Shown here piece by piece: positions 1 through 64,000 of a DNA stretch of 64,000 bases. Each line of letters starts with the position of its first letter. Position 1 is the first letter of the stretch. The translations under genes and the position numbers were made by a program. The notes under the pieces were generated by a model. It worked only from the letters and a program-made list of their open reading frames with translations. It did not search any database and was not told the DNA's origin. Source of the stretch: a virus (taxonomy: Duplodnaviria > Heunggongvirae > Uroviricota > Caudoviricetes); the IMG/VR virus record IMGVR_UViG_2597490230_000001, positions 25,917-89,916 of that record; one strand, written 5' to 3'.

Positions 1-244
1 GCGTAGAACTGGTGTTGAGATTGGTGGTAAGCTTTCTCAGCGTAGACTGCGTAAAGCTAAAGAGGAAGGCTCTGCTGTTACTCGTTCACTGGCTCAAGAA
101 CCTGCAAGCTTCCGTAACAGAGCTGCTGAGGCGGGTGATTTCAAAGGTGGTGCTGCTGAGGCTGCTGCTGATTTAGAATCAATGGGTATTAACACTGGTG
201 GTGCTAGACAGCAAGTTGAAGTGATGTTTGGGGTCGTGAAGTAG
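1..244 (+). CDS. C-terminal fragment of upstream late-region protein (partial, frame 2)
   Basis: Open frame from window start to TAG at 242-244 with Gly/Ala-rich tail; no start inside the window. Confidence 0.4.
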   Translation, partial: RRTGVEIGGKLSQRRLRKAKEEGSAVTRSLAQEPASFRNRAAEAGDFKGGAAEAAADLESMGINTGGARQQVEVMFGVVK

Positions 245-444
245 AGCCTGTAGCTCGTCCAGAAGATACTCCTCCAGTACAAGAATCTGCACCTGTTCAG
301 GAGCCAGAACTTGATGTTTGGGGTCGTCCTCGTGAGTTTACAGACCTTACTGGTCGTAGTGTCCGTGACGCCGAAGCAGAGGCGATTGCTAGACGTCAGG
401 CTGAAGAAGCTGCTGCTAATGAGCCTACTCCTGTAGACCCAGAA

Positions 445-1947
445 GTGGAAGCTGCTGCTCGTGCTCAAAGAGATGCTGCATTGTCTCAAGATGCTCGTGT
501 TCAGTCTAAAAGAACTGCACCTAAAGAAGAACCTGCTAAAGCTGAAGACTTCAACCCAGATAACCAAGCTAGAATCGTTCTTGATGATGGCACAATGGTT
601 GTTATGCGCCCTGATGGAAGCCGTCAAGTCGTAAGGGGACCTCTTGGTGAAGATATTGCAGTAACTCAAGCTCGTGTTGATGCTGAGGATGCAGCTAATA
701 TCAGAGCTCAAGAAGAAGCTGCATTTGCTGCCCGTGAACAAGAGATTGCTTCACGTAACGCTGACAATGCTGCTAATGCCCGTGTTGAATCTCAAAGAAG
801 AAGCCCTGCTGCACCTAAAGATGATGCCGAGGCTGTTGCTCAAGCAATTGTTGAAAGCAATCGTCGTAGAACAGATGAAGCTCGTATTGCTAACGAACGT
901 CATTTGGAAAGTGTTGAAGGTGGTAAATCAGAGACTATTGGCGATGAAGGTTTGACAATCGTTCATGGTTCCGGTAAAGGTGACATGACTGTTGATGATA
1001 TCCAAATCGTTCGTGACGGTCAGAAGCAAGGCAAGAAAGGTCGTAAATATGGTGGGTTCTATGGTGCTAGAGAGGCTGATGTAGCACATGCTGAAGGTTA
1101 TGCTGGCATGACTGGCAGCGACACCCCAACTGTTTATGACGTTAAGGTTAAACCTGGTACTAAAGTCTTCCACAAAGAAGGTGATATTACTAGACTCTCT
1201 GAGAATTATATCAATGACCTGAAATCTAAAGGTTATGGTGTTGTTGCTGGCACTGACCCAAGGGGTCGTGTTGAATACGCTGTAATTGATAAAGATGCAG
1301 TACAGTCTATGAACCCTCGTAAGAAGACACAGGAAGCTCCTAGAGCTACTGAAGAACCAAAAACATCTGAAGCTAAGGGTGAACAAGAGAAGTCCGTGGA
1401 ACCTGAACTTGAGAGTGAAAAACAAGGTGTTAAATCTTCTGATTTAGTTAGAAGACCTATTTCTGATAGATTGGATGAGATTAAAAATCTCCCAACTAAA
1501 GAGAAAAACACCATGCCTATCATTAACGAACAACAGAGACTTCGTCGTCAACTGAAGGAAGTTAATAAGGCTGTAAGTGATAAAGCTACTCAATTGTCAG
1601 TCCCAGAGGAACAAATCTGGAGAATCCTGGAACGTCAGGGCGGTGTTGAAAGAGTGTTCGCTGAGGATAACTCTGCAAGCCGTGGTTTGAATCTGTTAAT
1701 GTCGAAAGACAAAATTGAAGTATCTCGTAGAGCTGAGGCTGAAGCTGCTGCTGCTGAGAAAGCTGTTGACAACGTTGTCGCTCCGAAAGGTGACGGCACA
1801 GTAGTTGACCCAGAAGTTACCATTGCAAACATGAAGAAAGATTTCATGTCCAAAGGTGTTTCTGAAGAAACTTTCAATGAGGCAAGAGTTAAGGCTGCTA
1901 AGGATTTGGGGGTAGTGATTATACACCGACCCAATTGGCAAACGTAG
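445..1947 (+). CDS. Ala/Glu-rich hypothetical protein, possibly virion-associated; frame is open from about 220 upstream of the GTG start
   Basis: 500 aa ORF, low complexity and charged; sits in the late block beside endonuclease and spanin genes. Confidence 0.5.
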   Translation: MEAAARAQRDAALSQDARVQSKRTAPKEEPAKAEDFNPDNQARIVLDDGTMVVMRPDGSRQVVRGPLGEDIAVTQARVDAEDAANIRAQEEAAFAAREQEIASRNADNAANARVESQRRSPAAPKDDAEAVAQAIVESNRRRTDEARIANERHLESVEGGKSETIGDEGLTIVHGSGKGDMTVDDIQIVRDGQKQGKKGRKYGGFYGAREADVAHAEGYAGMTGSDTPTVYDVKVKPGTKVFHKEGDITRLSENYINDLKSKGYGVVAGTDPRGRVEYAVIDKDAVQSMNPRKKTQEAPRATEEPKTSEAKGEQEKSVEPELESEKQGVKSSDLVRRPISDRLDEIKNLPTKEKNTMPIINEQQRLRRQLKEVNKAVSDKATQLSVPEEQIWRILERQGGVERVFAEDNSASRGLNLLMSKDKIEVSRRAEAEAAAAEKAVDNVVAPKGDGTVVDPEVTIANMKKDFMSKGVSEETFNEARVKAAKDLGVVIIHRPNWQT

Positions 1948-2065
1948 TTAAAGTTCTGGCCAAAGGAAAACGGCCGCTAAAGCCCGTGAAGAAGCTAAAG
2001 CGAATAAGCCTAAGGGTGACAAGGTAGTACGTCCTGCGAAGCCTGAGAAGGGTCCTGAGCGCACT

Positions 2066-3292
2066 ATGGAAGACTCTTGGAGGGATATCAACGGCTATGC
2101 TAAGGCAAGTGGTGTTGATGCTGACCCAGAGGTCCAGAAAGCTATCAGAGAGGCAATGAATGCTGGTAACAGAATGCGTTCCCAATTCGCCCCATTAAGT
2201 GATGCGGCTGAACGTAAACTGTATAACATCATTGATAGAGCCGCTGATAATGCGAACAGAGTTCCAGAACAAGCTCGTACAATGCAAGACTCTTGGGATG
2301 AAATTAATGGTTATGCCCAGGCACTTGGTGTTGAAGGTGAGCCAGAGATTCGTAAAGCCCTTAAGAAAGCAATGAATCCGGGTAACAAGAAACGTAATGC
2401 GTTTGGCCCATTAAGTCAAACGAAAGAGCGTGAAATGTACAACGTGATTGACGACTTCATCAAAGGTCAGGAAGAAGCCTATGAGGCTGCTTTGGCTAGA
2501 CCTAAAACTGAGCAACCTGCTGAGTTGGGTGAATGGCGTAAAAGAGTTGCTGACTTGAAGAAACGTCGTGCGAGAGTTTCGAACTTCAATGAATGGCAAA
2601 ATCAGAAAGCCAATGCTCGTAAAAAGGCTGCGGAAGAGAAGATTCGTCAGGAAGATGTTCGTAAAGAGAGACTGGAAGCTGAAGCTAAGAAGGCTGAGGA
2701 AGAGGCTAAGAAAGCCGACGAGGTTGTCGAAGCTCTGAATGAAGCCAAAGCTAAACAAGTTGAGGATGCTAAAGAAGCAGTTAGAGAAGAGTTTGCTGAG
2801 AAGCAAATGGATAATGATGTTATCACTGAAGCTGGTACTAATCTGTTTGAGAAATTGGCAGACCGTGTACATAACACAGATTCACCTGATTATGTCAAAC
2901 TCAAAGCTGTTATGGATGTTATTTCCGAAAACTTGACAACTGGTCCATTCCGCAAGGGTGAACGTGACCCACAAAGAGCTCTGCTGAATGCTCAGAAGGC
3001 GTTGTTTGATGGTTTACAGCGTAAAGCTGAATTCCCTAACAACCCAGAACTCTGGTTGTCTACCACCGAACGTAATGCCATCGGTGAAGCCTACACCGGT
3101 AAGGTAGGTACTAAGGAATATGGTAGCATGTACCAGAAACTTCGTGCAGGTTTGTTTGAAGATGAACAAACTCGTGAGTTCGTGAAGTTCCCAATTGAAG
3201 CTATTAACAAGAAGATTAAACATCTTCGTAAGCGTCAAGAGGGTGTCAGAGACCTCAGCGAAGGGGCAATCAACGTTCAAGATATTAAGTAA
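2066..3292 (+). CDS. hypothetical protein with internal tandem duplication of about 72 aa
   Basis: MEDSWRDINGYAKA...ERKLYNIIDRA repeated as MQDSWDEINGYAQA...EREMYNVIDDF. Confidence 0.6.
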   Translation: MEDSWRDINGYAKASGVDADPEVQKAIREAMNAGNRMRSQFAPLSDAAERKLYNIIDRAADNANRVPEQARTMQDSWDEINGYAQALGVEGEPEIRKALKKAMNPGNKKRNAFGPLSQTKEREMYNVIDDFIKGQEEAYEAALARPKTEQPAELGEWRKRVADLKKRRARVSNFNEWQNQKANARKKAAEEKIRQEDVRKERLEAEAKKAEEEAKKADEVVEALNEAKAKQVEDAKEAVREEFAEKQMDNDVITEAGTNLFEKLADRVHNTDSPDYVKLKAVMDVISENLTTGPFRKGERDPQRALLNAQKALFDGLQRKAEFPNNPELWLSTTERNAIGEAYTGKVGTKEYGSMYQKLRAGLFEDEQTREFVKFPIEAINKKIKHLRKRQEGVRDLSEGAINVQDIK

Positions 3293-3365
3293 TTGTAAGG
3301 AAGGTGTGTAGTGGTCACTAATATAAATGTAACCATTACACATCACTCCTTTAAGGTACTTAATA

Positions 3366-3497
3366 ATGAACGAATACAGACTTCCTTCAGGTAAAAATAA
3401 AGACTTCTGGGAACGCAACTCTGAATCTCGTAAAGAGAGTAAAATTGCCAAGAAGAAGGAAGATAAGAATCAATGGACTCCATACCGGAGTTGGTAA
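3366..3497 (+). CDS. small basic hypothetical protein (43 aa; not in the ORF track)
   Basis: ATG-initiated ORF MNEYRLPSGKNKDFWERNSE... immediately followed by a hairpin plus T-run. Confidence 0.25.
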   Translation: MNEYRLPSGKNKDFWERNSESRKESKIAKKKEDKNQWTPYRSW

Positions 3498-3516
3498 CTA
3501 AATTAGGCTCCCTCGT
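3487..3516 (+). terminator. rho-independent terminator
   Basis: ggctcc-ctcgtg-gagcc hairpin followed by tttcttttt. Confidence 0.5.
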
Positions 3517-3545
3517 GGAGCCTTTCTTTTTATTAGGGTATACGA

Positions 3546-3974
3546 ATGACCAAGAAGCGTTATTTTAAAAAGAAGGAAGCATCTCTTAAAGGTACTGGAT
3601 ACGATTCCTACCTGGAGAAGCATGTCCACCAAAACCTATTACCAAATGCTCGATTCCACGATAAAAGTGACAAGGTTTCTTATACAGTGTCTCACACTTA
3701 CGAGCCAGACTTTGTGGTTGAAAAGAATGGTAAAATCTACTTCGTTGAAACAAAGGGAAGATTTCGAGATTCTACCGAAGCTAGAAAATACATCTTTATA
3801 AGAGACTTTCTGCCAGAGAATGCAGAGCTAGTTTTTGTTTGGGAGAAAGCAGGAACTGTATTCCCATTTGCTAAAAAGAGAAAGGATGGTACAAAAGCCA
3901 CCCATGAGGAATGGGCCGATAAAAACGGCTTCAGGAATTGGGTTCAAACCAACTTTAGAGAGGATGTGCTATGA
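3546..3974 (+). CDS. endonuclease I (T7 gp3-like Holliday junction resolvase)
   Basis: HTYEPDF and FVETKG motifs, overall similarity to T7 gp3 as recalled. Confidence 0.7.
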   Translation: MTKKRYFKKKEASLKGTGYDSYLEKHVHQNLLPNARFHDKSDKVSYTVSHTYEPDFVVEKNGKIYFVETKGRFRDSTEARKYIFIRDFLPENAELVFVWEKAGTVFPFAKKRKDGTKATHEEWADKNGFRNWVQTNFREDVL

Positions 3975-4390
3975 TTTTTACAATCAAAGCTTGGGTAAAG
4001 CAAGTTATACTGGGAGCAGGTATTGTAGCAATACTCTGCCTCTTTCCACTCGGATATAAATATGGGGTTGATGCTGAGAAGGCTGAACAACAACAGAAGT
4101 ATACCAAAGGTCTTGAGAATCTCATTGAATCTTATGGCAGTACTCAAAACCTGTTGAATGCTATTGCTCAGAATCAACAAGTAACTTTATCACTGATTCG
4201 AACTAAACAGGGTGAGGTAAAAGAAGGTGTTCAAGAATACAATAGGACTAATGAGTCTAATGTTCATGGTCTTGATGATAAGTGGGTGCAACTCTACAAC
4301 CAATCTATCAACACAGTTGGGTCTGAATCCGGAGTCAAGGTTGATGGAAAGGGCGGAGCCAAGAAGGACGCTGCAAAAGGGTCAAAGTAA
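3971..4390 (+). CDS. Rz: i-spanin (Rz-like)
   Basis: N-terminal TM segment, coiled-coil Q-rich periplasmic part, ATGA start overlap with upstream gene, Rz1 embedded in the +1 frame. Confidence 0.6.
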   Translation: MIFTIKAWVKQVILGAGIVAILCLFPLGYKYGVDAEKAEQQQKYTKGLENLIESYGSTQNLLNAIAQNQQVTLSLIRTKQGEVKEGVQEYNRTNESNVHGLDDKWVQLYNQSINTVGSESGVKVDGKGGAKKDAAKGSK

Positions 4391-4505
4391 TGGTGTTCAA
4401 CTTTCTATAATCACTGATAACAACATGATTTGTGAAAGAGAAATCAACAAACTCACTGATTTGCAAGATTGGGTATCAATGTTGAAACATGTACCGAAGG
4501 ATTAA
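4227..4505 (+). CDS. Rz1: o-spanin lipoprotein (Rz1-like), embedded in and extending beyond Rz
   Basis: Signal peptide with lipobox LMISGC, Pro-rich, in the +1 frame inside Rz. Confidence 0.6.
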   Translation: MFKNTIGLMSLMFMVLMISGCNSTTNLSTQLGLNPESRLMERAEPRRTLQKGQSNGVQLSIITDNNMICEREINKLTDLQDWVSMLKHVPKD

Positions 4506-4508
4506 GAG

Positions 4509-4540
4509 AAAGGGGATTAATTTCCCCTTTTCTTTTATAC
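4509..4540 (+). terminator. rho-independent terminator ending the rightward late unit
   Basis: aaagggga-ttaatt-tccccttt stem-loop followed by tctttt. Confidence 0.6.
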
Positions 4541-4577
4541 AGTGTAAGATAATAAGAAAACCAGTATTTAGTTCCCT

Positions 4578-4598
4578 TTATTATATGTGGATTTACTG
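4578..4598 (-). promoter_or_regulatory. copy of the conserved promoter-like motif (CAGTAAATCCACATATAATAA) at the convergence point
   Basis: Near-identical to motifs at 32911, 45863, 58205 and 63983. Confidence 0.35.
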
Positions 4599-4599
4599 T

Positions 4600-4935
4600 T
4601 TACTTTTTAGCCACGTAAATGGTCTTTTTAATCTCTTTTGGAACCACTTCGAAGTACTGAGGGTCAGCATATTCCCAATCAGTGAAGTAGCTACCAGAAC
4701 GACCAATCACAACTGAACAGAATACAGTCTTTTCTTTATCAGCGAAGATTGATTCTTGATACTCATACTTTCCTTCGTTAATCCAATCACCCTCTTCGAT
4801 GAGAATAACATCGTCGTCTTTATCCACTTCAACGCAATCATATTCATCATAGGTGTTTTTCAGGAACTCTTCAAGCTGTTCGTAATTCATAAGATTTAAT
4901 CCACTCTTCAATTGTTGGAGGAGAAACTTTTTCAA
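4600..4935 (-). CDS. hypothetical protein
   Basis: 111 aa ORF, last gene of the leftward block. Confidence 0.5.
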   Translation of the reverse strand: MKKFLLQQLKSGLNLMNYEQLEEFLKNTYDEYDCVEVDKDDDVILIEEGDWINEGKYEYQESIFADKEKTVFCSVVIGRSGSYFTDWEYADPQYFEVVPKEIKKTIYVAKK

Positions 4936-5611
4936 TTGCAGCTCTCATTATAGCTGCTCTGTGTAATTTGTCCTGAATCTCAGGAACTTTGACTCTGGTT
5001 TTAGGAACCATAATCGAAACATAAGAACTGTCTGCCGAAGCAAACGGATATTGACTCAAGGCACGAACATCCAAAGCCCTCAAACCATGAATCTTAACAT
5101 CAAACTTGTTCTTAATGTAGATGAAGTCAAATACCTCATCCATACGCTCACGCCAAGCCTTAGAACGAATTGATTTGTGTTTACCCATACAACCTATGGC
5201 AACTCTATCAAAACGCTCACAGAGCCTTCCTAGGCGCTCTAATGAGCCTTCACTATGCCAGACTGGAACAGCCTTACTGATTATTTCTTCGGGGACTTTC
5301 GAGAGGAGTTCGTCGTTTTCCTCATCAGAGCCACCAATAACATCAGGGACAATAAACCAGCTGATACGACCAAAAAGAGAGCTAACCCAGCTATAATACT
5401 TAGACCAGTGCTTGTCCCAATCAACAATTTCACCCTTCCTTGTGGATTTCATCCAAACAGAGAAAGCACCATTGTCAAGAACAAGTTCACAATCTAACTG
5501 AACAATCCTTTTGATTTGGTCTGGTCGATGAAAGGAGACTAGGGCTCCACCTCCACGGTAGAGCGCCTTAATCAACTCATCACCTTCACCGCCCCAAACT
5601 CGGACCTCCAT
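4871..5611 (-). CDS. tRNA-guanine transglycosylase-like protein (putative DpdA-type DNA transglycosylase)
   Basis: VLDNGAFSV resembles the TGT LTDSGGFQV motif; FIVPDVIGG, AIGCMG and IHGLRALD resemble TGT barrel motifs; no Zn subdomain. Confidence 0.4.
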   Translation of the reverse strand: MEVRVWGGEGDELIKALYRGGGALVSFHRPDQIKRIVQLDCELVLDNGAFSVWMKSTRKGEIVDWDKHWSKYYSWVSSLFGRISWFIVPDVIGGSDEENDELLSKVPEEIISKAVPVWHSEGSLERLGRLCERFDRVAIGCMGKHKSIRSKAWRERMDEVFDFIYIKNKFDVKIHGLRALDVRALSQYPFASADSSYVSIMVPKTRVKVPEIQDKLHRAAIMRAAIEKVSPPTIEEWIKSYELRTA

Positions 5612-5817
5612 GAAAGTGTACTGTCAAAACGGTAACTCCTCAAGCTCTTTCTTGACTGCAATGGCTACTGCTTCATCACAAGATGGGCATGACCACATTT
5701 CACCACGCTTTGTTCCGTATCCACTTTCAGCAGCTATTACTGGAACCTTAGCACTACAAGTGCAATTAACATAGCCATCATCGTCTTGTTTTGAAAGGTA
5801 AATCCACAGGCTGTCTT

Positions 5818-6093
5818 TTAGCCATTGACCAATTCCTTCGCCTGTCGCTTAAATGTCTCCAGACCTTCCGTGTCGTCACAGTAGTACAACTCCGCTTCAA
5901 TAAGTGCGTAATGGATAACTTTCAGTAAATACCTTCGATGAAGACCATTCTTATTCTTATGACGAAAGGCATACTTAATCATGTTACACTGTTGGAAATC
6001 CAACTGAGGGTTGGCATGATAGAACTGAATTGGTTGAATTGTGTTGGAACCTTGATAATGAGCCCCACCAACCATAGTGTTTAAAGCACTCAA
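5818..6093 (-). CDS. hypothetical protein
   Basis: 91 aa ORF co-oriented with neighbours. Confidence 0.4.
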   Translation of the reverse strand: MSALNTMVGGAHYQGSNTIQPIQFYHANPQLDFQQCNMIKYAFRHKNKNGLHRRYLLKVIHYALIEAELYYCDDTEGLETFKRQAKELVNG

Positions 6094-6394
6094 GCTTCAA
6101 CCTCCATTGTTTCAATGTAATAGTTATGTTTATGAATACCTAAAGATTCTGCTTTAGCTCTTGCACCTTCTTCTGTGTGGTGCAGACTGCGGACCATAAA
6201 AGCATACTCGCCTTCAACAGACTCTTCTACCATTAATGCGAAAACAACCTGAACCATTATATTACCTCAATGCCCAAGAGATGCCAAGTGCAAATTCTGT
6301 TTGCTTAAGACGTTTGTTAAGACGCCAAGCGTAAATTGTTAATCCGAGGTTGCAAGCAAATGTAACCCCGAATAAGAATTGATAAACTTGTAAC

Positions 6395-6715
6395 TCATTC
6401 ATAAGTAACCTTCAATCTCTTAATTTCAGTGACATTGGGATTTGGTCTTTCATCCCTCATATAAGGCTCCACCATTTGAAACTCATATATTTCACGACCA
6501 AATGGTAATTGAACCGGCTTTTCAAGTTTACGCTGAATTACTGCTGATTCCATCGGACCATTAAAAAGTTCCAACCACTCTGTGAGCCTGTCAATAACTT
6601 CTTGTTGAGCTTTGATTCGATGTTTCATCATTTCATTATCAGCGGATAACTCAATGTTTTTAATCTTTAATTCACGATTCTCTTCGTAAACACCTCTTTC
6701 AGGGTTAGTAAACAT
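6395..6715 (-). CDS. hypothetical protein
   Basis: 106 aa ORF with coiled-coil-like sequence. Confidence 0.5.
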   Translation of the reverse strand: MFTNPERGVYEENRELKIKNIELSADNEMMKHRIKAQQEVIDRLTEWLELFNGPMESAVIQRKLEKPVQLPFGREIYEFQMVEPYMRDERPNPNVTEIKRLKVTYE

Positions 6716-7049
6716 AGCAAGGCTTCCCTTTCTTCTTCATGCAATCAATCATGTGCTTTGTACCCCTTGACTCACCATCCCAGAAGATGATTGCTTGGTC
6801 AGCATATAGAGCCATTTGGGCATTACGAAGCATTCCAGCCTTTTTACCATGAATGTGCCACTCAGGTATGAATCGTTTAATTGGAGCCTTGCAGCGACGT
6901 GCTACACACTCTCCATGCTGGTCTGGACCACGAGCACCACCGGAAACGACTTCGGTAATAGATGCTCGTATCTCTTTGGGAATCTTATTCCACTGAATCA
7001 CGAACTCTTCCCAACTGATATCTCGTGTTCCGGCGATAATCGTTTTCAA
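6705..7049 (-). CDS. SLOG/DprA-LOG-like Rossmann-fold protein
   Basis: SGGARGPD motif typical of the SLOG superfamily. Confidence 0.35.
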   Translation of the reverse strand: MKTIIAGTRDISWEEFVIQWNKIPKEIRASITEVVSGGARGPDQHGECVARRCKAPIKRFIPEWHIHGKKAGMLRNAQMALYADQAIIFWDGESRGTKHMIDCMKKKGKPCYVY

Positions 7050-7454
7050 AATAATTCCTCACCAAAATATTTAATCGCTGCAAATAGTGCTACGAATACA
7101 GCGATTGTTAGGACTATGACAATTACTTCACCACTCATGATGGGCAAATAACCTCATATTCTGTAATTCTGAAGTCAGAACAAGACGTTACTTCAGCATC
7201 ATGCTCTGCCATTTCGAGCAATAGATATACACCCTGGAATTCCCAAGGCTCAAACTCATCAGTGAGTTCGTCGTAATCCATCGTCTCCAAGACGTAAACC
7301 TTCATTTGGGGCTCCTAAGACTGAGATTTCCATTACCTCATAATCTTGGTCTGGGTTCTCTTTAACATACTCCCGACCAACCCTGTCAGCATCTTCTATA
7401 TTCCAGAAGACACCTTTTAGCTGCCATTCAAACTCATTGTATGCTGAGTAAGAA

Positions 7455-7919
7455 TCAGCCGTCACTTGTAATACGGCTACCTTCACAGGACACCCTCTTA
7501 TATTTTAAAACCATCTCATACTGGGATGTAGCTTTGGTGTAAGCTATCCATTCAATCCCATTACTGATTGCAAGTTCCTTCAACCACTTGTAACCACCAA
7601 TGAGAGCCCGCTTGTGCTCGTCTGTGCTGAACGCTACAAGGACACTAAGGCATTCACCTACGTGCATGTCCCAATCCCTGTAAATGGCCATAGAGGCCAC
7701 TATATTGCGTTCATCATCATACACCACATATTCCCAACGGTCAGTGTTTTCAATGATTCGAAGGGTTGTTTGGTAGAATTCAAACGGACTGCGATGGTGG
7801 AAAAGAGGTTGGCCATTGAATACCATTTGAGCGAAGCGAGGAGAGAAACCATAGGTTGTCTGACCAGCGCTTTTTTCAAGTTTTAATACATTCATGGCCA
7901 ACTCCTTAATTAGTCGCAA
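7455..7919 (-). CDS. hypothetical protein
   Basis: 154 aa ORF. Confidence 0.5.
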   Translation of the reverse strand: MRLIKELAMNVLKLEKSAGQTTYGFSPRFAQMVFNGQPLFHHRSPFEFYQTTLRIIENTDRWEYVVYDDERNIVASMAIYRDWDMHVGECLSVLVAFSTDEHKRALIGGYKWLKELAISNGIEWIAYTKATSQYEMVLKYKRVSCEGSRITSDG

Positions 7920-8182
7920 GAACCGCTGAAGCTAGAGCTAGAGTCGCAACTAGAATAGCTGTCAGAGCTGCTAGAGCTTGAACTGTACGTAGAGCTTGAG
8001 TCATATTGAGAATATGTCCAAGGGTCATATGCTGGAGCTGATGCTGAACGAGCATCATCTTCACGGCGACGGCGATAAGTTTCGTTACAGACTGTCTGAG
8101 ATTGACGAGTCTGATGTACTGAACCACAATTAGAGCAACGATTAGTCATTAGTTTTAGCCTCAATACGAGATAATTCACCAA
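7910..8182 (-). CDS. hypothetical Zn-ribbon protein with Ser-rich tail
   Basis: CSNCGS...C motif followed by poly-Ser/Tyr tail. Confidence 0.35.
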   Translation of the reverse strand: MVNYLVLRLKLMTNRCSNCGSVHQTRQSQTVCNETYRRRREDDARSASAPAYDPWTYSQYDSSSTYSSSSSSSDSYSSCDSSSSFSGSCD

Positions 8183-8546
8183 GGGTAGGTGCTTGTGCCT
8201 GACCTACACTTGCATGTTGTGTTTGACCACCAATGGCAGTCGGTTGGTTATACCAATACTCTATTCCACCGGCTCCTGGGTTTCGCCAAGGGATTCCGCC
8301 ACCGCCCGGGTAAGCAATACCCGAACCGGAACGACCTGGGCAAAAATGCGCACCTTGGATGTAGGAGCCGCACGTTGGGCAAGGTTGAGGCCCACGCGAC
8401 GAACGAATAAACCGCTTAGCAGCGGCCAGAAGAACATCATAACCAACATCTGGCTGTAGACCTTCAGCTACAGCAACAGCCCTTTCCAGGGCGTCTAAGC
8501 TTGTATTATTCAATTGGGTTACCTTCTTTGTCACATTCACGGACAT
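8142..8546 (-). CDS. hypothetical Gly-rich protein
   Basis: 134 aa ORF. Confidence 0.45.
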   Translation of the reverse strand: MSVNVTKKVTQLNNTSLDALERAVAVAEGLQPDVGYDVLLAAAKRFIRSSRGPQPCPTCGSYIQGAHFCPGRSGSGIAYPGGGGIPWRNPGAGGIEYWYNQPTAIGGQTQHASVGQAQAPTLGELSRIEAKTND

Positions 8547-9594
8547 ATAAGCCTACTGGGAATTGAGGAACTCCATCATTTGTCAAAGCCTGATACTTAA
8601 AAGTAATCCACTGACCGACGAGTTTCTGTTGTTTCTCGAAGACCCTCTCTTCATGAGTGCCCTTCATCTTGCATTTGAACTGAATCCAACCTGCTCCACC
8701 ATTAAACTCACAGATTAGAACACCTTCCTTATTGTTGTCAATAACAACATCGACAACTTTAGCCTCAGCGTCATTCATGAGTTTCCACTTCTGTAAATTG
8801 TGTGAACGGTGGTTAAATTCATAAACTCCACGAAGATTTCGGAGCATTAACCCTTCATAGCCTTCATTCATGAATTTTGTTAAGAAGATACGAGCTGAAT
8901 CTTCACTGTTAACCGTAACGTTCTGAACCACTTTCAGCGGTAAACGACAAGCTTGTTTAACTGCTTCAAGCATGTTTTTACGTTCTGTCCAAGGAACACG
9001 CTGTACAGGGATATCAAATACGTGGAATTCCAAACGATGAGTGTTCATGTTTGACTTCTTGACAGCACTCACAATATCCTGAAGAGGAAGACCGTGGATG
9101 TATAGTTCACCATCAAGCTTCTCTACATGAGCTTTTTTGGCAACCAGAATTAATTCACGACGAATATGTTCTGGGCAATCATATGTTTTACCGCCACGAG
9201 AGTGAAGTGTTACTTCATCATCAACAATGCTTGCAATACAGCGTACACCATCGAGTTTAGGAGAAACATCGCAAGGAAATATGATACGATGAGACTGCTG
9301 AAGATAATTATGAGCAAGCATAGGAAGAGCTTCACCCACATTTCTTGCTTCTTCAATTGTTGGTCGGTAGCACTTGTCAAGTTGCTTTGCATACTTCGCT
9401 TCAGCTTCTCTGAGCGCTTGTTCGTGGGGAGATGTCTCATTAGCTTTACCAATGTTTTTGCCCTTCACAGTAGTTTCTTTTGACTGCATCTTGCCGCCAA
9501 ACTTACCATGTCGAACAATGATAGTTGATTCGAGGACTTCAATTGTCCAGTGCTTAACTCCACCATTCTTATCAACTGCAAATAACTCTTTCAT
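8506..9594 (-). CDS. ATP-dependent DNA ligase
   Basis: KLDGVRC (KxDG adenylation motif I) and size/organisation like T7 gp1.3. Confidence 0.85.
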   Translation of the reverse strand: MKELFAVDKNGGVKHWTIEVLESTIIVRHGKFGGKMQSKETTVKGKNIGKANETSPHEQALREAEAKYAKQLDKCYRPTIEEARNVGEALPMLAHNYLQQSHRIIFPCDVSPKLDGVRCIASIVDDEVTLHSRGGKTYDCPEHIRRELILVAKKAHVEKLDGELYIHGLPLQDIVSAVKKSNMNTHRLEFHVFDIPVQRVPWTERKNMLEAVKQACRLPLKVVQNVTVNSEDSARIFLTKFMNEGYEGLMLRNLRGVYEFNHRSHNLQKWKLMNDAEAKVVDVVIDNNKEGVLICEFNGGAGWIQFKCKMKGTHEERVFEKQQKLVGQWITFKYQALTNDGVPQFPVGLYVRECDKEGNPIE

Positions 9595-9610
9595 CCACTT
9601 TCCTTAGAGA

Positions 9611-9640
9611 CGAAAAAGGCTCCCGAAGGAGCCCTTTATT
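9611..9640 (-). terminator. rho-independent terminator with TTCG loop
   Basis: On the minus strand: aagggctcc-ttcg-ggagccttt followed by ttttcg. Confidence 0.55.
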
Positions 9641-9641
9641 A

Positions 9642-10058
9642 TTACTTAAGACCTTTAGTTGCTCGCATCACCAAAGCAATGTTTGCGATATCTTTTGGTG
9701 AAACTTGTTCAAGGCCAAGTTCCTGGATAACCCGAAAAACATCTTCAGGGGAGATATCTTCTTCTTCATCGTAGACAGCCTCAGAACCTTCAATCTGAGC
9801 ATTATCGTGAGGTTCAGCAAGAGCTGCTTCCTGCACCATAGTACCATCAGACAGGTTTGTTACGTCTTCAATATCAGAACCATCAAGTCGTTCAAACTCT
9901 GTGGTATTAGCAATAGGGTCTTTTTCTTGAACCCCTTTGAACTCATACACTTCAGAACCAGAAGCAGTTAACGCTGACTGGAAGGAGCGATTAGTTACTT
10001 CTTCAACATCACCGCTTACCAGATACAGTCGGACAAAGTCCTCAGAAGGGCGTTCCAT
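9642..10058 (-). CDS. acidic hypothetical protein
   Basis: ORF 9642..10136 trimmed to an internal Met to avoid overlap with the exonuclease gene. Confidence 0.45.
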   Translation of the reverse strand: MERPSEDFVRLYLVSGDVEEVTNRSFQSALTASGSEVYEFKGVQEKDPIANTTEFERLDGSDIEDVTNLSDGTMVQEAALAEPHDNAQIEGSEAVYDEEEDISPEDVFRVIQELGLEQVSPKDIANIALVMRATKGLK

Positions 10059-10953
10059 CTTCGTAATCAGCGCTAGGTTCAGGAACAGCGGGGTCGAGTG
10101 GTTCACAGAGGTCAGTTGGTGTAGCTTCAGGCTCATTATCAGTATCCTTACTTAATGAATAGTCTAACCAGTCCCACTCAAACAGATTGTCTGGTGTCTG
10201 GCCGATATATAAAAGTCTTGCATTTTCGAGCATTGCAGATTCGTGTTCTTCTCCGAACACTTTCTCATACTCTAACTTAACGGCATCATACATCTCTTGA
10301 ACAGTTGTCAGATTTTCAAGAATCTTTATGGCTGTCTTCTCACCAACGCCTTTACGACGCATCATGAGCTTTCCACCCCACATTGTTTCTTGCTTTTTAC
10401 CACAACCCATTATGTTGTCGGTGTTATCACCGTGAAGCAATTGTTCAAAGAAGAAACGTTTGGATTCAAATTCATCAACCCAGTGTTTCTGTATTTCAGG
10501 CTGGTTTTCACCACAAGCCCAACGATAGTGCCAACCATAACAAGTCCAAAGGTCTTTATCACGAGTAGCAATTAAAGTGTTTTCAGGGTCTTTACGCTGT
10601 TCGATGGCTAACCAATCATCAGCTTCCATACCATCAACAACTACATGAGGGTGATTTTTAATAATATAATCACCTACAGTTGCATAGTGAAAGGGTCTTT
10701 GCTCATTAGGGTCTCGGTTACCCTTATAAGGTTCCTGTTTGGCAACCTCATTTCTGAAGTTGCCTTTACCAGAAAGAGCACAAATGTACTCATCACCTTT
10801 GTTAATCTTGAATACGTGTTGAATGAGGTCTTCAACGAGCTTACAAATTTCACCCTCAGGTGCAGGAACGTATTCCTTTGGGATAAATGGATGGGCTGCT
10901 TTAACAGAGCCAATCTGATATCTTAAAATGTCGGCGTCGATTAAGATTCTCAT
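10042..10953 (-). CDS. 5'-3' exonuclease / flap endonuclease (T7 gp6 / T5 D15-like)
   Basis: YKGNRD and GMEADD motifs of the FEN family; C-terminal acidic tail ending in F. Confidence 0.8.
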   Translation of the reverse strand: MRILIDADILRYQIGSVKAAHPFIPKEYVPAPEGEICKLVEDLIQHVFKINKGDEYICALSGKGNFRNEVAKQEPYKGNRDPNEQRPFHYATVGDYIIKNHPHVVVDGMEADDWLAIEQRKDPENTLIATRDKDLWTCYGWHYRWACGENQPEIQKHWVDEFESKRFFFEQLLHGDNTDNIMGCGKKQETMWGGKLMMRRKGVGEKTAIKILENLTTVQEMYDAVKLEYEKVFGEEHESAMLENARLLYIGQTPDNLFEWDWLDYSLSKDTDNEPEATPTDLCEPLDPAVPEPSADYEDGTPF

Positions 10954-11135
10954 TGCTTCTCCAACTGGTCGAACTTAGCAGAAGCAGCCTTAAGTGCCTC
11001 AGCTTTGAACTTTGCAGTTGGAAGTGCAGATTCTCGTGCCTCAACAACTTGAGTCTCAATGTTAACAATGAGATACTCGTTGTCATAACGGTTCACGACG
11101 ATTTTGTACATTCCGTTGTCGTATAAGCTATCCAT
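10950..11135 (-). CDS. hypothetical protein
   Basis: 61 aa ORF. Confidence 0.4.
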   Translation of the reverse strand: MDSLYDNGMYKIVVNRYDNEYLIVNIETQVVEARESALPTAKFKAEALKAASAKFDQLEKQ

Positions 11136-11144
11136 GCTAACTCC

Positions 11145-11702
11145 TTAGTCGTCAAGAACTACATTGTGTGGTTCGAGGTTGACGATAAGGCGATTACGAA
11201 TACGGTGCAAACTAACATAAATGTTGTTCGCTGTCATACGATGCTTCTTAGCGACGTCCTTGGTTTCCAAATTCTTCAAGTAGATATCGGCGAATAATTC
11301 TCGCTCTGAATCCTTAAGACTTTCAAAAGCCTCTTGAACAAAGTTGGATGCCTCGTCTGATAATAGCTCTCGAATGGGGTCAGTTAATCCATCGTCATGG
11401 CATTCAAACTCTAACACATTGTCATACAATTCAGTGTCTACTCGGTCGAATTCCTTGCGTACATATCCATATCGGACATTGTTAGCTATCGTACCGATTA
11501 CACCACCTAACTTATCCCACTGAATTCGGTCCCAATACTGCCAAACTCTCAGAAGAGTTTCTTGAGCCAAATCTTCAGCAAGATGATAATCTTTTTCCAT
11601 GTAGAAGAATTGCTTCTGCAATGGACCCCAGAACTCAGCATATAATTCTTCGAATGTATATGAAGTTTTCTTAGGAGTTGGAGCACTAATGCGCTTTGCC
11701 AT
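11145..11702 (-). CDS. sigma-70 family (ECF-like) RNA polymerase sigma factor
   Basis: Region 2 (DLAQETLLRVWQYWDRI) and region 4 HTH (NIYVSLHRIRNRL) signatures. Confidence 0.65.
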   Translation of the reverse strand: MAKRISAPTPKKTSYTFEELYAEFWGPLQKQFFYMEKDYHLAEDLAQETLLRVWQYWDRIQWDKLGGVIGTIANNVRYGYVRKEFDRVDTELYDNVLEFECHDDGLTDPIRELLSDEASNFVQEAFESLKDSERELFADIYLKNLETKDVAKKHRMTANNIYVSLHRIRNRLIVNLEPHNVVLDD

Positions 11703-11727
11703 AATACAATCCCTGTATTAAATGGAA

Positions 11728-11756
11728 AAGAAGCCCTCCGAAGAGGGCATTTTCTA
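11728..11756 (-). terminator. rho-independent terminator (TTCG loop) downstream of ssb
   Basis: gccctc-ttcg-gagggc followed by ttcttttcc on the minus strand. Confidence 0.55.
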
Positions 11757-11791
11757 GCTGCACTTAAGGTAGCAAATCACCTGAATTTCAA

Positions 11792-12565
11792 TTAGAACGG
11801 GATGTCGTCGTCAAAAGCAACATCGTTCGGGGTGTTACGAGTGTTGGTATTGCTACCATACTTCTCTTCTTCACGAGTAGTAGTGTTATCTGGACGGTCA
11901 CCATCACCACCATCATTGACAGGCTCTTTACCTGCATATGGGATGTGCTGAGCATCTTTAGCTTCGGTCAGCATGTCACGCTGGAACTTGTAAACCTTAG
12001 CATACGCAGCAGTCATTGCTGGAGTATCGGAATACGGGTTGAACGCAACCAGTTCTGAACGAGCTTCACCTACTTTGGATTTGTTACGAGAGCTAACAGC
12101 GCCAACAGAAGTTACTTTGTTACGAGTGATGCCCTGTTTCGTGGTATAAGAACCAACACCAACAGAAACAACTTCACCCAGTTTATCCATGAACCATTCC
12201 AGATTACGTGGAACTTCAGTGATAGTTGGGTCAATTGCTTTGCAGAGGTCGAATACACCACCACGTTTAGCACCTGGGAACAGGAAGTAATCTTTGAACT
12301 GGCAAGATGGGCGAGGGTCAATCGGCTTACCGACTTTGTCGTCGTCACCTTCGAAAGTACGACCGGTAGCATCGATATCAATCAGTTCGAATGCAATGGA
12401 GCACTTAAAAGCTGGAGCTTTGCGTTCGCCCTGCCATTCAGGTTGTTCCTGAACACCAAGACCGATAAAGCGGACAATACGCGCATCATATACATCGTTT
12501 TCAATAACGTCATATACGGTACGGGATTTTTTAGAAGAGGAAGTAGATGGGATAGCAGTAGTCAT
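11792..12565 (-). CDS. ssb: single-stranded DNA-binding protein
   Basis: OB-fold-like N-terminal part and Gly-rich linker; C-terminus DDDIPF identical to E. coli SSB. Confidence 0.7.
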   Translation of the reverse strand: MTTAIPSTSSSKKSRTVYDVIENDVYDARIVRFIGLGVQEQPEWQGERKAPAFKCSIAFELIDIDATGRTFEGDDDKVGKPIDPRPSCQFKDYFLFPGAKRGGVFDLCKAIDPTITEVPRNLEWFMDKLGEVVSVGVGSYTTKQGITRNKVTSVGAVSSRNKSKVGEARSELVAFNPYSDTPAMTAAYAKVYKFQRDMLTEAKDAQHIPYAGKEPVNDGGDGDRPDNTTTREEEKYGSNTNTRNTPNDVAFDDDIPF

Positions 12566-12636
12566 GTGTATATTCCTTAATATAGCTCAATTAAAATGAA
12601 GAGACTGTTTATGCTCTTCGCTTGGTTTGTATATTG

Positions 12637-12705
12637 TTTAGTGTCAATCCGTGACAATACTTACACATTTAAGTAAATATTTGTGACCGTGAAACACCGT
12701 CAAAG
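12637..12705 (-). promoter_or_regulatory. two TGTCA/TGACA-type palindromes upstream of ssb (candidate operator)
   Basis: gtgtcaatccgtgaca and tgaccgtgaaacaccgtca within 100 bp upstream of the ssb start. Confidence 0.25.
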
Positions 12706-13091
12706 TAGCAGAAATCACCGGCAAATGTGGAATTTCGATGATACAAATCTCGAAGCTTTCCACCTGTCTTCTTCTCATAATGAAACTCAATTGCCTTCCT
12801 GGCATAGATGAGTCGATTCATAAATGCGTAGTTGTGACTCCTGCTGAAAGTTCTTCCATCAACCGTCTCAGATTTAATGTTCACAAACCGTGTCACTGAC
12901 TCTAAGTCGATTGTTTGTAGAGCTCTCAACGCTTGAAATAAAGCATAGGGAGATGAGGGACGCGAATGACCAGAATTCGCAGCCCCATACAGCACATCTT
13001 GAATCCATCCACTGAGTTCATGAAACTCATCAAAATTCGAGAACAAGTTTTGCAGGTCCGAGTTGTCAATTGAAGTGGCTGGTCGTGCCAT
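12669..13091 (-). CDS. hypothetical protein
   Basis: 140 aa ORF. Confidence 0.5.
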   Translation of the reverse strand: MARPATSIDNSDLQNLFSNFDEFHELSGWIQDVLYGAANSGHSRPSSPYALFQALRALQTIDLESVTRFVNIKSETVDGRTFSRSHNYAFMNRLIYARKAIEFHYEKKTGGKLRDLYHRNSTFAGDFCYFDGVSRSQIFT

Positions 13092-13102
13092 ATTTCCTCA
13101 TG

Positions 13103-13495
13103 TTAAATTTCGAAATGAGGACCATCGAACCGTTTGTTCTTTTGCCAACCTTCAGTAGTAGGTGCCCAGGTTCCACCCCAAACAACTCTAATACCTAACT
13201 TGTCAGCAGCAGCTAGCACATGTGCAGCCATAACAACGAATCGTTCCAAATTGTTCCAATCCACTGGATATGGTGCAATGTCAACAGCCCGACCGTCCAA
13301 ATGCTTAGACTTCATTGTCCAAGACACACCTTTTTCAACATTCTTGCGTTGCTCTTCTACAGTGCGAATTGTAGATGGTAACACAGTAATGTCGAAAGGC
13401 ATAGACTTAAAGGCTTCTTCAAGAACTTTTCTTAAATCTGGATGTACCTGATTTAATAGCTCTTGCGACTTTTTGCCCAAATGTACGTTGCTCAC
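13103..13495 (-). CDS. L-alanyl-D-glutamate peptidase endolysin (peptidase M15, T5 Lys-like)
   Basis: HLDGRAVDIAP and DGPHFE zinc-binding motifs of the VanY/M15 family. Confidence 0.75.
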   Translation of the reverse strand: MSNVHLGKKSQELLNQVHPDLRKVLEEAFKSMPFDITVLPSTIRTVEEQRKNVEKGVSWTMKSKHLDGRAVDIAPYPVDWNNLERFVVMAAHVLAAADKLGIRVVWGGTWAPTTEGWQKNKRFDGPHFEI

Positions 13496-13964
13496 TGAAA
13501 TACCTCCGAATATCTTGTAAAGAAATGGGACGATAATTCAGACGCTCTGCACTTGTACAGAAATACCGTGGGTCGTTAATAGCAGAACGGTGCATGTGAC
13601 CGTGGATATTACGCTTACCACGAAGTTCCATAGGATGCACTGGAATGTGCGTCAGCCAGAACTCTTTGTATTTGATTGGACCAGAGACCCATTTGAACAC
13701 TTTAGTAAAGTCTACATTGTAGTCGTCGTGGTTTCCAAGAACCAGATGCTTGTTCGGGCACTTAATCTTTGCAATCAAAGCCAAAGCTGAATCATCAAAA
13801 ACCCAGTCGCCCATGAAGAACATCTTATCACGCACTGTTACCACTGCGTTGATGTTATCAATGATTGTCTGGTTATGCTGTTCAATAGTGCTAAATTCCG
13901 GACGATATTTCAAAATATTTCGGTGGGCAAAATGTCCATCGCCCATAAAGTAAACTTCAGCCAT
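13419..13964 (-). CDS. Ser/Thr protein phosphatase family metallophosphoesterase
   Basis: GDGHF, GDWVFD, GNHD and GHMH calcineurin-like motifs. Confidence 0.75.
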   Translation of the reverse strand: MAEVYFMGDGHFAHRNILKYRPEFSTIEQHNQTIIDNINAVVTVRDKMFFMGDWVFDDSALALIAKIKCPNKHLVLGNHDDYNVDFTKVFKWVSGPIKYKEFWLTHIPVHPMELRGKRNIHGHMHRSAINDPRYFCTSAERLNYRPISLQDIRRYFSEQRTFGQKVARAIKSGTSRFKKSS

Positions 13965-14187
13965 GCTCTTTATCAATCCATGCAGAGACAAACCACAACC
14001 CTACAGCAAAGAGGGTTGCGATAAAAAGTGCTCCCCAGAAACTCATTCCTGAACTTCCTGAAGCTTGATAATTGTACCACCCAACAGAATCAAGTTCTCT
14101 GCTGCAACGTCGGCATCAGTATAAACTTTCTTAACTTCTTTTGGTCTTACCAGAAGAGTATTTTAAAAGTGTGGTAATAGTAGAACA

Positions 14188-14616
14188 TTAATCCTCCAAG
14201 GATGTAAAAGCTTTTGTTTCTTCAATCTCTGTAGCCAAGTCACCAACATCACCTTCATTAATACAGGACTGTAAAATCCAAGTCATTTGGTGAACTGATG
14301 GAATGAAGTGTGGGGAGTCGTCAATCCAGATATGAGGAACCCACCCGATTTCACGGGTGTGGTGTCGTTTCTGCTTTCCGTTAGTGAAAATTACAGGAAT
14401 ACCTGCTTCTTTAGCGAAACTGAGGACATCCTCATTATCACTTACCCCGTGCTCATGACGGAAGGTGGTGATGCGAACATCCCAACCAATTCCCTTCATC
14501 AAGCAAACAACGGCAGACCAGCCTTCAATATCAGCGCTAACAGTATCATCAAAATCGAGGCCAATTCGAAGCTCCCGAGTCACAGTAGTTTCATCAAAAT
14601 CCATTAGATTGTACAC
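14188..14616 (-). CDS. HAD-superfamily hydrolase (possible nucleotidase)
   Basis: LDFDDTV (DxDxT) motif I. Confidence 0.55.
   Translation of the reverse strand: MYNLMDFDETTVTRELRIGLDFDDTVSADIEGWSAVVCLMKGIGWDVRITTFRHEHGVSDNEDVLSFAKEAGIPVIFTNGKQKRHHTREIGWVPHIWIDDSPHFIPSVHQMTWILQSCINEGDVGDLATEIEETKAFTSLED
14577..14589 (-). repeat. copy of co-oriented 13-bp motif (coding-strand ACTACTGTGACTC)
   Basis: Plus strand gagtcacagtagt. Confidence 0.6.
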
Positions 14617-14816
14617 CCATCGCAGGTCAGGTCACCAAGTAGTGATGCTTGGAGAATTCGAGATGATTCATCAGAATGAAGTGCATCAATTTGCTCTTTC
14701 AGTTCTGAAAGCTTAATGAAATCAATAACATCACCTGGAGTGTATTCAAAATCAGACGTGAAAATGAAGATACCTTCTTTGTTAGGCTCAGAGTAGCGTT
14801 CAATTAGTGTAGTCAT
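14604..14816 (-). CDS. hypothetical protein
   Basis: 70 aa ORF. Confidence 0.4.
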   Translation of the reverse strand: MTTLIERYSEPNKEGIFIFTSDFEYTPGDVIDFIKLSELKEQIDALHSDESSRILQASLLGDLTCDGCTI

Positions 14817-14825
14817 TATCCTTCC

Positions 14826-15026
14826 TTAGATTTTATCAACACGTTCATAATACATTTCCATCTCTCTGTCCATATTTGAATGGAACATCAATATGAAATC
14901 TTCATCAACTTCGTACCCTATTTCACGAAGTTCCTGTATACACTGTTCTGGCTGGAATCCACGACTCCAACCATCAATCAGCGCTTCATGGAACCGGGTA
15001 CCATCTTTATACCCAGTGGTTCTCAT
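14826..15026 (-). CDS. hypothetical protein
   Basis: 66 aa ORF. Confidence 0.4.
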   Translation of the reverse strand: MRTTGYKDGTRFHEALIDGWSRGFQPEQCIQELREIGYEVDEDFILMFHSNMDREMEMYYERVDKI

Positions 15027-15028
15027 AA

Positions 15029-15250
15029 TTAACGAACCTTCTTATAAGTGTAAACACCTTCCTGAACCATTTTAGAAAGACCAGGTAAGACGGTTACTTT
15101 ATAAATATCAGCAGTTGTGATAGTCTGAGGACTACCATTCTGTAGGATATTTTTCTTATGAGCTCGTGCTTCTGCTCGTGTTTTGTGAATAGATTTCATC
15201 TCGAAACCATAAGAGTAAACGAAATGAACTTCCCATTGAACTTTAGACAT
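15029..15250 (-). CDS. hypothetical protein
   Basis: 73 aa ORF. Confidence 0.4.
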   Translation of the reverse strand: MSKVQWEVHFVYSYGFEMKSIHKTRAEARAHKKNILQNGSPQTITTADIYKVTVLPGLSKMVQEGVYTYKKVR

Positions 15251-15400
15251 GTGTGTATCCTTCCGATTCGAGATTGTTGTGAAAAATTAACCAACCAAGA
15301 GTACCAACTTTTAACACTTAAGTCCATACTCATAAAGGTTAGATACTCTTCAATATCATGACCATAGCACCAAGTGCCATCAGGCCATACATAGTAATCA

Positions 15401-16243
15401 TCACCCACGTTCCATGTGTCCTTCAATTAGTGCCAGAAACTCTGGATTAGTGAAGGCATCTTCTGCTGTTGTGAGGAAGTATTGGATACCATTGGACTCC
15501 ATTTGATACCGTTCACTCATGTCAATTTGAGGATTAACCACAACCAACTTTGCACCACGGTTAATGGCTGGGAACAAGTCCCAAATAAAGTTGATTACTT
15601 GGTTTGAAGCCCCTACCAATATGATAATATCATCAGGCATTATATCATCAAACACATTATACATGTCTTGATACTTTGGAGCCAATTCACCAAAGAAAAC
15701 AACATCAGGTTTACACCAGTGATAATCATCTGGTTCAATCTGAGTGTAACCAATGTTTACACATTGTTCTTCAGAACCCTCTTCGAGTTTATAGCGAAGA
15801 TAATTCAATCTGCCATGAACATGAATAACTTCCTCTTCAGGAATTCCAGCACGTTCAAGCAAATCATCAACGTTTGTTGTGACGTTTTTAACACGACCTT
15901 TATAACGTTCAAACCATTCAGCAATACGGAGGTGAGCCACATTGGGCTCAACTGTTCCTAGCTCTTCACGGCGCTTGTTGTAGAAGGTGTGAGTTTTGTG
16001 GTAGAAGTTTCCACGGAAAGCTTGGATGTTACAAACCTCTTCAAGGTCATACTCATCCCACATAGCTTTACCGCTATCAGTATCAGTGCGGAAAGCACGG
16101 ACTCCACTTGCAACAGAGAGTCCTGCCCCGCTGACTACAATCAGGTTAGGCAAAGGAAACACTCCCATTAGTTTGGAATACAGCTTCAGCAAACCCACGA
16201 GGAGTTGCAGAGCGAATATTCTTAGTCTTAAGTGACTTACCAC
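15401..16243 (-). CDS. Sir2-family NAD-dependent deacylase / ADP-ribosyltransferase
   Basis: GAGLSVASGVRAFR, NVDDLLERAG, HVHG, VVFFGE and VVVNPQ Sir2 motifs; the Zn-ribbon Cys quartet appears incomplete. Confidence 0.7.
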   Translation of the reverse strand: MVSHLRLRIFALQLLVGLLKLYSKLMGVFPLPNLIVVSGAGLSVASGVRAFRTDTDSGKAMWDEYDLEEVCNIQAFRGNFYHKTHTFYNKRREELGTVEPNVAHLRIAEWFERYKGRVKNVTTNVDDLLERAGIPEEEVIHVHGRLNYLRYKLEEGSEEQCVNIGYTQIEPDDYHWCKPDVVFFGELAPKYQDMYNVFDDIMPDDIIILVGASNQVINFIWDLFPAINRGAKLVVVNPQIDMSERYQMESNGIQYFLTTAEDAFTNPEFLALIEGHMERG

Positions 16244-16871
16244 CTAAGAGTTTGTGTTGACGACTGAATCCATCCTCAGGAATCACAGCTCGTTTATCAG
16301 GTTGGAGAAAGCCATTACCTGACCAGATGCAAGTCTTTTTAGGATAAGCATCACGAGGTGCGATGTATTCAGGATACAGAGGATGAACATCGTCAGATGG
16401 TAAATATCCACCATACTCATATGGATGGAAGTTAAAGTCAGGCTTACGCCACAAAGTTGCCAACACACTTACTGGATTCTCAGCACCCCAAGGTGCATTC
16501 CAATGGTCTGCAACAACCTGAACAAACTTGGCCCTCTCAGTAGCTCGAATCTGACATTCAGGGTCAGCTTCAAGTTTCTTTTTGAAGTGGACAGCACCAG
16601 ATACAGCTAAGTCTGTACACTCAGGGAACCCGAACACAAACTTGACTTCATTATCACCAATAATGTCAATGATTTTATCAAGAGTTGATTCGTCATTTTC
16701 AAGCCACATACCAACCTTAACATGATTAGTATCGGCATCAGTTACACCTTCTGGGTGTTGACCATCAAAGCAGAAACACTTGTACCCATTTCGAATCCAA
16801 GGCTGAGCCATGATTCCGGTCAGGTCATACAAGAAAATCGCAGCTTTCATCTTCAACATCCTCATCAGCAT
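16146..16871 (-). CDS. hypothetical protein (weak resemblance of FGFPECTDLAVSGA to C5-methyltransferase motif IV; unassigned)
   Basis: 241 aa ORF. Confidence 0.5.
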   Translation of the reverse strand: MLMRMLKMKAAIFLYDLTGIMAQPWIRNGYKCFCFDGQHPEGVTDADTNHVKVGMWLENDESTLDKIIDIIGDNEVKFVFGFPECTDLAVSGAVHFKKKLEADPECQIRATERAKFVQVVADHWNAPWGAENPVSVLATLWRKPDFNFHPYEYGGYLPSDDVHPLYPEYIAPRDAYPKKTCIWSGNGFLQPDKRAVIPEDGFSRQHKLLGGKSLKTKNIRSATPRGFAEAVFQTNGSVSFA

Positions 16872-17109
16872 AAACAGGAATAATTTTAACTAAGTTCTCA
16901 TGATAACGACGCCAAACACGATATTCATCTACTGGCTCTTTATCGAACTCAAAACGAGGACAAACATCAGTCACATACACATGACCAATGAGTACTTTAG
17001 TATTCACGTTTTCCAACGAAGACTCCGTTCTCCCACTGATGGAGATGTTCAATATCCCAACAATCTGCGACAGCTTCAGCCTGGAATGAATCACAGCGCC
17101 AAGTATCAC
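16825..17109 (-). CDS. hypothetical protein
   Basis: 94 aa ORF. Confidence 0.4.
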   Translation of the reverse strand: MILGAVIHSRLKLSQIVGILNISISGRTESSLENVNTKVLIGHVYVTDVCPRFEFDKEPVDEYRVWRRYHENLVKIIPVYADEDVEDESCDFLV

Positions 17110-17211
17110 CTTCCATTAATCCATCAACGTGCTGACGAGCATAACGAAATGCCTCATGTGTATCAAAGAAATTCATGATACCATGTTCGTCGTAAATCCA
17201 CCAAAATGTTT

Positions 17212-17415
17212 TCATCGTTGTGCCTTAAGTACGTGAACTGGAGAAACAGTGAATCTTTCCCTTTGGGATTCATCAATGCGATTTGTTATAAACTCCCAAG
17301 CTTTATGTTCACTGTCGAACATATAGTAATTGGTGTCTGTATTGGATTGGTCACATGTCATGACAAATTTCCCATCAATCATCCGACCAATTATCCACAA
17401 TTTAGAACCTGCCAT
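17212..17415 (-). CDS. hypothetical protein
   Basis: 67 aa ORF. Confidence 0.4.
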   Translation of the reverse strand: MAGSKLWIIGRMIDGKFVMTCDQSNTDTNYYMFDSEHKAWEFITNRIDESQRERFTVSPVHVLKAQR

Positions 17416-17416
17416 A

Positions 17417-17617
17417 TCAACTCCAAGGCATTTTGGTTAAGTTTCTCATCGAACTTTTGTACGATGGGTGAAGTTTATAGAGACAGCCTCTTTCTACACA
17501 CCAGTCAGTTGCTCTATTCCGTAAGCGTATAAGACCGCAAACAGCACAGACGTGCTTACCAGCATTGCTGTCAAGAAACCATCGGTGTCCTTCCATTCGA
17601 TACTTTTCACTGTCCAT
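17417..17617 (-). CDS. hypothetical Zn-finger protein
   Basis: CAVCG motif. Confidence 0.4.
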   Translation of the reverse strand: MDSEKYRMEGHRWFLDSNAGKHVCAVCGLIRLRNRATDWCVERGCLYKLHPSYKSSMRNLTKMPWS

Positions 17618-17729
17618 TCAACACACCTAAATCTATTAAGAACTTAGATATAATTAACGGGAGGCATACAATTATGAACCACCAGAATACTGCTGCCAGA
17701 AAACAATTAATGCCTCTCATTATCATACC

Positions 17730-19631
17730 TTAGTGAGTGTGTAACCAGGAGCCGCCTAACATAGAGTCAGACGCCAATGGACATTCCATATTCAGAGATT
17801 CACCAGCCTTCTTAACACAAGCATCAATATAAGAGCGAAGAGTTGGAACATCTTCCCATTTGCAAGTGAACTGGAATTCATCGTGCATCATGATAACTTG
17901 GTAAGCTTCCAGACCAGATTTTTCAATCCAACCTGTCAGATAGCAATCTGCAATCTTCATTACGATTGAACCAGCAGACTGTAACATTGTGTTCAAAGCT
18001 TTGTGAGTCATTACTTCGCCGCTGAATGGGTCACGACGCATGATGAGCTTACGACCATCAATTGCTGGAACCCAACCATTCTTGCCAGCGAAATCCTGAA
18101 CCCAATCCATAAGAACTGGAATACAAGGACACTCTTTCAAGAATGCTTCACGAGCTTTCTGACCCTCTTCAAGACCACCACCCAACTGAGCACCTAAGTT
18201 TGCGTTACCAGCGCCATACAAGAACGCATAGATAAACGTCTTAGCTTGCTTACGAGTTGGAAGACCTGCAAGTTTCTGGTTGTGTGAGTGGATATCACCA
18301 TTCAACAGAACTTCACGATATTCTAAAGCTGAATCAAGAGCTTTCTGATAATAAGATTCTTTCTTCTTATCACCACTCTCTTTAGCTTCTTCCAGAAGCA
18401 TCTTAGAAACTGCAATCAGATAATGAGTCAACATACGTAACTCAAGACCTGCACCATCCCCACCAACAAACGCATCTTGACCAGCAGGAATCAGGAATGA
18501 ACAGTGACCTGCGTCTTCCCAACGACCTTTGTCAAACTCCTGCATAATGTTGGTAAGCGGTTTACGTCTGAACTTGCCAGATGCTTCCATCTCAGCAGTC
18601 AGCTTACGAACAAGTTTAGCTGTTGAGCCTTTACGTTTGTCACCTTTGAACAAGTGACGACACTCCTCACCGAATGGTGAACCTGCGGCTGGAATGTTAA
18701 CAATAATCTTATGTCGCATACGTGCTGTAGGAGTCGCACATGGGTTAGCTTCACCCGACAACTTCCCATCCACACGCACCTGCTCAATCAGACCTTGAAT
18801 CAACGAACGACGGTGAGCCCAAATCATTCGTTCTTTCAGAAGTTTGAGAGCGAGACCTTCATCCTCACTCACTGATTCAAATGAATCCTCAGTGATTTTC
18901 GGAGAGGTTGGCCAAAACTGTCGCAGTAGTAACTTCTTTTTAATCTGGTCAAAGTTAGGAACCTTGCGGCTTAGGTCGAAGCCAATTGCCGTCAAGATTG
19001 CTCTCATGTAACCTTTTGATTTTCCACGGAGATGGGAATCTACGAAACCCTCAACCGCTTCTAAGAAAGCTACTTTATCTTCTTTGTCACACTGATTGTT
19101 GATGAAGTTCGCAAACGTTGATTTCTCAAGACGTTTACGATACTGCCACACTTGGAATGGAGTTTTCTTCTCATTCCATTCAGTAGGTAACCAACCCATA
19201 TCCAACATGACATCTTTCAGACGAGATGTTTTACCTGGGTCAAATGGAGTATACCAAACCGCTGAAAACGGTCCGGAGACTTCATCAAGAGTCAGTCCAT
19301 GAGTGTCCATGTATTTCTGCACGAACACTTTCGGCTGGCCATTCATCTTGAACGGTGCTTTATATTCAGTACCTTTGTGCTGCATCGGCGGCAACAGAGG
19401 AACCAACTCAAGGTCAATCTTGAGAATCTTTTCAGTGAGAACATGAACATACCAACGAGCTTGACGCTCATCGAAATTACACCCATGCTTCCATTGTTTT
19501 GAGATTAAATCTGCAACCTTCTGTTCAAGAAGGAAAGGTTTTGTCCAGTCCGGTTTGATATCCATATCTACCTCAATCAGTTCACTTGCCGTACACCTGA
19601 ACCCATTTGGCCAGTTTATTGCTGATAGCAA
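17730..19631 (-). CDS. DNA polymerase I family, polymerase (palm/fingers/thumb) subunit; the exonuclease domain is encoded separately at 26294..26800
   Basis: Motif B RKQAKTFIYAFLYGAG and motif C HDE; no 3'-5' exo motifs in this ORF. Confidence 0.8.
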   Translation of the reverse strand: MLSAINWPNGFRCTASELIEVDMDIKPDWTKPFLLEQKVADLISKQWKHGCNFDERQARWYVHVLTEKILKIDLELVPLLPPMQHKGTEYKAPFKMNGQPKVFVQKYMDTHGLTLDEVSGPFSAVWYTPFDPGKTSRLKDVMLDMGWLPTEWNEKKTPFQVWQYRKRLEKSTFANFINNQCDKEDKVAFLEAVEGFVDSHLRGKSKGYMRAILTAIGFDLSRKVPNFDQIKKKLLLRQFWPTSPKITEDSFESVSEDEGLALKLLKERMIWAHRRSLIQGLIEQVRVDGKLSGEANPCATPTARMRHKIIVNIPAAGSPFGEECRHLFKGDKRKGSTAKLVRKLTAEMEASGKFRRKPLTNIMQEFDKGRWEDAGHCSFLIPAGQDAFVGGDGAGLELRMLTHYLIAVSKMLLEEAKESGDKKKESYYQKALDSALEYREVLLNGDIHSHNQKLAGLPTRKQAKTFIYAFLYGAGNANLGAQLGGGLEEGQKAREAFLKECPCIPVLMDWVQDFAGKNGWVPAIDGRKLIMRRDPFSGEVMTHKALNTMLQSAGSIVMKIADCYLTGWIEKSGLEAYQVIMMHDEFQFTCKWEDVPTLRSYIDACVKKAGESLNMECPLASDSMLGGSWLHTH

Positions 19632-19866
19632 TCATTAAGTCGGCTTCGTATTTTCCTTGAAGACCAGAGTCCAATGCGGCCTGGTATCCTGCGTCAGTTA
19701 CTGCAATAATCACATCAGCTACTTCACTGACAATCTCTTCGTAGCCCATACGCTTAAGAACTGCCTGAGCAAGTTCTCCAGTTTCTTCAGCTACCTTGAG
19801 AGTGACACCTATAGTGTCACGCTCTTGTTCAATGCTTCTGGCAGTACAAATGACCTCATCCAGCAT
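19582..19866 (-). CDS. MazG-like nucleoside triphosphate pyrophosphohydrolase
   Basis: EETGELAQAV (EExGE) motif. Confidence 0.6.
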   Translation of the reverse strand: MLDEVICTARSIEQERDTIGVTLKVAEETGELAQAVLKRMGYEEIVSEVADVIIAVTDAGYQAALDSGLQGKYEADLMIAISNKLAKWVQVYGK

Positions 19867-20240
19867 TAGATTAAGTTACCCCATTTAACGAAACGACCAG
19901 TCTTAGTATCACGAACAGATACGTTAGTACGGAAAAGTTCTTTCAACTCTTCTTTCTTAGACATGAGTTTCTGATGTTTATAGATTTCACCAACAGCAAG
20001 TCGAGTAGGCTTGTCATTGGACTCAAACAGGCACACCAAATCGTCGGCCAGTACAGAAGAGTGAGTTTCGTACTCGGCTGCTGATACAAAACGACCGTCG
20101 GTGGTATATTCACGATATGCAATCAGAAGTGCCATAATTTTACTGCTCCATAGTATTAGGGAAATAACGTTGGTAGTTCTTTGCGTGTGCCGTTTCCATT
20201 TTGGCAACACACTGACGACAAAGGGGAAATAACCCATCAT
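19866..20240 (-). CDS. hypothetical protein
   Basis: ORF; true start probably at an internal Met. Confidence 0.4.
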   Translation of the reverse strand: MMGYFPFVVSVLPKWKRHTQRTTNVISLILWSSKIMALLIAYREYTTDGRFVSAAEYETHSSVLADDLVCLFESNDKPTRLAVGEIYKHQKLMSKKEELKELFRTNVSVRDTKTGRFVKWGNLI

Positions 20241-20448
20241 CGCTATTGGAGGACTCTTCGAAGTGGAAGACCCCTCTCAAATTCTGACAGTGAGAGCAAC
20301 GCTTGCATTCACCGTATTGGGACCGAGCCCAGTTATCCATGTCACGACGAACTCTCCCGGCATCCACCTGGGCTAAGAGTAACCGTGCATCCAGATAACG
20401 TTTATTCAGAGACTTCTTCAACGGAGTATTCACGACCATCCTCATCAT
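20140..20448 (-). CDS. hypothetical Zn-finger protein
   Basis: CKRCSHC...CRQC motifs. Confidence 0.45.
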   Translation of the reverse strand: MMRMVVNTPLKKSLNKRYLDARLLLAQVDAGRVRRDMDNWARSQYGECKRCSHCQNLRGVFHFEESSNSDDGLFPLCRQCVAKMETAHAKNYQRYFPNTMEQ

Positions 20449-20866
20449 AATATGTTATATGAGTGTAATCATAAGATGCTTCACCCCAGTAATCCCAATT
20501 GCAAGGCCAGTAATCTCCGAAGACACCATACTCGTTGGTTTCTTCATCGTAACCAAACCACTTATTCCAATCAGGAACATCTTTTGAATTTTTGTAAAGA
20601 TACTCATCACCGCCGCCACGACCATGAGGGTATGCAACCGCCATCTGATTTTTCAGGAAGTCAGCGAATTCAACAGCTTGCTCTTTACTCTTAATCTTGA
20701 TATTTACTGTTTCATAAGCATCAGCGTCACCGAAATATGTATGAATTTCAAAACGATATTCATTCTTCGGGTTTTCTTTAGTTACTTCTTTACCAATTTT
20801 CAGGTCAATTACATTTGCCATATTAGCCTTAGAGATGTTACGATTACGATAAATCGCCATTGCCAT
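20402..20866 (-). CDS. hypothetical protein
   Basis: 154 aa ORF rich in W/Y. Confidence 0.5.
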   Translation of the reverse strand: MAMAIYRNRNISKANMANVIDLKIGKEVTKENPKNEYRFEIHTYFGDADAYETVNIKIKSKEQAVEFADFLKNQMAVAYPHGRGGGDEYLYKNSKDVPDWNKWFGYDEETNEYGVFGDYWPCNWDYWGEASYDYTHITYYDEDGREYSVEEVSE

Positions 20867-20904
20867 TCCTTAGAGACAAGAAAGGCCGCCTTTCGGCAGC
20901 CCTG

Positions 20905-21246
20905 TTAATCGGGACGTTTCACTGGTAAGCGTTTGGACTTAGCGCCCTTCTTCCCACCTTTGGACTTCCCTGCCTTACTACCTGACTTGCCACCAGCAGA
21001 CATATTCTCACTAGCATCACGAAGACGCAAGTTAGAGCTGTGGTTATCGCCACCAGATTTCAGAGTTTTCTTGTGGTCAACATGAGTTGAAGTAGGCAAC
21101 TTCTTGCCCATCTCATTTTGAACCTTTCTACGAGCCTTATGACGCATTGCATCACCAGACTTCGCACCTACGCCTGTTTCACCACGTTTAATGGCTGTCA
21201 GACGTTCTTGCTTATAATTACGAACGTATCCAGGACTAGACGGCAT
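20905..21246 (-). CDS. highly basic hypothetical protein (possible DNA-binding)
   Basis: 113 aa, Lys/Arg/Gly-rich. Confidence 0.45.
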   Translation of the reverse strand: MPSSPGYVRNYKQERLTAIKRGETGVGAKSGDAMRHKARRKVQNEMGKKLPTSTHVDHKKTLKSGGDNHSSNLRLRDASENMSAGGKSGSKAGKSKGGKKGAKSKRLPVKRPD

Positions 21247-21435
21247 TGTAAACCTCCGTGTTATTCACTGCACGAACGGTCAACGCCACGTTCACTTTGT
21301 TGCTCTCGTTTCATCCAAACCTGACCTAGCTCTTGATAAGCTCGACCGGACTTTTCATCACCAGCAGCATAAGCGTCGTCACGCATTTTAAAACACCATT
21401 CAGTAGCAGTCATTTGTACACCTTCCATGTTATTA

Positions 21436-21603
21436 ATTCTCCCAATAATCGTCTACATCAGATTCATCGAATCTTTCCCCGGGGACTGTTTCTTTACAGC
21501 GGGGGCATTCATAATAGTGGGAATAATCATCCGTACTTACTTGTTTCATTGGAATAAAGCACCAGTCACATTCCACTGACCGGCGTGTGACTCGACGATA
21601 CAT
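21436..21603 (-). CDS. small Zn-ribbon protein (56 aa; not in the ORF track)
   Basis: CDWC...CPRC; start is coupled to the macro-domain gene stop via TAATG. Confidence 0.35.
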
Positions 21604-22103
21604 TATACCGAATACTCCACATAAGTTACATCAAACATTGGATAACCAATTCTTTCATTGTCGAAGATTTCTTCGATATGTTTTGAGATTCGTTCCCAAT
21701 TACCACCACCCAAACCACAACCGATTTTTGGGAAACCGATACGATAGGTTTGGAAGTCAACAGCATTAGCCTTAAGTTCATTGGCCATCATGTTGAGTGC
21801 ATGAACTAAAGCCTCTTCATCAGTACCATAATTACCCTGGGTTTTATCCCAACCGTACTGACCATAGAGGTTGAAAACCAAAAGACCACTTTTCTCTTTA
21901 CCTACAGAGAAATTACCAAGCTTAGCTTTGTCACCACGATTGGTATCGGCATCTGCACGGAAAGCAGAGTAAAAGTTGTCAGCAATCTGAGGGGCAATGC
22001 CACTTCTCATTGTACAGAAGCAGTTAGCCTGATGTGCAATCACATCAAACTGACCTTCTTTAGCCAGTTGAATCAAGTTGCCCCGAATTGTCTTCAGGCT
22101 CAT
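21603..22103 (-). CDS. macro-domain (ADP-ribose binding/processing) protein
   Basis: VIAHQANCFCTMRSGIA and GFPKIGCGLGGG macro motifs. Confidence 0.8.
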   Translation of the reverse strand: MSLKTIRGNLIQLAKEGQFDVIAHQANCFCTMRSGIAPQIADNFYSAFRADADTNRGDKAKLGNFSVGKEKSGLLVFNLYGQYGWDKTQGNYGTDEEALVHALNMMANELKANAVDFQTYRIGFPKIGCGLGGGNWERISKHIEEIFDNERIGYPMFDVTYVEYSV

Positions 22104-22165
22104 TAACTACCTCCCAAGATTGGGTTTCTTCGTTAAAGTTGATAAGGACGGGTTTCCCCGTCACT

Positions 22166-22465
22166 TTACTGATTACCCGCAGCATTTTGTAAATCCTGAG
22201 TTACCAGTTTTGTTACACGACGAGTGATATAAGCCCTCGCCACCTTAGGGTTAAGTTCCATCAGCAGGTCTTCAACTTCCTCATCAATCTCGTGAGGTGT
22301 CACAACCAGTTGGTGCAGATACTTACCCTGGACAATCATTGCAATCTGCAACGCTTGGTCGAAAGACGACATTTCGACCGCCTCTTGGGCGGCCATGATT
22401 GATTGGATAATCTGATTAACATCGAAGTCAATCAAACCACCCTGACGTGCCATAAACTTTACCAC
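22166..22465 (-). CDS. hypothetical protein
   Basis: 99 aa ORF. Confidence 0.45.
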   Translation of the reverse strand: MVKFMARQGGLIDFDVNQIIQSIMAAQEAVEMSSFDQALQIAMIVQGKYLHQLVVTPHEIDEEVEDLLMELNPKVARAYITRRVTKLVTQDLQNAAGNQ

Positions 22466-22473
22466 AACTTACC

Positions 22474-22914
22474 TCACTGAGAAGAGCGCAGGAAATATGC
22501 TTGTTTTTCCAAATCAGCACACAGGTCCTGGAGGATGTTCTGAGTGACCGGATTATCGGCATCCCGAATCATAGAGTAGAGATGAGTAGCAACAGTCTCA
22601 AGAGTAGAAACCATACCACCCACCATGTCGTCTCGGTCAATTTCATGGTCGCCTTCACTAAACCACATACTCTCAAGATAGAGAGCTGCACGAGCATCAA
22701 CGGGCTCTTGTAAAGCTCGCATACGCTCTGCGATGGTGTCAATCCAGTCTTCAACTAAATCAGCGAGTCCATCAAAGGTGTGATGGTCGCCATAGAAACT
22801 TTCACCTGTAACATTCCAGTGATAGTTTTTAGCCTTAATCTGCAACAGTGTCAGGTTACCAACAAGTACCTGGAGTGATTCTGGTGCAGGGCGTTTTGGA
22901 CGTGCTCCTAACAT
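22474..22914 (-). CDS. dps: Dps-family ferritin-like DNA-protection protein
   Basis: KNYHWNVTG...F...HH pattern matching Dps ferroxidase-site residues. Confidence 0.75.
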   Translation of the reverse strand: MLGARPKRPAPESLQVLVGNLTLLQIKAKNYHWNVTGESFYGDHHTFDGLADLVEDWIDTIAERMRALQEPVDARAALYLESMWFSEGDHEIDRDDMVGGMVSTLETVATHLYSMIRDADNPVTQNILQDLCADLEKQAYFLRSSQ

Positions 22915-23579
22915 TATTCAGTATCCTTAATAGTAGCTTTCAGGGATTCCCAAGCAATTGGGAAGAGTTTGGACAATTCTTTGTCAATCTCTTGAGCAAA
23001 GAGTCTTACCTCATACTGAGCATGTGTGCTTGAACGCTGACGATAAACTTCAAACCAACCGTACAGTGAACCAGTCCATACCCACTCGGTAATCATGCCT
23101 TGTGGCAGTACGAATCTCGCTTGTTCAGGTGTGACACCCATTTCAAGCAGTCGTTCATAATTGGCTACAGCATCTTCACACATACGCTCAAAAACAACAT
23201 GAGCCATAGTTCCATCAACAGAAGACTTATCAAAAGCTTCACCGGAACCATCATGAAGATTATCTGGTCGCTTGAACAACACATCAGGTTTAAACACTTC
23301 AACTCCACCATCTTTGTATCGACGGCTAAGTTCATTCCAGCTAAAACCAACTTGGTGCTTGCCTAACTGACGGGCAATAGCAATAGGTGCTTTACAGCGG
23401 AAGGTAATAGTAGCATGACGGAAGGGTGTAACATGACGCTCACGAGCAAGGAACTTAACCAGACGAACATCTCGTTCATTCATCTCACCTTCACGAACTA
23501 CACCGTATGAAACTCGTGCTGCATTAACAACAGAAGTATCATTACCCATTACATCAACAAGTTTAGCTTCAATAGTCAT
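22914..23579 (-). CDS. thyX: flavin-dependent thymidylate synthase
   Basis: ThyX-like RH...S...R signature (FRHATITF ... ELSRRY) and size. Confidence 0.75.
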   Translation of the reverse strand: MTIEAKLVDVMGNDTSVVNAARVSYGVVREGEMNERDVRLVKFLARERHVTPFRHATITFRCKAPIAIARQLGKHQVGFSWNELSRRYKDGGVEVFKPDVLFKRPDNLHDGSGEAFDKSSVDGTMAHVVFERMCEDAVANYERLLEMGVTPEQARFVLPQGMITEWVWTGSLYGWFEVYRQRSSTHAQYEVRLFAQEIDKELSKLFPIAWESLKATIKDTE

Positions 23580-23597
23580 CCATGACTCCCAAATTAA

Positions 23598-23837
23598 TTA
23601 TTCTTCCAAATCCCACTCATAGTCACTGAATCCACCTGGAGGATAGAACCCTTCTGGAACATCAATGATATCCATACTATCATTAAGACCAAAAGTTTCA
23701 CAGTGAGTATCACAATCTTGTAACTGACTAGCATAGATTAAATCTTTGAAATAATGAATGCTTGCCGAACCGTCACCACCATTAGCTATTAATAAACCAA
23801 CTTTCATTGTGAGTATTCCAAGGAACAGGATTGACAA
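23598..23837 (-). CDS. hypothetical protein
   Basis: 79 aa ORF. Confidence 0.4.
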   Translation of the reverse strand: MSILFLGILTMKVGLLIANGGDGSASIHYFKDLIYASQLQDCDTHCETFGLNDSMDIIDVPEGFYPPGGFSDYEWDLEE

Positions 23838-23977
23838 TCACGACACTTCCACTCTTTTACAGTGATAGTGACGTACTCTTTATTCTTACCACGCTTGGGA
23901 GAGCCCTTCTTGAGCTCTCTCATTGTGTAAGTTCGAGATGCCATATGAGTGCTATCACACTTGAAGCATTTCATAAA

Positions 23978-24211
23978 TCACCAATACAACATGCCGATTG
24001 CATCATCCCTTTCATCCCAATCGTCATAATCACGAGAGGAATTGTATCCAAATACTCGGAAGTGGTCTGGACAACTGGGCCGTTTTGGGAACTTCTTAAC
24101 TTGGGAACTTGAGAACAAAGCAACTCCGTCGGAAGAACGAGCCGAAGCTCGCTCACCCTTCTTCACCATCTTGCCCTTCTTGTTCCAATCCTTCAAGGAA
24201 CGATAGACCAT
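23978..24211 (-). CDS. hypothetical protein
   Basis: 77 aa ORF. Confidence 0.4.
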   Translation of the reverse strand: MVYRSLKDWNKKGKMVKKGERASARSSDGVALFSSSQVKKFPKRPSCPDHFRVFGYNSSRDYDDWDERDDAIGMLYW

Positions 24212-24212
24212 A

Positions 24213-24479
24213 TTAGCGACTCTCTTCTAAATCCATGTTAGCACCCACATTACCTTCAAGGTTGGCATTCACTTGCTGAGTGATTACCACAAGGTTTTTA
24301 GGGTAGGAGAGGGTTGTTTTACCACTGGACAGAACATGGATACGAACTTTCTGTTTGGTTACACCAACAACTCGTGCAACCATAATAGGTTGGTTGTATT
24401 TACCGTTCGACCAGATAACAATATCATCACCGCGAATTACACGGTTCAGTTTATCACGATGGTTATAATCAAGAAGCAT
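24213..24479 (-). CDS. hypothetical protein
   Basis: 88 aa ORF. Confidence 0.45.
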   Translation of the reverse strand: MLLDYNHRDKLNRVIRGDDIVIWSNGKYNQPIMVARVVGVTKQKVRIHVLSSGKTTLSYPKNLVVITQQVNANLEGNVGANMDLEESR

Positions 24480-24765
24480 TTTCCGCCTTCCGTGCCGCTG
24501 AGAGAATGAAATTCCGCAGCATGTCTTCAGACTGCATACCTGTCTTCATGTCCAGAGGAGCAGAATCCTCAAACACAACGATAGTAGGAATGCCACGGAT
24601 GCCAAAAGTACGAGCTTCGTCTCGATAGGTATCTTCATCAATACTCCGTGATTCAAATACGAAACCCTCTTCTTCAAGTTCTTTTTGAACTTTATCGAAG
24701 ATTGGAGCGATGGCCTTACATGGTGCGCAGGTGCTACCGAAATACTTAATTACCTTAAACGTCAT
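24469..24765 (-). CDS. thioredoxin
   Basis: STCAPCK (CxxC) active site in a thioredoxin-size ORF. Confidence 0.8.
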   Translation of the reverse strand: MTFKVIKYFGSTCAPCKAIAPIFDKVQKELEEEGFVFESRSIDEDTYRDEARTFGIRGIPTIVVFEDSAPLDMKTGMQSEDMLRNFILSAARKAENAS

Positions 24766-25508
24766 TACTTATCCTTTCTCTCGTTGTCATGTTCCATAGC
24801 CTTAACAACTGCTTTACAGAAGCCGCTTCGAACGATATCGTCTGAAGAACCTTCCACTACTGCTGCGAAACTGTCGAGATTATGGCGGTCAATGAAATCG
24901 ACTGACCATTCAAGGCCATTCTGCCCACTCATGTCATGCTGTTCGGAGTCACCTAAGCAGAAGAGCTTAGATGTTTCACCCAGACGAGTCATGATTGAAT
25001 AGGCTTCATCAGGTTTGGTGTTTTGTAATTCGTCAACGATGATGATTGCATCATTGAATGAACGGCCACGCAGATATTCCAGCGGGACGAATTCAATATT
25101 GCCATTACCGAGCTGACATTCATAGAAACCATGACCATAACGCTCTTTGATTACATCAATCAGAGGCATCAGGTATGGCTCGAACTTCTCACGCATTGTA
25201 CCTGGCAGAAGGCCAAGAGAGCGACCCATGCCAACTGAAGGTCGGCTAAGGATAATCTTCTTGACTTTATTCTTTTTAAGCCAGTCAATAGCGGTTGACA
25301 TGATAATAAATGTTTTACCACATCCAGCCGGAGCGTCTACGAAAACTACTTGCGACTCATGAATTTCAGCCTGTAATTCAGCCTGGAACTCATTGAGGGG
25401 ATGCACAGGTTTCGCAACTCTTACTTCTTCACTCTCACGACGAGCATGACGAGTGCTTTCTTTCAGAGCTTCACGACGCTGTTCTTTACGACTTTGACGA
25501 CGATTCAT
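24765..25508 (-). CDS. phoH: PhoH-like ATPase
   Basis: Walker A GCGKTF and PhoH family architecture. Confidence 0.8.
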   Translation of the reverse strand: MNRRQSRKEQRREALKESTRHARRESEEVRVAKPVHPLNEFQAELQAEIHESQVVFVDAPAGCGKTFIIMSTAIDWLKKNKVKKIILSRPSVGMGRSLGLLPGTMREKFEPYLMPLIDVIKERYGHGFYECQLGNGNIEFVPLEYLRGRSFNDAIIIVDELQNTKPDEAYSIMTRLGETSKLFCLGDSEQHDMSGQNGLEWSVDFIDRHNLDSFAAVVEGSSDDIVRSGFCKAVVKAMEHDNERKDK

Positions 25509-25520
25509 TCAACACCTCAC

Positions 25521-26108
25521 TTATTCCGTGTGACCTTCACCAGCGTAAGCCTTTGTTGCACCACGCTGCTTATTGTAATTACCTTTCACAGCGTATGAAT
25601 CCTCACCCACTGTTTCGTGCTGGAAGAACACCATTTGACCGATACGCATACCTGGTTTAATTAACAGGCGATGGTACTCGTTCATGTTTTTGAACTCAAG
25701 TGTAAGCTGAGCGCCATGCCAACCGGCGTCAGCCCACCCGGCTTGCATATGTTCAAGAAAACACCGTGCGACTGTAGAACGTTCAATAAACTGCCCGGAG
25801 ATGGTGTCAGGTAAATTAAAAGTTTCGACGGTGTGTGCAAGGAAGCATTGGCCTGGTTCAATTACAATACCCTCTTCTGGAATGGTTACCTTATGGAAGG
25901 TTGGTGACTGCTTAGCAGATATGTCCACTGGTTCCTCATGGACGGCATGGAATAAACCAATACCTGGGGCACGACCGTCAGCCGGTGCTTCTATGAGGAT
26001 TTCATTACCAATACGAACATCGATGGATGCAGAGTTCACATTCTCATGCAGTGCATCAATTACACCATCTTCAATCAGTTGGTGCAGTTGAGGAGCAGAT
26101 AACAGCAT
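25521..26108 (-). CDS. dcd: dCTP deaminase (Dcd family)
   Basis: Similarity to E. coli Dcd N-terminus (IDVRIGN) and the GW.D.GW.G...L.PGMRIGQ block; start set to an internal Met. Confidence 0.75.
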   Translation of the reverse strand: MLLSAPQLHQLIEDGVIDALHENVNSASIDVRIGNEILIEAPADGRAPGIGLFHAVHEEPVDISAKQSPTFHKVTIPEEGIVIEPGQCFLAHTVETFNLPDTISGQFIERSTVARCFLEHMQAGWADAGWHGAQLTLEFKNMNEYHRLLIKPGMRIGQMVFFQHETVGEDSYAVKGNYNKQRGATKAYAGEGHTE

Positions 26109-26293
26109 TAGACCTTCCTTAGTCTTCTGACTCTTCCGAGTCGTAGAAAGAATACGGGTCAGAGCAGACAATTGTGTCTGATAACTCGTCATAGCTAAAC
26201 ATAATTCCGTTTACTTCAAATAGTGAATCCATGCTAATTCCTTTAGCAAGGCCACCCTTATAGTAGTGGCCTTTGAGGGGTATCCTTACACCG

Positions 26294-26800
26294 TTATTTG
26301 TAAAATTCGATTAAGCTCGATGGCGGATTGAACGGGTCAAAACCAGCCTTTTCACAAAGGTGCAAATACAGTGCGACTGTTACGTTAACGTCCTGCTCAC
26401 AGTAGTTAAACATGTCCTCGCTGAAAACGTCCCAAACATCTTCACCTTCGCCATAAGTTCCTTTTAAGATGCCAAGTGCAACACCCCAAGACTTAAGGCT
26501 ATGACCGCCTTGACGGTCAGGCTCCAACATACGACTCAGCACAAGCGTATCAAAGACACGCTTAATACGAAATTCGTTCGGGAACAATTTTGCAAGCACT
26601 GGAAAATCGTAATCAATCACGTTGTGGCCAATCACAATATCGTATCCGGCTAAATCCTCCAGATACTCTTTCCATTGCTCAGGACGATACCCTTTACGGA
26701 TACCAGTGGTCGGCTCAATAATCCAAGCACAATGCCACTTGTCTACATCCAGATACAGGTTATTCGTTTCAATATCGGTACAAGCAATTCTTAATGCCAT
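26294..26800 (-). CDS. DNA polymerase I family 3'-5' exonuclease (proofreading) subunit, encoded apart from the polymerase domain
   Basis: Exo I DIET, Exo II HNVIDYD and Exo III YCEQD motifs in a 168 aa ORF ending at a stop. Confidence 0.8.
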   Translation of the reverse strand: MALRIACTDIETNNLYLDVDKWHCAWIIEPTTGIRKGYRPEQWKEYLEDLAGYDIVIGHNVIDYDFPVLAKLFPNEFRIKRVFDTLVLSRMLEPDRQGGHSLKSWGVALGILKGTYGEGEDVWDVFSEDMFNYCEQDVNVTVALYLHLCEKAGFDPFNPPSSLIEFYK

Positions 26801-26809
26801 GTCCTATCC

Positions 26810-27223
26810 TTAGGAATTCTCTAAATACTCCACAGCTTTTCTCAATATCTCAATGCTATCCTTGAATTGTCCTAAACCAGCGTTACAAGTTCGACAGAGT
26901 ATGCCTCGGACTTTCAATGTTCCGTGACAGTGGTCGAGAACGCCAGCACCATCCAATTCATTTTTACAGATTTTGCATTTACCTTCTTGAGATTCTAACA
27001 GAGAATTAAACTCTTCTAAGGAGATACCATATCGAGTTTTAAGTCTCTTGTTCTTCAAGTATTCATCTTGATGGGCGTAAAGCCTTTTATGTCTTTCTGC
27101 CGAAGCAGCTCTATCACAACTTTTACATTGTGATTGATATCTGCCTCGACTTTTGACAAAGTAAAATTCACCTAAACCCTTCTCAGACCCACACTTGGTG
27201 CAAATCTTAGAATGGTCGGCTAT
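26810..27223 (-). CDS. HNH homing-type endonuclease
   Basis: Cys-rich HNH motif CKICKNELDGAGVLDHCHGTLKVRGILCRTCN. Confidence 0.75.
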   Translation of the reverse strand: MADHSKICTKCGSEKGLGEFYFVKSRGRYQSQCKSCDRAASAERHKRLYAHQDEYLKNKRLKTRYGISLEEFNSLLESQEGKCKICKNELDGAGVLDHCHGTLKVRGILCRTCNAGLGQFKDSIEILRKAVEYLENS

Positions 27224-29009
27224 CATCACGAGGAACACCTCCGTCGTCTTCCGGCTCAGCGCCAGGAATTGAGAACGGATTCTTAGCGTCGTATTCATCC
27301 TCAGTACGCTGTCTCAGGCGTCCTGTTACAGGATTGTACACAGTCGGAACAATGCCGGTCTGTCCGAAGTTTCGGTCTTTGAGAAGACGAATCTGGGACA
27401 AATTACGTGCATCGCCGTCAGCCTGTTTATTGCGCTCAAAACCAAGGATTAGTTGGCTGAAACGCATTAACGCTCGGCTACCTGTAAACTGTACTTCCTG
27501 AACCTGACCACCCTCTTCGTGCGGAGCACCAGTTTTTGGTGGGTTCAAGTGAGAGAATACGAAGCAAGTGAAGTTCAACTCATTACACAGACCAGCCAGT
27601 TCAACGGCAATCTTTGCAACTTCAGTGTTGATTTCAGTCGCTGAGAGATGAGAAACCAGAGCGGTGATGTTGTCCAAGAAGATGAACTTAACACCATGCT
27701 CTACCACCCAGAAACGCATACAACGTTTGATATCTTCCCAATCGTTTTGACCGAAGTTACGGTACAAGAACAGTTGACCATCATACTTCATGGCCTCGTT
27801 CTTCAACAGGTCGGGGTCGAAATCTACGTCTGGACGGTGGAAAGGAATGTTCGCTGATTTACCAGCGATGTTCTTGATGGTGTTACCCACGGTCTCTTCG
27901 AGCATGAAAGCTCCGACCTTGTGCTTGTGTACGTTAATGATATGAGACGCAATCTCGTGTGCGAGAAGAGTCTTGCCACCACCTACACCACCACCAATAG
28001 AAATTACTTCACCGAATCGAAGACCAAAGGTCAGGTTGGTCAGACCTTCCCAAGGGAAAGACAGACCCCACTCTGGCTTCTTCAGAGCATCTTCCAAGCA
28101 TTCAGCTACAGTTGCAGAACCTGCTGGAGATTCTTTAGCTGCATTGAAACGCAGGATGTTGTTCAGCTCTAAATTACGGCCTTCCATCAGAAGGTCATTG
28201 GCATCCTTTACAGGAGAACCATCCTTCTTCAAGCCCTTTGGAATACGTGCAATCTTCACGTTCGGATACATAGCACGAATCGTGTTTACAGCATCATCAC
28301 CAGCCTCATCATTATCCATACAGACAACGATTTCAGCGAATGAATCAACGAACTGCCGGTTACGAGCTAAAGCCGAAGCTGCTGATTTAGAACCATCAGG
28401 CAACGACACACACGCTGGCTTATAAGTTGATTTGCTGTTCTCAACCAACACCTGGAAACCAGACATTGCACTGAGTTCATCTTCGAAGATAAACAGCTTC
28501 TGAGAATAAACATCACCCATTCGTGCTTGGCTGATACCAAACAGGTCACAACCACTACCAGAACCTACAGCATAAAAGCTTTTAGGATTCAGGATACGAA
28601 CTTTGTACGCCATGATAACACCATCTTTCTCCTTCGGGTAGAAGTGAGAAATAGGTTCACGGTTTGTGGATGAAAGTCCAACTCGAACGCCATAACGTTC
28701 AGCAACATCTCGCTTAATACCACGAGAATCAAGAGCCATCATTGGTAACTCACGCACCTGAGACAGCGCTGCTTCACGTTCCTCTTCTGTCAGTTCACGA
28801 TATTCTGTACGAACACCTTCCCATTCAGATTTGTTACCTTCGTCAATCTTTTCGTAGAATCCATCACGGGAGCAATAGACCCACTGTTCTTGCGTTTCGT
28901 CGTTAATCCAGTGCTGGAGATGGTTACCAGTACGGTCACGACCTTCCGCTGTACAAACTGGGCACGGAGAGTCACCCAGAATGCGTTTGTTACCATAAGA
29001 CTTGCTCAT
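27207..29009 (-). CDS. DNA primase-helicase (T7 gp4-like)
   Basis: N-terminal Zn-ribbon (CPVC...C), TOPRIM (CMDNDEAGDDA), DnaB-like Walker A GGGVGGGKT, C-terminal acidic tail ending in F. Confidence 0.85.
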   Translation of the reverse strand: MSKSYGNKRILGDSPCPVCTAEGRDRTGNHLQHWINDETQEQWVYCSRDGFYEKIDEGNKSEWEGVRTEYRELTEEEREAALSQVRELPMMALDSRGIKRDVAERYGVRVGLSSTNREPISHFYPKEKDGVIMAYKVRILNPKSFYAVGSGSGCDLFGISQARMGDVYSQKLFIFEDELSAMSGFQVLVENSKSTYKPACVSLPDGSKSAASALARNRQFVDSFAEIVVCMDNDEAGDDAVNTIRAMYPNVKIARIPKGLKKDGSPVKDANDLLMEGRNLELNNILRFNAAKESPAGSATVAECLEDALKKPEWGLSFPWEGLTNLTFGLRFGEVISIGGGVGGGKTLLAHEIASHIINVHKHKVGAFMLEETVGNTIKNIAGKSANIPFHRPDVDFDPDLLKNEAMKYDGQLFLYRNFGQNDWEDIKRCMRFWVVEHGVKFIFLDNITALVSHLSATEINTEVAKIAVELAGLCNELNFTCFVFSHLNPPKTGAPHEEGGQVQEVQFTGSRALMRFSQLILGFERNKQADGDARNLSQIRLLKDRNFGQTGIVPTVYNPVTGRLRQRTEDEYDAKNPFSIPGAEPEDDGGVPRDDSRPF

Positions 29010-29056
29010 GACTTAATTCCCTTTTCCATGTCAAACAGCATTCCATTAATGCAGGA

Positions 29057-29560
29057 TTACTTGATAGTGCGAGTTTGGCCTTCTGCATTACAGACCGCAA
29101 CGCTCTGCAAGATTAGGACTTCATGTCCAAATTCCCGCACAAGCTGACGAGCTCTGGCTTCCGCATCTTCACGAGTAAAGAAACGACGACCATAAATTCC
29201 GCGCTGAGCTTCCATATAACGAGAACCAGTTGCGAAATCGATTCCATCACGGACAGTCTCATTACGCTGAACGAGCATCCACACTTTCCGAGCCTGGTCA
29301 ACTTTGATTTTGTCCAGTCGGATGCGCAGTGGTGGAGCACCCTCCAACCAGTTCACATGAGCCAGAGGAGTGCCAATACTGGACAAACTAAATCCAGAGA
29401 TTACACCCTTAGTGAAGTTGCTCAGAATCAGATTATTCTGAACAACAACCTTTTGGCCGATGTGATATTCAAAGTTTTCCAGTTCGCACTCTTCGACGAA
29501 TCCGTATTCAAACTTACCTTCGTCAGTACTCCAGACTACATTGATTTTACGCTTTGACAT
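29057..29560 (-). CDS. hypothetical protein
   Basis: 167 aa ORF. Confidence 0.5.
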   Translation of the reverse strand: MSKRKINVVWSTDEGKFEYGFVEECELENFEYHIGQKVVVQNNLILSNFTKGVISGFSLSSIGTPLAHVNWLEGAPPLRIRLDKIKVDQARKVWMLVQRNETVRDGIDFATGSRYMEAQRGIYGRRFFTREDAEARARQLVREFGHEVLILQSVAVCNAEGQTRTIK

Positions 29561-29580
29561 GCCAGCCTCTTTGCCGATAA

Positions 29581-30243
29581 TTACTCTGGAAGTTCGTTGT
29601 AGTAGTTAGGACGGTTGTGCAGACACCAGTCACCAGACTCTACACGATTTGCATCACCCTGGTCTTCATCAATGTGATAAATCCACGCCTTGAGGAATGA
29701 ACCATCTTCCATTTCAATTTCAACCTGGGTACGGTTGTAGAAGTTTGCAGTGCTGTCTTTTTCGTAATGACCCTCAAGGGCATCATACGCACCAGTAAGA
29801 CCTGCAAGAGGTGCTTCAAAAACATCTACAACAACAGGACAGCCTGATTTAGAAGCTGTCAGATTTACCGATGGGAAATATGCGCCTGAACCATAACGAT
29901 ACAGGTCGTAGTTCTCAACGGTTTTACCCAGACCTACGAACTCACCACCACCGCCAGCATTTACACGGAAGTTCTGCATACCACGACGCAGAGAACCATA
30001 AGTTGCGATGAAAGTTTTGCCCTCAGATGGGAAGATTACGTTTTTAACTACGTCAGTCATTTTCTTTTCCTGTTCAGGGATATAGTGTCGGAACTCGACA
30101 AAACGCCAAGTATTCATGTAATGCAGTGCGAGGCTTTTAGCCTCTTCGTACTGAAGGCCACTTCCAATTACGTGGCCATCTTCACCCTTGCCCATACGTC
30201 CAATGAGCATGAAGCGGTATTTTGGGTCGTTAAGATTTCCCAT
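29581..30243 (-). CDS. gamma-glutamyl cyclotransferase-like (AIG2/GGCT fold) protein with N-terminal extension
   Basis: FIATYGSLRRG motif. Confidence 0.45.
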   Translation of the reverse strand: MGNLNDPKYRFMLIGRMGKGEDGHVIGSGLQYEEAKSLALHYMNTWRFVEFRHYIPEQEKKMTDVVKNVIFPSEGKTFIATYGSLRRGMQNFRVNAGGGGEFVGLGKTVENYDLYRYGSGAYFPSVNLTASKSGCPVVVDVFEAPLAGLTGAYDALEGHYEKDSTANFYNRTQVEIEMEDGSFLKAWIYHIDEDQGDANRVESGDWCLHNRPNYYNELPE

Positions 30244-30404
30244 TCACAACCTTCCTACTATTGAGACTGTTGAGCAGGTTTCTGGAAAAATTAAAGGACA
30301 TTGTATCAAATACTCCGTCACCCTTAGGACCAGCTTTAACTGTTTTCTCTAAGTTTTCACGGAGCTTTCGCCCATTCTCTTCCATTTGAGCTTTGTGTTT
30401 TTCA

Positions 30405-30803
30405 TCAAACAGAGCCACTTTTACCCTCCGCCCAGATTGGCGACAGAGATTTCAAGAATGAAAACACTTCTTTATCACTCTTGAAACGTTTAATGCCTTT
30501 GTGACGTTGAATGCCTTCACCGACCGCTTGAATGTACTCAAACGCATCATCAAATGAGAAGAATTCAAACTCTTCACCACTGTATCGGTTCTTCGTTAAA
30601 CGCCAAGACAGTGTCGCATCGTAGTCACAATCAATGACGTACTCTGCGAATCGAATAAGGTCGCGGTAATAGCGATGGGTTAGTTCATCGGCGGCCTCTT
30701 CAAAATCACAGAAGTCATACGGCTCCTCTTCCAAGAAAGCATATAACTTACCCTGAATTACCAGAATTGTCATGTTAAAATCGCCGCAATGAATATAAAC
30801 CAA
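30405..30803 (-). CDS. hypothetical protein
   Basis: 132 aa ORF. Confidence 0.5.
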   Translation of the reverse strand: MVYIHCGDFNMTILVIQGKLYAFLEEEPYDFCDFEEAADELTHRYYRDLIRFAEYVIDCDYDATLSWRLTKNRYSGEEFEFFSFDDAFEYIQAVGEGIQRHKGIKRFKSDKEVFSFLKSLSPIWAEGKSGSV

Positions 30804-31157
30804 CCCCAGCCTTCACTTTTAGTTAGGGCTAGTACGAATGCCCCAAGGAGGGCTGCTAAAATGCAAATTGTACGCCAATCAGGCATCTTGACTTTTGACA
30901 TACACCCTCACTTGATGCTTACAGATACATCAAACACAGAAGTTGGACCATCGCCACAATTCATAATGTTACTACCAGTCATAACAACAACCTTTGTGAC
31001 TTTATGTTTTGCAGCGAATGCAGCAATGGCTTCCGTTAGTGCAGTATATGAATTCACATACCCAATATCATCACAAGACCTCATGTTTGGGGAAGTCAGG
31101 GAACAATACGGACCTTTACCGGCAATAACAGAATCAATCAGCTGCTTTTTGTTGATT

Positions 31158-31478
31158 TCATTCTTCGTCACAGTAGTGAACCTCAGCAACACGGGTCACT
31201 GATTTCTTAGTCGGGTTGATACTCGAACCTTGATACCAGCGAGAATCAGAAGAAAGTACATGACCAACCTCTGCTTCTTCAGCAGGCAGAATGGCCACAT
31301 TACAGGTTTCACCCATTGCATCTTTCATATGACTGAAAGGGTTCAGAGAGAAACGTTCGATTTTGTTACACACAGTAACTTTACAGAGACGCTGATTCTT
31401 CAGTTCATCTTTCAGGGATGCTGCTGAACCAAACGAAACGCCTAAACCAATTACTGCAACAAGTAAAGCCTTCTTCAT
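31158..31478 (-). CDS. secreted hypothetical protein
   Basis: N-terminal signal peptide MKKALLVAVIGLGVSFGSAAS. Confidence 0.5.
   Translation of the reverse strand: MKKALLVAVIGLGVSFGSAASLKDELKNQRLCKVTVCNKIERFSLNPFSHMKDAMGETCNVAILPAEEAEVGHVLSSDSRWYQGSSINPTKKSVTRVAEVHYCDEE
31165..31177 (-). repeat. copy of co-oriented 13-bp motif (ACTACTGTGACGA)
   Basis: Plus strand tcgtcacagtagt. Confidence 0.6.
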
Positions 31479-31682
31479 TTAATAATCACCTTTTCTTTTA
31501 AAGTTAGAACCTACGAGAGTCCCTCTACTTCTTATGGTAGAAGTAGATACTGAGAATTGATTTCCCGTCTTTGGATTAAAAACATCACAACTTGAAGACC
31601 AGCAATATAATATTACCAGATGTTGTCCAGTTTTACCATCCATTTTAACAACAAGCCCTGGGCACAGGAAAGTATCTTTCAT
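31479..31682 (-). CDS. hypothetical protein
   Basis: 67 aa ORF. Confidence 0.4.
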   Translation of the reverse strand: MKDTFLCPGLVVKMDGKTGQHLVILYCWSSSCDVFNPKTGNQFSVSTSTIRSRGTLVGSNFKRKGDY

Positions 31683-31892
31683 TCAACCTCCGAGCCACTG
31701 GCTCATTGTTTTTTCTATGTACTCACACTGAACGTCTGTTGCACCTGTGGAGAATTGTTCATGCAACATGCACTCCCAGAATGGGTTAAAAACCTCAATC
31801 CAAGTTGTTCCGTTTGAGAAGTGTGTTCTGTAGATAACACATCCATTGTTCCAAACAGAATCAATTGCTTTCTTCAGACGTTCATTTTCCAT
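31683..31892 (-). CDS. hypothetical protein
   Basis: 69 aa ORF. Confidence 0.4.
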   Translation of the reverse strand: MENERLKKAIDSVWNNGCVIYRTHFSNGTTWIEVFNPFWECMLHEQFSTGATDVQCEYIEKTMSQWLGG

Positions 31893-32159
31893 GAATACCT
31901 CAGATTACTATTTTAATAAATCTCTCACGAGAATCATCATAGGTGATTGAATCGATGCTGACATCATCTCTGTCAAGCTCTCTTGAGAAATCACCATCTT
32001 CATTGGTTACGATTACTGTTGCATCGCCTCCAACAGTTACGGACAGGTTCTCAAGTTTGATGATTAATTCATCCACGGTCATTGGTGGGCTCCTAGGGTG
32101 TCGCGCCCTACAGTTGTTGAAATTATCTCACTATGCTGTCCTACACAGGGAGTCCTAAT

Positions 32160-32245
32160 TGGTCGGGGAGTAGGAATCGAACCTACCTTGATTTCTTCGG
32201 AGCTTCACAGAGGTCTTGATTCGCCAACTACGTTGGTAACAAGTT
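32160..32245 (-). tRNA. tRNA-like element (T-arm plus acceptor 3' half plus CCA; no 5' half found)
   Basis: Minus strand reads GTAGGTTCGATTCCTACTCCCCGACCA in a 220-bp non-coding gap. Confidence 0.3.
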
Positions 32246-32317
32246 CCATACCGATGCCTGTCAATACCATACACCCGTATTTGACAAAGGCCACTCCGAA
32301 GAATGACCTTTAGCAAA

Positions 32318-32896
32318 TTACTCAGGCTTAGCCTTGAGCTTGACGACTCGTAACTGTTTGGTCTGAGCAGTGCGCTTGTATTCATCCAGAGAATCCGGAG
32401 ATACAGTCATAGCGCCCCAACCTTCAACACGAACATTAATACGAACCATCTTATCATACAACTCCTTGATTTGTGCTGGAGTTTCAATCTTATCACCCTG
32501 TACCTGGTTAACCACAACTACAGTTTTACCAGTGGATTTCAGACCTTTCTTCACAACACGAGCAGTTACATGATAACCAACAATTACCTCAGTTGTTTCA
32601 ATGTCAAGGAATTCATCAGTCAGGTCAATAATGTTGGCATCCTTACGACGACCAATATCATATACGCTGCCAACACGGAAATTGTCACCAATGTCATAGA
32701 CACGGATGCCAGTTAACTGAGAGCTTGCATATGCTTCTGCACTGCCATAGTTACGAACCATATAAGAATGCTGATTAGCAGACTGACGGACGTAGTTGCT
32801 ATGATAGGCATCATAGATTGACTTTAACTGAGCGAATACATCATCTTTCTCAGTGGAGATGGACATGATGTTGCCAGAATTAACAGTGATAAACAT
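32318..32896 (-). CDS. hypothetical protein
   Basis: 192 aa ORF directly downstream of a promoter-like motif. Confidence 0.55.
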   Translation of the reverse strand: MFITVNSGNIMSISTEKDDVFAQLKSIYDAYHSNYVRQSANQHSYMVRNYGSAEAYASSQLTGIRVYDIGDNFRVGSVYDIGRRKDANIIDLTDEFLDIETTEVIVGYHVTARVVKKGLKSTGKTVVVVNQVQGDKIETPAQIKELYDKMVRINVRVEGWGAMTVSPDSLDEYKRTAQTKQLRVVKLKAKPE

Positions 32897-32910
32897 GAGA
32901 ATATAGTTCC

Positions 32911-32932
32911 TTTATATTATGTGGATTTACTG
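32911..32932 (-). promoter_or_regulatory. conserved promoter-like motif CAGTAAATCCACATAATATAAA, 15 nt upstream of the RBS
   Basis: One of five or six near-identical copies; preceded by hairpin CTGTACAAagaTTGTACAG. Confidence 0.45.
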
Positions 32933-32953
32933 TACAATCTTTGTACAGGTCTA

Positions 32954-33475
32954 TTACAGACGAGTTACTACGTTTTCGTAAGTGGTTACAGCTTTGCGAG
33001 CCACTTTACCGTGCAGGCGACACCAGAAGAACTCACCGCCATGACGCTCAGCCATAGAGTGAGCAACAGCACGAGCCTGCTTTTCACTTTCCAGAACTAC
33101 ACGAGGTGGCAGGTTTGAAGTCGGACACCAGATGATGTATTTACCTGGAACATTATCGTCGTCTTTCTCTGGGATTGCTTTAGCACCATTGGGGCAAAGC
33201 TTCTCTTCTTTGTAAATGGACTTGCCATACAGGAAGCCCCAGAAGATATTATCACGGATGTGCTTCACAGTGACTGAGGCAGAGAGAAGTTTGTGATTGC
33301 GAACCTGGTGACCAGTGTGGTCAAGCAGTTTGAGATTAACACCAGAACCATCAGATTCAACCAGAATTACACCAGCTACACTGGAGCCTACGCGGATTTC
33401 TAAACGGTCACCACCACGAACAATGTGGTTTGTTGCGTCGCCGCGAGATGGAATCAGAGTGTGCTTAACGGTCAT
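32954..33475 (-). CDS. hypothetical protein
   Basis: 173 aa ORF. Confidence 0.5.
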   Translation of the reverse strand: MTVKHTLIPSRGDATNHIVRGGDRLEIRVGSSVAGVILVESDGSGVNLKLLDHTGHQVRNHKLLSASVTVKHIRDNIFWGFLYGKSIYKEEKLCPNGAKAIPEKDDDNVPGKYIIWCPTSNLPPRVVLESEKQARAVAHSMAERHGGEFFWCRLHGKVARKAVTTYENVVTRL

Positions 33476-33681
33476 TATTTACCTACCTTGGTAACTGCTT
33501 CGATGATGTGAGAAGGGAATGATGCAACCAACTGCATGTTGGATTGACCTTTATCGTTCACACCGCTTTCATAGAACTTGGTGTGAGCCGGGTCAATTTG
33601 AACCATATCCGCATGAAATGTCTGAGCTTTACGGTCAACCTCAGATTTCAGGAACTCTACTTTGTACTTAACCTTTGCCAT
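33475..33681 (-). CDS. hypothetical protein
   Basis: 68 aa ORF. Confidence 0.4.
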   Translation of the reverse strand: MAKVKYKVEFLKSEVDRKAQTFHADMVQIDPAHTKFYESGVNDKGQSNMQLVASFPSHIIEAVTKVGK

Positions 33682-33870
33682 TGTTAAACCTCAACGACTG
33701 ATTTGATTTGCTCTAACGGATAGAGCGCCACGGTATCATAGCGGCCTTCACCACTACGAATTGTTTCTTTCTCCAGGAGAACCTGCACTGATGCAGAATC
33801 TGTCCAGAGTTTAGTGCCGTTATGACGAACCTTCTCGTCATTGTACAGTGTTACTTCGTAGACTTTCATG

Positions 33871-34098
33871 TTACGACCACGCTGGTGTCATGTCCTTCAA
33901 GGCAAAGTCACGAACCTGGTCTTTATCCACGTCGAGCGCCTTCAGGAGCCACTGGTCCTCAGGATGCCACTCCGTGTGGCCGAACCAGATGTTGATAGGG
34001 ATGATTCTGCGTTCAGCAGTTTCACCACGATAGTTAGTATAGGTGACCCGGTGTGGAACACCGAGCACCATCAACTTAGGACGGTACTCGTTTGCCAT
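33871..34098 (-). CDS. hypothetical protein
   Basis: 75 aa ORF. Confidence 0.4.
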   Translation of the reverse strand: MANEYRPKLMVLGVPHRVTYTNYRGETAERRIIPINIWFGHTEWHPEDQWLLKALDVDKDQVRDFALKDMTPAWS

Positions 34099-34418
34099 TA
34101 GAAAGGTATCTTGTCGTCAAAGCCAATCATAGACTGAGCAATACGCTCAATCTCCCTGTCACGCATCTGCTGACGGAAGCACATTTTGTCATATATTTCA
34201 ATGACCTTTCGTACTTTATCATCGATGGTGATTTTAGGCTTCACATCGTCAATGAAATGAAGCCTTCGGAAAGGCATGACCAAGTACACAAACTTCGCAG
34301 CTTCAAGATTAGTGCGAAGGCATACTCGGTCACCATTGCTCAACTTATAATACACAGAGGTGCTCCAGAATTGTTGCGTCTGATGCCGCGACTGGAACCT
34401 CCCAGCCAACGATTTCAA
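34098..34418 (-). CDS. hypothetical protein
   Basis: 106 aa ORF. Confidence 0.45.
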   Translation of the reverse strand: MKSLAGRFQSRHQTQQFWSTSVYYKLSNGDRVCLRTNLEAAKFVYLVMPFRRLHFIDDVKPKITIDDKVRKVIEIYDKMCFRQQMRDREIERIAQSMIGFDDKIPF

Positions 34419-35604
34419 AGTGAGACATGTTTACATCGTACTTACCAACAGTGCGCTCACCGTCAACAGTGATTAAATAAACACCGTTGTTTTGGAGAGT
34501 TGGAGTGCTATTTGCCAACTGAACAGCACGTTCGCCATTACGACGGCTCTGGTTGCTTTGGGTACGGTTTACAGGAGTTGCCCGTAAGTTTTGTGCAGAA
34601 TCGCCGGACAGCGCAAAGTTTTCATCAGCAGCAACTTCTGGTTCAGGAGCCGGTGCTGGCGCTGGGGCAGGTGCAGCTTCACGCTGTAAAGTCTGACGAA
34701 CTGTACGTGGCTGGGCAGGAGGTGTGTTGTTCACTTCACGCTGAAGTTCGTCCAGAGAAGGGGCAGGCATCACCTCTTCAACTTCCTGACCGTTCAGGAG
34801 ACGCAGCACGTTTGATGCGAAGGTTGTCAGGTTAGTACCAGTCATACCCGGAGCAGTGTTCACTTCCAGAACCCACGCTTCTTCACGGCGAGTGATTACG
34901 TCAACTGCACCATAATCCAGACCCAGAGCCTGAATAGCTTTCAGCGCTTCACGCTTAGCTTCTTCATTAAGCTGAGCCATTTGGGTGGCATAAATCCAGC
35001 CGGTATGGTAGTTGCGAACTACGCCAGAATATTCCGGCATGTCAGCGTAACCATCACGACGCTTTTTCTGCTGAACGTAGGTGATTTTACCTTTCATGAC
35101 GTGAATACGGAACTCACGACGGTCTGCGGTAATACCACGAGTGTACAACTGGGCGCTTACCGCTGATTCAGAAGTCTGGACACCACCGATGTTTCCCAGG
35201 CTGGAAGGGTCGCGGTGACAGGCAACGATGCCCTCACCTGAATGGCCCTGGAGTCTTGTGCGGGCATAGACAAGTTCACCGTTGTCAACCCACTCTTGGG
35301 CGGTTGTGCGTGAAGTGGTGAAGTCGACAGTTTTGACTCCAGCATCTGCAAAAGTTCGGAAAGCGGTTGATTTATTGGAAGCGTTGCCAATGCGATGTCC
35401 TGGGTTGAGAACGGTAGCACGACCGATTACGTGAGAAGGCATGTTGGAATCACCATAGTTAATGATGATATCACCAGCACGGCCTGTGAAATTGGAGTTG
35501 TTGCGACGAATTTTAATCAGGTTGTCACCCTGGGCAGCCACTTCAACTTTCAGTGCATTTACAGTGTCAGAAGCCGCGTGAGACCAGATTGCTAAACGTG
35601 CCAT
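34345..35604 (-). CDS. ATP-grasp family ligase (RimK-like) with Pro/Ala linker and C-terminal extension
   Basis: REFRIHVMKGK and GLDYGAVDVI...VLEVNTAPGM ATP-grasp signatures; APAPAPAPAPEPE linker. Confidence 0.6.
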   Translation of the reverse strand: MARLAIWSHAASDTVNALKVEVAAQGDNLIKIRRNNSNFTGRAGDIIINYGDSNMPSHVIGRATVLNPGHRIGNASNKSTAFRTFADAGVKTVDFTTSRTTAQEWVDNGELVYARTRLQGHSGEGIVACHRDPSSLGNIGGVQTSESAVSAQLYTRGITADRREFRIHVMKGKITYVQQKKRRDGYADMPEYSGVVRNYHTGWIYATQMAQLNEEAKREALKAIQALGLDYGAVDVITRREEAWVLEVNTAPGMTGTNLTTFASNVLRLLNGQEVEEVMPAPSLDELQREVNNTPPAQPRTVRQTLQREAAPAPAPAPAPEPEVAADENFALSGDSAQNLRATPVNRTQSNQSRRNGERAVQLANSTPTLQNNGVYLITVDGERTVGKYDVNMSHFEIVGWEVPVAASDATILEHLCVL

Positions 35605-35644
35605 TTTGTATTTACCTTTTCATCTATTGGTTGGGAAGAATCTA

Positions 35645-35668
35645 CATTATAAGAGGCTCCGAAGAACC
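35645..35668 (-). terminator. hairpin terminator with TTCG loop
   Basis: agaggttc-ttcg-gagcctct on the minus strand. Confidence 0.4.
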
Positions 35669-35681
35669 TCTGAAATATAGA

Positions 35682-35933
35682 CTACGGACCTTTCAAGGCA
35701 AGAAGGCTTGCGACGATATCACGGTTCTTGGTTTTAAGACCCGCAATTTCATCATCGATAAGGCTGTAGTGATAGGTGAGCATCATAAGTGAAAGTTCGC
35801 CATTCGTATGGGAAATCATCTGATTGACGTAATACAACTTCTCTTCAAGAAGCTCACCAATACGCTTGAGGTTGTCTTTGCAGAGAGCATCACTCTCTGC
35901 TTTCAACTCCTTCATTACATCCTTATCGGACAT
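35682..35933 (-). CDS. hypothetical protein
   Basis: 83 aa ORF. Confidence 0.45.
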   Translation of the reverse strand: MSDKDVMKELKAESDALCKDNLKRIGELLEEKLYYVNQMISHTNGELSLMMLTYHYSLIDDEIAGLKTKNRDIVASLLALKGP

Positions 35934-36163
35934 TAGACCTTGATACCTTTTAGTCGGCAGTAATCGGCCAGCATCATGTGGATTGACACTGGATAAGGGA
36001 TGGCCACTTTGACTCCCTTCTGCTCTTCATGGAGACGGACTTGGTAGTCACGTACCGCTCGGAGCATATCTGAACCAAAATCGGTCATGGGCACTTTACG
36101 TACTACAACCGGGTTGTCCAGGCGGAGCATTTTAACTTCTTTCATTGAATTATCCATATTCAT
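35933..36163 (-). CDS. hypothetical protein
   Basis: 76 aa ORF. Confidence 0.45.
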   Translation of the reverse strand: MNMDNSMKEVKMLRLDNPVVVRKVPMTDFGSDMLRAVRDYQVRLHEEQKGVKVAIPYPVSIHMMLADYCRLKGIKV

Positions 36164-36172
36164 CTTTACCTA

Positions 36173-38122
36173 TTACTTGTTGTGGCTTGGAACCATTCCC
36201 AGTTCCAATTTTTTAGCGCAGGTTTCACAGCAAGGTGTGCTACCTACGAATTCTGTCGTTGCTGCCTTTTTGAATGGAATTTTATCATGACACCAAGAAC
36301 AGGTGTTCATTTCATTCCACTGAGACAGCGTGACCTTCATCCCATTTTGAAGAGTTTTACGATACGTCAGAATTGGACGAACGTTACCCTTCGGTTTGTT
36401 AGCGTATTTGTTTGCAAAACACTGCAAACAGACACACTCTTTTTCTGACTCTGCATCAACTGGGAGTTCAGTCGAACATTCGATACACTCGAAGCGAAGT
36501 TCTCCCAGTTGAGGCTCCCCCTTTGATTGTGATTCCTTTGGTTCAATGCCGTCAATAAGACCGGCATCTACGCAGGCGTCACAGTAGGCGAAGTCACGGA
36601 ACACAGTGGCATCAGCCATGAAGTCGAAGGGGATTGGAGAGCCACAATTTCCGCAGGAATTTAAACAATCGTGTCTCTCCCACTCCTTTTTTGTGTAGAC
36701 GCTACCATCTCTGGTTACGTCCATTTCGTTACCGTCTGATTCCTCTTCTTCCATTTCTGGGTCTTGAGGGACGTCAACATCATCAGGAGTGTGTGTCTGA
36801 GCAATCAGCGCAGTTCCACGAACAGTTGATGTAATGATATGTTCCATTTCATCATCTTCATCAAAATCATCATCCAAAGGAATTGGAGTGACTTTGACAG
36901 TTTCGTCACGAACATCGCTGACAATCAGAGTCAGAATGTAGTTGGCTTCATAAGCCGAGATAACTTTACCAGAGTACAGTTGCTCACCGCCATAGATGTT
37001 TTTATCAACACCATGACCCTGAACTTCGATGTACTCACCTTCACCAATCCAGCCGGTCAGTTGACCACGCTCAGGATTTTTCGGATACGGTTCGAACTGG
37101 AACGCTTCGAACTTAATACGGTCGCCGATTACAGCATCAACACCGTGGCCCTGAAGCATCTCATTTAACTGATGATGCTTTTCGAGCGTGGCTCTCATCT
37201 CTGATGTTTGATGAGTGTTGCTAGAAACGCGGCTTGGATAGCTGTTAGCCCCGTGCGCATTTCGGCTGGCTCGCCAATCGTAGTCGTCGTAGTCGTCGTC
37301 ATACGAGTTATAACCGCCCGTATTCCAGTTGCGATAGTTGTAAGAATAGGTGGAGCGAAAGGTTGGAAGCTCATGCTTCACCTCCTCCCTAAACTTCAGC
37401 CCATCGGCGGTATCAAAGATATACTGAACACCAACTTCGAGTTCAAACTCTTTTTCAATCGTCGGATTGAACTTCCGGCGAGACATAATCCATTTAATCA
37501 TGTCTTTTTCGGAAGCACCATACCAGTCACCGGTATTGGTTTTCATCATGTAGAAAGGACGCTCATCGTTTCGGATGAAGTTCAGAGTGTTCTCTTTAGC
37601 ATCATGCCAAACCAGAACGAATGCACCATGCAATTTCTTGATGGTTTCAGCGATACCGATTGTAGCAATCGAATAGCAGACGTTTTCACTGTCTACTTCG
37701 AAACGCTTGTGGTCTGGTAACAAGGACTGGTCAACCAGTGAACCGTTGTGAACCAGGGTGATATGCTCATGTTGGAAAGGGTGAGCGTTTTTGTCGTTAA
37801 CCGCACCGGCAGTTGCATAACGGTTGTGACCAACCATGAACTTCGGATTGATTGAAGACGTCGTTGTTGCCTTCGTAACCGGATTAACATTTTTGGTTTT
37901 GTGTTCTTTAACATCATCCCAGATTTGGGAACGAACAAACATGTCACCTGGGATTGCTTTCTTTGCAACCTTAATGAAAGCTTGTTCATTATACGGCTTG
38001 TAATAAGCCATGACGCCAGTTGAGTGCTCACCACGGAAAGTGTCAGCAAACAACATGTTTTCAAAACGTTCGATATTAGCCGACGAAAGTGTCACGCCGC
38101 CCACAAATACGATTCCACACAT
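36173..38122 (-). CDS. class II glutamine amidotransferase (Ntn, N-terminal Cys) fused to a long Cys-rich C-terminal region
   Basis: MCGIVF start, GHNRYATAG...NAHPF and LVHNG motifs; C-terminus carries more than six CxxC pairs. Confidence 0.7.
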   Translation of the reverse strand: MCGIVFVGGVTLSSANIERFENMLFADTFRGEHSTGVMAYYKPYNEQAFIKVAKKAIPGDMFVRSQIWDDVKEHKTKNVNPVTKATTTSSINPKFMVGHNRYATAGAVNDKNAHPFQHEHITLVHNGSLVDQSLLPDHKRFEVDSENVCYSIATIGIAETIKKLHGAFVLVWHDAKENTLNFIRNDERPFYMMKTNTGDWYGASEKDMIKWIMSRRKFNPTIEKEFELEVGVQYIFDTADGLKFREEVKHELPTFRSTYSYNYRNWNTGGYNSYDDDYDDYDWRASRNAHGANSYPSRVSSNTHQTSEMRATLEKHHQLNEMLQGHGVDAVIGDRIKFEAFQFEPYPKNPERGQLTGWIGEGEYIEVQGHGVDKNIYGGEQLYSGKVISAYEANYILTLIVSDVRDETVKVTPIPLDDDFDEDDEMEHIITSTVRGTALIAQTHTPDDVDVPQDPEMEEEESDGNEMDVTRDGSVYTKKEWERHDCLNSCGNCGSPIPFDFMADATVFRDFAYCDACVDAGLIDGIEPKESQSKGEPQLGELRFECIECSTELPVDAESEKECVCLQCFANKYANKPKGNVRPILTYRKTLQNGMKVTLSQWNEMNTCSWCHDKIPFKKAATTEFVGSTPCCETCAKKLELGMVPSHNK

Positions 38123-38189
38123 GGGAAAGTTTCCTCTTGAAACATTTAAAGAAGGGGCTTTATGCCCCTATGATGGACGATAGTTCGTC

Positions 38190-39893
38190 TCAGAAGTTGG
38201 CTGTATCTTCGTCGTCTTCTTCGTCGTAACCTTCGTACTCTTCATCATCGTCTTCAAAAGAAGCGCGACGAGGAACAGGTTGAGGTGCGTTACGATTTGA
38301 GTAGAACTCACGATACAACTGGCGGTGTTGACTTGGCAATTGACGTGGAACGAACCAGTCAGATTCAAAAGTAATGCCAACTTCGCGGCACTTCTCTTGC
38401 AGTTCAGCCAACCATTCGAATGTGATTACATCCGGGGCGTTATCAGGGAACAGCCACATGCCGTCAGTTTTACGACGAAGTTCGCGCTGAAGGTGGTTCA
38501 CGTATGGCGATTCAACCGTCACACGCATACGGCGCGATGTATCATCAGTTTCGTTACGAACATTGTGGACGTAAACATTACGACGACGACACTTAGCCAG
38601 AGAAACCACATCGTGAGCCAGCTTATAACCAATCTCCATGTCTTGCTCAAAGTCCGGTAAGACTTTAGGCAGACCTTTGCGAATCGCTTGGTGAAGCGGA
38701 ATCGTCATGAGATATTCGATGAACGATGAATCATCGCCCTCGAAGTTCATTGCCAACTCTTTCAGTGAGAGGAAGCGGTTAACCAGTCGAATCAAGCGAC
38801 CTTTACGCCACTTAGCTTCACTGATGCGGAACTCAATGGAACCGAAGCTCTGCATTGGCAGCAAGTTCAAGGACGTGTACTTGTCCCAGTTTGAAGCGAT
38901 GCTACGCATGAAGTTCTGGTCGTCTTGTTCCCACGCACGAGCCAGAATAGCCAACTGGTCTTGGGCAAAGCCCAAAGCAACACAGAAGTTATTCTTGTAA
39001 CGATGCCACCCTGAACATTTGAACAGGATACGCTCGTAAACAATGTACGCCAGAATCATTCGCTTCAACTGCGGAGCAGTCATGTTACGAACGTCTACGT
39101 GGACGTGAGTTGAACAACGCCAAGACTCATCCGGAGAGTTCGTGAACAGGAAGCTGTCGATTTCAATCGCAGCATTGTACAGGTCGCGTCCGCCCCACGG
39201 AGATGAGCAGACAAATTCCATTCCGGAATTACGCAGAGAACCATCTGACTTAGCTTCCCAATATTGGAAGTTAGGGGGGTTGGAGGTCATGTTCTCCAAC
39301 TCAATCTCAACCCCAGCGAGATTCTGACCCACAATCAGTGGGTGACTCTCAATTGTCGGATACGACGCTCGTTGTCCAAAAACCTGAGCAACAGTAACCA
39401 TATTATTATCAACCTCTACGTTACCAGATATGAAGTTTTCCTGATTAACACTTCCAAAGCTTCCGTTGCCTTGGCGAGGGTGGTCTTCATCAGACCAGTG
39501 ATAGCCACCACCAACAGCACCAGGTGCATCATCAATTGGCTCTGCGTGGTCGGCTTGGAAGGGGTTGGGAACTAAGCCACCAGAACCCCCACCAAAAGCG
39601 TGTGCAAATTGGGCATAGCGACTGATTCCACCGTTAGTACGTGAACGTGATGAGACAGTCTGAACTGTACGTTGACCGGATTCAGCTTCTGCCCTCATAC
39701 GCTCTTGACGTTCTTGGATTCGAGCCAAATCCCTGTCCCACATTGCCTGCCACTCATTTACCGCCCTTGTGGCATCTTCTGTTGGCGGGGCAGGTGTTGG
39801 AGCAGAAGCCTCACGAGCCTCTGCTTCTAAACGAGTCCGGTCATTTTCAGACCGGATATGAGCCATTAACTCGTCGAAACTACGGTTTGGCAT
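38190..39893 (-). CDS. amidoligase (COOH-NH2 ligase, Amidoligase_2-like) with long N-terminal low-complexity extension
   Basis: GVEIELE...DGSLRNSGMEFVCSSP...WRCSTHVHVDV motif block. Confidence 0.5.
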   Translation of the reverse strand: MPNRSFDELMAHIRSENDRTRLEAEAREASAPTPAPPTEDATRAVNEWQAMWDRDLARIQERQERMRAEAESGQRTVQTVSSRSRTNGGISRYAQFAHAFGGGSGGLVPNPFQADHAEPIDDAPGAVGGGYHWSDEDHPRQGNGSFGSVNQENFISGNVEVDNNMVTVAQVFGQRASYPTIESHPLIVGQNLAGVEIELENMTSNPPNFQYWEAKSDGSLRNSGMEFVCSSPWGGRDLYNAAIEIDSFLFTNSPDESWRCSTHVHVDVRNMTAPQLKRMILAYIVYERILFKCSGWHRYKNNFCVALGFAQDQLAILARAWEQDDQNFMRSIASNWDKYTSLNLLPMQSFGSIEFRISEAKWRKGRLIRLVNRFLSLKELAMNFEGDDSSFIEYLMTIPLHQAIRKGLPKVLPDFEQDMEIGYKLAHDVVSLAKCRRRNVYVHNVRNETDDTSRRMRVTVESPYVNHLQRELRRKTDGMWLFPDNAPDVITFEWLAELQEKCREVGITFESDWFVPRQLPSQHRQLYREFYSNRNAPQPVPRRASFEDDDEEYEGYDEEDDEDTANF

Positions 39894-40471
39894 TCTGGGT
39901 ACTCCTGACTCACTGAACGAAGCAAATGAGCCGCCTCTGGGAACAGCTCAATGCCTTCCCCAACGAACTTACCGATGTACACGTCTTTGTAACGCAAATC
40001 ATCGTCAGTTTTAAGGAAGACGTTGCCAGACACTTCCGGATACTTGCGTTCACTGAAGAACTCAGCGATTGTATCCCAATCGAACACTGGCATTCCGCAA
40101 ACACGGCGACTTGTCAGACCTTTCTTGGTCGAACGGTTCGCACGATACGAAACCCAATAGTAACGATTACGCCACTTAATGTAGCGAGAGTCTGGAAGTT
40201 CCAGAACCAACTTCTCGTCAGTGTGAGGAACTGAACGGTTTTCGTAATTACCGTTCGGATAACGAACTGTTCCGTGGAACACCAGAGCATCCAGTGCATC
40301 ATCAGAGAAACCCAAAGTCTCACGGTCAGATGCACTCATTGCTCGCAGGTTCATCACATTGTTATCGTGAGTTACCGCTTCAATTTGAAACGGCAACAAA
40401 CCATGTTCAGGGTCACGATAACCGACGTAAGTCGAACAGTAATACATTCCGAAATCGTCGGATAAAGCCAT
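39866..40471 (-). CDS. hypothetical protein in the amidoligase cluster
   Basis: 201 aa ORF. Confidence 0.5.
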   Translation of the reverse strand: MALSDDFGMYYCSTYVGYRDPEHGLLPFQIEAVTHDNNVMNLRAMSASDRETLGFSDDALDALVFHGTVRYPNGNYENRSVPHTDEKLVLELPDSRYIKWRNRYYWVSYRANRSTKKGLTSRRVCGMPVFDWDTIAEFFSERKYPEVSGNVFLKTDDDLRYKDVYIGKFVGEGIELFPEAAHLLRSVSQEYPECQTVVSTS

Positions 40472-40481
40472 CTTGTGCTCC

Positions 40482-41285
40482 TTAGCAGATGTTCAACATA
40501 CGGATGAACTGTTCCGCCATGTGTTTGTCATTGTTGTTGATTGCTTTCTGAATATCTTCAGGGTTAACAATCGACACCATCTCCATGTAATCACCCTGAG
40601 ACATGTCGAACGCTTTATGAGCCTGTTCCCAAGCCCAGCGACGATTGTCGTCATTGGCAATCCAGAAGTTAGACAGAACACGATATTCAATACCGTACTC
40701 TTTGAAACGGCAAGCACCTGCTTTGCCATACAGCTCTTTACGACGGTCGTCTCCGTCCAGAAGAAGTGCAGGCAGACCCAGATAGTAATCACACATTACG
40801 CCCATAACCTTCTGAAGTTCAGAAGTCACAGGAACCACACCGCTTACGCCAATGTGGATGTGACCACCTGCTGTACGGAGGCCTGGGTCAGCAGCAGCCG
40901 GTTTAGGGTTACGCATACCAGTCAGAGCATTGTAATCCGGCTCACAACCGAATACGAATGCGTCTTTGTGGAATGATAATAACTCTTCCGGCGTGAAGAT
41001 ATGAGAGCTCACACCGAGAATAACTTCGTGACCAACTTCTGCAACAGCTTCTTGACATAAGTCAATACCGCGCTTAATGTTGTTATTGAAGCCGTCAAAA
41101 TCACCATGCGGGTTGGTATCAAACTCAACCAGCACGTTATCTTCCTGAATACGAATGTCGTCCGTGACTACCTTTTTGTTGTACTTGTCCGCTCCCAGCA
41201 GACCTGCAACTGAACTGATAAGTTTGCTGCTCACATTACGAGTAAACAGTTCCGGGTCAGTTGCCAACAAAATGACTTTAGACAT
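40482..41285 (-). CDS. second amidoligase-like protein (putative)
   Basis: VEFDTNPHGD...AGGHIHIGV block resembling the THVHV motif of the 567-aa neighbour. Confidence 0.35.
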   Translation of the reverse strand: MSKVILLATDPELFTRNVSSKLISSVAGLLGADKYNKKVVTDDIRIQEDNVLVEFDTNPHGDFDGFNNNIKRGIDLCQEAVAEVGHEVILGVSSHIFTPEELLSFHKDAFVFGCEPDYNALTGMRNPKPAAADPGLRTAGGHIHIGVSGVVPVTSELQKVMGVMCDYYLGLPALLLDGDDRRKELYGKAGACRFKEYGIEYRVLSNFWIANDDNRRWAWEQAHKAFDMSQGDYMEMVSIVNPEDIQKAINNNDKHMAEQFIRMLNIC

Positions 41286-41299
41286 TTCTATATCCTTAA

Positions 41300-42373
41300 T
41301 TAAAGACGTGGTGGAATGTTGTTATCGGTACAGAATTGAGCAAGACGCTCAATAAGAAGCTCAGCCTTCTCATCGCTTAAGCTCTCCTGTAGATATGTGA
41401 TATCATCTAAGAAAAACTTAAACCCAAGAACACTGTTCCATTGTTGAATTTCTTCATCAATGGGAACATCCCCTGGAATACTGAACACATCAATCATATG
41501 CCAGTATTTACGAGGACACATTGGTACTCGGTCTTCACGACCCCAGTTTTGAAGCTCAGCAGCAACATCGCGGCTCTTCGTCGTGAAGTTCCAAAGGAAC
41601 CCTTCATAACGTTCGTCGAACCAGATTTCGTTTCTGCGGAACCACTCTTCGCGGAAGTAGCCCTTAGACTCACTCCACTTGTGCTGCTTCCACCGGAAAG
41701 CTTCCAGATTCTGACTCATAAGGTTCAGGAACCCTTGACGACCCAGCGTATCAGGACTACACCAGTTATATTCACCGGTTTGTGTGTTCTGAATTACAGC
41801 TTTAGGAGCACGACCGAAAGTACCCGGCATCACATCAATGTAAACCATGTGAGCCACAACAGCCGCGAAACGAGGACGATAACCTTTATTCAGTAACCAA
41901 CGATAACCCATTGCGAAGTTACCGTATTGAGCTAAGTTACGGAAAAGGTAGAGAGCCAACATGATTTGGTCGGCAGTGTGGTCTTTGATATGCACACGAA
42001 TGCCGCCGATGAGGGGGTGGACAGTTACAAGACCCGCCAGCATTGGCAAGTCTTCAACCAAGTCCTTCATCATGTTCAGGAAGTTACGATTTGCGGTTTT
42101 ACGAGCATCGGTTCGAGATACGTCGCTAGGCCAGTCACGAGTCGAATAATCAGACTGGTCGTAGCACCAAATCGGATGAATCCCATGAAGAGAGTCATAC
42201 AAAATGAACGCATGGTCAGAACCCTCACGGTCTAACAGACTGTGTACGTTGCTTCCAGAGAAGCTGTACGGTCTCTGCTCATGCCAACGGGCGTTTCCCA
42301 TAACCCCGAAGCAAATGGATTCGTTTGAAAAACGGTTCCCATCCTTGAAAACCACACTGTAACGTACTGACAT
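41300..42373 (-). CDS. hypothetical protein, paralog of 42375..43286 (candidate base-modification transferase)
   Basis: Shared pattern M..L(F)RNL..Y..F...Y..L..G...PFA.V.A..Y between the two adjacent ORFs. Confidence 0.4.
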   Translation of the reverse strand: MSVRYSVVFKDGNRFSNESICFGVMGNARWHEQRPYSFSGSNVHSLLDREGSDHAFILYDSLHGIHPIWCYDQSDYSTRDWPSDVSRTDARKTANRNFLNMMKDLVEDLPMLAGLVTVHPLIGGIRVHIKDHTADQIMLALYLFRNLAQYGNFAMGYRWLLNKGYRPRFAAVVAHMVYIDVMPGTFGRAPKAVIQNTQTGEYNWCSPDTLGRQGFLNLMSQNLEAFRWKQHKWSESKGYFREEWFRRNEIWFDERYEGFLWNFTTKSRDVAAELQNWGREDRVPMCPRKYWHMIDVFSIPGDVPIDEEIQQWNSVLGFKFFLDDITYLQESLSDEKAELLIERLAQFCTDNNIPPRL

Positions 42374-42374
42374 T

Positions 42375-43286
42375 TTATTCCCCTTTATTATCTTTCAGTA
42401 CTTTCTCCCACACCGCCTGAGCAAGCTTCAGGAATTCACTTTCAACAAAGCGATGATGGTTTCCAAAACTGTTGTTGATAGTCAACAGTTCAGTTTTATC
42501 CCAATCTTCCGGGATGTTTTCCAGAGACGTTAACATCGTTGTATCAGTCAGAGTACAACGACGACCGGTACGTGGGTTAACAGGAGCAGAACCGTCCCCA
42601 TAGTTACCATAACGACCGTAGCCTTGCTCAGTGTCACCGAACACACCCTGGTAGATGTGGCCTGTTTCACCTTCGAGCATGTTGATTAAATCAGCGACAG
42701 TTACTTCGTCACCAAATACACACTCGTCTCCACCTGAACCCTGCCAGAACGAGAATTCAGACGAGCCGAAGCTCTTGTTGCACTGATACGTCATTGCCAT
42801 AACAAAAGCAAACGGAACTTCAAAACCACCGGCACGGAGGATGTTGTACGAATTACCGAATGAGCTATACTCAATCAGGTTGCGCAGCATCATCGCACCC
42901 ATCACAGTAGTTTGCATGTTTTGGTCAGCCAGTGGGATATAAATGTCACCGGTATCAAAACCGCCAAGTTCCAGACCTGGATAACTTTCGTCTTCATCCA
43001 GAATCTTAAACCCGCTGAAATACTGCGGGAATGCTGCCAGAATTTCTGGAAGCTCTTTGTTAATCAGTGGGGTTCCATCACACCCAGATGGACCAGGCGA
43101 CCAAACCATATGGCTTAACTCACCAGAAGAGAAACCACTGAGAGGACCGGCTACATACTCGTCCTCTTCGTCGTCCCACTGTTCGTTATCTTCATCCCAC
43201 TGTTCGATGTAGGATAAAAATCCAAAGCAAGGTTTTGCAAACTCTTCGCTCGCACCTCGCTTATTAAACACCGTAGCCATTACCAT
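42375..43286 (-). CDS. hypothetical protein, paralog of 41300..42373
   Basis: See the paralog entry; acidic N-terminus. Confidence 0.4.
   Translation of the reverse strand: MVMATVFNKRGASEEFAKPCFGFLSYIEQWDEDNEQWDDEEDEYVAGPLSGFSSGELSHMVWSPGPSGCDGTPLINKELPEILAAFPQYFSGFKILDEDESYPGLELGGFDTGDIYIPLADQNMQTTVMGAMMLRNLIEYSSFGNSYNILRAGGFEVPFAFVMAMTYQCNKSFGSSEFSFWQGSGGDECVFGDEVTVADLINMLEGETGHIYQGVFGDTEQGYGRYGNYGDGSAPVNPRTGRRCTLTDTTMLTSLENIPEDWDKTELLTINNSFGNHHRFVESEFLKLAQAVWEKVLKDNKGE
42899..42911 (-). repeat. copy of co-oriented 13-bp motif (ACTACTGTGATGG)
   Basis: Plus strand ccatcacagtagt. Confidence 0.55.
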
Positions 43287-43362
43287 TGCATTGTTACCTC
43301 TTTAGTAAGATTCATCAAGAGCCCCTCCCGAAGGAGAGGCGCTTTGAGTATCCGACTAATTA

Positions 43363-43758
43363 TTAGTTAGCCGCTTCTTTTGCTTTGGCTTCTTCCCAAG
43401 CCGCATCCAGTGCCAGAACTTTGCCGTTCTGAGCATCGATGAATTGGGCGAACTGGGTGCGCTGGTATTTGTAACCCAGAGCATCGACCAGCAGTTCGGT
43501 GTACTGCTGAGCCAGGAAGTTACGCGCCGCAATCAGAGCTTTCTGGCCGTGACCGGATTTACCGACACGAATCGCAGCGTTCAGCTCTTGCAGGTTTTTG
43601 GAAATCTGCTTACGCAGGATTTTCGCAGCGGTCACTTCGATGTTGAAACGGAAGCGGTCTTTACGGGCGCGGGTCAGGATGGAACCCTCCTGCTTAACAA
43701 CTTCACCCAGAGCAACAGCAGCAGTGATAACAATCTTAGCAGTAGTGGTAGTAGTCAT
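43363..43758 (-). CDS. hypothetical protein
   Basis: 131 aa ORF. Confidence 0.5.
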   Translation of the reverse strand: MTTTTTAKIVITAAVALGEVVKQEGSILTRARKDRFRFNIEVTAAKILRKQISKNLQELNAAIRVGKSGHGQKALIAARNFLAQQYTELLVDALGYKYQRTQFAQFIDAQNGKVLALDAAWEEAKAKEAAN

Positions 43759-44042
43759 GATTAAATACCTTTTATCGATTTGATTTGGATTGGGAAGATT
43801 TTACTACAGTTTCAAACGGTACTGCCGGGCAATTAGCCCAGCAGGTTGTCGAAGAACGCTTTCACTTTGGAGATTTTAGCGCCTTCAGCTTCGCACTCAG
43901 ATACTTTCTGCTGTGCTTTAGCCAGCTCTTCATTGTTGAAGTTTTCCGCAGCCTGGAGTTCTTCCTGAGCTTTGGTGAAAGTTTTCATTGCAGATGCGAA
44001 AGTCGGTTTACCAGTGATGCCTGTCAACATTGTTGTACCCTC

Positions 44043-44300
44043 TTAGATTTTAGCAGTTAATTCGACGACTGATGCCGCCTGGAAAGTTGAAGAAGAGTGA
44101 ATGTGTGGCTGAACCACAACACCGTTGCTCAGGTCAACCAAACTGAAGGTGGAGGAATGAGAGCCTTCAAACTTGATTTTCATGAACATTGTTTCAGACA
44201 AGATTGTATCCTGTCTTGTTTTCATGCGGACAACTTCACCGCACTTCACTTCGTTAAAACTAACCCAGGGGTTTCCCCCTGAGTCAATCGCAATTTTCAT
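44043..44300 (-). CDS. small hypothetical protein, paralog of 44977..45204
   Basis: MKIAIDSGGNPWVSFNEVKCGEVV vs MKIAPKPKARIEFKEVNCGEVF. Confidence 0.45.
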   Translation of the reverse strand: MKIAIDSGGNPWVSFNEVKCGEVVRMKTRQDTILSETMFMKIKFEGSHSSTFSLVDLSNGVVVQPHIHSSSTFQAASVVELTAKI

Positions 44301-44304
44301 ATTC

Positions 44305-44727
44305 CTATTCTCGCAAGAAATAATGGTTTCCGTACTTATATGCACGTTTACCTTTTGCCCAGTATGGTTTGTCACTTCCGCTGTAGAAGTGAATATAACG
44401 ATACTTAGGGGTGTAACCGGGCTTCATTACTTTGTACGCTATCTGAGCGGCTTGGAAGTACGCATGACGTTCCTTGTCACCAAACTTTCGCTCAGCGAAC
44501 ACCTTCTCTTGATAACGTAACAAACCATTGAAGTCTTTGGATTTAAGGCGTTTAGTCCAATTGAACTGATTGGGCTGTAGAACAACTTTACAAATGTCAT
44601 TCGGGTACTTTTTATTGTGTACACGAGTAACCACTGTATCAGCGATTAACTCCATACCCTTAGTACCTTCGCCTCCGGCCTCCGTATAAATGTTAAGAGT
44701 GAGTGCTAACCAGCACACTAAAAAGCT
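44305..44727 (-). CDS. cell-wall hydrolase (SleB/Hydrolase_2 family) with N-terminal signal-like segment
   Basis: NIYTEAGGEG...IADTVVTRV...VVLQPNQF motif; hydrophobic N-terminus MSFLVCWLALTL. Confidence 0.6.
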   Translation of the reverse strand, partial: SFLVCWLALTLNIYTEAGGEGTKGMELIADTVVTRVHNKKYPNDICKVVLQPNQFNWTKRLKSKDFNGLLRYQEKVFAERKFGDKERHAYFQAAQIAYKVMKPGYTPKYRYIHFYSGSDKPYWAKGKRAYKYGNHYFLRE

Positions 44728-44976
44728 CATCGGGGATTGACTCTCCTTATAGCCGCCATTGAGTTTAAAAAAGGACTCTGTTTCCAGAGCCAAACTTTAA
44801 AGCCAATGTAAACTGTGGATAACCTATTCTCTTTACTCTATTCGGCGGATGTTTGAGCAGTTGCTCGCCCTAGCACCGAAGCCATACGGCAATTGTTTAA
44901 AAAGATTAGGTTAGTGAGTTACCCTGTTAAAATAACTCCAATAGCCCACTCGGGAGTAGGCTATAAGTGTTACTTA

Positions 44977-45204
44977 TTAAAACGTAACAGTTGCATCAGG
45001 CCAGGTCATAACTTTTTGACAATCAGCCCACCAATGTCCACTGCCGGTTGCTAAGGAAACCGCATTTACATTGGATTCACTTTCAGAATCCCTCATTGGT
45101 GGTGTTTTCATGTAAGTCAACGTTGAGCCGTCAACAGTAAACACTTCTCCACAGTTGACCTCTTTAAATTCAATACGAGCTTTAGGCTTTGGTGCGATTT
45201 TCAT
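44977..45204 (-). CDS. small hypothetical protein (paralog of 44043..44300)
   Basis: See the paralog entry. Confidence 0.45.
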   Translation of the reverse strand: MKIAPKPKARIEFKEVNCGEVFTVDGSTLTYMKTPPMRDSESESNVNAVSLATGSGHWWADCQKVMTWPDATVTF

Positions 45205-45653
45205 TTAACCTCCATACGAGGGCAGTATTTATCTTTGTACCCTGACCACATTGTTGCAACCCAGCTTTTCTTTTTGATTTTCTTAGGTTTCTTTCTGAAG
45301 ATGAGATTCCTAATAAAAATCAGAACTGTTGCTATAGTCCAAGAAACAGCCCACAACCCACAAACCACTGTGAGGACTAACCCAGCACCAGCAAAAGGCG
45401 CAGCGTAGTATTTCCAGGTTGGAATCAACTCCCAATGTCGGAATACGTGTTCCGTTTCACTCAGAGGCAAAGTTCCAATAAGTGATGCAATGAATAACAC
45501 TACAAGGACAACCAGGATTATCAGCACAAAGTGCTTAACAGTTTTCCAGAAGTATGGGCAGAAGTTAGTCTGTTCATCCCACCACCAATCTGGTTGGTCA
45601 GACACTGCTTTGTTGAATCGGTGAATCCAACTATTCTTGTTGATTTCAATCAT
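45201..45653 (-). CDS. membrane protein (two or more TM helices)
   Basis: Hydrophobic stretches HFVLIILVVLVVLFIASLIG and GAGLVLTVVCGLWAVSWTIATVLIFI. Confidence 0.5.
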   Translation of the reverse strand: MIEINKNSWIHRFNKAVSDQPDWWWDEQTNFCPYFWKTVKHFVLIILVVLVVLFIASLIGTLPLSETEHVFRHWELIPTWKYYAAPFAGAGLVLTVVCGLWAVSWTIATVLIFIRNLIFRKKPKKIKKKSWVATMWSGYKDKYCPRMEVK

Positions 45654-45656
45654 AAA

Positions 45657-45851
45657 TCATCCAAAAGCAAGGAGGTCAACAGTGTGACGGATACGCTGCA
45701 TATTCTTTCCATCATAGGCTTCACGCTTTACAGCAAGTTCAGCAGCATCTTTGGCATAGACTGGATAGTCTTCATAGCTGAATGTGTCAGTTACAACAAG
45801 CATGTATTGCTTACCATCAGCCAGTCCACGAGAAATCCATTCAGACATCAT
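45657..45851 (-). CDS. hypothetical protein
   Basis: 64 aa ORF directly downstream of a promoter-like motif. Confidence 0.45.
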   Translation of the reverse strand: MMSEWISRGLADGKQYMLVVTDTFSYEDYPVYAKDAAELAVKREAYDGKNMQRIRHTVDLLAFG

Positions 45852-45862
45852 AAAGAATACCT

Positions 45863-45884
45863 CTTATATTATGTGGATTTACTG
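45863..45884 (-). promoter_or_regulatory. conserved promoter-like motif CAGTAAATCCACATAATATAAG
   Basis: Immediately upstream of a GAGGT RBS and the ATG of 45657..45851. Confidence 0.45.
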
Positions 45885-46048
45885 ATTGAGTCCCCAGATG
45901 ATTCCCTGAATCAATCCGAATATACAACCAGTAATAGCAATTGATACTGCTGAGTTTGGGAGACCAACCATGTACAAGATAAATGTCATGAACAAGGTAA
46001 CACCAAAAGTTGCAACAGAGGAATAACCAAACAATCTGCAAGCAGTTA

Positions 46049-46363
46049 TCATTTCTTTTTCAACCTCAGTGAAACATCAAGAACATAACAAGCGTGATAT
46101 GAAAGAGAAGCAACGGTACGACCCAACTTCTCAGCCATTTTAGTTCTTGACATGCGACCTGCCCAACGACGGACATAAGCCTCTTCTTCTTTTGTCCACA
46201 CCTTTCTGTGGAATGCGATTGAGATTCCATAATTGGAAGCTGTCCGCTTTATAGTTTTAACAGTGACGCCGAAGTGTTCAGCAATAGTTTCTGCTGAAAC
46301 CTTCGTACCCATTTCAGTTAGTTCATCTAACCGTTCATCTGTCCAGAACTTTCTACGACCCAT
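46049..46363 (-). CDS. HTH DNA-binding protein (putative regulator)
   Basis: Two HTH-like segments (VSAETIAEHFGVTVKTIKR; MSRTKMAEKLGRTVASLS). Confidence 0.45.
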   Translation of the reverse strand: MGRRKFWTDERLDELTEMGTKVSAETIAEHFGVTVKTIKRTASNYGISIAFHRKVWTKEEEAYVRRWAGRMSRTKMAEKLGRTVASLSYHACYVLDVSLRLKKK

Positions 46364-46499
46364 TTTAACCTCTAACGATTTAATAAAGGGCTCCGAAGAA
46401 CCCTTGATAAATATTCAGAGAGAGTCTACATCAAAGAACACGAACAAAACGAATGCAAATGCGAACACTGCAATCGTTAAGGCCAAGCCCCAATCCATA

Positions 46500-46721
46500 T
46501 TAACCCTCCCTTTCGACGTTACCGCTCACTTTTACTTTGAAATGCTTCTTCAAAGTTTCAATGGACATGTAAGCCAGTACAACATCGATGAAAGCACCGA
46601 GCACACTGGCATTACGAACATCGTAAATAAACAGGAAAGTCAGAATAACTAAAAACACCATATGTGCATACGGTGTGTTCAGGAAATCTGCAACCTTATT
46701 CAACTTAGCTTTCCAGCTCAA
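46500..46721 (-). CDS. small membrane protein
   Basis: 73 aa with two hydrophobic helices. Confidence 0.45.
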   Translation of the reverse strand: MSWKAKLNKVADFLNTPYAHMVFLVILTFLFIYDVRNASVLGAFIDVVLAYMSIETLKKHFKVKVSGNVEREG

Positions 46722-48388
46722 AAGAGTCCCTTAGCTACGGCTTCTTTTACCGTGCGGTTAACGTATGATTCGATACGCGCCAGCACATCATCACCACTTT
46801 CAGTGAAGATTTCACCGTTGCGGTAAATCGTTACCAGAGCAGTGTCAGCTTCTTCTTCAACAGACGCTTGGTCTTTGAAAGTCCAGTTGCCGTCTGCATC
46901 AACGAAGTGAGCCATTAAGCCTTTGGCAGACTTCTTGGTTCCATCGTCAGTTGCAGGGTCTTTGAAGATTTCACGAGGTTCACCATCAACGATACCCCAT
47001 GTCGCCTTCATCGCCCAACCCAGAGTGTCACGAGTGACATACTGATAGGTGAACGAGCCGATACCCAGCACGACGTTGCTAGAGGCAAAGCCCTTAGCTT
47101 TCAGACGCTGGAAGATTTCCAGTTGGCGAACCAGGGAGATTGAATCGCCGTAAATCAGGCCGATGTGGTCGTCAAGAACTTTGTAGCCCTTGTTGTTGAT
47201 ATGACCACCAAAGGTGTCCCAGAGAACCTGAATAGCACCTTTAACTTCTGCTTCTGACTTTTTAGTCACGCAGAAATAACCGCCATTAAAGTAGGCATAG
47301 GTGAAATACTCTTCACCAATCTGCACTACATACGCACCATCTTCCGGCAGGTCGTTAGCATCATCCATCATCCACTGACGTGCAATGTTCTCGTCTTTGA
47401 AACGAGCCACAACAGTGAAGCCACAGATGATATCTTCCGGAACACCAGAGTCAGGGCGAACAACCAGCTTACCATCACGATTCATGATGATATCTTTGAT
47501 GCTCGGCAGGGTGTTGGTCAGAACAGACCAGAAGTCCCAGGTATCGGATACGACCGACAGGATGCCAGTTGGATACACTTCGGTGAGAAGTCGGACGAAC
47601 GTTTCACGCTCATCATCTTTACCACCCATGCACATCACTGAGTGCTCAGTTGCATTTACCGAGCCACCACGGCCAGCTTCAGTCGGGTAGTGTGCATTGA
47701 AGCGCTCACGGGCAAACACAGAGTCAGTACCGTTGTAAGCCATCATGTGACCAACACCGGTCAGGCTGTTAGCCCACATACCCATGCTGCCACGAGCCGC
47801 GAAGTCGTGACCCTGCCACTGAACGTGCAGGTTGTTGTCGCAGGTCAGTTCCGCGAAGTATTCACTCATCAGACGGAAGCTGAGAGCAGTTGTTGCTGAG
47901 GTTGCAACCGGCCAGAGTTCAGCACTCATCAGAGTTTCCAGATAGTTCGGAATCCAGTAGAAACTGTCGATGGTGTTGATGATAGTGATTGGCGGGCACT
48001 TCACCTGAACAACGTTGCCTTCCGGCACGGCTTTAACATGAATCGGCAGGTAGCCGAGGGCGTGGAGGTCGTAGAACGGCTTCACATCGAAATCAGTACC
48101 GAGGTAACTGTTCACGGAAGCGCGGAACTTCTCAACCACTTCATGAGCGTCCTGGTTAAAGAAGTTGTTCTGGAACTCGTCAACCAGCCATTGCAGCATG
48201 AAGGTCTGAGCACCAACCCAAAGGATGGGTGAACCTTCATCACCACGCAGCGCTTTGAAGAACGGAGATTTCAGGAACTTGTTAGCACGAGGCGTGAAGT
48301 TACTGTAAACGCGGGTAGTACCCTTTGGATACTGAGCGCGGTGGCCGAGTTTATAGCCGTCAATTGCAAAGATAGGACTAATAACCAT
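46718..48388 (-). CDS. nicotinamide phosphoribosyltransferase family protein (NAMPT/NadV-like; possible Namat of the NARP1 NAD-reconstitution pathway)
   Basis: 556 aa, NAPRTase/NAMPT family features (FAIDGYKLGHRAQYP N-terminus); adjacent to a Prs-like gene. Confidence 0.8.
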   Translation of the reverse strand: MVISPIFAIDGYKLGHRAQYPKGTTRVYSNFTPRANKFLKSPFFKALRGDEGSPILWVGAQTFMLQWLVDEFQNNFFNQDAHEVVEKFRASVNSYLGTDFDVKPFYDLHALGYLPIHVKAVPEGNVVQVKCPPITIINTIDSFYWIPNYLETLMSAELWPVATSATTALSFRLMSEYFAELTCDNNLHVQWQGHDFAARGSMGMWANSLTGVGHMMAYNGTDSVFARERFNAHYPTEAGRGGSVNATEHSVMCMGGKDDERETFVRLLTEVYPTGILSVVSDTWDFWSVLTNTLPSIKDIIMNRDGKLVVRPDSGVPEDIICGFTVVARFKDENIARQWMMDDANDLPEDGAYVVQIGEEYFTYAYFNGGYFCVTKKSEAEVKGAIQVLWDTFGGHINNKGYKVLDDHIGLIYGDSISLVRQLEIFQRLKAKGFASSNVVLGIGSFTYQYVTRDTLGWAMKATWGIVDGEPREIFKDPATDDGTKKSAKGLMAHFVDADGNWTFKDQASVEEEADTALVTIYRNGEIFTESGDDVLARIESYVNRTVKEAVAKGLF

Positions 48389-48396
48389 TTAGTGAC

Positions 48397-49281
48397 CTAT
48401 AGATAGTTGAGTGTACGCATAAGATGGTCGCAGTTGTAAATGCGAACCTGCGGGTGGTCTACGTGAGGCTTCTCACAGAAGGCCACAGAATCAGTGGTGT
48501 AGATTTTATCAACACCATTTTGAAGCAGATGGTCGTAACCCTTGCTGAAGATTCCGTGGGTAACTACCAACTCAACCGACTTAGCACCTGCCTTCTTCAA
48601 GGCGGTAGCTGCACCGATAAATGTCATACCACCGTCGCAAATATCATCAAAGATAACGCAACGACGGTCTTCCAGCGATTGCAGAGTGCTATCAACGATA
48701 CGCATACCGACGATTTCGCCAGTCTCTACATTACGCTCTTTGTCCAGAACAACTAGCCCGATGTTCGGGATAACTTTCTGAATGCCGTGAATCTTTTTCA
48801 AAGCACCGGCGTCCGGAGAAACGATAACAATATCGTCACCCGCTGTCAGGCCGTAGTGCCAAGGGTTCACTTGCAGTAAACGATTCTGAGGAATGTTTAC
48901 GCAGTTTTCAATCAAACCTGGGCCAACGTCAGAGTGAGCATCAAACACCAGAACTGAATCGAGTTCAAGTGCATTCAACTGATTGGCGTACACCTTTAAG
49001 GTAAACGCATCGTTGGTGACCATTCGGCGGTCTTGCCGTGCATACGGCAGGTAAGGCATAAACAGTGTGATACGAATACGCGGGTTAATCCAGCGAAGCA
49101 CACTGACTACGCAAGCGACCTCAAAGAATTGATTCTGAGGGTCAGTATCCGCTGTTACACGGATAATGGCACTTTCAACATGGCGAGGGAGAACCCCAGA
49201 CAGTTTTAAGCGCAAAGCACCGTCACTGAATTTACCAGTGTCGATTGCCACATCGAGAGCATTAACCGAAAGATTAATCAT
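48397..49281 (-). CDS. ribose-phosphate pyrophosphokinase family protein (Prs-like; possible ADPR-PP synthetase Adps)
   Basis: 294 aa PRTase-type fold with FDAHS and IVIVSPDAG motifs. Confidence 0.75.
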   Translation of the reverse strand: MINLSVNALDVAIDTGKFSDGALRLKLSGVLPRHVESAIIRVTADTDPQNQFFEVACVVSVLRWINPRIRITLFMPYLPYARQDRRMVTNDAFTLKVYANQLNALELDSVLVFDAHSDVGPGLIENCVNIPQNRLLQVNPWHYGLTAGDDIVIVSPDAGALKKIHGIQKVIPNIGLVVLDKERNVETGEIVGMRIVDSTLQSLEDRRCVIFDDICDGGMTFIGAATALKKAGAKSVELVVTHGIFSKGYDHLLQNGVDKIYTTDSVAFCEKPHVDHPQVRIYNCDHLMRTLNYL

Positions 49282-49340
49282 GTTGCCTCTTTGTTGTTGG
49301 GGTGGTAACCACTCTACCAGCCTGGCCTAAAAACACGGGA

Positions 49341-49610
49341 ACAGAAAATCCACATAAAAGGTTTACTCCAGGATTTTAAGAGCCATACAAGCTATCGCTT
49401 GAGAGACGCCATCGGGGCGTCTGTATGAGTCTTATTCAACTAATTCTTGAAACGGGTCACTAGACCTCACTGATTCTTGACCACTGAGTCTTGAGTCTTA
49501 CTCCGGTGCTGTTTTACGGCTGCCCGGTAAGCCCCTAGGTTTCAATTAGCAGTTGAATGCCCCTATCGCTGAGGCTTGCGTTCTGTTTTAGTTTTAACGG
49601 CAGGTGATTA
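49341..49610 (+). ncRNA. candidate non-coding RNA in a 340-bp ORF-free gap, preceded by a plus-oriented variant of the promoter-like motif
   Basis: ACAGAAAATCCACATAAAAGG at 49341-49361; perfect hairpin agacgcc-atcg-gggcgtct at 49404-49422; tgagtctt direct repeats; T-rich end. Confidence 0.25.
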
Positions 49611-49620
49611 CCGAGTTTGT

Positions 49621-50262
49621 TTACGCCGCTGGGACTTCGATTTTAGTCGCAGCGTTTGTTTCGTTCAGAGCAATATCAACTTCCTGCTCGAACTCTTCGA
49701 TACCGGACATCTCTTTGGTAATGAAGGCTTGCAGGTCAACAGGCGCAACAATCGAAGGAGTACCACGCTTACGCATGTCTGCAATCGTGTTTTTCACCAG
49801 TTCTTCGTTGCCGTTATCAGCCTGCTCTTTCGAGTAAGCGTCAATACGGTTCTGTAACTCGGTTGTCTTTGTACCGACCGTCGCCGATACTGAACGGAGC
49901 TGCATCTGAAGACGAAGCAGGAACGCTTTACGACTTACGACGAATTTCTTCATCTCAATCGCTTCTGCCAGCGTGTAGTTTTTGCCACCAATCGTCACAG
50001 TAGTTTCGGCATTAGCCTTAACCAGAGCGCGTTTGATAAGCTCACGACGCTGAATCAAACCTTGAAGTGAGTCGAAGTTTGACTTCAACGCAACTTTCAG
50101 GGATTCAACATCTTTGAAAGTGTTATCGTTTGGCTTAGCCACTTCGGCTTCACCGAGGACAACACTAACAACTGGTTGAGCAGCCGCACGTTCAATGCGA
50201 CCACCCAGTGATTTTAATTCTACCAACGCACGAGCGATGGAGATTTTATTCGTTTCCGACAT
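49621..50262 (-). CDS. hypothetical protein
   Basis: 213 aa ORF. Confidence 0.55.
   Translation of the reverse strand: MSETNKISIARALVELKSLGGRIERAAAQPVVSVVLGEAEVAKPNDNTFKDVESLKVALKSNFDSLQGLIQRRELIKRALVKANAETTVTIGGKNYTLAEAIEMKKFVVSRKAFLLRLQMQLRSVSATVGTKTTELQNRIDAYSKEQADNGNEELVKNTIADMRKRGTPSIVAPVDLQAFITKEMSGIEEFEQEVDIALNETNAATKIEVPAA
49992..50004 (-). repeat. copy of co-oriented 13-bp motif (ACTACTGTGACGA)
   Basis: Plus strand tcgtcacagtagt. Confidence 0.6.
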
Positions 50263-50967
50263 TTAGGAAGCCTCTTTCTTTTTGAAGTTACGGTGCTCCA
50301 TGTCCAGGCCTTCGATTTCACCCATAATGCGGTACACGCTGTTAAGGGTTTCAACGAACCAGACTTGAGCTATGGAGTAGATTTTAACCACACTGCTCGT
50401 GTGAATCCACGTTGCATCACGGAATGGATGATTGCCTGTTGTTTTCTTATCATCCCAGATATTACCCCAAACAATCGCACGTGATTTGTCGTGGTTATAT
50501 TGAATGATTGAGTGTGACAGACGAGCTTCGAAGAACTGTTGCTTGACCGGCTTAATCAATCCGGTAAGCAGTGGATTTTCATCAGCAGTAAAGGATGCAA
50601 ACGCTTCACGCTCGTAAAGGACTTTGAAGTCACGAGCGAACTGCTGAAGACGTTTAGGGTTAAGACGAAGAACTGCTTTCTGGAAGCCACGTAACTGTTG
50701 CGGGTGCATCAGTTGCATAGAACCATCCAGACCAACACGACTACCAACTGAAGTCGCCATGCAGAGATATTCAGCACGGCCACACCATACATACAACAAC
50801 TGACTGATTTCATGTTCAGTGAAGTCAGTGTACTTAACCAGTTCTTGAGTAGTTCCGATTGCCAAAGGCTCAGGGAACTTCTTGTTGAAAAGATGTGGAT
50901 ACTTTTCAATCAGCTCTGGCATACGGCGTTTGTAGAAATCATATTGAACAGGGGAAACAGGACGCAT
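50263..50967 (-). CDS. ProQ/FinO-domain RNA-binding protein
   Basis: LIEKYPHLF...PLAIGT...LLYVW...YL...G..RVGLDGS matches the ProQ/FinO N-terminal domain pattern. Confidence 0.55.
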   Translation of the reverse strand: MRPVSPVQYDFYKRRMPELIEKYPHLFNKKFPEPLAIGTTQELVKYTDFTEHEISQLLYVWCGRAEYLCMATSVGSRVGLDGSMQLMHPQQLRGFQKAVLRLNPKRLQQFARDFKVLYEREAFASFTADENPLLTGLIKPVKQQFFEARLSHSIIQYNHDKSRAIVWGNIWDDKKTTGNHPFRDATWIHTSSVVKIYSIAQVWFVETLNSVYRIMGEIEGLDMEHRNFKKKEAS

Positions 50968-51200
50968 CTTAACCTCTCTATATTAGTTGAGATATAACTA
51001 ATAAAGCCCACTTATCAACCACCCCTCTAAGAAGGGAAGCTGTAAATGGGCTTGATAGTTACATCAGGTCTTTAATCTTACCCACTGCCAACTGCACAGC
51101 AGATACAAACAAGGCAATCAGAATCACTCCGATGCCACCTTTAATTGCAACCACTACACAATCAACAATGAAGTTAGACATTAAGCACCTATGTTATCGA

Positions 51201-52043
51201 TTATTTGGAACGACTGTCGAAGATGGTAGAGCCAGCGTAGCCAGCACCCATAACAGTGTTCGGAACGCCACCCTGGTATTTATCAGCAATGGTCTGCTGA
51301 ACATCCAGTTCTTTCCAGCGAATCATCTCAGGTGTGATGGTCTGCTGAAGGGCGCGGTTAGCTTCTGCTTCTTTCTTAGCTGCGTACAGCTTAGCATCAG
51401 CATCACGTTCGTTAGCCTGAGCGGCGTTAGCACGAGACTCTTTTGCTGCCACAGAAGTAACAACTTGCTGTTGAGCAATCTGTTCTTTCTTAGCCAGTTC
51501 AGCTTTCTCTGCGTTCACCTCTTCTTCACGAATCTTGGTGTTGGTCACCTGAGTCATGATAACTTCCGGCAGGGTGATATCCTGCAAGAAGATCTCCTTA
51601 ACGGTATAACCGTAAGGACGGGCGTACGCTTCGATTTCTGCTTTCACAGAATCCTGCAACTGAGCCTGGATTTCAGCGTTGAAAAGGTCTTGCGCCTTGG
51701 GCACAGACTTACCGAACTCACGGACAGTAGAGAGCAATTTCTGCTCTACGTACTTATCCAGAGCCTGCTCCTGAGTACCAGCGTTGATGCGGTTCATTGG
51801 CGCTTTAGAGCCATCAAACTGCAACATGACAGTCATATCCACAGTGGATTTGAACTTGTCCTGGCTAGGAACCTGGAGCTTGTCGTATGAGATTTTAATA
51901 TCCTTCGTGGAGAAGGTATCAAAACTTGCAAACGGGTTCACGATGTGGAAGCCCGGCTTGACAGGTGCAGTGGCGACTTTACCAGAAGGTCTGAGTCTTA
52001 ACCGTACCGTCTTGCACAACGGTGTAGGAGTTGAGGCCAACAA
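51201..52043 (-). CDS. SPFH/band-7 (prohibitin/HflK-like) domain protein; N-terminal TM segment lies in another frame (52120..51980)
   Basis: GYTVKEIFLQDITLPEVI SPFH signature; upstream ORF MSREQDLFKKFKKWGLGGLVAVVALIVGLNSYTVVQDGTV... stops after a frame change. Confidence 0.6.
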   Translation of the reverse strand: MLASTPTPLCKTVRLRLRPSGKVATAPVKPGFHIVNPFASFDTFSTKDIKISYDKLQVPSQDKFKSTVDMTVMLQFDGSKAPMNRINAGTQEQALDKYVEQKLLSTVREFGKSVPKAQDLFNAEIQAQLQDSVKAEIEAYARPYGYTVKEIFLQDITLPEVIMTQVTNTKIREEEVNAEKAELAKKEQIAQQQVVTSVAAKESRANAAQANERDADAKLYAAKKEAEANRALQQTITPEMIRWKELDVQQTIADKYQGGVPNTVMGAGYAGSTIFDSRSK

Positions 52044-52169
52044 TCAGTGCAACGACTGCAACCAGACCACCTAAACCCCACTTCTTAAACTTCTTGAACA
52101 AGTCTTGCTCACGAGACATGGATTAACCTTATCAGTTAGTTGTTGAAACCGGAGCCAACATGACCCCGA

Positions 52170-52196
52170 ACAAACCCTCTCGTAAGAGGGCTTGCG
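52170..52196 (-). terminator. hairpin terminator (ccctc-ttacg-agaggg then T-rich)
   Basis: Downstream of the P-loop gene on the minus strand. Confidence 0.45.
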
Positions 52197-52204
52197 CAGA
52201 GCAC

Positions 52205-53437
52205 TTAGCTGAACAGGCGTTCCAGCATGTCTTTCTCAGTCTTCGCCTTCATCGGCTCGATTGTTACAGTGAACAATTTGCCGTCAATCTGGCGTTCGAA
52301 GCGAGCACCTTTGGTAGTGCTGAAGGTGTCGGTCGCCGTGTCCAGACGCAGGTAGGCTTTGAATGGGGTTTCAAAATCTTCCAGGTCTTCTTCGGTCGGT
52401 TCACGCTCTTTGGAGATTTCCACCAGTTCGCGGTTGTAGTGATAGCAGTTGGATTTGCCCATCGCGCTGATGAAGGTCGCCATGTCTTTCCAGTTATCGA
52501 GTTCGAACCCGATATTGAACAGGTGGCTGCCTTCATGTACAGCGACCAGGTCAACCATAACGTGAGCGTCGTGAACTTTCAGCTCTTCGTCACCCCAGGT
52601 AACTTTGGTGGTGCGGCAGTGCATACGGGTCGCTTCACCCAGCGTCACGTTCATGTCCAGAATCAGGTCAACGAAGTTGGCGTCAGGGTAACGGTTGAGT
52701 TCTTCAACCACAGACTGCAACACGTCGAAGGACATGTCAGTGCTGATACCCCAGAACACGCGGATTTTCGGCAGGAAGTCTTTGTTGACCAGCACGTCGT
52801 TACAGTAGCCAATCAGAACTTCTTCTTCCAGCTTGACGTAACGCCAGTGATAGAAGAAACGGCTTGGACGAGACAGCAGGAATTCACTGACCTGGCCATC
52901 GTTGGTAGTCGCCAGGAACAGCTTGTTGTTAACGCCAGTGCCGTCCAGCAGGGACAGGAGGCCGTTCTGTTTGTCGTGGTCGTTGTATTTCTTCTCGAAC
53001 TCGTCGATGAATACGACAACCGGCTGAGTGATGGAGTTCATGAACTGGTTGAACTCAGTACCCATGTACGCTTCTTCAATCAGAAGAACAGGTTTGTCTT
53101 CTTCAAGCGCCAGAGCGCAGATGGTACGGGACAGCAGGGTTTTGCCAGAGCCTTTGTTACCAGACAGCAGTACGCCGGTGTTCTTGTCCGTGCGGCTGTT
53201 GAAGGTGTTCAGCACTTTACGAGCACGAGGCTCAACAGTACCGTACAGCTTCTCAGGCAGAGTCATGTCAGCCTGACGACGCAGGAAGAAACCGCCAGCC
53301 ATAGGGTTGTAATCAACCACATAGACGCCGGTTGGGATAGCAGGAATCTCATCACCACGGTCAGACGCAGTGAATACATTCTTGCCACGGGCTACAAAAT
53401 GTTGCTGTTCCATGTTACTTCCTCTTTTTGTTTGCAT
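52205..53437 (-). CDS. P-loop NTPase (AAA-like ATPase or kinase)
   Basis: Walker A GNKGSGKT and Walker B VVFIDEFE. Confidence 0.65.
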   Translation of the reverse strand: MQTKRGSNMEQQHFVARGKNVFTASDRGDEIPAIPTGVYVVDYNPMAGGFFLRRQADMTLPEKLYGTVEPRARKVLNTFNSRTDKNTGVLLSGNKGSGKTLLSRTICALALEEDKPVLLIEEAYMGTEFNQFMNSITQPVVVFIDEFEKKYNDHDKQNGLLSLLDGTGVNNKLFLATTNDGQVSEFLLSRPSRFFYHWRYVKLEEEVLIGYCNDVLVNKDFLPKIRVFWGISTDMSFDVLQSVVEELNRYPDANFVDLILDMNVTLGEATRMHCRTTKVTWGDEELKVHDAHVMVDLVAVHEGSHLFNIGFELDNWKDMATFISAMGKSNCYHYNRELVEISKEREPTEEDLEDFETPFKAYLRLDTATDTFSTTKGARFERQIDGKLFTVTIEPMKAKTEKDMLERLFS

Positions 53438-53482
53438 TACAGTAAAAGTGAATAAGCCCTCTCGAAAGAAGGCTTAAGCAAA

Positions 53483-53671
53483 TTACTGGCCGTTTGTACG
53501 GATTACCAGTGTGCTATCACGTTCTGCCATTTGCAGAGTTTCAACCAATGCAATTGCTGCATTGAGACCTTCCATAGCGAGCCGGTAGCCTTTCTCATAA
53601 GTGGTGGCGGATTGGGCTCCATCACGCTGAGATTTCAGGTGATATAGGGTGGATGGGTTAATGATTGACAC
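53483..53671 (-). CDS. hypothetical protein
   Basis: 62 aa ORF. Confidence 0.4.
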   Translation of the reverse strand: MSIINPSTLYHLKSQRDGAQSATTYEKGYRLAMEGLNAAIALVETLQMAERDSTLVIRTNGQ

Positions 53672-53674
53672 TAA

Positions 53675-53893
53675 CTACCTCACTGAATTATTGATTTCGT
53701 CTACACGGTCACGATGGGTAAGGAAACTTTCTTTAGCTTTATACCAGCTTTCAGTTCCATAATTCCAAATGCCGTAGAATTTTAGAAGATTTCGATAATA
53801 CACCATTTCACGACGGTGAATGACGTATGCCTCACCCATGCTAATAGTGTTACGTTTTATCAACATCCCCTTTGTTTGCCATAAGGTAGTCAT
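53675..53893 (-). CDS. hypothetical protein
   Basis: 72 aa ORF. Confidence 0.4.
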   Translation of the reverse strand: MTTLWQTKGMLIKRNTISMGEAYVIHRREMVYYRNLLKFYGIWNYGTESWYKAKESFLTHRDRVDEINNSVR

Positions 53894-53974
53894 GACTTTC
53901 TACCACAATAACCTTCGACAAATATCCAGATTACAGCACCAACAGCAAGTAGTGCGTAATCAATCCACCAGTAG

Positions 53975-54208
53975 TCAGACATAATAGTGGAACTCCTTGT
54001 TGTGGAAGATAAACTTCTTACCAAGCAAAGTGCCCACTAAGACGGGAGACGTCACAGTAGTTTTAACTTCCAGAACAACCATTGATTCATTTTCAATCTT
54101 CAGTGGCTTGCTCTTCTTTTGCTTCTTTGTCATTGACTGGCTCCGGTAAACAACGTGGGTTGGATTTTGGGAACCAGTGAATGCGACCATCAGATTGGCG
54201 AATGCCAA
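53975..54208 (-). CDS. hypothetical protein
   Basis: 77 aa ORF. Confidence 0.4.
   Translation of the reverse strand: MAFANLMVAFTGSQNPTHVVYRSQSMTKKQKKSKPLKIENESMVVLEVKTTVTSPVLVGTLLGKKFIFHNKEFHYYV
54049..54061 (-). repeat. copy of co-oriented 13-bp motif (ACTACTGTGACGT)
   Basis: Plus strand acgtcacagtagt. Confidence 0.6.
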
Positions 54209-54219
54209 ATCCAGGCAGG

Positions 54220-54639
54220 TTAATCACCTGTTCCAGGTTTGCTGACACCATTGAAACGACCTCGCTTCATAACTCTCGCCTGTTCTGCGAGACGATGTGC
54301 CCTACCTGCTTCTGCTGCTTGTCGTTGTGACTCTTTAACCACACGCAAGGCTTCCTGCTGTAACTTGTTATTCATTCGACGCTGAAGAACCATAATGCAC
54401 TTCTTCAGAATCGCAATCTTAACAGCGTCAGGAATCTTATTGAGTCGCAGGAATTTATCAACGAAAGACTTGGCGTTGTTATATTCTTTACGAACAAAGA
54501 CAACGTTGCTTTCCGTGTAATCCAACAATGGGTCAAGACGTTCAAATGTAACGTCATGCACATCGCTGAATTCTTCGCCTGAGTAGTAGCAAGTTCCATC
54601 ACCTTTTCGGAACAGCTTAACCATCTTCTCAAGGCTCAT
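54220..54639 (-). CDS. HNH-like endonuclease (putative)
   Basis: CYYSGEEF...ERLDP...SNVVFV pattern; start trimmed to an internal Met. Confidence 0.35.
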   Translation of the reverse strand: MSLEKMVKLFRKGDGTCYYSGEEFSDVHDVTFERLDPLLDYTESNVVFVRKEYNNAKSFVDKFLRLNKIPDAVKIAILKKCIMVLQRRMNNKLQQEALRVVKESQRQAAEAGRAHRLAEQARVMKRGRFNGVSKPGTGD

Positions 54640-54712
54640 TTTAACCTTTGGCTCATTGCTTGCACCACGGTCGCAGTTAGCGTATTTGGTGGCAATCAAC
54701 CGGCTGATAGCA

Positions 54713-55027
54713 CTATCGGTCAAAGTCGAGTACAACACTCCCTTTCTCCTCAATCTCAGCCATAACTTTGTTGTACTCTCGAACAGTTCGAACAAGAGCA
54801 GCTTTTGGATTGCTCTGCATTGCTATACCAACAATAACACCCTGTACTTGAATATCAGTACACCAAGTGTTAGTGATTGCAGCAGCACAACCTACTAATT
54901 TCTGTTTGGTACGAGCCTTACGCTTCTCAATTTTGGCAATACGCTCTTCTAATAAAAGAGTCATAATCATTGCCTCAAGAGCGTCCTCATACATCTCTAA
55001 CTTTTTGTCAGGGACAATCATTCGCAT
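54713..55027 (-). CDS. hypothetical protein
   Basis: 104 aa ORF. Confidence 0.45.
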   Translation of the reverse strand: MRMIVPDKKLEMYEDALEAMIMTLLLEERIAKIEKRKARTKQKLVGCAAAITNTWCTDIQVQGVIVGIAMQSNPKAALVRTVREYNKVMAEIEEKGSVVLDFDR

Positions 55028-55263
55028 AAGTCCTATTTTAAAATAGGGAGGCGGGGACGAGCCGCCTTTATCCCTAGAAGCATGTAAGACCTAACAAACC
55101 CTACCCCGTCCGAAGTGAGGGGATACGATTCTAAGGGGCGGTGAATTACCCGGCCTACGTTTCGCATTGTTTAAGTTAGTGTCACCTTTCGGTGACGGTT
55201 AGGTGTCAAGGTTATCTAAGCCTCAACTCAAAGGGCTCTCGAAAGAACCCTTCACGTTGTAGG

Positions 55264-55506
55264 TTAGAACGTGAGTGTAACCTTTGCACTCTTAACAACA
55301 GTGCAGTATACATTATTAACTGGTGCGATTACTTCACCAGTGTCTAAACGCGCCAGCATTGTACGCAATTCGGTATCACTCTTTCTGACGAAGTGGCTCG
55401 ACGTGTTGCTGAGAACAAGATAATGTTCATCATTTATGCAAATAACCTCGCCAGGTTTAACAGTTCCAACTGTTACCTTTTTATGATTCGTAACTTCAAC
55501 TTTCAT
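55264..55506 (-). CDS. hypothetical protein
   Basis: 80 aa ORF. Confidence 0.45.
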   Translation of the reverse strand: MKVEVTNHKKVTVGTVKPGEVICINDEHYLVLSNTSSHFVRKSDTELRTMLARLDTGEVIAPVNNVYCTVVKSAKVTLTF

Positions 55507-55513
55507 TCAACGC

Positions 55514-55526
55514 ACCATCACAGTAG
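55514..55526 (-). repeat. copy of co-oriented 13-bp motif (ACTACTGTGATGG)
   Basis: Plus strand ccatcacagtagt. Confidence 0.55.
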
Positions 55527-55693
55527 TTACTGGAGTTTAGGCTCCGAGTGAAGATTACGAGAAGGCTCATAACGGTCATACGTTTTTGAGCCACCAGACT
55601 GCTTGACACTTGCGAAGCGGTCATGATTGAGCGCCTCGATAATATCTTTACAGAAGAAGTCTTTAATGTGTTTCCACATAAATACCTCAGAAG

Positions 55694-55769
55694 TGGAGGG
55701 TAGCACCCGATTCGAACGGGTGTGATTCGGATTTGCAATCCGATGCCTAAGCCACTCAGCCAGCTACCC
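55694..55769 (-). tRNA. tRNA-Cys (anticodon GCA)
   Basis: Acceptor GGGTAGC/GCTACCC, anticodon stem-loop TCGGA-TTGCAAA-TCCGA, T-arm ACCCGTTCGAATCGGGT, CCA encoded. Confidence 0.6.
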
Positions 55770-55775
55770 TATAAA

Positions 55776-56006
55776 TTATTTCAGGATGATATCAACATCC
55801 AACAGGTGCTTGACCCGCTGAGTACAGGAGAAGTGCTTGAACCCGCCTTCCACATCAACAGCGTTAAAGTTAATCCCACGATGGCTTAGGTCTTTTGAAT
55901 CGTTGACCTTAATGAACACGTTTGAATCAACCTGGAAGTATGACCAAAGGGGCAACTCACTGAAAGTTGCCTTTGCTTTAGTTTTATCAATCACTTTGAT
56001 AGACAT
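55776..56006 (-). CDS. hypothetical protein
   Basis: 76 aa ORF. Confidence 0.45.
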   Translation of the reverse strand: MSIKVIDKTKAKATFSELPLWSYFQVDSNVFIKVNDSKDLSHRGINFNAVDVEGGFKHFSCTQRVKHLLDVDIILK

Positions 56007-56022
56007 GATATCACCCTAGCGA

Positions 56023-56217
56023 TTACTCGCCCTTAGTCAGGCCAGTAGGAAAGCTTTTAGCGCCAGCGCGGTTCATCGCTTTACGTGCGATACGCTGGAG
56101 CTGAGCGCCCAGAACATCAACGCGCTTGTTGGACTTACGCTTGTAACCGTTGCGGGAGGTTGCCGGTTTAGCGAAAACTTTAGAGCTGGAATCTTGTTTC
56201 TTAGCACCTTTAGCCAT
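56023..56217 (-). CDS. small basic hypothetical protein
   Basis: 64 aa, Lys/Arg-rich. Confidence 0.45.
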   Translation of the reverse strand: MAKGAKKQDSSSKVFAKPATSRNGYKRKSNKRVDVLGAQLQRIARKAMNRAGAKSFPTGLTKGE

Positions 56218-56252
56218 TTTGAATCTCTCTTTGTTAGTTTGGTTAATTAAGT

Positions 56253-56335
56253 TGGAGCGGGCATCAGGAGTCGAACCTGAATCAGTTGCGCACCACTGTA
56301 TGCCTACAATGGACTGATAATCCTACATTACCCGC
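56253..56335 (-). tRNA. tRNA-like gene (type II-like length, CCA encoded; anticodon not resolved)
   Basis: Acceptor GCGGGTA/TGCCCGC, T-arm TCAGGTTCGACTCCTGA; internal stem CAGT/ACTG with 8-nt loop. Confidence 0.35.
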
Positions 56336-56340
56336 TGAGG

Positions 56341-56419
56341 TGGGACGACCAAGGATTCGAACCTCGTACTGACTACGTAACAGCGCGCCTTCTGTAGCCA
56401 GCAACTACCTGCATCATCC
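56341..56419 (-). tRNA. tRNA-like gene (possibly Ser-GCU-like; non-canonical)
   Basis: Acceptor GGATGAT/GTCGTCC with G-U pairs, T-arm CGAGGTTCGAATCCTTG, candidate anticodon loop TTGCTGG. Confidence 0.3.
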
Positions 56420-56928
56420 ATCGAGCCCCCTTTCCTTAATACAGAGTAGGGAGAACACTCCGGTCGTTTCGATTATGAAGGCGACTCACCCTTCACGAGC
56501 GCATTGGCGATTAAGCTGCTACTCGGAACGCATTATCATTTGCATTTATCTTTGTGGTCTGTTTCTTAAAACCGCATAGACGCTACGACGATAACGAAAA
56601 CCTTTAAGAACTCTCGTGAGAACTCTTAGAGCTTTTCGTTGCCGCCTGTATCGTAGACGGCACACGCCCTATCAAGGGAAGCATTCTTAGTTCGAGTCAC
56701 ATTCTCGGTTAAATTTACTGCTTCGGACTAGCTCGGATAGATTTCATAGTTTCTTTTCCGGATTCGCGGCGGTTAATGGGCGATGCCGAGTTTTGTTAGA
56801 GCAGGTTTTCTCGGAAACTGCTTGTTATGGCGTTTGTTAACCCAGTTATCTCTGGAAGGCTTGTACCGTCAACCCCTATTGGCGAGGTGAGATTGATAGT
56901 CTCATAGGGGCTGGCAGGTGGCGTCCGA

Positions 56929-57108
56929 TTACACCAACTGAGTCCCGAAAGGACGGGTTTGCTCAATCATGTTGATGTTACGGACAATGCCGCGAAGAAT
57001 AACCGCTTCAGATTTCAGAGCACCATTGCTGATGCTTTCCATCTTGGAAGGGCGATTCATACGCTTTTCAGCGTTACGGCGGAATGCTTTGGTGTTACGA
57101 GAATTCAT
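56929..57108 (-). CDS. small basic hypothetical protein
   Basis: ORF trimmed to a Met preceded by AAGGAAG. Confidence 0.35.
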   Translation of the reverse strand: MNSRNTKAFRRNAEKRMNRPSKMESISNGALKSEAVILRGIVRNINMIEQTRPFGTQLV

Positions 57109-57227
57109 TAATGTCTTCCTTAATTTGCATGAGGAGAGTTTCTTTAGATACGGCACAACCCGTACCATTACAAGCGGTGCATGTCCATTCATTGAATGAC
57201 ATATCACCAGGTTCAGCGTCGTTGCAA

Positions 57228-57545
57228 CTACCGCCCCCGTAACAAACGGGACACTTCATGTCCTCGACGTGGCGCTTTAAGTTCCGGTAAAAGCCTGTAG
57301 GCTGAGGCATTGAATCGTGCTCCTGTGAAGATAAGACCTTCACCAGAACACTGATATGGCGTCAGGTCAGTTGATTTGAAGAACATTTCACGAGCAAAAG
57401 CTCGGAACTTACTCATCAAACTGTGCATCGTATCATAACGATGTTGGCAGATACTGAGCTTATAGAACTGGCCATTACATTTGAAGTAAAGAGCATCACG
57501 GTCTTTATCCAATGCTTTCTTATATACGGTAACGATAAGAGCCAT
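57228..57545 (-). CDS. hypothetical protein
   Basis: Start chosen at MALIVTVYKK after GGAG; ATGA overlap with the upstream gene. Confidence 0.45.
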   Translation of the reverse strand: MALIVTVYKKALDKDRDALYFKCNGQFYKLSICQHRYDTMHSLMSKFRAFAREMFFKSTDLTPYQCSGEGLIFTGARFNASAYRLLPELKAPRRGHEVSRLLRGR

Positions 57546-57546
57546 T

Positions 57547-57828
57547 TTATTTTCTCCAGACCGGTTTGACTTTACCAGGGTTAAACCATATCCATCTTTT
57601 TGAAATGATTCCGGCATATGGACCACCTTCGGGGAGCTTACGATAACCTTTCCACCAGACACGCTTGAGATAACCATCAGCGTCTAACTCACCGATACGA
57701 ACATAGCCACGCTTAGTAGCATAACGTTTTGCAGTGAGCAGGTTATGTCTGACGTAAACCACTTCGTTTTTCTTAGTCATAATGACATAAGTTTCAGCGG
57801 GGAATTTGAGCACTGAGTCAGCCGTCAT
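57547..57828 (-). CDS. hypothetical protein
   Basis: 93 aa ORF; its start codon lies inside a variant copy of the 13-bp repeat. Confidence 0.5.
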   Translation of the reverse strand: MTADSVLKFPAETYVIMTKKNEVVYVRHNLLTAKRYATKRGYVRIGELDADGYLKRVWWKGYRKLPEGGPYAGIISKRWIWFNPGKVKPVWRK

Positions 57829-57834
57829 AGTAGT
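57822..57834 (-). repeat. variant copy of 13-bp motif (ACTACTATGACGG), overlapping a start codon
   Basis: Plus strand ccgtcatagtagt. Confidence 0.45.
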
Positions 57835-58196
57835 TAAGCCTTTTCTAAGAGCTTGTCGCTCTCACGTTTAAATTCTTCAATCAAACCATCATCAGGTTGG
57901 ATTGGTAAAAGATTTTCTTCTGCAACAAACGCATAACCTTCTGGTAAATCGACCACAACCATCGGGTTGTGATAACCATCTTTCCGTATCAACCAGAGGT
58001 TTTTACCAGAAAGATTTAAGTTATAGGTTGTGTCTGGGAAGATTACACAAGAGCCACGCCATACACCATCTTCATCAGCATCTACAACAGCCATACGCTG
58101 AACAAGTAAGACAGTTCTACCTACCAAATGTTTCTTTCCGTGATTAGTACGAGCACCAATCACAAGAGCATTCTCACCAGGAATTAAACCTTTCAC
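57834..58196 (-). CDS. hypothetical protein (GTG start)
   Basis: 120 aa; AAGGAG RBS 8 nt upstream; promoter-like motif just upstream. Confidence 0.5.
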   Translation of the reverse strand: MKGLIPGENALVIGARTNHGKKHLVGRTVLLVQRMAVVDADEDGVWRGSCVIFPDTTYNLNLSGKNLWLIRKDGYHNPMVVVDLPEGYAFVAEENLLPIQPDDGLIEEFKRESDKLLEKA

Positions 58197-58204
58197 AGTG
58201 AACT

Positions 58205-58227
58205 CCTTATTATATGTGGATTAACTG
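58205..58227 (-). promoter_or_regulatory. conserved promoter-like motif CAGTTAATCCACATATAATAAGGAG (contains a perfect TATAAT)
   Basis: Directly upstream of the RBS of 57834..58196. Confidence 0.45.
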
Positions 58228-58526
58228 ACTAATAAATACTCAGAGAATACTCATTAGTGAGTTGCCAGTCTCTTCCTGGCAGTCAAACCTAATCGGTGTC
58301 ATAGCGGTTAACTATGTATGCGAGGGAAATCTCCATGTGGGAGCAAAACCTCCACCTAACTCATTCATTCCTGTTCCAACGTGCTCGGCCAAAGGAGGAG
58401 ACCTTATCTGTACAACGAGTTGGTAGACTCACAGAGGGCTACATTGGGGAACTGTCCCATCTCAGGGAATTGACGATGAGCTGCCGCCTTCAGCAACGCA
58501 GACTAGCGTCTACAGCAGTGTTATTT

Positions 58527-58682
58527 CTCGGTCAGATACTTAATATCTGCCAGGATTTTGAATTGTTGCCCACAGTGAGTGCAGGTAACACGAATCTGGT
58601 CGAACTGACGTACACGATATGCAATCGTCCACGGTGTAACTTCTTTCTTACCCTCGCAATGAGGACAAGTAACAAACATCTT
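58527..58682 (-). CDS. small Zn-ribbon protein (51 aa; not in the ORF track)
   Basis: MFVTCPHCEGKKEV...VTCTHCGQQF with two CxxC pairs. Confidence 0.4.
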
Positions 58683-58962
58683 ATCCACTTTTGATTACCT
58701 CTGTTTTAAATGTGTAGTCTGCACGAATATTGAATTCGGTTTCGCAGCCAGAGCATTTACGTTTAATGGGAGCGCCAGCCTTAACAAGACCAGAGACGCT
58801 ATCAGACAAATTACCCCGTGTACCACACACGGGGCAAAAGAAAGCATTTTTGAAAATATCCATGCTACCAACCACGGATAGTGTTGTTACGGCGTACAGA
58901 GTACTCTTCTTCACGCAGACGGCGAAGGTTTTCGCTAATCTGTTGTGTTTCAGATTTCTCAT
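58681..58962 (-). CDS. Zn-ribbon hypothetical protein
   Basis: CPVCG...CSGCE motifs. Confidence 0.45.
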   Translation of the reverse strand: MRNLKHNRLAKTFAVCVKKSTLYAVTTLSVVGSMDIFKNAFFCPVCGTRGNLSDSVSGLVKAGAPIKRKCSGCETEFNIRADYTFKTEVIKSG

Positions 58963-59028
58963 TCTTCTTATTCAGAAGACGCTCACGACGGTCTAAGTCA
59001 CGCTCAGTCTGTCCGATAACAGCAGGTT

Positions 59029-59406
59029 TCATTTCTTTGGTATCCATCTTCTCTGTTGGAAATTAATGCTCCGAGCATACAGTGCCAAGTGATTAGCACG
59101 ATTGGCGATTACTTCAAGCGGGATGTCACCCTGCTCAAGCCCGGCGTCACAGTAGTACTTCTGGTGCAGACAAACACCCATCGCATATTCTCGACGGTTC
59201 TGCCAGATAGTAAAGAAGTCGTCCAACATCTCATCACTGAATTTGATGTATGGGTCAGACTTCATTCGGTTGATTGCCTCCGGTGATAGAGGCAACGGAG
59301 AGTGAGGCTTCATTGTGTGCTCATACAAGTCACACATCATAGGCTTCACTGCTTTGTAATTCTCGTACTGCTCAGGGGTGAAGTGCGTTATCTCTGCCCG
59401 TACCAT
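59029..59406 (-). CDS. hypothetical protein
   Basis: 125 aa ORF. Confidence 0.5.
   Translation of the reverse strand: MVRAEITHFTPEQYENYKAVKPMMCDLYEHTMKPHSPLPLSPEAINRMKSDPYIKFSDEMLDDFFTIWQNRREYAMGVCLHQKYYCDAGLEQGDIPLEVIANRANHLALYARSINFQQRRWIPKK
59144..59156 (-). repeat. copy of co-oriented 13-bp motif (ACTACTGTGACGC)
   Basis: Plus strand gcgtcacagtagt. Confidence 0.6.
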
Positions 59407-59773
59407 TTAGAACCTTCGCTTTATTAGCCTCACCTACAACATAATACGAACCCCAGAGAGGTGTATAAATCTTGCAAGACTGAGAAGGGTTATCGACACA
59501 ACCTGTTTGCACATCAGCGAGTTTGAGGATATCGACTAACGTCTTTTCCTCAGTTTCTCTCGCACCCATCTCGACAGCTTCAAGATAGCTATCGAAAACA
59601 ACATCAAGACAAGTATCAGAATCGCCTTGAGAAGAAGCATCACACACCACCTTAGCGTCGTCGTTCATTTCGTCAACGAGTGCTTGCGGCAGAAACAGGT
59701 CAGCTTCATGTGCAAGCGCAGGAGCTGGATGACAAGCAGTCATCAGCAGGATTACCAATAAACGTTTCATCAT
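59372..59773 (-). CDS. secreted or lipoprotein-like hypothetical protein
   Basis: Signal peptide MMKRLLVILLMTAC with Cys near the cleavage site. Confidence 0.5.
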   Translation of the reverse strand: MMKRLLVILLMTACHPAPALAHEADLFLPQALVDEMNDDAKVVCDASSQGDSDTCLDVVFDSYLEAVEMGARETEEKTLVDILKLADVQTGCVDNPSQSCKIYTPLWGSYYVVGEANKAKVLNGTGRDNALHP

Positions 59774-60012
59774 TTGATAACCTCTAAAGATTTGATACTA
59801 CGGGCTTCAACTGCCCCATCAGACCACTTAACCCACACACGCTGGATGTTTCCGGTGAACGCTGTAATGGTTCCGAACACCTGCTGGGTTGGTCGTGCAT
59901 AGCGATAAAGCACTTTCTTATTTAACAGCACTTCACGCTGTACCTGACTAACAGGTGCGCCGTTGTTGTTATCGAGAGAGGCTTTTAATAATTGGAAAGC
60001 TGATTGACGCAT
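59770..60012 (-). CDS. hypothetical protein
   Basis: 80 aa ORF. Confidence 0.45.
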   Translation of the reverse strand: MRQSAFQLLKASLDNNNGAPVSQVQREVLLNKKVLYRYARPTQQVFGTITAFTGNIQRVWVKWSDGAVEARSIKSLEVIK

Positions 60013-60101
60013 GATTTACATCCCCAAAGCTGCGGCAAATAACAGGCCGCCGAACACACCAGTGGCGCACAATGCAACCACACCAGATACAACAGAACGC
60101 G

Positions 60102-60114
60102 CCGTCACAGTAGT
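60102..60114 (-). repeat. copy of co-oriented 13-bp motif (ACTACTGTGACGG)
   Basis: Plus strand ccgtcacagtagt. Confidence 0.6.
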
Positions 60115-60140
60115 ATTACGAGTTGCCATGAGTGAGCACC

Positions 60141-60503
60141 TTAACCATTGCATATGGGTTGATGGAAGTAATGTCGCCAGTTTCCAGAACTTTGGCACGA
60201 ACTTCGGAGAAATACACCCCTCCATTTTCGTAGGATTAAAAACGTTTCAGAATTGAAGTTGTTCTTATCATCTACCATACGAACAACATCATTCACATCA
60301 AGTGCGCCAGCTTCTACTGGTTCAACTACCTGAGTAGGTAGGAATTCGCACGCTGCATACGGCGGGAACTTAACCATACGCTTAGAATCTTCGTCGATAG
60401 CCAGTACATTGTCATACTCGCCATACATACGGATGCACACGAACACCGCGCCGTTTGATTTAAAACGTTCGCCGATATTCAATTCAAACATTTCTTTACG
60501 CAT
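60141..60503 (-). CDS. hypothetical protein
   Basis: 120 aa ORF. Confidence 0.5.
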   Translation of the reverse strand: MRKEMFELNIGERFKSNGAVFVCIRMYGEYDNVLAIDEDSKRMVKFPPYAACEFLPTQVVEPVEAGALDVNDVVRMVDDKNNFNSETFLILRKWRGVFLRSSCQSSGNWRHYFHQPICNG

Positions 60504-60505
60504 GG

Positions 60506-60694
60506 TTAACTCCAGATATCACGTTTAACATGGATGTTAATTTGTGGCTTGCTACCAAACAGAGCCACACGAATTGCAGGCCACAAGGCAAGAATCAGGA
60601 AAACGCTTGCCAACATGTTGCCACCCATGAGCCAGAAGAAGGCAGCCAGGAACAGGAACAGTACGGACAGAACAACAGTCAGAAACGTTTTCAT
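60506..60694 (-). CDS. small membrane protein
   Basis: 62 aa with two TM helices. Confidence 0.5.
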   Translation of the reverse strand: MKTFLTVVLSVLFLFLAAFFWLMGGNMLASVFLILALWPAIRVALFGSKPQINIHVKRDIWS

Positions 60695-60696
60695 AA

Positions 60697-61410
60697 TTAA
60701 CCCTTAAACAGGTTCCAGTGGATACGCAAAGCTTCCACATCTAATTTGACACGGTGTGCTTTGAGTCCATTACCCTCATACAGAGCCGCATAAGGGTGAT
60801 TACATTTAAAGTGAACCGTCAAAGTATCAGGATTGATACTCATCAGGTGGTTGTCAAACAACAGGTGCAAATCAGCACTCATGAGAATGCCGTTTGAAGT
60901 GTTGTTGTTCTTATCATCTGCAAACGGGCTAATATGAGCAGCTTGCAGGCACTGAGTAACATTGTGGCCAGTGATTGCACACGAGCCACCGAAATTCATT
61001 GATACACGATTGCGGAAGTCAGACTGACCAGTACGAACTTCAACAGTGCGCTGAACAGTAGAACCTTTGCGCTCAACAGGGGCAGCCGTCACAGTAGTTT
61101 GTGACTCTACTCTACGTGCAGGAGCTGGACGCTGAGGGTGATACGTCACTGTTTCAGCTGTTGCCCTTGCCTCTGCTTCCATTCTAGCCTGTCGACGACG
61201 CTCTTTAGCACTACCTTTGTGTGAGATTTCATTCAGGCGTTTAGCTTGTCCAGCCATTAACTCAGCAATGATAGCATCTTGTTCTTCCTTAGTGGATGAA
61301 CTAACCTCTTCCGTTGTTTCGAAAGATTTAGATACTAGCTTAGAAGCTCCCTTAAACTGGACTCTTACTGGTTTATTTTTGCCTGAATAAATCATGGTTA
61401 GAAACCCCAC
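60697..61410 (-). CDS. HNH endonuclease (HNH_2-type) with N-terminal extension
   Basis: C-terminal GGSCAITGHN...CLQAAHISPF...NGILMSADLHLLFD motif. Confidence 0.65.
   Translation of the reverse strand: MGFLTMIYSGKNKPVRVQFKGASKLVSKSFETTEEVSSSTKEEQDAIIAELMAGQAKRLNEISHKGSAKERRRQARMEAEARATAETVTYHPQRPAPARRVESQTTVTAAPVERKGSTVQRTVEVRTGQSDFRNRVSMNFGGSCAITGHNVTQCLQAAHISPFADDKNNNTSNGILMSADLHLLFDNHLMSINPDTLTVHFKCNHPYAALYEGNGLKAHRVKLDVEALRIHWNLFKG
61086..61098 (-). repeat. copy of co-oriented 13-bp motif (ACTACTGTGACGG)
   Basis: Plus strand ccgtcacagtagt. Confidence 0.6.
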
Positions 61411-61607
61411 ACGTTATTTGTGTAACTCACACCTGTAGGCCGTGACGTGTCCGCCATTGACCTATCGTGTGCTTTCTTGATGTTAGCCTTGAGTTGTTTT
61501 CTCTCAGCCTGTAGACGTTTGTAGAGCTTTTTGCTCTTGACACGCGGAACACAGCGGCCTTTACACTTTTGAAGATGTTCGAGGTCGTTCCACGTTTTAC
61601 TAGCCAT
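61398..61607 (-). CDS. small basic hypothetical protein
   Basis: Start ATG overlaps the stop of the upstream gene (ATGGCTAG). Confidence 0.4.
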   Translation of the reverse strand: MASKTWNDLEHLQKCKGRCVPRVKSKKLYKRLQAERKQLKANIKKAHDRSMADTSRPTGVSYTNNVWGF

Positions 61608-61960
61608 GACGTAAACCTTTAGCGTGTTTAGTGCCAGCTTTACGTGCCTTATGAATGCGAGGCTCTTTCTTTTTCGCATTCTTGCGTGGCTTTTCTGCCT
61701 TAGCAGCGAGCATAGCAGGTGTGTAGGTACGCTCATCACCCAGCTTAATTGTTTCACCTGACACTTTGGTCTTGAAGCCGTGTTGACTCACCTGGTAGTG
61801 CAGACACTTACGCTTACGACCGTCTAAGAGTTTTGTAGTCAGTTCACTGGCACTCTTACGACCTCCTATCGGCGAAAGGGCTTGCTTGCGTTTAGGCTGG
61901 CGAGATTTACCCTTTGGTTTGACTGCGTAGATTGACGCATTCATGATGAATTGAACAGAC
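61600..61960 (-). CDS. basic hypothetical protein
   Basis: Lys/Arg-rich; start trimmed to MSVQFIMNAS. Confidence 0.45.
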
Positions 61961-62112
61961 ATACTAACCCCTTTGTCAGTTAAATGGTGTGGCAATTGAG
62001 GGACTGCCACCAACCTATCGTCATTGGAAGCTACTTACGCACTAATCGGGCGCTAACCGAACCTACGCGCTGGCTTATGCCTACCTTTCCCGCGCTACGT
62101 TGCAAGGGGGAA

Positions 62113-62125
62113 CCGTCACAGTAGT
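62113..62125 (-). repeat. copy of co-oriented 13-bp motif (ACTACTGTGACGG), intergenic
   Basis: Plus strand ccgtcacagtagt. Confidence 0.6.
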
Positions 62126-62130
62126 GACAC

Positions 62131-62259
62131 CTATCCCTTAGATGAACAGGCTTGCTACAATCATTGCAGCGATAATCAATCCGGCAAACTTTGCCCAGAA
62201 TGCTGTCACGCCTTCATGAATGTCAATATCACCGTATTCAACGGTGTACTTGTTACGCT
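62131..62259 (-). CDS. small hydrophobic membrane peptide (42 aa; not in the ORF track)
   Basis: MKRNKYTVEYGDIDIHEGVTAFWAKFAGLIIAAMIVASLFI preceded by AGGAG. Confidence 0.35.
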
Positions 62260-62329
62260 TCATAACATTACTCCTGTCGTCAGTGAATTTAATAAAGCCC
62301 CTGCTATCAGAGGCTTGATAATCCCACTG

Positions 62330-62947
62330 TTACGCCGCTTTCTTTTCTGCTTTGTTGCGCAGTTCACGGACGTTATCAGCTGCAAACATATCGCTAACAG
62401 CTTTCAGTGCCATATTACGCAGCACGTCGATGTTAGCGCCGCTATCAATCGCAGCCTGGATTTGAGACTGGATAGAGGTACGGATTGCTTTTGCAGACTT
62501 ATCCATGTCGTAGGATTTTTCAGTACGCGCCACGGTCTTTTTATCGTGCAGCAGAGAAGTATGCTCCGCTTCGATGAAAGACTTAACAAAGGTACGGAAA
62601 GCAACCTTTTCTTCTTTCGTGGTCGCAACTTCGCCTTTTTCGGCGTTCGGTTTCCAGTTAACCACGGTGTAAGCCTTCTCTTTCTTATCAGCGGACGTGT
62701 TGTCTTTGTCCAGCTTGATAGTCAGTTTAGCCATACGCGGCAGCAGGTCATTAATGACCGCCTTTTGTAACTGAGGGAAACGCTTGATAGCGTTCACGAA
62801 AAATTCAATGTTGGCCGGGTTACAGGAGTCTTTGCCCCAATAATCAGACACAACTACTTCGAAAGACTTAACCAGACCACGGGAACCTTCACGGAAATTC
62901 TTGACGGATTCCAGAATCAGAGTTTGGGTAGCATTCAGTTTAGCCAT
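62330..62947 (-). CDS. hypothetical early protein (first gene of the leftward block)
   Basis: ORF 62330..62971; likely start at MAKLNATQ. Confidence 0.5.
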   Translation of the reverse strand: MAKLNATQTLILESVKNFREGSRGLVKSFEVVVSDYWGKDSCNPANIEFFVNAIKRFPQLQKAVINDLLPRMAKLTIKLDKDNTSADKKEKAYTVVNWKPNAEKGEVATTKEEKVAFRTFVKSFIEAEHTSLLHDKKTVARTEKSYDMDKSAKAIRTSIQSQIQAAIDSGANIDVLRNMALKAVSDMFAADNVRELRNKAEKKAA

Positions 62948-63982
62948 GATAACACCTCGATAATTAACCATTTAGTTTGAAGGAAGCAACGCGCTTCGGT
63001 GGATAGACCTCGCCTCATAAGATTTAAGGTCTACCCGAAACACACTACAACCAGCCGCCGGAGAGTCCAGGAGCTGGAAGGTAGAACTCTAGCCGGTATT
63101 AGCTAGACCGGCAACGCTCGATAGCTACGCCCATCACTGAATGGGGAAACAGCCCGGAGCCGTTCGACGCTATCAATTTTGCTTATCTTTCCTCAAAGCA
63201 GGACGCACCGCGCTACCAGTGCAATTTCTTTCCCCTTTATACTCCCGACAATTAGCAATTGAGCCAGTGCTATTTGATTCAGGGGAACGCCTCACACACA
63301 AAAGGCAGCGTGATAATCAAATCACCGCCGCGCTATTGTTTAACGTGGTATCGTTGTTCCCCGTTGTCGCATTCTTTGCTTAACGCTTTCGGGAGTTAGT
63401 CGCAATTAGTAGACAAATCCATGCCTAGCTATTGCTTTCACCTTTCGGCTTTTGCATCACGGTTTTACCCATACGGACTATTCTATTTATCCGTTACCCA
63501 AAAACATTGCGGCGCTTACTATCGAGTCATAATGACCGGATAATGTTTCCGACTTTGATAAAACCAGTCTCTACTTTGGTGACAACCTTACTACGCTAAA
63601 CTAGCCGTTTCATAATGACTCGCAAGGCATTGCGTTTTAAATCACCGTTTCGACTCCCCTCCCAATCCGTGAAGATTGGCGAGGATAGGAATCAAGTGCT
63701 TCCATCTTGGGAGGATTGGTATCAGACTTCACCGCACCGCCGTATAAGTTTCGCCCTTGTCGTGGTTTAATATCATCTACATTTCAGGGTAGATACTCAC
63801 AATGAAGCGGGGAAAATATCCATGCTTCTGTTTTCTTTGCCTATGGCTGGCTAGTCTTGCGACTTTTACGAGGTACGGTCTTGCCGTCGAAAGATATTAC
63901 TATCTTTACATAGCCATTGTGAGTGGCGACTCGTTAGCGGTACTGCTACCATTACCCGCTAATATATTGCTCAAATTTTATA

Positions 63983-64000
63983 CAGTAAATCCACATATAA
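63983..64000 (+). promoter_or_regulatory. rightward-oriented copy of the promoter-like motif (CAGTAAATCCACATATAA, cut by window end)
   Basis: Same motif as the four minus-oriented copies but on the + strand, at the right edge of a 1 kb ORF-free region. Confidence 0.4.

Follow-up and report, generated by a model that had tools for sequence, protein, structure and literature searches.

The window analyzed here, the final 64 kb of Salmonella phage 7-11 (HM997019; 89,916 bp), contained a motif of 21 to 25 bp, which occurred in 7-11 as five repeats and one degenerate variant. The 21-mer CAGTWAATCCACATAWWATAA had four exact matches on the minus strand, at positions 4578 to 4598, 32912 to 32932, 45864 to 45884, and 58207 to 58227, bearing out the four near-identical minus-strand copies of the first-pass annotation, whose coordinates were off by 0 to 2 nt. 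No match to CAGTWAATCCACATAWWATAA was found in 100 shuffled controls (expected number, 0, versus five copies seen). A PWM scan of the whole genome (89,916 bp) gave only five strong matches, at 37 to 43 bits, and the runner-up scored 5.5 bits, leaving a gap of 32 bits.

The full copy at 58202 to 58227 (minus strand; exact match and PWM), with its purine tract CAGTTAATCCACATATAATAAGGAGT, was located at the end of an immediate-early block of ~12 genes, 10 nt ahead of the GTG start codon of gene 139 (57834 to 58196), and had syntenic counterparts in phages pSal-SNUABM-01 (SNUABM-01; position 83564) and PKM.Lu.22.1 (PKM.Lu; 76210). In the full copy CAGTAAATCCACATAATATAAGAGGT at 45859 to 45884 (minus strand; exact match and PWM), which had a syntenic counterpart in SNUABM-01 (71372), the TAA was the stop codon of gene 115, and the ATG of gene 114 lay 12 nt downstream of the 21-mer. 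The full copy CAGTAAATCCACATAATATAAAGGAAC at 32906 to 32932 (minus strand; exact match and PWM), upstream of gene 94 (32318 to 32896), was matched ahead of the gene 94 homologs in SNUABM-01, PKM.Lu (57262), and A24 (50591). The remaining full minus-strand copy (4572 to 4598; exact match) was located past the last leftward gene, gene 31, with no ORF downstream; SNUABM-01 shared it, as did PKM.Lu despite an unrelated upstream flank. Three of the copies had been placed 10 to 20 nt upstream of the RBS and start codon, which held for the start codons, 10 to 15 nt past the 21-mer, and not for the RBS, which the 21-mer directly adjoined.

The fifth copy, at 63983 to 64000 on the plus strand (PWM), was cut by the end of the window and record and was completed by record bases 1 to 3. 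With the end of HM997019 joined to its start, this copy read CAGTAAATCCACATATAA followed across the junction by TAAGAG, and in phages SE131 and SeKF_80 the same sequence ran uninterrupted at 100% identity. The copy was directed rightward and faced the validated early sigma-70 promoters (record positions 101 to 129 and 196 to 222), and the divergent regions of SNUABM-01, PKM.Lu, A24, and Privateer likewise contained a plus-strand copy. The weaker rightward variant proposed earlier, ACAGAAAATCCACATAAAAGG at 49341 to 49361 (plus strand), was present inside a strongly conserved 340-nt noncoding gap; it lacked the A/T run, and its ungapped PWM score was only 1.2 bits. Spacings between the copies were 28.3, 13.0, 12.3, and 5.8 kb, so the division into blocks of about 13 kb suggested by the first-pass annotation applied to two intervals and failed for the others.

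All 24 copies examined, namely, those of 7-11, SNUABM-01, PKM.Lu, A24, and Privateer, were noncoding or overlapped only the upstream stop codon, and all minus-strand copies were co-oriented with the flanking genes. The motif consisted, in order, of a lineage-specific half, CACAT, 6 to 8 bp of A/T only, and a purine tract that was the RBS of the next gene. The box was fixed, the A/T positions that followed it varied in both sequence and length, and the purine tract was retained even at copies without an ORF. This combination agrees with a box that is followed by a melting region and a start site; antisense pairing fits it poorly, since pairing would need uniform conservation and the A/T part varies.

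The motif occupied syntenic sites in the same orientation in SNUABM-01 and in the distant PKM.Lu, with diverged flanks, and a multicopy motif was found in 15 distinct phages (22 database records). Cronobacter and Proteus relatives contained a sister version beginning with TTATTGCACAT in the same layout; the change from AATCCACAT to TTATTGCACAT between the lineages left three to four leftward copies and one rightward copy in place. Such concerted change is the pattern of promoters coevolving with a specific reader. In A24, ECO319P1, GAP52, and Privateer, one copy was located 1.4 to 1.7 kb upstream of the sigma gene, a position that would allow gp47-independent expression of the late sigma factor.

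A dispersed mobile repeat, which had been raised as a counterexplanation, was rejected: similarity between copies ended at the motif, their flanks were unrelated and had no target duplications, and the orthologous positions were fixed across phages. A remnant of such a repeat, a set of site-specific nicks, or packaging or recombination sites together constitute a highly improbable explanation. Low-copy, strand-specific motifs of ~20 bp mark the nicks of phiKMV-like phages, and a 9-bp consensus marks those of tf-like phages (PMC3517423); in addition, the GenBank record was opened inside one copy, and “novel end types” were reported from PhageTerm for Privateer by its authors. The CACAT motif, however, is linked, as nick sites are not, to the interval separating stop codon from RBS, and 7-11 has a natural nick candidate in a separate 10-copy repeat, ACTACTGTGACG, which contains the exact tf nick sequence TACTGTGAC.

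The motif fitted neither known promoter class of 7-11. Experimentally defined promoters of the phage sigma factor gp47 follow GTAAtg-N16-aCTA and lie upstream of genes 1, 8, 12, 16, 22, 28, 48, and 69 (PMC8948821). Our genome scan recovered N16 plus ACTA sites upstream of all eight genes, yet none of the gp47 sites coincided with a motif copy, and four of the five copies lacked the bipartite consensus with its strict 16-bp spacer and ACTA; these results spoke against the earlier idea that the encoded sigma factor reads the motif. The similarity to gp47 promoters consisted of GTAAAT at the start of the motif, which resembles the −35 element GTAAtg, and of a single copy (record position 58846) that read GTAAAT-N17-ACTA, whereas the PKM.Lu copies had GTTAAT. 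As for host sigma-70, the perfect TATAAT already noticed in the 58.2-kb copy was present in the 4578 and junction copies as well, and the remaining two copies in 7-11 had TAATAT. Against sigma-70, consensus scans called no motif copy, no −35 hexamer was found at 16 to 18 bp, where the bases were unconserved between copies, and the A/T run was preceded by CA, never by TG. TAnnnT was present in 21 of the 24 copies and missing at PKM.Lu positions 57257 and 33998 and A24 position 29451. Furthermore, a start 7 nt past the hexamer would be located within the RBS or beyond it, leaving mRNAs with no usable leader. Host sigma-70 alone is unlikely on the −35, CA, and TAnnnT observations, and a promoter read by either known holoenzyme, gp47 or sigma-70 alone, appears quite unlikely. 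Between 44 and 64 kb of the window, 13 sigma-70-like sites were found, versus 25.6 ± 4.6 in shuffled sequence, with no strong one on the minus strand.

It is also very unlikely that the motif is a DNA-binding site other than a promoter, such as a weak host DnaA box or a phage regulator's operator or roadblock. Apart from position 2, the 9-mer TAWTNCACA agrees with the DnaA consensus TTWTNCACA, the only differences between the lineage versions TAATCCACA and TATTGCACA fall at the two positions where that consensus is degenerate, and the A24 control region contained five perfect DnaA boxes. Nevertheless, position 2 was A in all 24 copies, with the consensus T never used; position 1 was a mismatched A in most 7-11 copies; and the conserved bases continued past the 9-mer on both sides. 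The relaxed 9-mer was not overrepresented outside the full motif (17 found, ~13 expected), and no homolog of DnaA domain IV was encoded. An operator, for its part, needs no fixed orientation, whereas the motif was asymmetric and always pointed with the genes.

On balance, and with moderate confidence, we read the motif as the core of a candidate third class of promoters in 7-11 and its family, the Grimontviridae, a class that is probably distinct from the sigma-70 early and gp47 late promoters. The phage-specific promoters of the first-pass annotation were thus the best-supported reading, the copies being intergenic, co-oriented, syntenic, subject to concerted change, and promoter-like in build. 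An upstream half of ~12 nt, which reads AGTWAATC in the Salmonella lineage and TAATTATTG in that of Cronobacter/Proteus, would confer specificity next to the invariant CACAT; the 6 to 8 bp of A/T would be the melting stretch; and transcription would start in the purine tract (AAGAG/AAGG), so that the new mRNA would begin at the RBS of the next gene. Along the very long cluster of leftward genes, the four leftward copies would restart transcription where the immediate-early block ends, ahead of gene 114, ahead of gene 94, and at one orphan unit. From the divergent control region, the rightward copy would fire in opposition to the early promoters. Transcripts beginning at an RBS are unusual, which counts against the promoter reading, and the orphan copy beside a terminator has no obvious promoter purpose unless a short RNA made there is functional.

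The reader of such promoters would probably be host RNA polymerase guided by a candidate phage-encoded factor. No second sigma factor or gp79 homolog was found by phmmer, and comparison of the immediate-early proteins with Pfam and PHROGs gave nothing informative. That the factor belongs outside the sigma-70 family, which would make this a true middle class in the Grimontviridae, is a tentative and rather unlikely proposal.

The proposed class resembles three known promoter systems in part. phiEco32 is a related podophage with the same genome plan as 7-11, and its gp36-dependent middle/late promoters have the consensus tAATGTAtA (Pavlova et al. 2012, as presented in PMC8948821). As that presentation has it, they form a handful per genome (six in phiEco32), consist of a single element with no −35, and have start sites 6 to 8 nt downstream, to which the position of the purine tract can be likened. 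The elements of both phages end in the pattern Y-R-Y-A-T-A (TGTATA in phiEco32 and CACATA in 7-11), but the 7-11 copies read CCACATA or GCACAT(A/T) and not TAATGTATA. Sites of the gp36 type (TAATGTATA) are absent from all of 7-11 (PMC8948821), and the phiEco32 genome, which contained five exact TAATGTATA sites, lacked the CACAT motif. For gp47, the gp36 homolog of 7-11, recognition of a different promoter, bipartite in build, has been demonstrated, and the leaders of phiEco32 are 25 to 40 nt long, whereas the 7-11 element abuts the RBS.

Promoters of the T7-group RNA polymerases are likewise asymmetric (~23 bp), with a specificity region, A/T melting region, and purine start (TATA-GGGAGA versus ATAATA-AGAG in 7-11); they occupy tight gene junctions and show concerted change between related phages, and phiOL and phiOR are orphan promoters, few in number and with no downstream gene, near genome ends or control regions. 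The A/T part of the 7-11 motif is longer, however, and variable in length, and no single-subunit RNA polymerase was annotated in 7-11, SNUABM-01, PKM.Lu, A24, or Privateer; for these reasons we claim a resemblance in design and not membership in the T7 type. In the middle promoters of T4 (MotA box plus sigma-70 −10, with AsiA), a phage box replaces the −35 beside an A/T-rich −10-like region; similarly, host polymerase with early phage proteins would read the 7-11 motif, in a class between early and late. The MotA box, in contrast, lies ~12 bp upstream of the −10, whereas the 7-11 box touches the A/T region, in which TAnnnT is not always present, and no MotA or AsiA homolog was detected.

Stable hairpins preceded two of the copies. 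The 8-bp-stem hairpin already noted before the 32.9-kb copy, CTGTACAA-aga-TTGTACAG at 32930 to 32948 (minus strand), was confirmed by folding (−8.0 kcal/mol; z = −2.9); the CAG of the motif comes from its 3′ arm, and the hairpin was identical in SNUABM-01 and absent in PKM.Lu. A 14-bp A/U-rich hairpin at 58224 to 58262 (minus strand; −14.1 kcal/mol; z = −4.4) ended in the CAGU of the 58.2-kb copy. Upstream of it, at 58263 to 58281 (minus strand), comparison and folding identified the conserved hairpin TGCCAG-GAAGAGA-CTGGCA, in which two pairs were changed on both sides in PKM.Lu (GTCTG/CAGAC). At the left end of the gene cluster, a bidirectional intrinsic terminator (4508 to 4531; prediction and record annotation) separated the convergent clusters, ~45 to 70 nt downstream of the 4578 copy. 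With the terminator so close, an RNA from this copy would be ~70 nt long, and the long antisense RNA suggested by the first-pass annotation is not expected. The putative product (4503 to 4577, minus strand; −21.9 kcal/mol; z = −4.05) would be an ORF-less transcript comprising the purine tract, a 5′ hairpin (AAGGGAACUA/UGGUUUUCUU), and the intrinsic terminator.

Hairpins directly before two copies also fit an RNA processing site with a protected 3′ end, and the motif may act in RNA, controlling the processing, stability, or translation of a long polycistronic early RNA; this reading, the principal alternative, we consider unlikely overall. The AU-rich single-stranded part would be cut or bound, giving an upstream piece with a 3′ hairpin and a downstream piece starting at the RBS, in keeping with the location of the motif exactly between stop codon and RBS. 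Among the proteins encoded by 7-11 are one that resembles Srd, which in T4 stimulates RNase E, and one with a ProQ/FinO domain. The validated early leftward RNAs cross the junction copy in antisense (primer s70_P151_2,3_pe, record positions 43 to 62), and this copy in the early leader might pair with the motif. For two of the four copies, however, such duplexes would be interrupted after ~15 bp, because the A/T stretch varies between copies. No phage endoribonuclease was identified, and to our knowledge host RNases have no need for, or known use of, a 14-nt invariant single-stranded sequence. The plus-strand copy, although the best conserved in every lineage, had no predicted rightward promoter upstream and so cannot act as a sense RNA element, and cleavage at the orphan copy would detach a stabilizing terminator from the mRNA. 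RNase III sites of the T7 early RNA similarly occur several times between genes of a long polycistronic RNA, just before an RBS and with hairpins near, but those sites are themselves long irregular hairpins, whereas the 7-11 motif is not self-complementary and one copy is in a nontranscribed orientation.

Phage 7-11 is one of few phiEco32-like phages with experimentally studied transcription, and neither of two papers on that transcription described the motif. In the current model, two sigma-70 early promoters produce transcripts over almost half of the genome, and eight gp47 promoters serve the late genes. Lavysh et al. validated only two early promoters, postulated an undefined antitermination mechanism, and described only early and late kinetics, with no middle class reported, which counts against the promoter reading; none of their primers was positioned to detect starts at the motif copies. 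The need for antitermination and the first expression of the sigma gene were left without explanation by the 7-11 authors, and family-wide internal promoter-like elements could fill both gaps. In particular, the copy at the end of the immediate-early block and the copy upstream of the sigma operon in four relatives could add a middle class. If its reader were a factor outside the sigma-70 family, the class would activate the late sigma gene and oppose the early promoters face to face, the ~70-nt orphan RNA might work with the ProQ/FinO-like protein, and the two-class model published for 7-11 would be incorrect. The factor and its promoters would then form a new pair of orthogonal specificity, and so short and highly specific a pair would be a useful orthogonal expression tool.

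Separately, the localized nick site of the tf/LUZ24 type (5′-TACT/RTGMC-3′, one strand) was rejected as an identity for the CACAT motif, in which its consensus does not occur. The nick-site sequence of phage tf was nonetheless present in ten copies in 7-11, each within the repeat described above; if these are nick sites of the tf type, localized nicks, a phenomenon still poorly understood, would extend to a family of enterobacterial phages.

The sequence is that of Salmonella phage 7-11: window positions 30000-50000 were 100% identical to HM997019/NC_015938 (89,916 bp) by megablast, record position minus 25,916 gives window position, and the window end coincides with the record end. Genes 1-30 of 7-11 form a rightward structural cluster, and the other 121 (31-151) form a leftward one. 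The clusters meet at a convergent bidirectional terminator and diverge from ~2.8 kb of non-coding DNA across the record ends. An Rfam scan of the window returned tRNA-Cys only. The four minus-strand copies of a promoter-like motif described in the first-pass annotation were recovered as exact matches to CAGTWAATCCACATAWWATAA at window positions 4578, 32912, 45864, and 58207, with none in 100 shuffled sequences. The plus-strand copy at 63983 was also present; it is cut by the window end and, read over the record junction, consists of CAGTAAATCCACATATAA followed by TAAGAG, a joined 34-mer that is contiguous and 100% identical in phages SE131 and SeKF_80. When a position weight matrix built from Salmonella-type copies was scanned over the whole 7-11 genome, five full copies scored 37-43 bits and the next best site 5.5 bits, indicating that 7-11 has exactly five copies and none in the 26 kb outside the window. 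The proposed ~13-kb regularity held only in part (spacings of 28.3, 13.0, 12.3, and 5.8 kb), and the copy flanks shared no similarity, so the motif is not a dispersed mobile repeat. The exact motif pattern occurred in 19 IMG/VR contigs, and these matches are attributed to chance because there was one match per contig and related phages were absent among them. The weaker rightward variant at 49341 exists but lacks the A/T run of the full motif. Genes 121 and 120 are separated there by 340 nt of non-coding DNA (window 49282-49620), in which >60 nt around the variant are almost identical between 7-11 and phage pSal-SNUABM-01 (SNUABM-01), whereas the flanking proteins are only 82-84% identical; a hairpin in this gap, AGACGCC-CCGAT-GGCGTCT, has a different stem sequence in SNUABM-01.

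Comparison with relatives confirmed the observation and extended it to the whole phage family. In SNUABM-01 (82% identity), all six sites were found at syntenic positions with unchanged orientation. The far more distant PKM.Lu.22.1 (PKM.Lu) has four motif sites: one on the plus strand in the divergent region, one following the ~12-gene immediate-early block, one ahead of the gene 94 homolog, and one past the last leftward gene, before the bidirectional terminator. The motif forms an island of identity in alignments, and the upstream flanks of the terminal site are unrelated between 7-11 and PKM.Lu. Cronobacter phage A24 has no Salmonella-type box; repeated 12-mer counting revealed its own version, (G/A)TAATTATTGCACATTATAATAAGAG, of which four copies point leftward and one, in the divergent region, rightward. 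Proteus phage Privateer has the version AAAACTACAAATAATTATTGCACATAATATA(TA)AGG, with three copies pointing leftward and one rightward. In total, BLAST searches with both versions identified 15 distinct phages (22 database records) with multiple copies per genome: the Salmonella type in 7-11, SE131, SeKF_80, pSal-SNUABM-01, PKM.Lu.22.1, and PKM.Hi.22.6, and the TTATTGCACAT type in A24, ECO319P1, GAP52, 3H10_20, Privateer, P59, J3S, YP1, and CsaP_009. There was no motif copy in phiEco32 and, by exact 12-mer counting, no equivalent motif in Aeromonas phage LAh_8; L034, a metagenomic relative of gp151, had strong sigma-70 promoters and no motif.

Alignment of 24 family copies on ACATA (the ACAT of CACAT and the base after it) divided the motif into an upstream half, constant inside a lineage and different between lineages; CACAT; 6 to 8 positions, numbered from the end of ACATA, that are A or T in every copy and vary in sequence and length; and a purine tract (AAGAG, AAGGAG, or AAAGG). 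Wherever a gene follows, the purine tract provides its Shine-Dalgarno sequence and the start codon comes 5-9 nt later; copies with no open reading frame (ORF) downstream keep the tract too, and in the plus-strand copy it reads AAGRGAY in all four lineages. Often the TAA of the upstream half doubles as stop codon for the gene before it (7-11 45864; A24 64367, 50591, and 35833), and all 24 copies are non-coding or overlap coding sequence only at that stop codon. With its invariant box, its A/T run of free sequence, and the purines at its presumed start, the motif has the same look as single-element promoters of the T7 group and of phiEco32 gp36, at which transcription starts 6-8 nt past the element; neither antisense pairing nor a peptide motif would leave such a pattern. 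On this anatomy and on comparative genomics, a promoter is the most economical reading, and we incline slightly toward one that is recognized by something other than the two known holoenzymes of 7-11 infection. The earlier suggestion of phage-specific promoters stands as the best reading; the motif itself fits neither the consensus of gp47, the 7-11 sigma factor, nor that of sigma-70.

The published gp47 consensus, GTAAtg-N16-aCTA, precedes genes 1, 8, 12, 16, 22, 28, 48, and 69 (Lavysh et al. 2022, PMC8948821). A scan with GTAANN-N15-17-NCTA recovered N16 + ACTA sites before all eight of these genes, and among the motif copies only that at record 58846 fitted, loosely and with N17, so that by sequence the motif is not a gp47 promoter. 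Host sigma-70 alone is likewise disfavored: no motif copy was flagged in a sigma-70 consensus scan because the -35 hexamer is absent, the bases preceding the A/T run are CA rather than TG, TAnnnT is missing from 3 of the 24 copies, and a start 7 nt past the hexamer would land inside or beyond the ribosome-binding site (RBS). It is improbable that the motif is read by either of these two known holoenzymes. Sigma-70-like sites were depleted in the early region (window 44001-64000; 13 versus 25.6 +/- 4.6 in shuffled sequences) and enriched in the adjacent 24-44 kb (39 versus 27.3 +/- 4.8). Three more perfect gp47-consensus matches (GTAAGN-N16-ACTA), all intergenic and outside the eight published promoters, were found on the minus strand upstream of gene 77 (dCTP deaminase; window 26289, record 52205) and of gene 122 (ProQ-like; window 51081, record 76997), and on the plus strand at record 1369, a second site upstream of gene 1.

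In the published transcription study, the sigma-70 early promoters that were validated numbered just two, both upstream of gene 151, MEME returned no over-represented motif, and the authors concluded that there are no middle promoters; they found no promoter from which the sigma gene could first be expressed and considered antitermination “that remains to be defined” very probable, because early transcripts would need to span nearly half the genome (Lavysh et al. 2022, PMC8948821). The TGATGT-type motifs predicted by Guzina and Djordjevic (2015, PMC4331800) are unrelated to the present motif, which neither paper mentions, and a full-text literature search with the motif strings returned unrelated primer sequences only. 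Starts at the motif copies would be undetectable with the published primers (PMC8948821) at every copy. The sigma gene of A24, ECO319P1, GAP52, and Privateer is preceded at a distance of 1.4-1.7 kb by one copy, before the gene 49 homolog, and this copy would give sigma-independent expression of the late sigma.

Searches for the reader singled out no protein. Pfam and PHROGs searches of the immediate-early and copy-adjacent proteins gave nothing decisive; the matches were an HNH domain, weak zinc-ribbon hits, an Srd-like “sigma-70 decoy”, a D5-like regulator also present in phiEco32, and a ProQ/FinO domain. No paralogs of phiEco32 gp36 and gp79 or of 7-11 gp47 were found by phmmer in all six-frame ORFs, hence no second sigma and no gp79 homolog, and phyletic profiles of leftward ORFs over five phages indicated no candidate. 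The gp151 protein had only four homologs, and its AlphaFold model (pLDDT 54) was unusable. The ProQ/FinO domain belongs to gene 122 (window 50263-50967, minus strand; PF04352, E = 4e-9, above the curated cut-off), which is conserved in SNUABM-01, PKM.Lu, and A24; a ProQ-like chaperone is annotated in LAh_8 too. Gene 122 and its relatives suggest RNA-based regulation in these phages.

The main rival to a promoter is an RNA processing or regulatory site. At the 58.2-kb and 32.9-kb copies, stable hairpins end within the opening bases of the motif, the Srd-like and ProQ/FinO-domain proteins are encoded by the phage, and the antisense of the motif is carried in the early leader; the P151-2,3 primer lies at record 43-62, so the validated early RNAs traverse the junction copy leftward, in antisense. 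The strong sequence invariance of the motif, its variable A/T stretch, and the existence of the plus-strand copy argue against an RNA site. No rightward promoter was predicted upstream of the plus-strand copy, which therefore cannot act as a sense RNA element. That copy faces the validated early promoters, whose starts are ~95 and ~190 nt away, and no plus-strand terminator follows within 1.8 kb; together with the first leftward copy it brackets the immediate-early block in both 7-11 and PKM.Lu. 5' hairpins that would sequester the purine tract were predicted for six of eight ORF-less copies, but they were mostly weak with non-significant z-scores and are only suggestive. The ~300-nt non-coding gap from the immediate-early block to the 58.2-kb copy contains three to four consecutive hairpins (window 58228-58360, minus strand), which are conserved in SNUABM-01 and PKM.Lu, with 11 predicted pairs preserved by changes in both partners; the gap may encode a structured RNA, e.g., an antiterminator, stabilizer, or attenuator.

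For the terminal copy at 4578, transcription antisense to the genes for the endonuclease and the spanins had been raised as one option. Only ~50 nt and a terminator lie beyond this copy in 7-11, SNUABM-01, and PKM.Lu. The RNA predicted from it in 7-11 would be ~70 nt long and would fold into one hairpin at the 5' end and the terminator hairpin (-21.9 kcal/mol, z = -4.05), and so would not be antisense to those genes. The counterparts in A24 and Privateer precede real genes, with leaders of ~55-125 nt. Pairing of the short orphan RNA with the motif or RBS at other copies is possible in 7-11 and was rejected as not conserved in PKM.Lu.

Both lineage boxes match TAWTNCACA, one base off the DnaA consensus, which raised the rival reading of a DnaA-like site; however, position 2 is A in all 24 copies, no enrichment of the relaxed 9-mer was seen outside the motif, and the DnaA boxes that A24 uses are perfect. 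A search with E. coli DnaA domain IV found no homolog. A perfect DnaA box, TTATCCACA, is present on the minus strand at window 44814-44822 (record 70730-70738), in the gap that follows the leftward cluster's internal terminator; SNUABM-01 has kept it. Five perfect DnaA boxes lie within A24 record 1-230, the first two inside a segment (bases 4-127) of which the record end is a ~125-bp copy, taken from sequence as a putative direct terminal repeat.

A nick site is an unlikely reading of the motif, because another repeat, ACTACTGTGACG, fits nick sites. The latter occurs 10 times in 7-11 against ~0.1 expected, at window 62125, 61098, 60114, 59156, 54061, 50004, 31177, 14589, and 5885 on the minus strand and at record 13087, outside the window, on the plus strand. 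Every copy is on the sense strand of the surrounding genes, and the copies fall in each of the three reading frames as well as between genes. The repeat includes TACTGTGAC, which mapping experiments identified as the major nick sequence in Pseudomonas phage tf (consensus TACT/RTGMC; PMC3517423). The repeat has the same sequence in PKM.Lu and SNUABM-01 and variants (ACTACGGTGAC) in A24 and LAh_8; phiEco32 has no repeat of this type. These copies predict localized single-strand nicks in 7-11-like virion DNA.

The HM997019 record itself opens within the junction motif copy, with CACATATAA at window 64000 joined to TAAGAG at record 1. An arbitrary cut would land in any motif copy with a chance of ~0.1%; the record start may be a physical end, an assembly break, or a coincidence. 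For Privateer, “novel end types” were reported by its authors from PhageTerm.

Follow-up and report, generated by a model that had tools for sequence, protein, structure and literature searches.

Why should a short asymmetric word recur along one strand of a phage genome, in unrelated ORFs and with its copies crowded toward one end? We address this question in a 64,000-nucleotide stretch of DNA (the window, whose coordinates are used below unless the record is named) that comes from Salmonella phage 7-11, corresponding to record positions 25917-89916 of the 89,916-bp genome. A previous sequence-only reading of the window listed eleven co-oriented copies and several candidate roles, among which it made no choice, and it did not recognise a known nick consensus. 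Our analysis indicates that the motif probably marks programmed, site- and strand-specific single-strand nicks in packaged 7-11 DNA, a prediction that rests entirely on homology: the copies are read as nick sites because the same sequence carries programmed breaks in related Pseudomonas phages. The predicted sites would fall in a phage family, the Grimontviridae, from which no such nicks have been reported.

The 11-mer GTCACAGTAGT occurs exactly nine times in the window, one more than the eight copies originally counted (the copy at 5875 had been overlooked). Allowing up to one mismatch, we found 17 copies on the plus strand and 0 on the other, which bears out the single orientation described before. 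In 100 dinucleotide-preserving shuffles of the window the same search averaged 1.39 copies and gave at most 4, so that 17 was never reached. All eleven copies listed earlier were recovered at their positions, and six others had been missed (1795, 5875, 9464, 18920, 26396 and 36578). A count over both strands of the whole genome, which the sequence-only reading had proposed, also upheld its claim: CTACTGTGA has 14 minus-strand copies and a single plus-strand copy, against an expectation of 0.3-0.45 per strand under Markov models of order 1-3, and the most strand-asymmetric 9-mer and 10-mer genome-wide belong to this motif. Exact matches to TACTRTGMC on the minus strand of the genome number 12, every one of them in the window (ten GTGAC, TACTGTGAC; one GTGCC, TACTGTGCC; one ATGAC, TACTATGAC), and the strand ratio of the 9-mer genome-wide is 12:1. 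The lone full site on the opposite strand, at record position 13089, lies outside the window and is kept in the relative pSal-SNUABM-01. Information content defines the minus-strand element as the 12-mer ACTACTGTGACG (A C T A C T G T G A C G) and reveals no second conserved element from -12 to +21 around it. Five window copies depart from the consensus, position 9 being changed in four of them and position 6 in one.

The core of this element is a mapped nick site elsewhere. In phage tf, run-off sequencing, primer extension and ligase-reversible fragmentation placed 14 nicks with the consensus 5'-TACT/RTGMC-3' (Glukhov et al. 2012, PMC3517423), and the tf genome annotation labels these sites sci1-14. 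The tf nicks are ligatable and precisely placed, the base 3' of the nick is always a purine, and the TACTGTGCC variant (GGC on the template) is nicked equally well (PMC3517423). Substitutions at positions 1, 3 and 4 abolish nicking, including a T to C change at position 4 that leaves the site uncut, and positions 6 and 9 lay outside that test (PMC3517423). In phage Rembedalsseter, Nanopore strand coverage falls at WACTRTGAC; as a point against nick sites in 7-11, enrichment among the 250 genomes scanned in that study was reported solely for a cluster of 61 Pseudomonas phages (Dougherty et al. 2025, PMC11780129).

All 17 sites in the window lie on the minus strand. Closest to the early end is a predicted nick site with the full TACTGTGAC consensus, ACTACT^GTGACG at 62114..62125, where the minus strand would break between 62120 and 62119 and where pSal-SNUABM-01 keeps the motif despite replaced flanks. 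Further predicted nick sites have the sequence ACTACTGTGACG, at 61087..61098 (within gp147, TTVT frame), 60103..60114 (intergenic), 59145..59156 (within gp142, YCD frame), 54050..54061 (within gp128), 49993..50004 (within gp121), 31166..31177 (GTG being the annotated gp089 start codon) and 5874..5885 (within gp033, a copy new to the list). Others are predicted at 57823..57834 (ACTACTATGACG, with the TACTATGAC variant typical of LUZ24, whose ATG is annotated as the start codon of the gene that follows gp139), 36577..36588 (CCTACTGTGACG, within gp102, an amidotransferase), 14578..14589 (ACTACTGTGACT, near the gp052 start, where the pSal-SNUABM-01 ortholog has TACTATGAC) and 1794..1805 (ACTACTGTGCCG, carrying the TACTGTGCC variant that is nicked in tf too, antisense in the late gene gp026 and kept in pSal-SNUABM-01). 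Near-cognate sites are found at 55516..55527 (intergenic) and 42900..42911 (within gp107), both ACTACTGTGATG with T at position 9, at 26395..26406 (ACTACTGTGAGC, within gp082) and at 9463..9474 (ACTACTGTGAAG, within the DNA ligase gene gp043), and the last three of these are kept in pSal-SNUABM-01. The weak variant ACTACTGCGACA at 18919..18930, within the DNA polymerase gene, is unlikely to be a functional site. The earlier remark that copies crowd toward the right (early) end holds (spacing versus position, Spearman rho -0.75, p = 0.002), with inter-site spacing of ~4-12 kb shrinking to ~1 kb and the last four at 958-1322 bp; the initial spacing of 17 kb and the range first given were incomplete because the six copies had been missed.

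The ORFs that hold the copies are unrelated. Two frames predominate, read as TTV(T/K/M) at eight copies and as YC(D/E) at six, and one near-cognate copy uses a third frame. Annotated start codons (gp089 and gp138x) are spanned by two copies, two lie between genes, and gp026 holds one in antisense. Across the genome, 16 of 17 good copies lie on the coding strand of their host gene, among them the one late-arm copy on the plus strand. At 15 sites orthologous between 7-11 and pSal-SNUABM-01, the 11-nt core is identical at 161/165 positions (97.6%) and the flanks at 895/1099 (81.4%; Fisher p = 2e-9), and two further sites in pSal-SNUABM-01 keep the motif though their flanks have been replaced. The different frames, the non-coding positions and a core conserved above its flanks indicate that the constraint is on the nucleic acid and not on the protein, as had been proposed from the reading frames, and that selection acts on the DNA word itself. 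The copies do not trace a repeated gene family either, a concern raised with the original claim, since the ORFs are unrelated and the flanks hold no information.

The motif is also present, with strand bias, in several genera of related phages, where the sequence-only reading had suggested looking. Strand ratios are 8:1 in Cronobacter phage GAP52 (as TACGGTGAC), 9:0 in Proteus phage P59, 10:0 in Pantoea phage TacPo2 and, in Aeromonas phage LAh_8, 5:2 for the 9-mer and 8:2 for CTACKRTGA; three uncultured relatives have 3-5:0 per 20 kb, and 76 control loci have 0.4 motifs per 20 kb. Three partial 20-kb contigs around distant homologues carry just 1-2 candidate sites each, and the motif is absent from phiEco32 and Bas92, the members of the phiEco32 group scanned in full. 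The main GAP52 site differs from the tf consensus at position 4. Unlike those of tf, the lone late-arm sites of GAP52 and LAh_8 flip to the sense strand, and because these sites and the one at record 13089 flip, the sites may follow a sense-strand placement rule.

If the sites are nicked as in tf, a phage nuclease would recognise 5'-ACTACTGTGACG-3' late in infection on the minus strand, the one that codes for the genes of the long leftward early/middle arm, and by homology would cut between T4 and G5 of TACT^GTGAC. From tf we infer 3'-OH and 5'-phosphate ends, which would make the nicks ligatable. The virion minus strand would be broken at ~12-16 fixed places, ~1 kb apart at the early end and 4-12 kb apart further in. 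Sealing would follow injection, by host ligase or by the phage's own ATP-dependent DNA ligase gp043 (8506..9594, minus strand), which is encoded in 5/5 7-11-like genomes compared and is a plausible sealer of the nicks. The layout of the sites fits a role at the early-gene end of the genome, such as easier packaging or ejection; more speculatively, the nicks might relieve torsion on the non-template strand during the first transcription of the injected DNA.

The enzyme we would name, at a little short of even confidence, is gp068, a 113-aa HNH (beta-beta-alpha-metal) nuclease encoded at 20905..21246 on the minus strand. This candidate is suggested by co-occurrence with the motif, which we checked across 11 genomes: homologues with a Val-Asp-His signature were found in 8/8 motif-bearing genomes tested, one of which, TacPo2, had been looked at to test the prediction, and the motif-less Vibrio phage 1.262.O has no gp068 homologue. 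In the phiEco32 group Gly replaces the Asp, a change that, judging from other HNH enzymes, may inactivate the nuclease; because the remainder is well conserved, that copy presumably has some function. H58, N72 and N81 are invariant in 75 homologues, and gp068 shows the HNH pattern of a catalytic His after a metal-ligand residue, two Asn/His and a beta-hairpin followed by a helix. Late promoter P69, itself validated by experiment, is located upstream of the gp068 gene. In tf and LUZ24 a different reading frame was called at this place, which left the homologue unannotated. Small HNH proteins can act as terminase cofactors too. It is possible, if rather doubtful, that this one small HNH family (gp068 and its homologues) is the nickase of the whole TACT/RTGMC class, in a system that would reach several host genera and two or more phage lineages, with a specificity that has drifted along with the sites (position 4 being T or G, position 5 being G or A) and an activity that the Asp-to-Gly change disabled in the phiEco32 group.

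Other readings of the motif were weighed against programmed nicking. An element that is strand-specific, dispersed and conserved as DNA could instead be bound or recognised by a phage DNA protein that leaves no nick in the virion, for example a packaging or condensation protein, or gp084, a T7-like primase-helicase for which the motif would be a preferred priming site on the plus-strand template (5'-GTC-3' within CGTCACAG). T7-family primases recognise GTC-containing pentamers, and the invariant purine 3' of the tf nick resembles a first primer base. However, 12 conserved bases far exceed what a primase needs, tf nicks the variant with template GGC just as well, the phiEco32 primase is 56% identical to that of 7-11 yet its genome has no motif, and the ligatable, precise tf nicks are unlike primer ends. 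We regard such a site as unlikely.

A signal acting on the sense strand during or after transcription of the ~58-kb leftward unit, with no break in the DNA, seems to us quite improbable. Such a signal, either a non-template-strand pause or antitermination element or an RNA processing site, would suit the 16 of 17 genome copies on the coding strand, the late-arm copies of GAP52 and LAh_8 that are sense as well, an arm driven solely by two right-end early promoters with no middle promoters found, and the drop in copy density with distance from those promoters. Against it, the identical sequence carries a physical nick in the DNA of tf and Rembedalsseter, the late-arm copies of tf and LUZ24 are antisense, and 7-11 itself has a conserved antisense copy at 1794-1805. 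The copies have no common RNA structure (z-scores -2.2 to +1.6), the motif is unlike ops, and primer extension in 7-11 reported no 5' ends there, the places themselves not having been probed.

That host RNA polymerase uses the motif as a promoter, whether with sigma-70 or with the phage sigma factor gp47, is very improbable. The motif does contain ACTA, which resembles the downstream aCTA element of gp47 promoters, but no copy has GTAA 16-22 nt upstream, and matches to GTAAtg-N16-aCTA all fall elsewhere (record positions 1369, 1637, 8366, 11790, 16667, 21918 and 29211 on the plus strand, 38580 and 47456 on the minus strand). Most copies are deep within ORFs and have no second element, and the two validated sigma-70 early promoters are confined to the region upstream of gene 151. 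Two groups have run MEME searches, neither of which turned up a promoter-like motif. Compared with known classes, the copies present neither the bipartite consensus of 7-11 late promoters (gp47, GTAAtg-N16-aCTA) nor a sigma-70 -35/-10 pair with a 16-18 bp spacer, copies being mostly in ORFs with no second element. The Chi hotspot, 5'-GCTGGTGG-3', differs in sequence and has itself 0 copies on one strand and 1 on the other. Of the roles first listed, a nicking or homing (HNH) endonuclease is favoured by the match to the tf consensus and the co-varying HNH protein; sequence comparison and the published promoter map lend no support to Chi-like, promoter or transcription-start and RNA-processing roles, and the earlier argument against a bipartite promoter agrees with the lack of a second conserved element. 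Chance, codon bias or a repeated protein segment can be dismissed: TACKRTGAC is mildly more frequent on the sense strand of control loci (23 vs 9 in 1.2 Mb), but 14 copies are observed against 0.3-0.45 expected, no shuffle reaches the window count, the copies occupy different frames and non-coding positions with uninformative flanks, and the core is conserved far above the flanks relative to pSal-SNUABM-01.

Programmed nicking would set 7-11 beside several known systems. The virion DNA of T5/BF23 (R/GCGCRGG) and of phiKMV-like phages (CGACNNNNNCCTA/CTCCGG) likewise has fixed, strand-specific and unevenly spread interruptions, but these lineages and their recognition sequences are unrelated to 7-11 and its motif; in the 7-11 genome the T5 pattern has 4 copies on one strand and 1 on the other, with no enrichment or bias to the motif strand, and the phiKMV pattern is absent. 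Small phage HNH nickases (Gme HNH 4H9D, GVE2 HNH 5H0O, N.phiGamma and I-HmuI) cut one strand at short asymmetric sites and share the H-N-N catalytic signature with gp068, whose predicted beta-beta-alpha fold matches them best. Unlike them, gp068 has no zinc-binding CxxC pairs and its gene lies in the replication module rather than adjoining the terminase gene, and a comparison with solved structures gave no detectable sequence match.

The closest parallel is with the tf/LUZ24-like phages (Krylovvirus, Bruynoghevirus and Vicosavirus). Nicks have been mapped in the DNA of tf whereas those of 7-11 are predicted, and 7-11 has an enterobacterial host, belongs to the Grimontviridae and not to the Bruynoghevirus group, and has a genome twice as long. 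The 7-11 word has an extended 5' end, with AC before TACT, and is less strict at position 9. One site is on the other strand, and sister genera use TACG/GTGAC, with a change at position 4. In likeness, the 7-11 core 9-mer is identical to the nick consensus, is followed by the same trailing G and has the same mix of variants (10 TACTGTGAC, 1 TACTGTGCC and 1 TACTATGAC, compared with 11, 2 and 1 in tf). In both groups the sites occupy one strand, the coding strand of the early/middle arm, and some overlap start codons via RTG; spacing in tf also grows away from the early end, in a mirror pattern (rho 0.69, p 0.02). Finally, 7-11 has the two convergent arms and the common replication/amidoligase module of that lineage, and its terminase, portal, capsid, DNA polymerase, exonuclease subunit, primase-helicase and amidoligase cluster are homologous to those of tf and LUZ24 and in the same order.

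Salmonella phage 7-11 (HM997019/NC_015938, 89,916 bp; Grimontviridae, Moazamivirus) was found to match the window at 100% identity by megablast, with the right end of the phage record falling at the end of the window; record coordinates are obtained by adding 25,916 to window positions. The first 4.5 kb are the tail of a rightward late gene arm and the remainder is a long leftward early/middle arm. An earlier, sequence-only reading had listed eleven co-oriented copies of a motif in this stretch, and all eleven are present, but the list was incomplete in that six more copies were found at 1795, 5875 (an exact copy), 9464, 18920, 26396 and 36578. When one mismatch or less is allowed, GTCACAGTAGT occurs 17 times in the window, and the single orientation that had been claimed holds at 17:0 in favor of the + strand; shuffled windows gave a mean of 1.39 copies and a maximum of 4. 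The genome-wide count that had been proposed as a check returned 14 copies of CTACTGTGA on the minus strand and 1 on the plus strand, compared with a Markov expectation of 0.3-0.45 per strand. Further, the motif ranks first in strand asymmetry among the 9-mers and 10-mers of the 7-11 genome.

Read on the minus strand, information content across the 17 good copies delimits a 12-nt element, ACTACTGTGACG, and reveals no conservation in the 12 nt before it or the 11 nt after it, in agreement with the earlier remark that no second element stands at a fixed distance. The copies had also been described as falling in different ORFs and frames and as becoming more closely spaced toward the right end. 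Both descriptions proved accurate: the host genes are unrelated with two reading frames predominating, two copies are intergenic, one is antisense and in two the annotated start codon is the motif's own GTG or ATG, while gap length falls with position from left to right (rho −0.75, p = 0.002), to 958-1322 bp in the final four.

Several individual copies have features of their own. The GTG start codon of gp089 lies inside the motif at window 31166-31177 and the ATG start codon of the gene after gp139 lies inside the motif at 57823-57834, each with a Shine-Dalgarno-like run approximately 10 nt upstream. At 62114-62130, 61087-61106 and 31166-31181 (minus strand) the GTGAC of the motif forms an inverted repeat with upstream bases, as in GTCAC-TACT-GTGAC, which amounts to a short hairpin or palindrome; this was seen at these three sites only and the other motif sites lack it. 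A site that had been called intergenic is spanned by gp150, a RefSeq ORF of 56 aa at window 62031-62201 (record 87947-88117), but the coding status of this interval is uncertain because gp150 is short and no homolog has been noted. The lone full plus-strand copy (gacTACTGTGACga; record 13089, span 13087-13098) is outside the window in the late gene gp013, in sense orientation, and it is kept in the relative pSal-SNUABM-01 at 13113.

The core of this element, TACTRTGMC, agrees in every letter with the consensus 5'-TACT/RTGMC-3' of 14 single-strand interruptions in Pseudomonas putida phage tf, which were mapped by primer extension, run-off sequencing of native DNA and alkaline fragmentation reversible with ligase (Glukhov et al., PMC3517423). 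These interruptions are annotated as sci1-14 in the tf record, where sci1, sci4 and sci11 sit exactly on the start codons of tf_04, tf_15 and tf_41. In the Pseudomonas phage Rembedalsseter, strand-specific drops in Nanopore coverage occur at WACTRTGAC, a word enriched in 61 related Pseudomonas phages (Dougherty et al., PMC11780129). Given this match, we consider the 7-11 sites likely to be tf-type nick sites. In the literature searched, neither nicks nor the motif are reported for 7-11 or any Grimontviridae member, so the 7-11 sites would be a new instance of the tf/LUZ24 type.

The motif is also conserved among relatives. The genome of pSal-SNUABM-01, with ~82% nucleotide identity to 7-11, carries 13 minus-strand copies and 1 plus-strand copy in orthologous places. 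Across 15 aligned sites, the 11-nt core is identical at 161 of 165 positions compared with 895 of 1099 in the 40-nt flanks (Fisher p = 2e−9), core changes are confined to the degenerate position or the trailing base, and at two further sites the motif was kept despite replaced flanks. As judged from these alignments, the DNA word is under selection. A look in related phages, also proposed earlier, located the motif family in Cronobacter, Proteus, Aeromonas and Pantoea phages in addition to pSal-SNUABM-01. Strand counts in these other genera, made with TACKRTGAC, were 8:1 in Cronobacter GAP52 (cTACGGTGACg), 9:0 in Proteus P59 (TACTGTGAC six times and TACGGTGAC three times), 5:2 in Aeromonas LAh_8 (ACTACGGTGAC; 8:2 with CTACKRTGA) and 10:0 in Pantoea TacPo2 (ACTACTGTGAC eight times and ACTACTATGAC twice). 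Since both P59 variants lie on one strand of the same genome (loci L012 and L013), the P59 nickase is suggested to tolerate T or G at position 4. Three uncultured IMG/VR relatives have 3-5 sense-strand and no antisense copies per 20 kb, while 76 unrelated control loci from the same query average 0.4 (sense) and 0.15 (antisense).

No enrichment of the motif was found in phiEco32-like phages, despite most replication genes being in common, nor in Vibrio phage 1.262.O. A dispersed k-mer search of phiEco32 and Vibrio 1.262.O returned nothing comparable, and in a wildcard search for a hidden motif in the same two genomes codon-periodic words swamped the output. Two other repeats were observed along the way. 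GAP52 has a second dispersed repeat, AATTATTGCACATTAT, with 5 minus-strand copies and 1 plus-strand copy (locus L003 at 30220, 30563 and 37306; locus L005 at record 52863 and 66646), which may be a promoter class. In phiEco32 (loci L009 and L010), all 7 copies of AATCAGCTT are on the plus strand, distributed across both arms; this word is of borderline significance and has no extended consensus.

Other roles for the motif were weighed against nicking. The isolated late-arm copies in 7-11, GAP52 and LAh_8 are mostly in the sense orientation relative to late genes, with GAP52 19463 and LAh_8 62710 each a single such copy, whereas the late-arm copies of tf and LUZ24 are on the same DNA strand as the remaining copies. 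The sites may have a transcription-coupled role, which would be compatible with nicking. A role purely at the RNA level is argued against by the conserved antisense copy in gp026, and RNA folding of 61-nt windows around 15 copies gave z-scores scattered about zero with no common structure. As for promoters, the published transcription map of 7-11 shows eight late promoters (consensus GTAAtg-N16-aCTA) that are read by the phage's own sigma factor, gp47, and a pair of sigma-70 promoters for early transcription ahead of gene 151 at the right end, but no middle promoters (PMC8948821); all matches to the late-promoter pattern lie elsewhere than the motif and 0 copies have GTAA upstream. Two groups have searched intergenic regions for over-represented motifs and found none, as is to be expected given that most of these copies lie inside genes. 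Finally, neither Chi nor ops nor the nick consensus of T5 or phiKMV accounts for the motif. Of the roles offered by the sequence-only reading, nicking appears to be the right one, so its interpretation is supported in part; the Chi-like and RNA-processing options were not supported.

No enzyme for the TACT/RTGMC class is named in the literature searched. In a first phyletic screen the sole protein present in motif-bearing genomes and absent from phiEco32 was gp029 (window 3546-3974, +; PF05367), which resembles T7 endonuclease I and whose gene closes the late arm beside the spanin gene. It is common to LUZ24-like phages and several Vibrio phages, and was set aside as the specificity determinant because the homolog in the motif-less Vibrio 1.262.O is closer (51%) than that of tf (39.5%); it is probably a junction resolvase. 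Other candidates fell away as well: endonuclease VII (gp083) is absent from pSal-SNUABM-01 and tf, and for terminase, primase and polymerase the motif-less phiEco32 is nearer to 7-11 than tf is. Iterated searches started from tf ORFs turned up no protein shared by the full set of seven motif-bearing genomes compared at that stage and missing from both motif-less ones.

Iterated profile searches did surface gp068 (window 20905-21246, minus strand, 113 aa), which shares 55-57% identity with ORFs in tf, LUZ24 and phiEco32, compared with 40% for the terminases of 7-11 and tf. The tf (16129-16416, +) and LUZ24 (15622-15933, +) ORFs are missing from the protein lists because their frame differs from that of the annotated tf_29 and gp26; probably these annotated frames are wrong, or else the genes overlap. 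Among 75 homologs, H58, N72 and N81 are invariant and D57 is found in at least 90%. Pfam HNH matches were obtained for 63 of the 75, all weak (best E 9e−5), PHROGs gives HNH as a secondary match, some database records call homologs HNH endonuclease or McrA, and the profile had no matches to PDB sequences. From these signatures gp068 is a predicted HNH nuclease.

In the annotated phage collection, homologs are restricted to three groups (LUZ24-like, 7-11-like and phiEco32-like) plus a small number of other phages. All eight motif-bearing genomes, including TacPo2 for which this was forecast beforehand, encode Val-Asp-His, while phiEco32, TH34, Bas92 and SU7 encode Val-Gly-His; full scans of two of this group, phiEco32 and Bas92, found no motif. 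Gene and motif are both missing from Vibrio 1.262.O. The Asp of Asp-His HNH enzymes such as T4 endonuclease VII and Cas9 binds metal, and by analogy the Gly in its place plausibly disables catalysis in the phiEco32 group. The 20-kb neighborhoods of three distant homologs, on partial contigs, have few motif sites. gp068 is the second gene downstream of the validated late promoter P69, and phiEco32 gene 58 directly follows a phage-sigma promoter. Based on co-occurrence with the motif in eleven genomes, we tentatively propose gp068 as a possible nickase, at somewhat less than even chances; small HNH proteins can serve as terminase cofactors as well.

Phage DNA with programmed nicks has been on record since T5 was studied in the 1960s-70s. 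By homology, a nuclease made late in 7-11 infection would cut TACT^GTGAC on the minus strand, between its T4 and G5, the virion DNA would carry ~12-16 fixed nicks, and these would be sealed early in the next infection. The assumed timing is that of T5 and the phiKMV-like phages, as reviewed in PMC3517423. An ATP-dependent DNA ligase, gp043 in 7-11, is encoded by all five 7-11-like genomes compared. Published ideas on purpose are an aid to packaging or a tie to gene expression (PMC11780129, PMC3517423).

The same signal in 7-11 relatives brings the nick problem to phages of Salmonella, Cronobacter, Proteus and Pantoea, hosts that are genetically tractable, and offers three natural contrasts against which it can be tested: a specificity switch from TACT/G to TACG/G between sister genera, related phiEco32-like phages without sites, and one conserved HNH gene whose catalytic signature tracks motif presence. 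Practically, nicked genomes alter Nanopore and long-read library yields and a 12-base strand-specific nickase, if real, would be a useful reagent.

The likeness to tf goes beyond the core sequence. tf has 11 copies of TACTGTGAC, 2 of TACTGTGCC and 1 of TACTATGAC where 7-11 has 10, 1 and 1, and the G after the 9-mer is kept in both. In both phages the early/middle arm bears the sites on its coding strand, and they become sparser away from the early end and in some cases fall at start codons. The two share, in the same order, terminase, portal, capsid, DNA polymerase, a separate exonuclease subunit, primase-helicase, 5'-3' exonuclease and an amidoligase/aminotransferase cluster, and are distant relatives. 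The 7-11 motif has every sequence-level property of the tf/LUZ24-type nick sites. Two things are added to this known class: a form altered at position 4, TACG/GTGAC, which sister genera carry, and a specific protein as candidate enzyme.

Follow-up and report, generated by a model that had tools for sequence, protein, structure and literature searches.

The splitting of a family-A DNA polymerase into separate exonuclease and polymerase genes was presented as a first sighting in a 2023 survey, which described it for cyanophages in which both genes are adjacent (Czernecki et al., 2023, PMC10201439). The separately encoded exonuclease and polymerase of phage S-SBP1 were modeled there as an AF2 complex that superposes on a fused polymerase. 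A comparable arrangement can be recognized in GenBank labels since about 2008 for the group formed by phiEco32, Salmonella phage 7-11 and LUZ24. In phiEco32 (Kuravirus), phi32_74 is labeled “DNA polymerase exonuclease subunit” and phi32_53 “DNA polymerase, lacks 5'-3' and 3'-5' exonuclease domains,” while the labels in LUZ24-like phages (Bruynoghevirus) read [quoted passage not shown] The genome paper of phage UFV-P2 terms parts I and II of the LUZ24-like phages “two exons” (PMC3890496), and the LUZ24 genome is cited there as intron-containing (Ceyssens et al., 2008, as cited in PMC3890496). A proteomics paper on phage SU10 names just the polymerase and thioredoxin and not the exonuclease subunit, and a search of the literature found no proteomic or biochemical data on this subunit.

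Here, we describe the polymerase locus in a window of 64,000 nucleotides (positions 25,917 to 89,916 of IMG/VR record IMGVR_UViG_2597490230_000001), the source of which is the genome of Salmonella phage 7-11 (HM997019/NC_015938). The two-gene polymerase is already known, as the deposited annotation of 7-11 names both of its parts. We find that these parts are contiguous halves of one gp5-like polymerase and that the split is old.

Organization of the polymerase locus

All features considered here are located on the minus strand and are listed from higher to lower coordinates. A T7 gp4-like primase-helicase with the Pfam domains DnaB_C and Toprim_2 is encoded by gp084 (27207..29009) and is followed by gp083 (annotated at 26810..27226), a free-standing homing endonuclease of the His-Me finger (HNH / Endonuclease VII) type that lies outside the polymerase. 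The gene gp082 (26294..26800) codes for the 3'-5' proofreading exonuclease subunit of the family-A DNA polymerase (168 aa; Pfam DNA_pol_A_exo1), and gp063 (17730..19565) for the polymerase subunit, comprising thumb, palm and fingers (611 aa; Pfam DNA_pol_A). Both polymerase genes belong to one same-strand cluster. The preliminary description had recognized two separate genes, spaced by 6.5 kb and nine intervening genes; the two-gene layout holds, the spacer measures 6,728 bp (19566..26293), and the annotation (GenBank, RefSeq) gives 18 same-strand genes within it instead of nine. According to annotation and Pfam, the contents of the spacer include dcd, phoH, thyX, a Dps gene, a macro-domain gene, a MazG-like gene and the phage thioredoxin gene (24469..24765).

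The exonuclease gene retains the ancestral place immediately downstream of the primase-helicase gene, and this adjacency is interrupted in 7-11 solely by a 397-bp insertion (26809..27205) carrying the endonuclease gene.

The two subunits as halves of one polymerase

The gp082 protein corresponds to residues ~1-199 of T7 gp5 and represents a complete T7 gp5-type 3'-5' exonuclease domain (residues 3-191 aligned by phmmer), which the RefSeq label “DNA polymerase exonuclease subunit” reflects. As described previously, it is encoded by a complete ORF with motifs Exo I, II and III. The ORF is terminated by its own TAA stop codon, and the DEDDy residues are D9/E11 (Exo I), D65 (Exo II) and Y133/D137 (Exo III), whose T7 counterparts are D5/E7, D65 and the Exo III Y/D pair. 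Residues D9, E11, N60, D65, Y133 and D137 are unchanged across 49 homologs. An AF2 model of gp082 (pLDDT 95.3) found its best PDB matches in the T7 gp5 exonuclease domain (Foldseek; TM 0.81-0.82, E 2.3e-12).

The polymerase subunit corresponds to T7 gp5 residues ~200-704, and T7 gp5 is its best PDB match both by sequence and by fold. Its Pfam assignment is well above threshold (PF00476, 82.6 bits versus a cutoff of 34.3). In addition to motifs B (RKQAKTFIYAFLYG) and C (MHDEFQ), which had been noted before, motif A (GGDGAGLELR) is present, and the sequences follow the patterns DxSxLELR for motif A, RxxAKxxxYxxxYG with the T7-type tyrosine for motif B, and HDE for motif C. A search of the gp063 ORF for exonuclease motifs found none. 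The ORF had earlier been delimited as 17730..19631 with 633 aa; its end at 17730 and its polymerase-only content are retained, while the TTG start codon at 19631, which falls within the MazG-like gene, is replaced by the ATG at 19565-19563. The latter is preceded by a GAGG ribosome-binding site (19574-19571) located just past the MazG-like stop codon. Compared to T7, the thioredoxin-binding loop is short, as the part aligned to T7 residues ~262-335 consists of only about 30 aa instead of about 70 aa, and extra structured insertions are found at polymerase residues ~135-230 and ~310-365.

Alignment of the concatenated halves to T7 gp5 (hhalign, probability 100%, E=9e-67) revealed that they are collinear with residues 3-704 and that the break corresponds to residue ~200, with no segment absent between them. 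The two proteins are contiguous halves of one gp5-like polymerase. A model of the concatenated chain matches T7 gp5 with an E value of 2.5e-30 (Foldseek), with only the polymerase part confidently folded. Strong purifying selection acts on each half, with dN/dS values of 0.07 for the exonuclease gene and 0.08-0.09 for the polymerase gene, compared to 0.06 for the primase-helicase gene; together with the invariant catalytic residues, these values indicate that function has been kept.

Conservation and age of the split

The split is old and conserved in several phage families. It was identified in SeKF_80, SE131, pSal-SNUABM-01, PKM.Lu.22.1, phiEco32, KM01, Vp_R1 and LUZ24-like phages, and in every relative inspected the exonuclease gene is located next to the primase-helicase gene and is partnered by an exonuclease-less polymerase. 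Each of the 59 exonuclease homologs detected is a separate protein, 101-268 aa in length. Conversely, the 120 best polymerase homologs listed have lengths of at most 616 aa, and none of them has a precomputed exonuclease-domain match. The break position, which varies within 7 alignment columns, and the polymerase insertions are the same in Grimontviridae, Kuravirus and Bruynoghevirus. Polymerases of these three groups share indels that are missing from fused T7-like polymerases, namely insertions after GW(V/L)PxE and ahead of motif A, and deletions of the T7 segments TLVESSQW... and HGWDGDF. In a neighbor-joining tree, the split-type polymerases form one clade, and these observations favor one fission event far in the past. 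The exonuclease subunit of 7-11 shows 36-42% identity to the fused exonuclease domains of Studiervirinae and 37% to the exonuclease subunit of Bruynoghevirus; as it is about equally near to fused and split forms, the exonuclease tree alone is no proof of a single fission.

The distance between both halves varies by lineage. It is small in Bruynoghevirus (1.7-2.3 kb), intermediate in 7-11 and its relatives (6.4-6.7 kb) and larger in phiEco32-like phages (8.0-8.6 kb), and for Vp_R1 a value of about 19 kb results if circularity of the linear record is assumed. Fused polymerases of phTUNSm and RPSC1 show the same synteny, with the polymerase gene directly after the primase/helicase gene; in T7, three small genes are located between the two.

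Proposed assembly of the split polymerase

We consider it highly probable that the locus reflects an ancient fission at the linker, non-covalent assembly of gp082 and gp063, and an unrelated, recent insertion of an endonuclease gene. In this model, an ancestral T7 gp5-type polymerase gene would have been broken long ago near residue 200, in the linker that joins the proofreading domain to the polymerase domain. The exonuclease piece would have stayed where the ancestral gene began, right behind the primase-helicase gene, and accessory and nucleotide-metabolism genes would have piled up later between the halves. The two polypeptides would then most likely reassociate non-covalently to form a gp5-like proofreading polymerase. 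Of the two possibilities offered by the preliminary description, an enzyme working as two polypeptides is thus the supported one, given the contiguous halves with their own start and stop codons, the low dN/dS values and the conserved two-gene state.

Alternatively, gp082 might be a free DnaQ-like exonuclease that acts in repair, host DNA degradation or diffusible proofreading, leaving gp063 to work without an exonuclease. The genes are kilobases apart, the paper on phage Privateer names the counterpart simply “exonuclease,” and the exonuclease part of the concatenated AF2 model has a pLDDT below 50, compared to about 90 for the polymerase part. The low value is, however, attributed to the few exonuclease sequences that could be aligned into the chain, and the model is thus uninformative about the interface. 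Against this alternative, gp082 is nearest to the gp5 proofreading domain in both sequence and fold and not to any stand-alone nuclease; stand-alone DEDD nucleases match its model at 1e-6 or weaker, as opposed to 2e-12 for T7 gp5. The position beside the primase-helicase gene and the pairing with an exonuclease-less polymerase, both constant in all relatives inspected, also argue against an independent nuclease. Finally, the stability of family-A polymerases reportedly depends on the exonuclease domain, and docking is predicted for the separately encoded halves of the S-SBP1 enzyme (PMC10201439). Consequently, a free nuclease is unlikely, and a two-subunit proofreading polymerase is preferred.

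A further extension of the two-subunit model is a modular holoenzyme of three parts, in which the polymerase would be joined by a proofreading subunit docking in trans and by the phage thioredoxin as processivity factor. We regard this as a speculative and rather doubtful proposal. If true, separate genes would allow proofreading dosage to be tuned apart from synthesis, and the clade-specific structured insertions of the polymerase would stand in for the shortened thioredoxin-binding loop as docking sites.

The endonuclease insertion

An HNH endonuclease had been placed at the break, and a homing-endonuclease-associated rearrangement had been considered as the origin of the split. The first claim does not hold, as the break coincides with the stop codon of the exonuclease gene (26294), after which dcd comes next, and therefore no endonuclease is located there. 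Instead, gp083 is situated between the primase-helicase gene and the start of the exonuclease gene. It is assigned to Endonuclease_7 (PF02945, E=1.6e-23) and can be aligned along 99% of its length, at 41% identity, with F-CphI of cyanophage S-PM2. No copy with more than 60% identity was found in any other phage record; a 57%-identical copy is present at the same site in PKM.Hi.22.6.

A MAFFT alignment of the junctions of 7-11 with those of SeKF_80, pSal-SNUABM-01 and PKM.Lu.22.1 defined the edges of the insertion as TAAG / TAAG(G), where the relatives have a 9-nt spacer between primase-helicase and exonuclease genes. Adjoining the insertion, the 3' end of the primase-helicase gene (27207..27540) shows only 74-87% identity to SeKF_80, compared to 95-100% elsewhere in this gene and 98-100% in the exonuclease gene and the region that follows. 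This segment is probably a co-conversion tract, for which no sequenced donor was found. Because of this flanking tract, the endonuclease gene is considered a recent arrival; it represents a strain-specific homing-endonuclease insertion that is independent of the polymerase fission.

It is therefore very improbable that gp083 caused or marks the split of an ancestral gp5-like gene. Though it adjoins the exonuclease gene, and though such endonuclease genes do interrupt the polymerase of relatives, these interruptions are located at motif B, whereas gp083 is found 0.5 kb away from the break, beside the 5' end of the exonuclease gene. The 397-bp insertion itself occurs only in 7-11 and is missing from SeKF_80 (97% nucleotide identity) and from all other phages listed above that have the same split.

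The least credible explanation, namely that both ORFs are exons of one gene united by RNA splicing, trans-splicing or protein splicing, can draw on the published exon view of the LUZ24-like parts (PMC3890496) and on a group I intron in the polymerase of relatives, but is opposed by the separate stop codon of the exonuclease ORF, the separate ribosome-binding site and ATG of the polymerase ORF, the 18 genes in between, several of them with strong Pfam matches, a gap whose size (1.7 kb to more than 8 kb) and gene content differ by lineage, and an Rfam intron and ribozyme search of 17000-29500 that gave zero matches at E values up to 1, in agreement with the earlier dismissal of a simple intron or intein across the 6.7-kb gap.

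The practical value of these results is one of correction, as the split is real, ancient, clade-wide and already annotated, and the endonuclease is a recent neighbor by coincidence.

Comparison with known systems

F-CphI resembles gp083 in its Endonuclease VII / HNH fold and in being encoded by a free-standing gene beside its presumed target. The target of F-CphI is psbA, while the putative target of gp083, whose activity is predicted, is the 3' end of the primase-helicase gene or the spacer between primase-helicase and exonuclease genes. T7 gp5 (PDB 1T7P and others) has the DEDDy residues, motifs A, B and C and the motif B tyrosine in common with the 7-11 enzyme, but is a single chain of 704 aa, whereas 7-11 has two ORFs with separate start and stop codons.

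A close likeness is found in phiEco32, which shares the two-gene layout, the break position, the exonuclease gene after the primase-helicase gene and the gene classes of the spacer (dcd, phoH, trx, thyX, Dps), with identities to 7-11 of 52% for the exonuclease and 46% for the polymerase. It differs in a gap of 8.0 kb with 20 genes, in the lack of an endonuclease gene between primase-helicase and exonuclease genes and in an additional loop of the exonuclease subunit. LUZ24-like phages (37% identity for the exonuclease and 47% for the polymerase) share the fission point, the polymerase insertions and the order of primase-helicase and exonuclease genes. Their gap, however, spans no more than 1.7-2.3 kb and contains 6-8 small genes, and in LUZ24 a further endonuclease gene divides the polymerase into the annotated parts II and III.

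In the S-SBP1-like cyanophages, a T7-like family-A polymerase is likewise cut between exonuclease and polymerase domains into two genes. These genes are adjacent and overlapping as a result of a recent +1 frameshift (PMC10201439), whereas the genes of 7-11 are separated by 6.7 kb and 18 genes in an ancient arrangement. As the similarity of cyanophage polymerases to that of 7-11 is weak (34% identity, covering 40% of the 7-11 protein), both fissions are probably independent events. The case of the phiEco32, 7-11 and LUZ24 group is older, larger and also more extreme, with 1.7 to 8.6 kb between the halves, and might be of interest to polymerase specialists as a convenient natural system in which to study possible family-A proofreading by a separately encoded exonuclease subunit.

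The two genes and their products

The region 17500-29100 matches Salmonella phage 7-11 (HM997019 / NC_015938; Grimontviridae, Moazamivirus) at 100% by megablast, and every gene of the region is carried on the minus strand. The two-gene polymerase of this window is an already known feature. Both gp082 and gp063 are named "DNA polymerase" in GenBank, and RefSeq lists them as "DNA polymerase exonuclease subunit" and "DNA polymerase I", respectively. The annotation of phiEco32 likewise has an "exonuclease subunit" and a polymerase that "lacks exonuclease domains", and that of LUZ24 counts "part I/II/III". The split is not discussed in the available phiEco32 and 7-11 literature.

The exonuclease gene gp082 (26294..26800, minus strand) encodes a protein of 168 aa with the Pfam domain DNA_pol_A_exo1, whose residues 7-153 align to residues 3-191 of T7 gp5 in a phmmer search against PDB sequences. 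In an alignment of 49 homologues, residues D9, E11, N60, D65, Y133 and D137 are invariant and constitute the DEDDy set of the Exo I, II and III motifs, as expected for the proofreading domain that the preliminary description had recognized here. An AF2 model built from this alignment (mean pLDDT 95.3) finds its best PDB matches only among T7 DNA polymerase chains (TM 0.81-0.82, rmsd ~3 Å, E ~2e-12), and stand-alone DEDD nucleases, among them NrnC, RNase T and TREX2, match at 1e-6 or weaker. These matches speak against an unrelated stand-alone exonuclease. The exonuclease stop codon is immediately followed by a perfect 8-bp hairpin (AAGGCCAC...GTGGCCTT; 26255-26285, minus strand), beyond which come a small ORF and dcd. 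The hairpin could be a terminator, RNA-stability element or processing element and was not picked up by a terminator scan of 17400-29300.

The polymerase gene gp063 (17730..19565, minus strand) is a separate ORF with the motifs A (GGDGAGLELR), B (RKQAKTFIYAFLYG) and C (HDE). Its start had initially been placed at a TTG at 19631, giving 633 aa, but this codon falls within the MazG-like gene upstream. The annotated start, an ATG at 19565, is preceded by the stop codon of the MazG-like gene and a GAGG ribosome-binding site, and it opens the N-terminal sequence MDIKPDW that is common to the 7-11 polymerase and all relatives; the product is therefore 611 aa long. Exonuclease motifs are absent from this ORF, and the idea that it carries its own set was rejected, as its N-terminal part corresponds to the T7 sequence from residue ~200 on, where the thumb and not the exonuclease is encoded.

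Two structured insertions in gp063 (residues ~135-230 and ~310-365; modelled pLDDT ~88-95) are absent from T7 gp5; the first is helical and follows GWLPTEW, and the second is beta-rich and immediately precedes motif A. These modules are common to the polymerases of Grimontviridae, Kuravirus and, in a shorter form, Bruynoghevirus. The T7-type thioredoxin-binding loop is trimmed to about 30 aa (pol residues ~60-95), and a phage thioredoxin gene (24469-24765, minus strand) is situated between the polymerase halves. A phage thioredoxin has been proposed as a processivity factor (Privateer paper).

Contiguity of the halves

A profile of the concatenated halves is collinear with T7 gp5 over residues 3-704 (hhalign probability 100%, E=9e-67). 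At the point where they join (...SSLIEFYK|MDIKPDW...), the alignment has reached T7 residues ~195-205, which link the exonuclease domain to the first helix of the polymerase domain. Consequently, the halves are contiguous and no segment is missing. A gp5-like enzyme is encoded in two parts by separate, intact and conserved genes that retain every catalytic residue. The preliminary description of a split polymerase was therefore largely right, although the polymerase start, the content of the gap and the place of the endonuclease had to be corrected: the gap measures 6,728 bp and holds 18 annotated genes instead of nine.

An interpretation of the halves as exons, as trans-spliced parts or as parts of an intein-containing gene was rejected, in line with the earlier view, since the exonuclease ORF is closed by a TAA and translation of the polymerase begins at a separate start. 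A search of 17000-29500 against Rfam returned no intron or ribozyme. The description of the corresponding LUZ24-like parts as "two exons" in a report on UFV-P2 (PMC3890496) is not supported for this gap. The scan of 17400-29300 gave no evidence of separate regulation, with 24 promoters against 18.7±4.4 by chance and 13 terminators against 9.2±2.9, both within chance expectation. One gene of the gap, gp068 (113 aa; 20905-21246, minus strand), contains an HNH-like motif (VDHKK...N...N), and its annotation in pSal-SNUABM-01 reads PacI-like HNH C-terminal domain. Its conservation in phiEco32 (phi32_58) makes a mobile endonuclease improbable.

Distribution and age of the fission

The relatives share a common layout consisting of the primase-helicase, a stand-alone exonuclease gene, intervening genes and an exonuclease-less polymerase. 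The split is found throughout the examples from Grimontviridae, Kuravirus and Bruynoghevirus, whereas T7, phTUNSm and RPSC1 are fused. This layout is present in SeKF_80, and the gap spans 6.7 kb in pSal-SNUABM-01, 6.4 kb in PKM.Lu.22.1, 8.0 kb with 20 genes in phiEco32, 8.6 kb in KM01, 1.7 kb in Bruynoghevirus WRAIR_EPa87 and 2.3 kb in LUZ24. The linear record of Vp_R1 has one of the two genes close to each end, and the gap amounts to ~19 kb if the record is taken to be circular.

When aligned jointly with the three fused polymerases, the three split lineages agree in the position of the break within seven columns, and several insertions and deletions are common to the split-type polymerases and absent from fused T7-like enzymes. 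A neighbour-joining tree groups the split-type polymerases in a single clade; the tree of the exonuclease agrees with this grouping, though less decisively. In a search of 5.8 billion proteins, all 59 exonuclease homologues were stand-alone (101-268 aa). The best 120 polymerase homologues listed, down to ~38% identity, reach at most 616 aa and none of them shows a precomputed exonuclease-domain match; the matches of fused T7-like polymerases are confined to the C-terminal two-thirds of gp063 and do not exceed 32% identity. Taken together, break position, indels, clade and homologue lengths point to a single old fission. The fission is older than the divergence of whole phage families. Comparison of 7-11 with pSal-SNUABM-01 or PKM.Lu.22.1 yielded dN/dS values of 0.07 for the exonuclease, 0.08-0.09 for the polymerase and 0.06-0.07 for the primase-helicase; both halves are therefore maintained as functional genes. 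As the polymerase gene follows the primase-helicase in fused relatives, the exonuclease gene has remained at the ancestral place, and further genes have come to separate it from the polymerase half.

Upstream of the replication genes, a region corresponding to the window beyond 29581, relatives carry a conserved block. In Vp_R1, phiEco32 and Bruynoghevirus, its annotation includes a gamma-glutamyl cyclotransferase and a ribosomal protein S6 glutaminyl transferase; Bruynoghevirus and Vp_R1 also have an annotated amidoligase, and Vp_R1, KM01 and Bruynoghevirus a glutamine amidotransferase/aminotransferase, which was not seen in the phiEco32 stretch examined. Of this block, the 7-11 stretch examined showed only the cyclotransferase (gp086).

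Mobile endonucleases

The endonuclease gene gp083 (annotated 26810..27226, minus strand; Pfam Endonuclease_7, E=1.6e-23) had been described as an HNH endonuclease at the break, but it is located at the 5' end of the exonuclease gene. Its annotated ATG sits within the primase-helicase coding sequence (27207..29009, minus strand). An alignment with SeKF_80, pSal-SNUABM-01 and PKM.Lu.22.1, which have only a 9-nt spacer at this site, revealed a clean 397-bp insertion in 7-11, bounded by TAAG/TAAGG, that occupies precisely the interval from the stop codon of the primase-helicase to the ribosome-binding site of the exonuclease. No other phage record holds a gp083 copy above 60% identity, so that SE131 also lacks it, and the insertion is absent from phiEco32, KM01, Vp_R1 and LUZ24-like phages; a homologue of 57% identity occupies the same site in PKM.Hi.22.6. 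The 3' end of the primase-helicase gene, about 330 bp adjoining the insertion on its upstream side (27207-27540), is 74-87% identical to SeKF_80. Elsewhere in this gene the identity is 95-100%, and beginning with the exonuclease gene it is 98-100%. Such a stretch has the appearance of a typical co-conversion tract brought along with a homing endonuclease gene, and 26809-27540 (minus strand) as a whole reads as a textbook case of recent homing. The search for a donor of endonuclease and tract turned up no sequenced phage with a match to the latter above 81%.

Insertion, sporadic presence and tract identify gp083 as a recent, sporadic mobile gene. The proposal that a homing endonuclease split the polymerase is thereby refuted, as gp083 is not at the break and the fission predates family divergence; gp083 is unrelated to it.

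Interruptions of the polymerase by introns or endonucleases do occur in relatives at motif B, as in LUZ24 (parts II/III), BUCT695 and several Kuravirus-like phages. In KBNP1711, the Bas93/94 phages, BUCT695 and LUZ24, the gene is interrupted about three-quarters along. A metagenomic contig (L017) with 95% DNA identity to the 7-11 polymerase gene carries a 742-bp insertion (locus 2042-2783) at pol nucleotides 1336/1337, equivalent to window 18229/18230 within the motif B codons AKTFI|YAFLYG. The inserted DNA has an ORF with Endonuclease_7 and matches a group I intron over its full length, albeit weakly (31.7 bits with E=5e-6, short of the gathering score of 50). By this comparison, 7-11 represents the uninterrupted allele, an empty homing site. 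In Vp_R1 (region 110072-112043), the polymerase ORF comprises only 503 aa; an HNH endonuclease gene and a stretch lacking annotation come next, which probably makes this another interrupted polymerase.

Comparison with known split polymerases

The supported reading is that the polymerase works as two polypeptides, with gp082 and gp063 presumably assembling non-covalently into a proofreading enzyme. This is suggested by the conservation of the exonuclease subunit beside replication genes, by the reported need of family-A polymerases for the exonuclease domain for stability and by a published AF2 complex of the independently split S-SBP1 pair that superposes on a fused polymerase (PMC10201439). 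In an AF2 model of the concatenated halves of 7-11, the polymerase part is confident and matches T7 gp5, and the exonuclease part, represented by only three exonuclease rows in the alignment, has a pLDDT <50, so that the model carries no information on the interface.

F-CphI, annotated as a homing endonuclease in S-PM2 records, shares 41% identity with gp083 over its whole length. The exo/pol fission of T7-like polymerases in S-SBP1-like cyanophages was described in 2023 as a first (PMC10201439). Their exo and pol genes are neighbours and were separated recently, whereas the split of phiEco32, 7-11 and LUZ24 is older and dispersed, and it probably arose independently.
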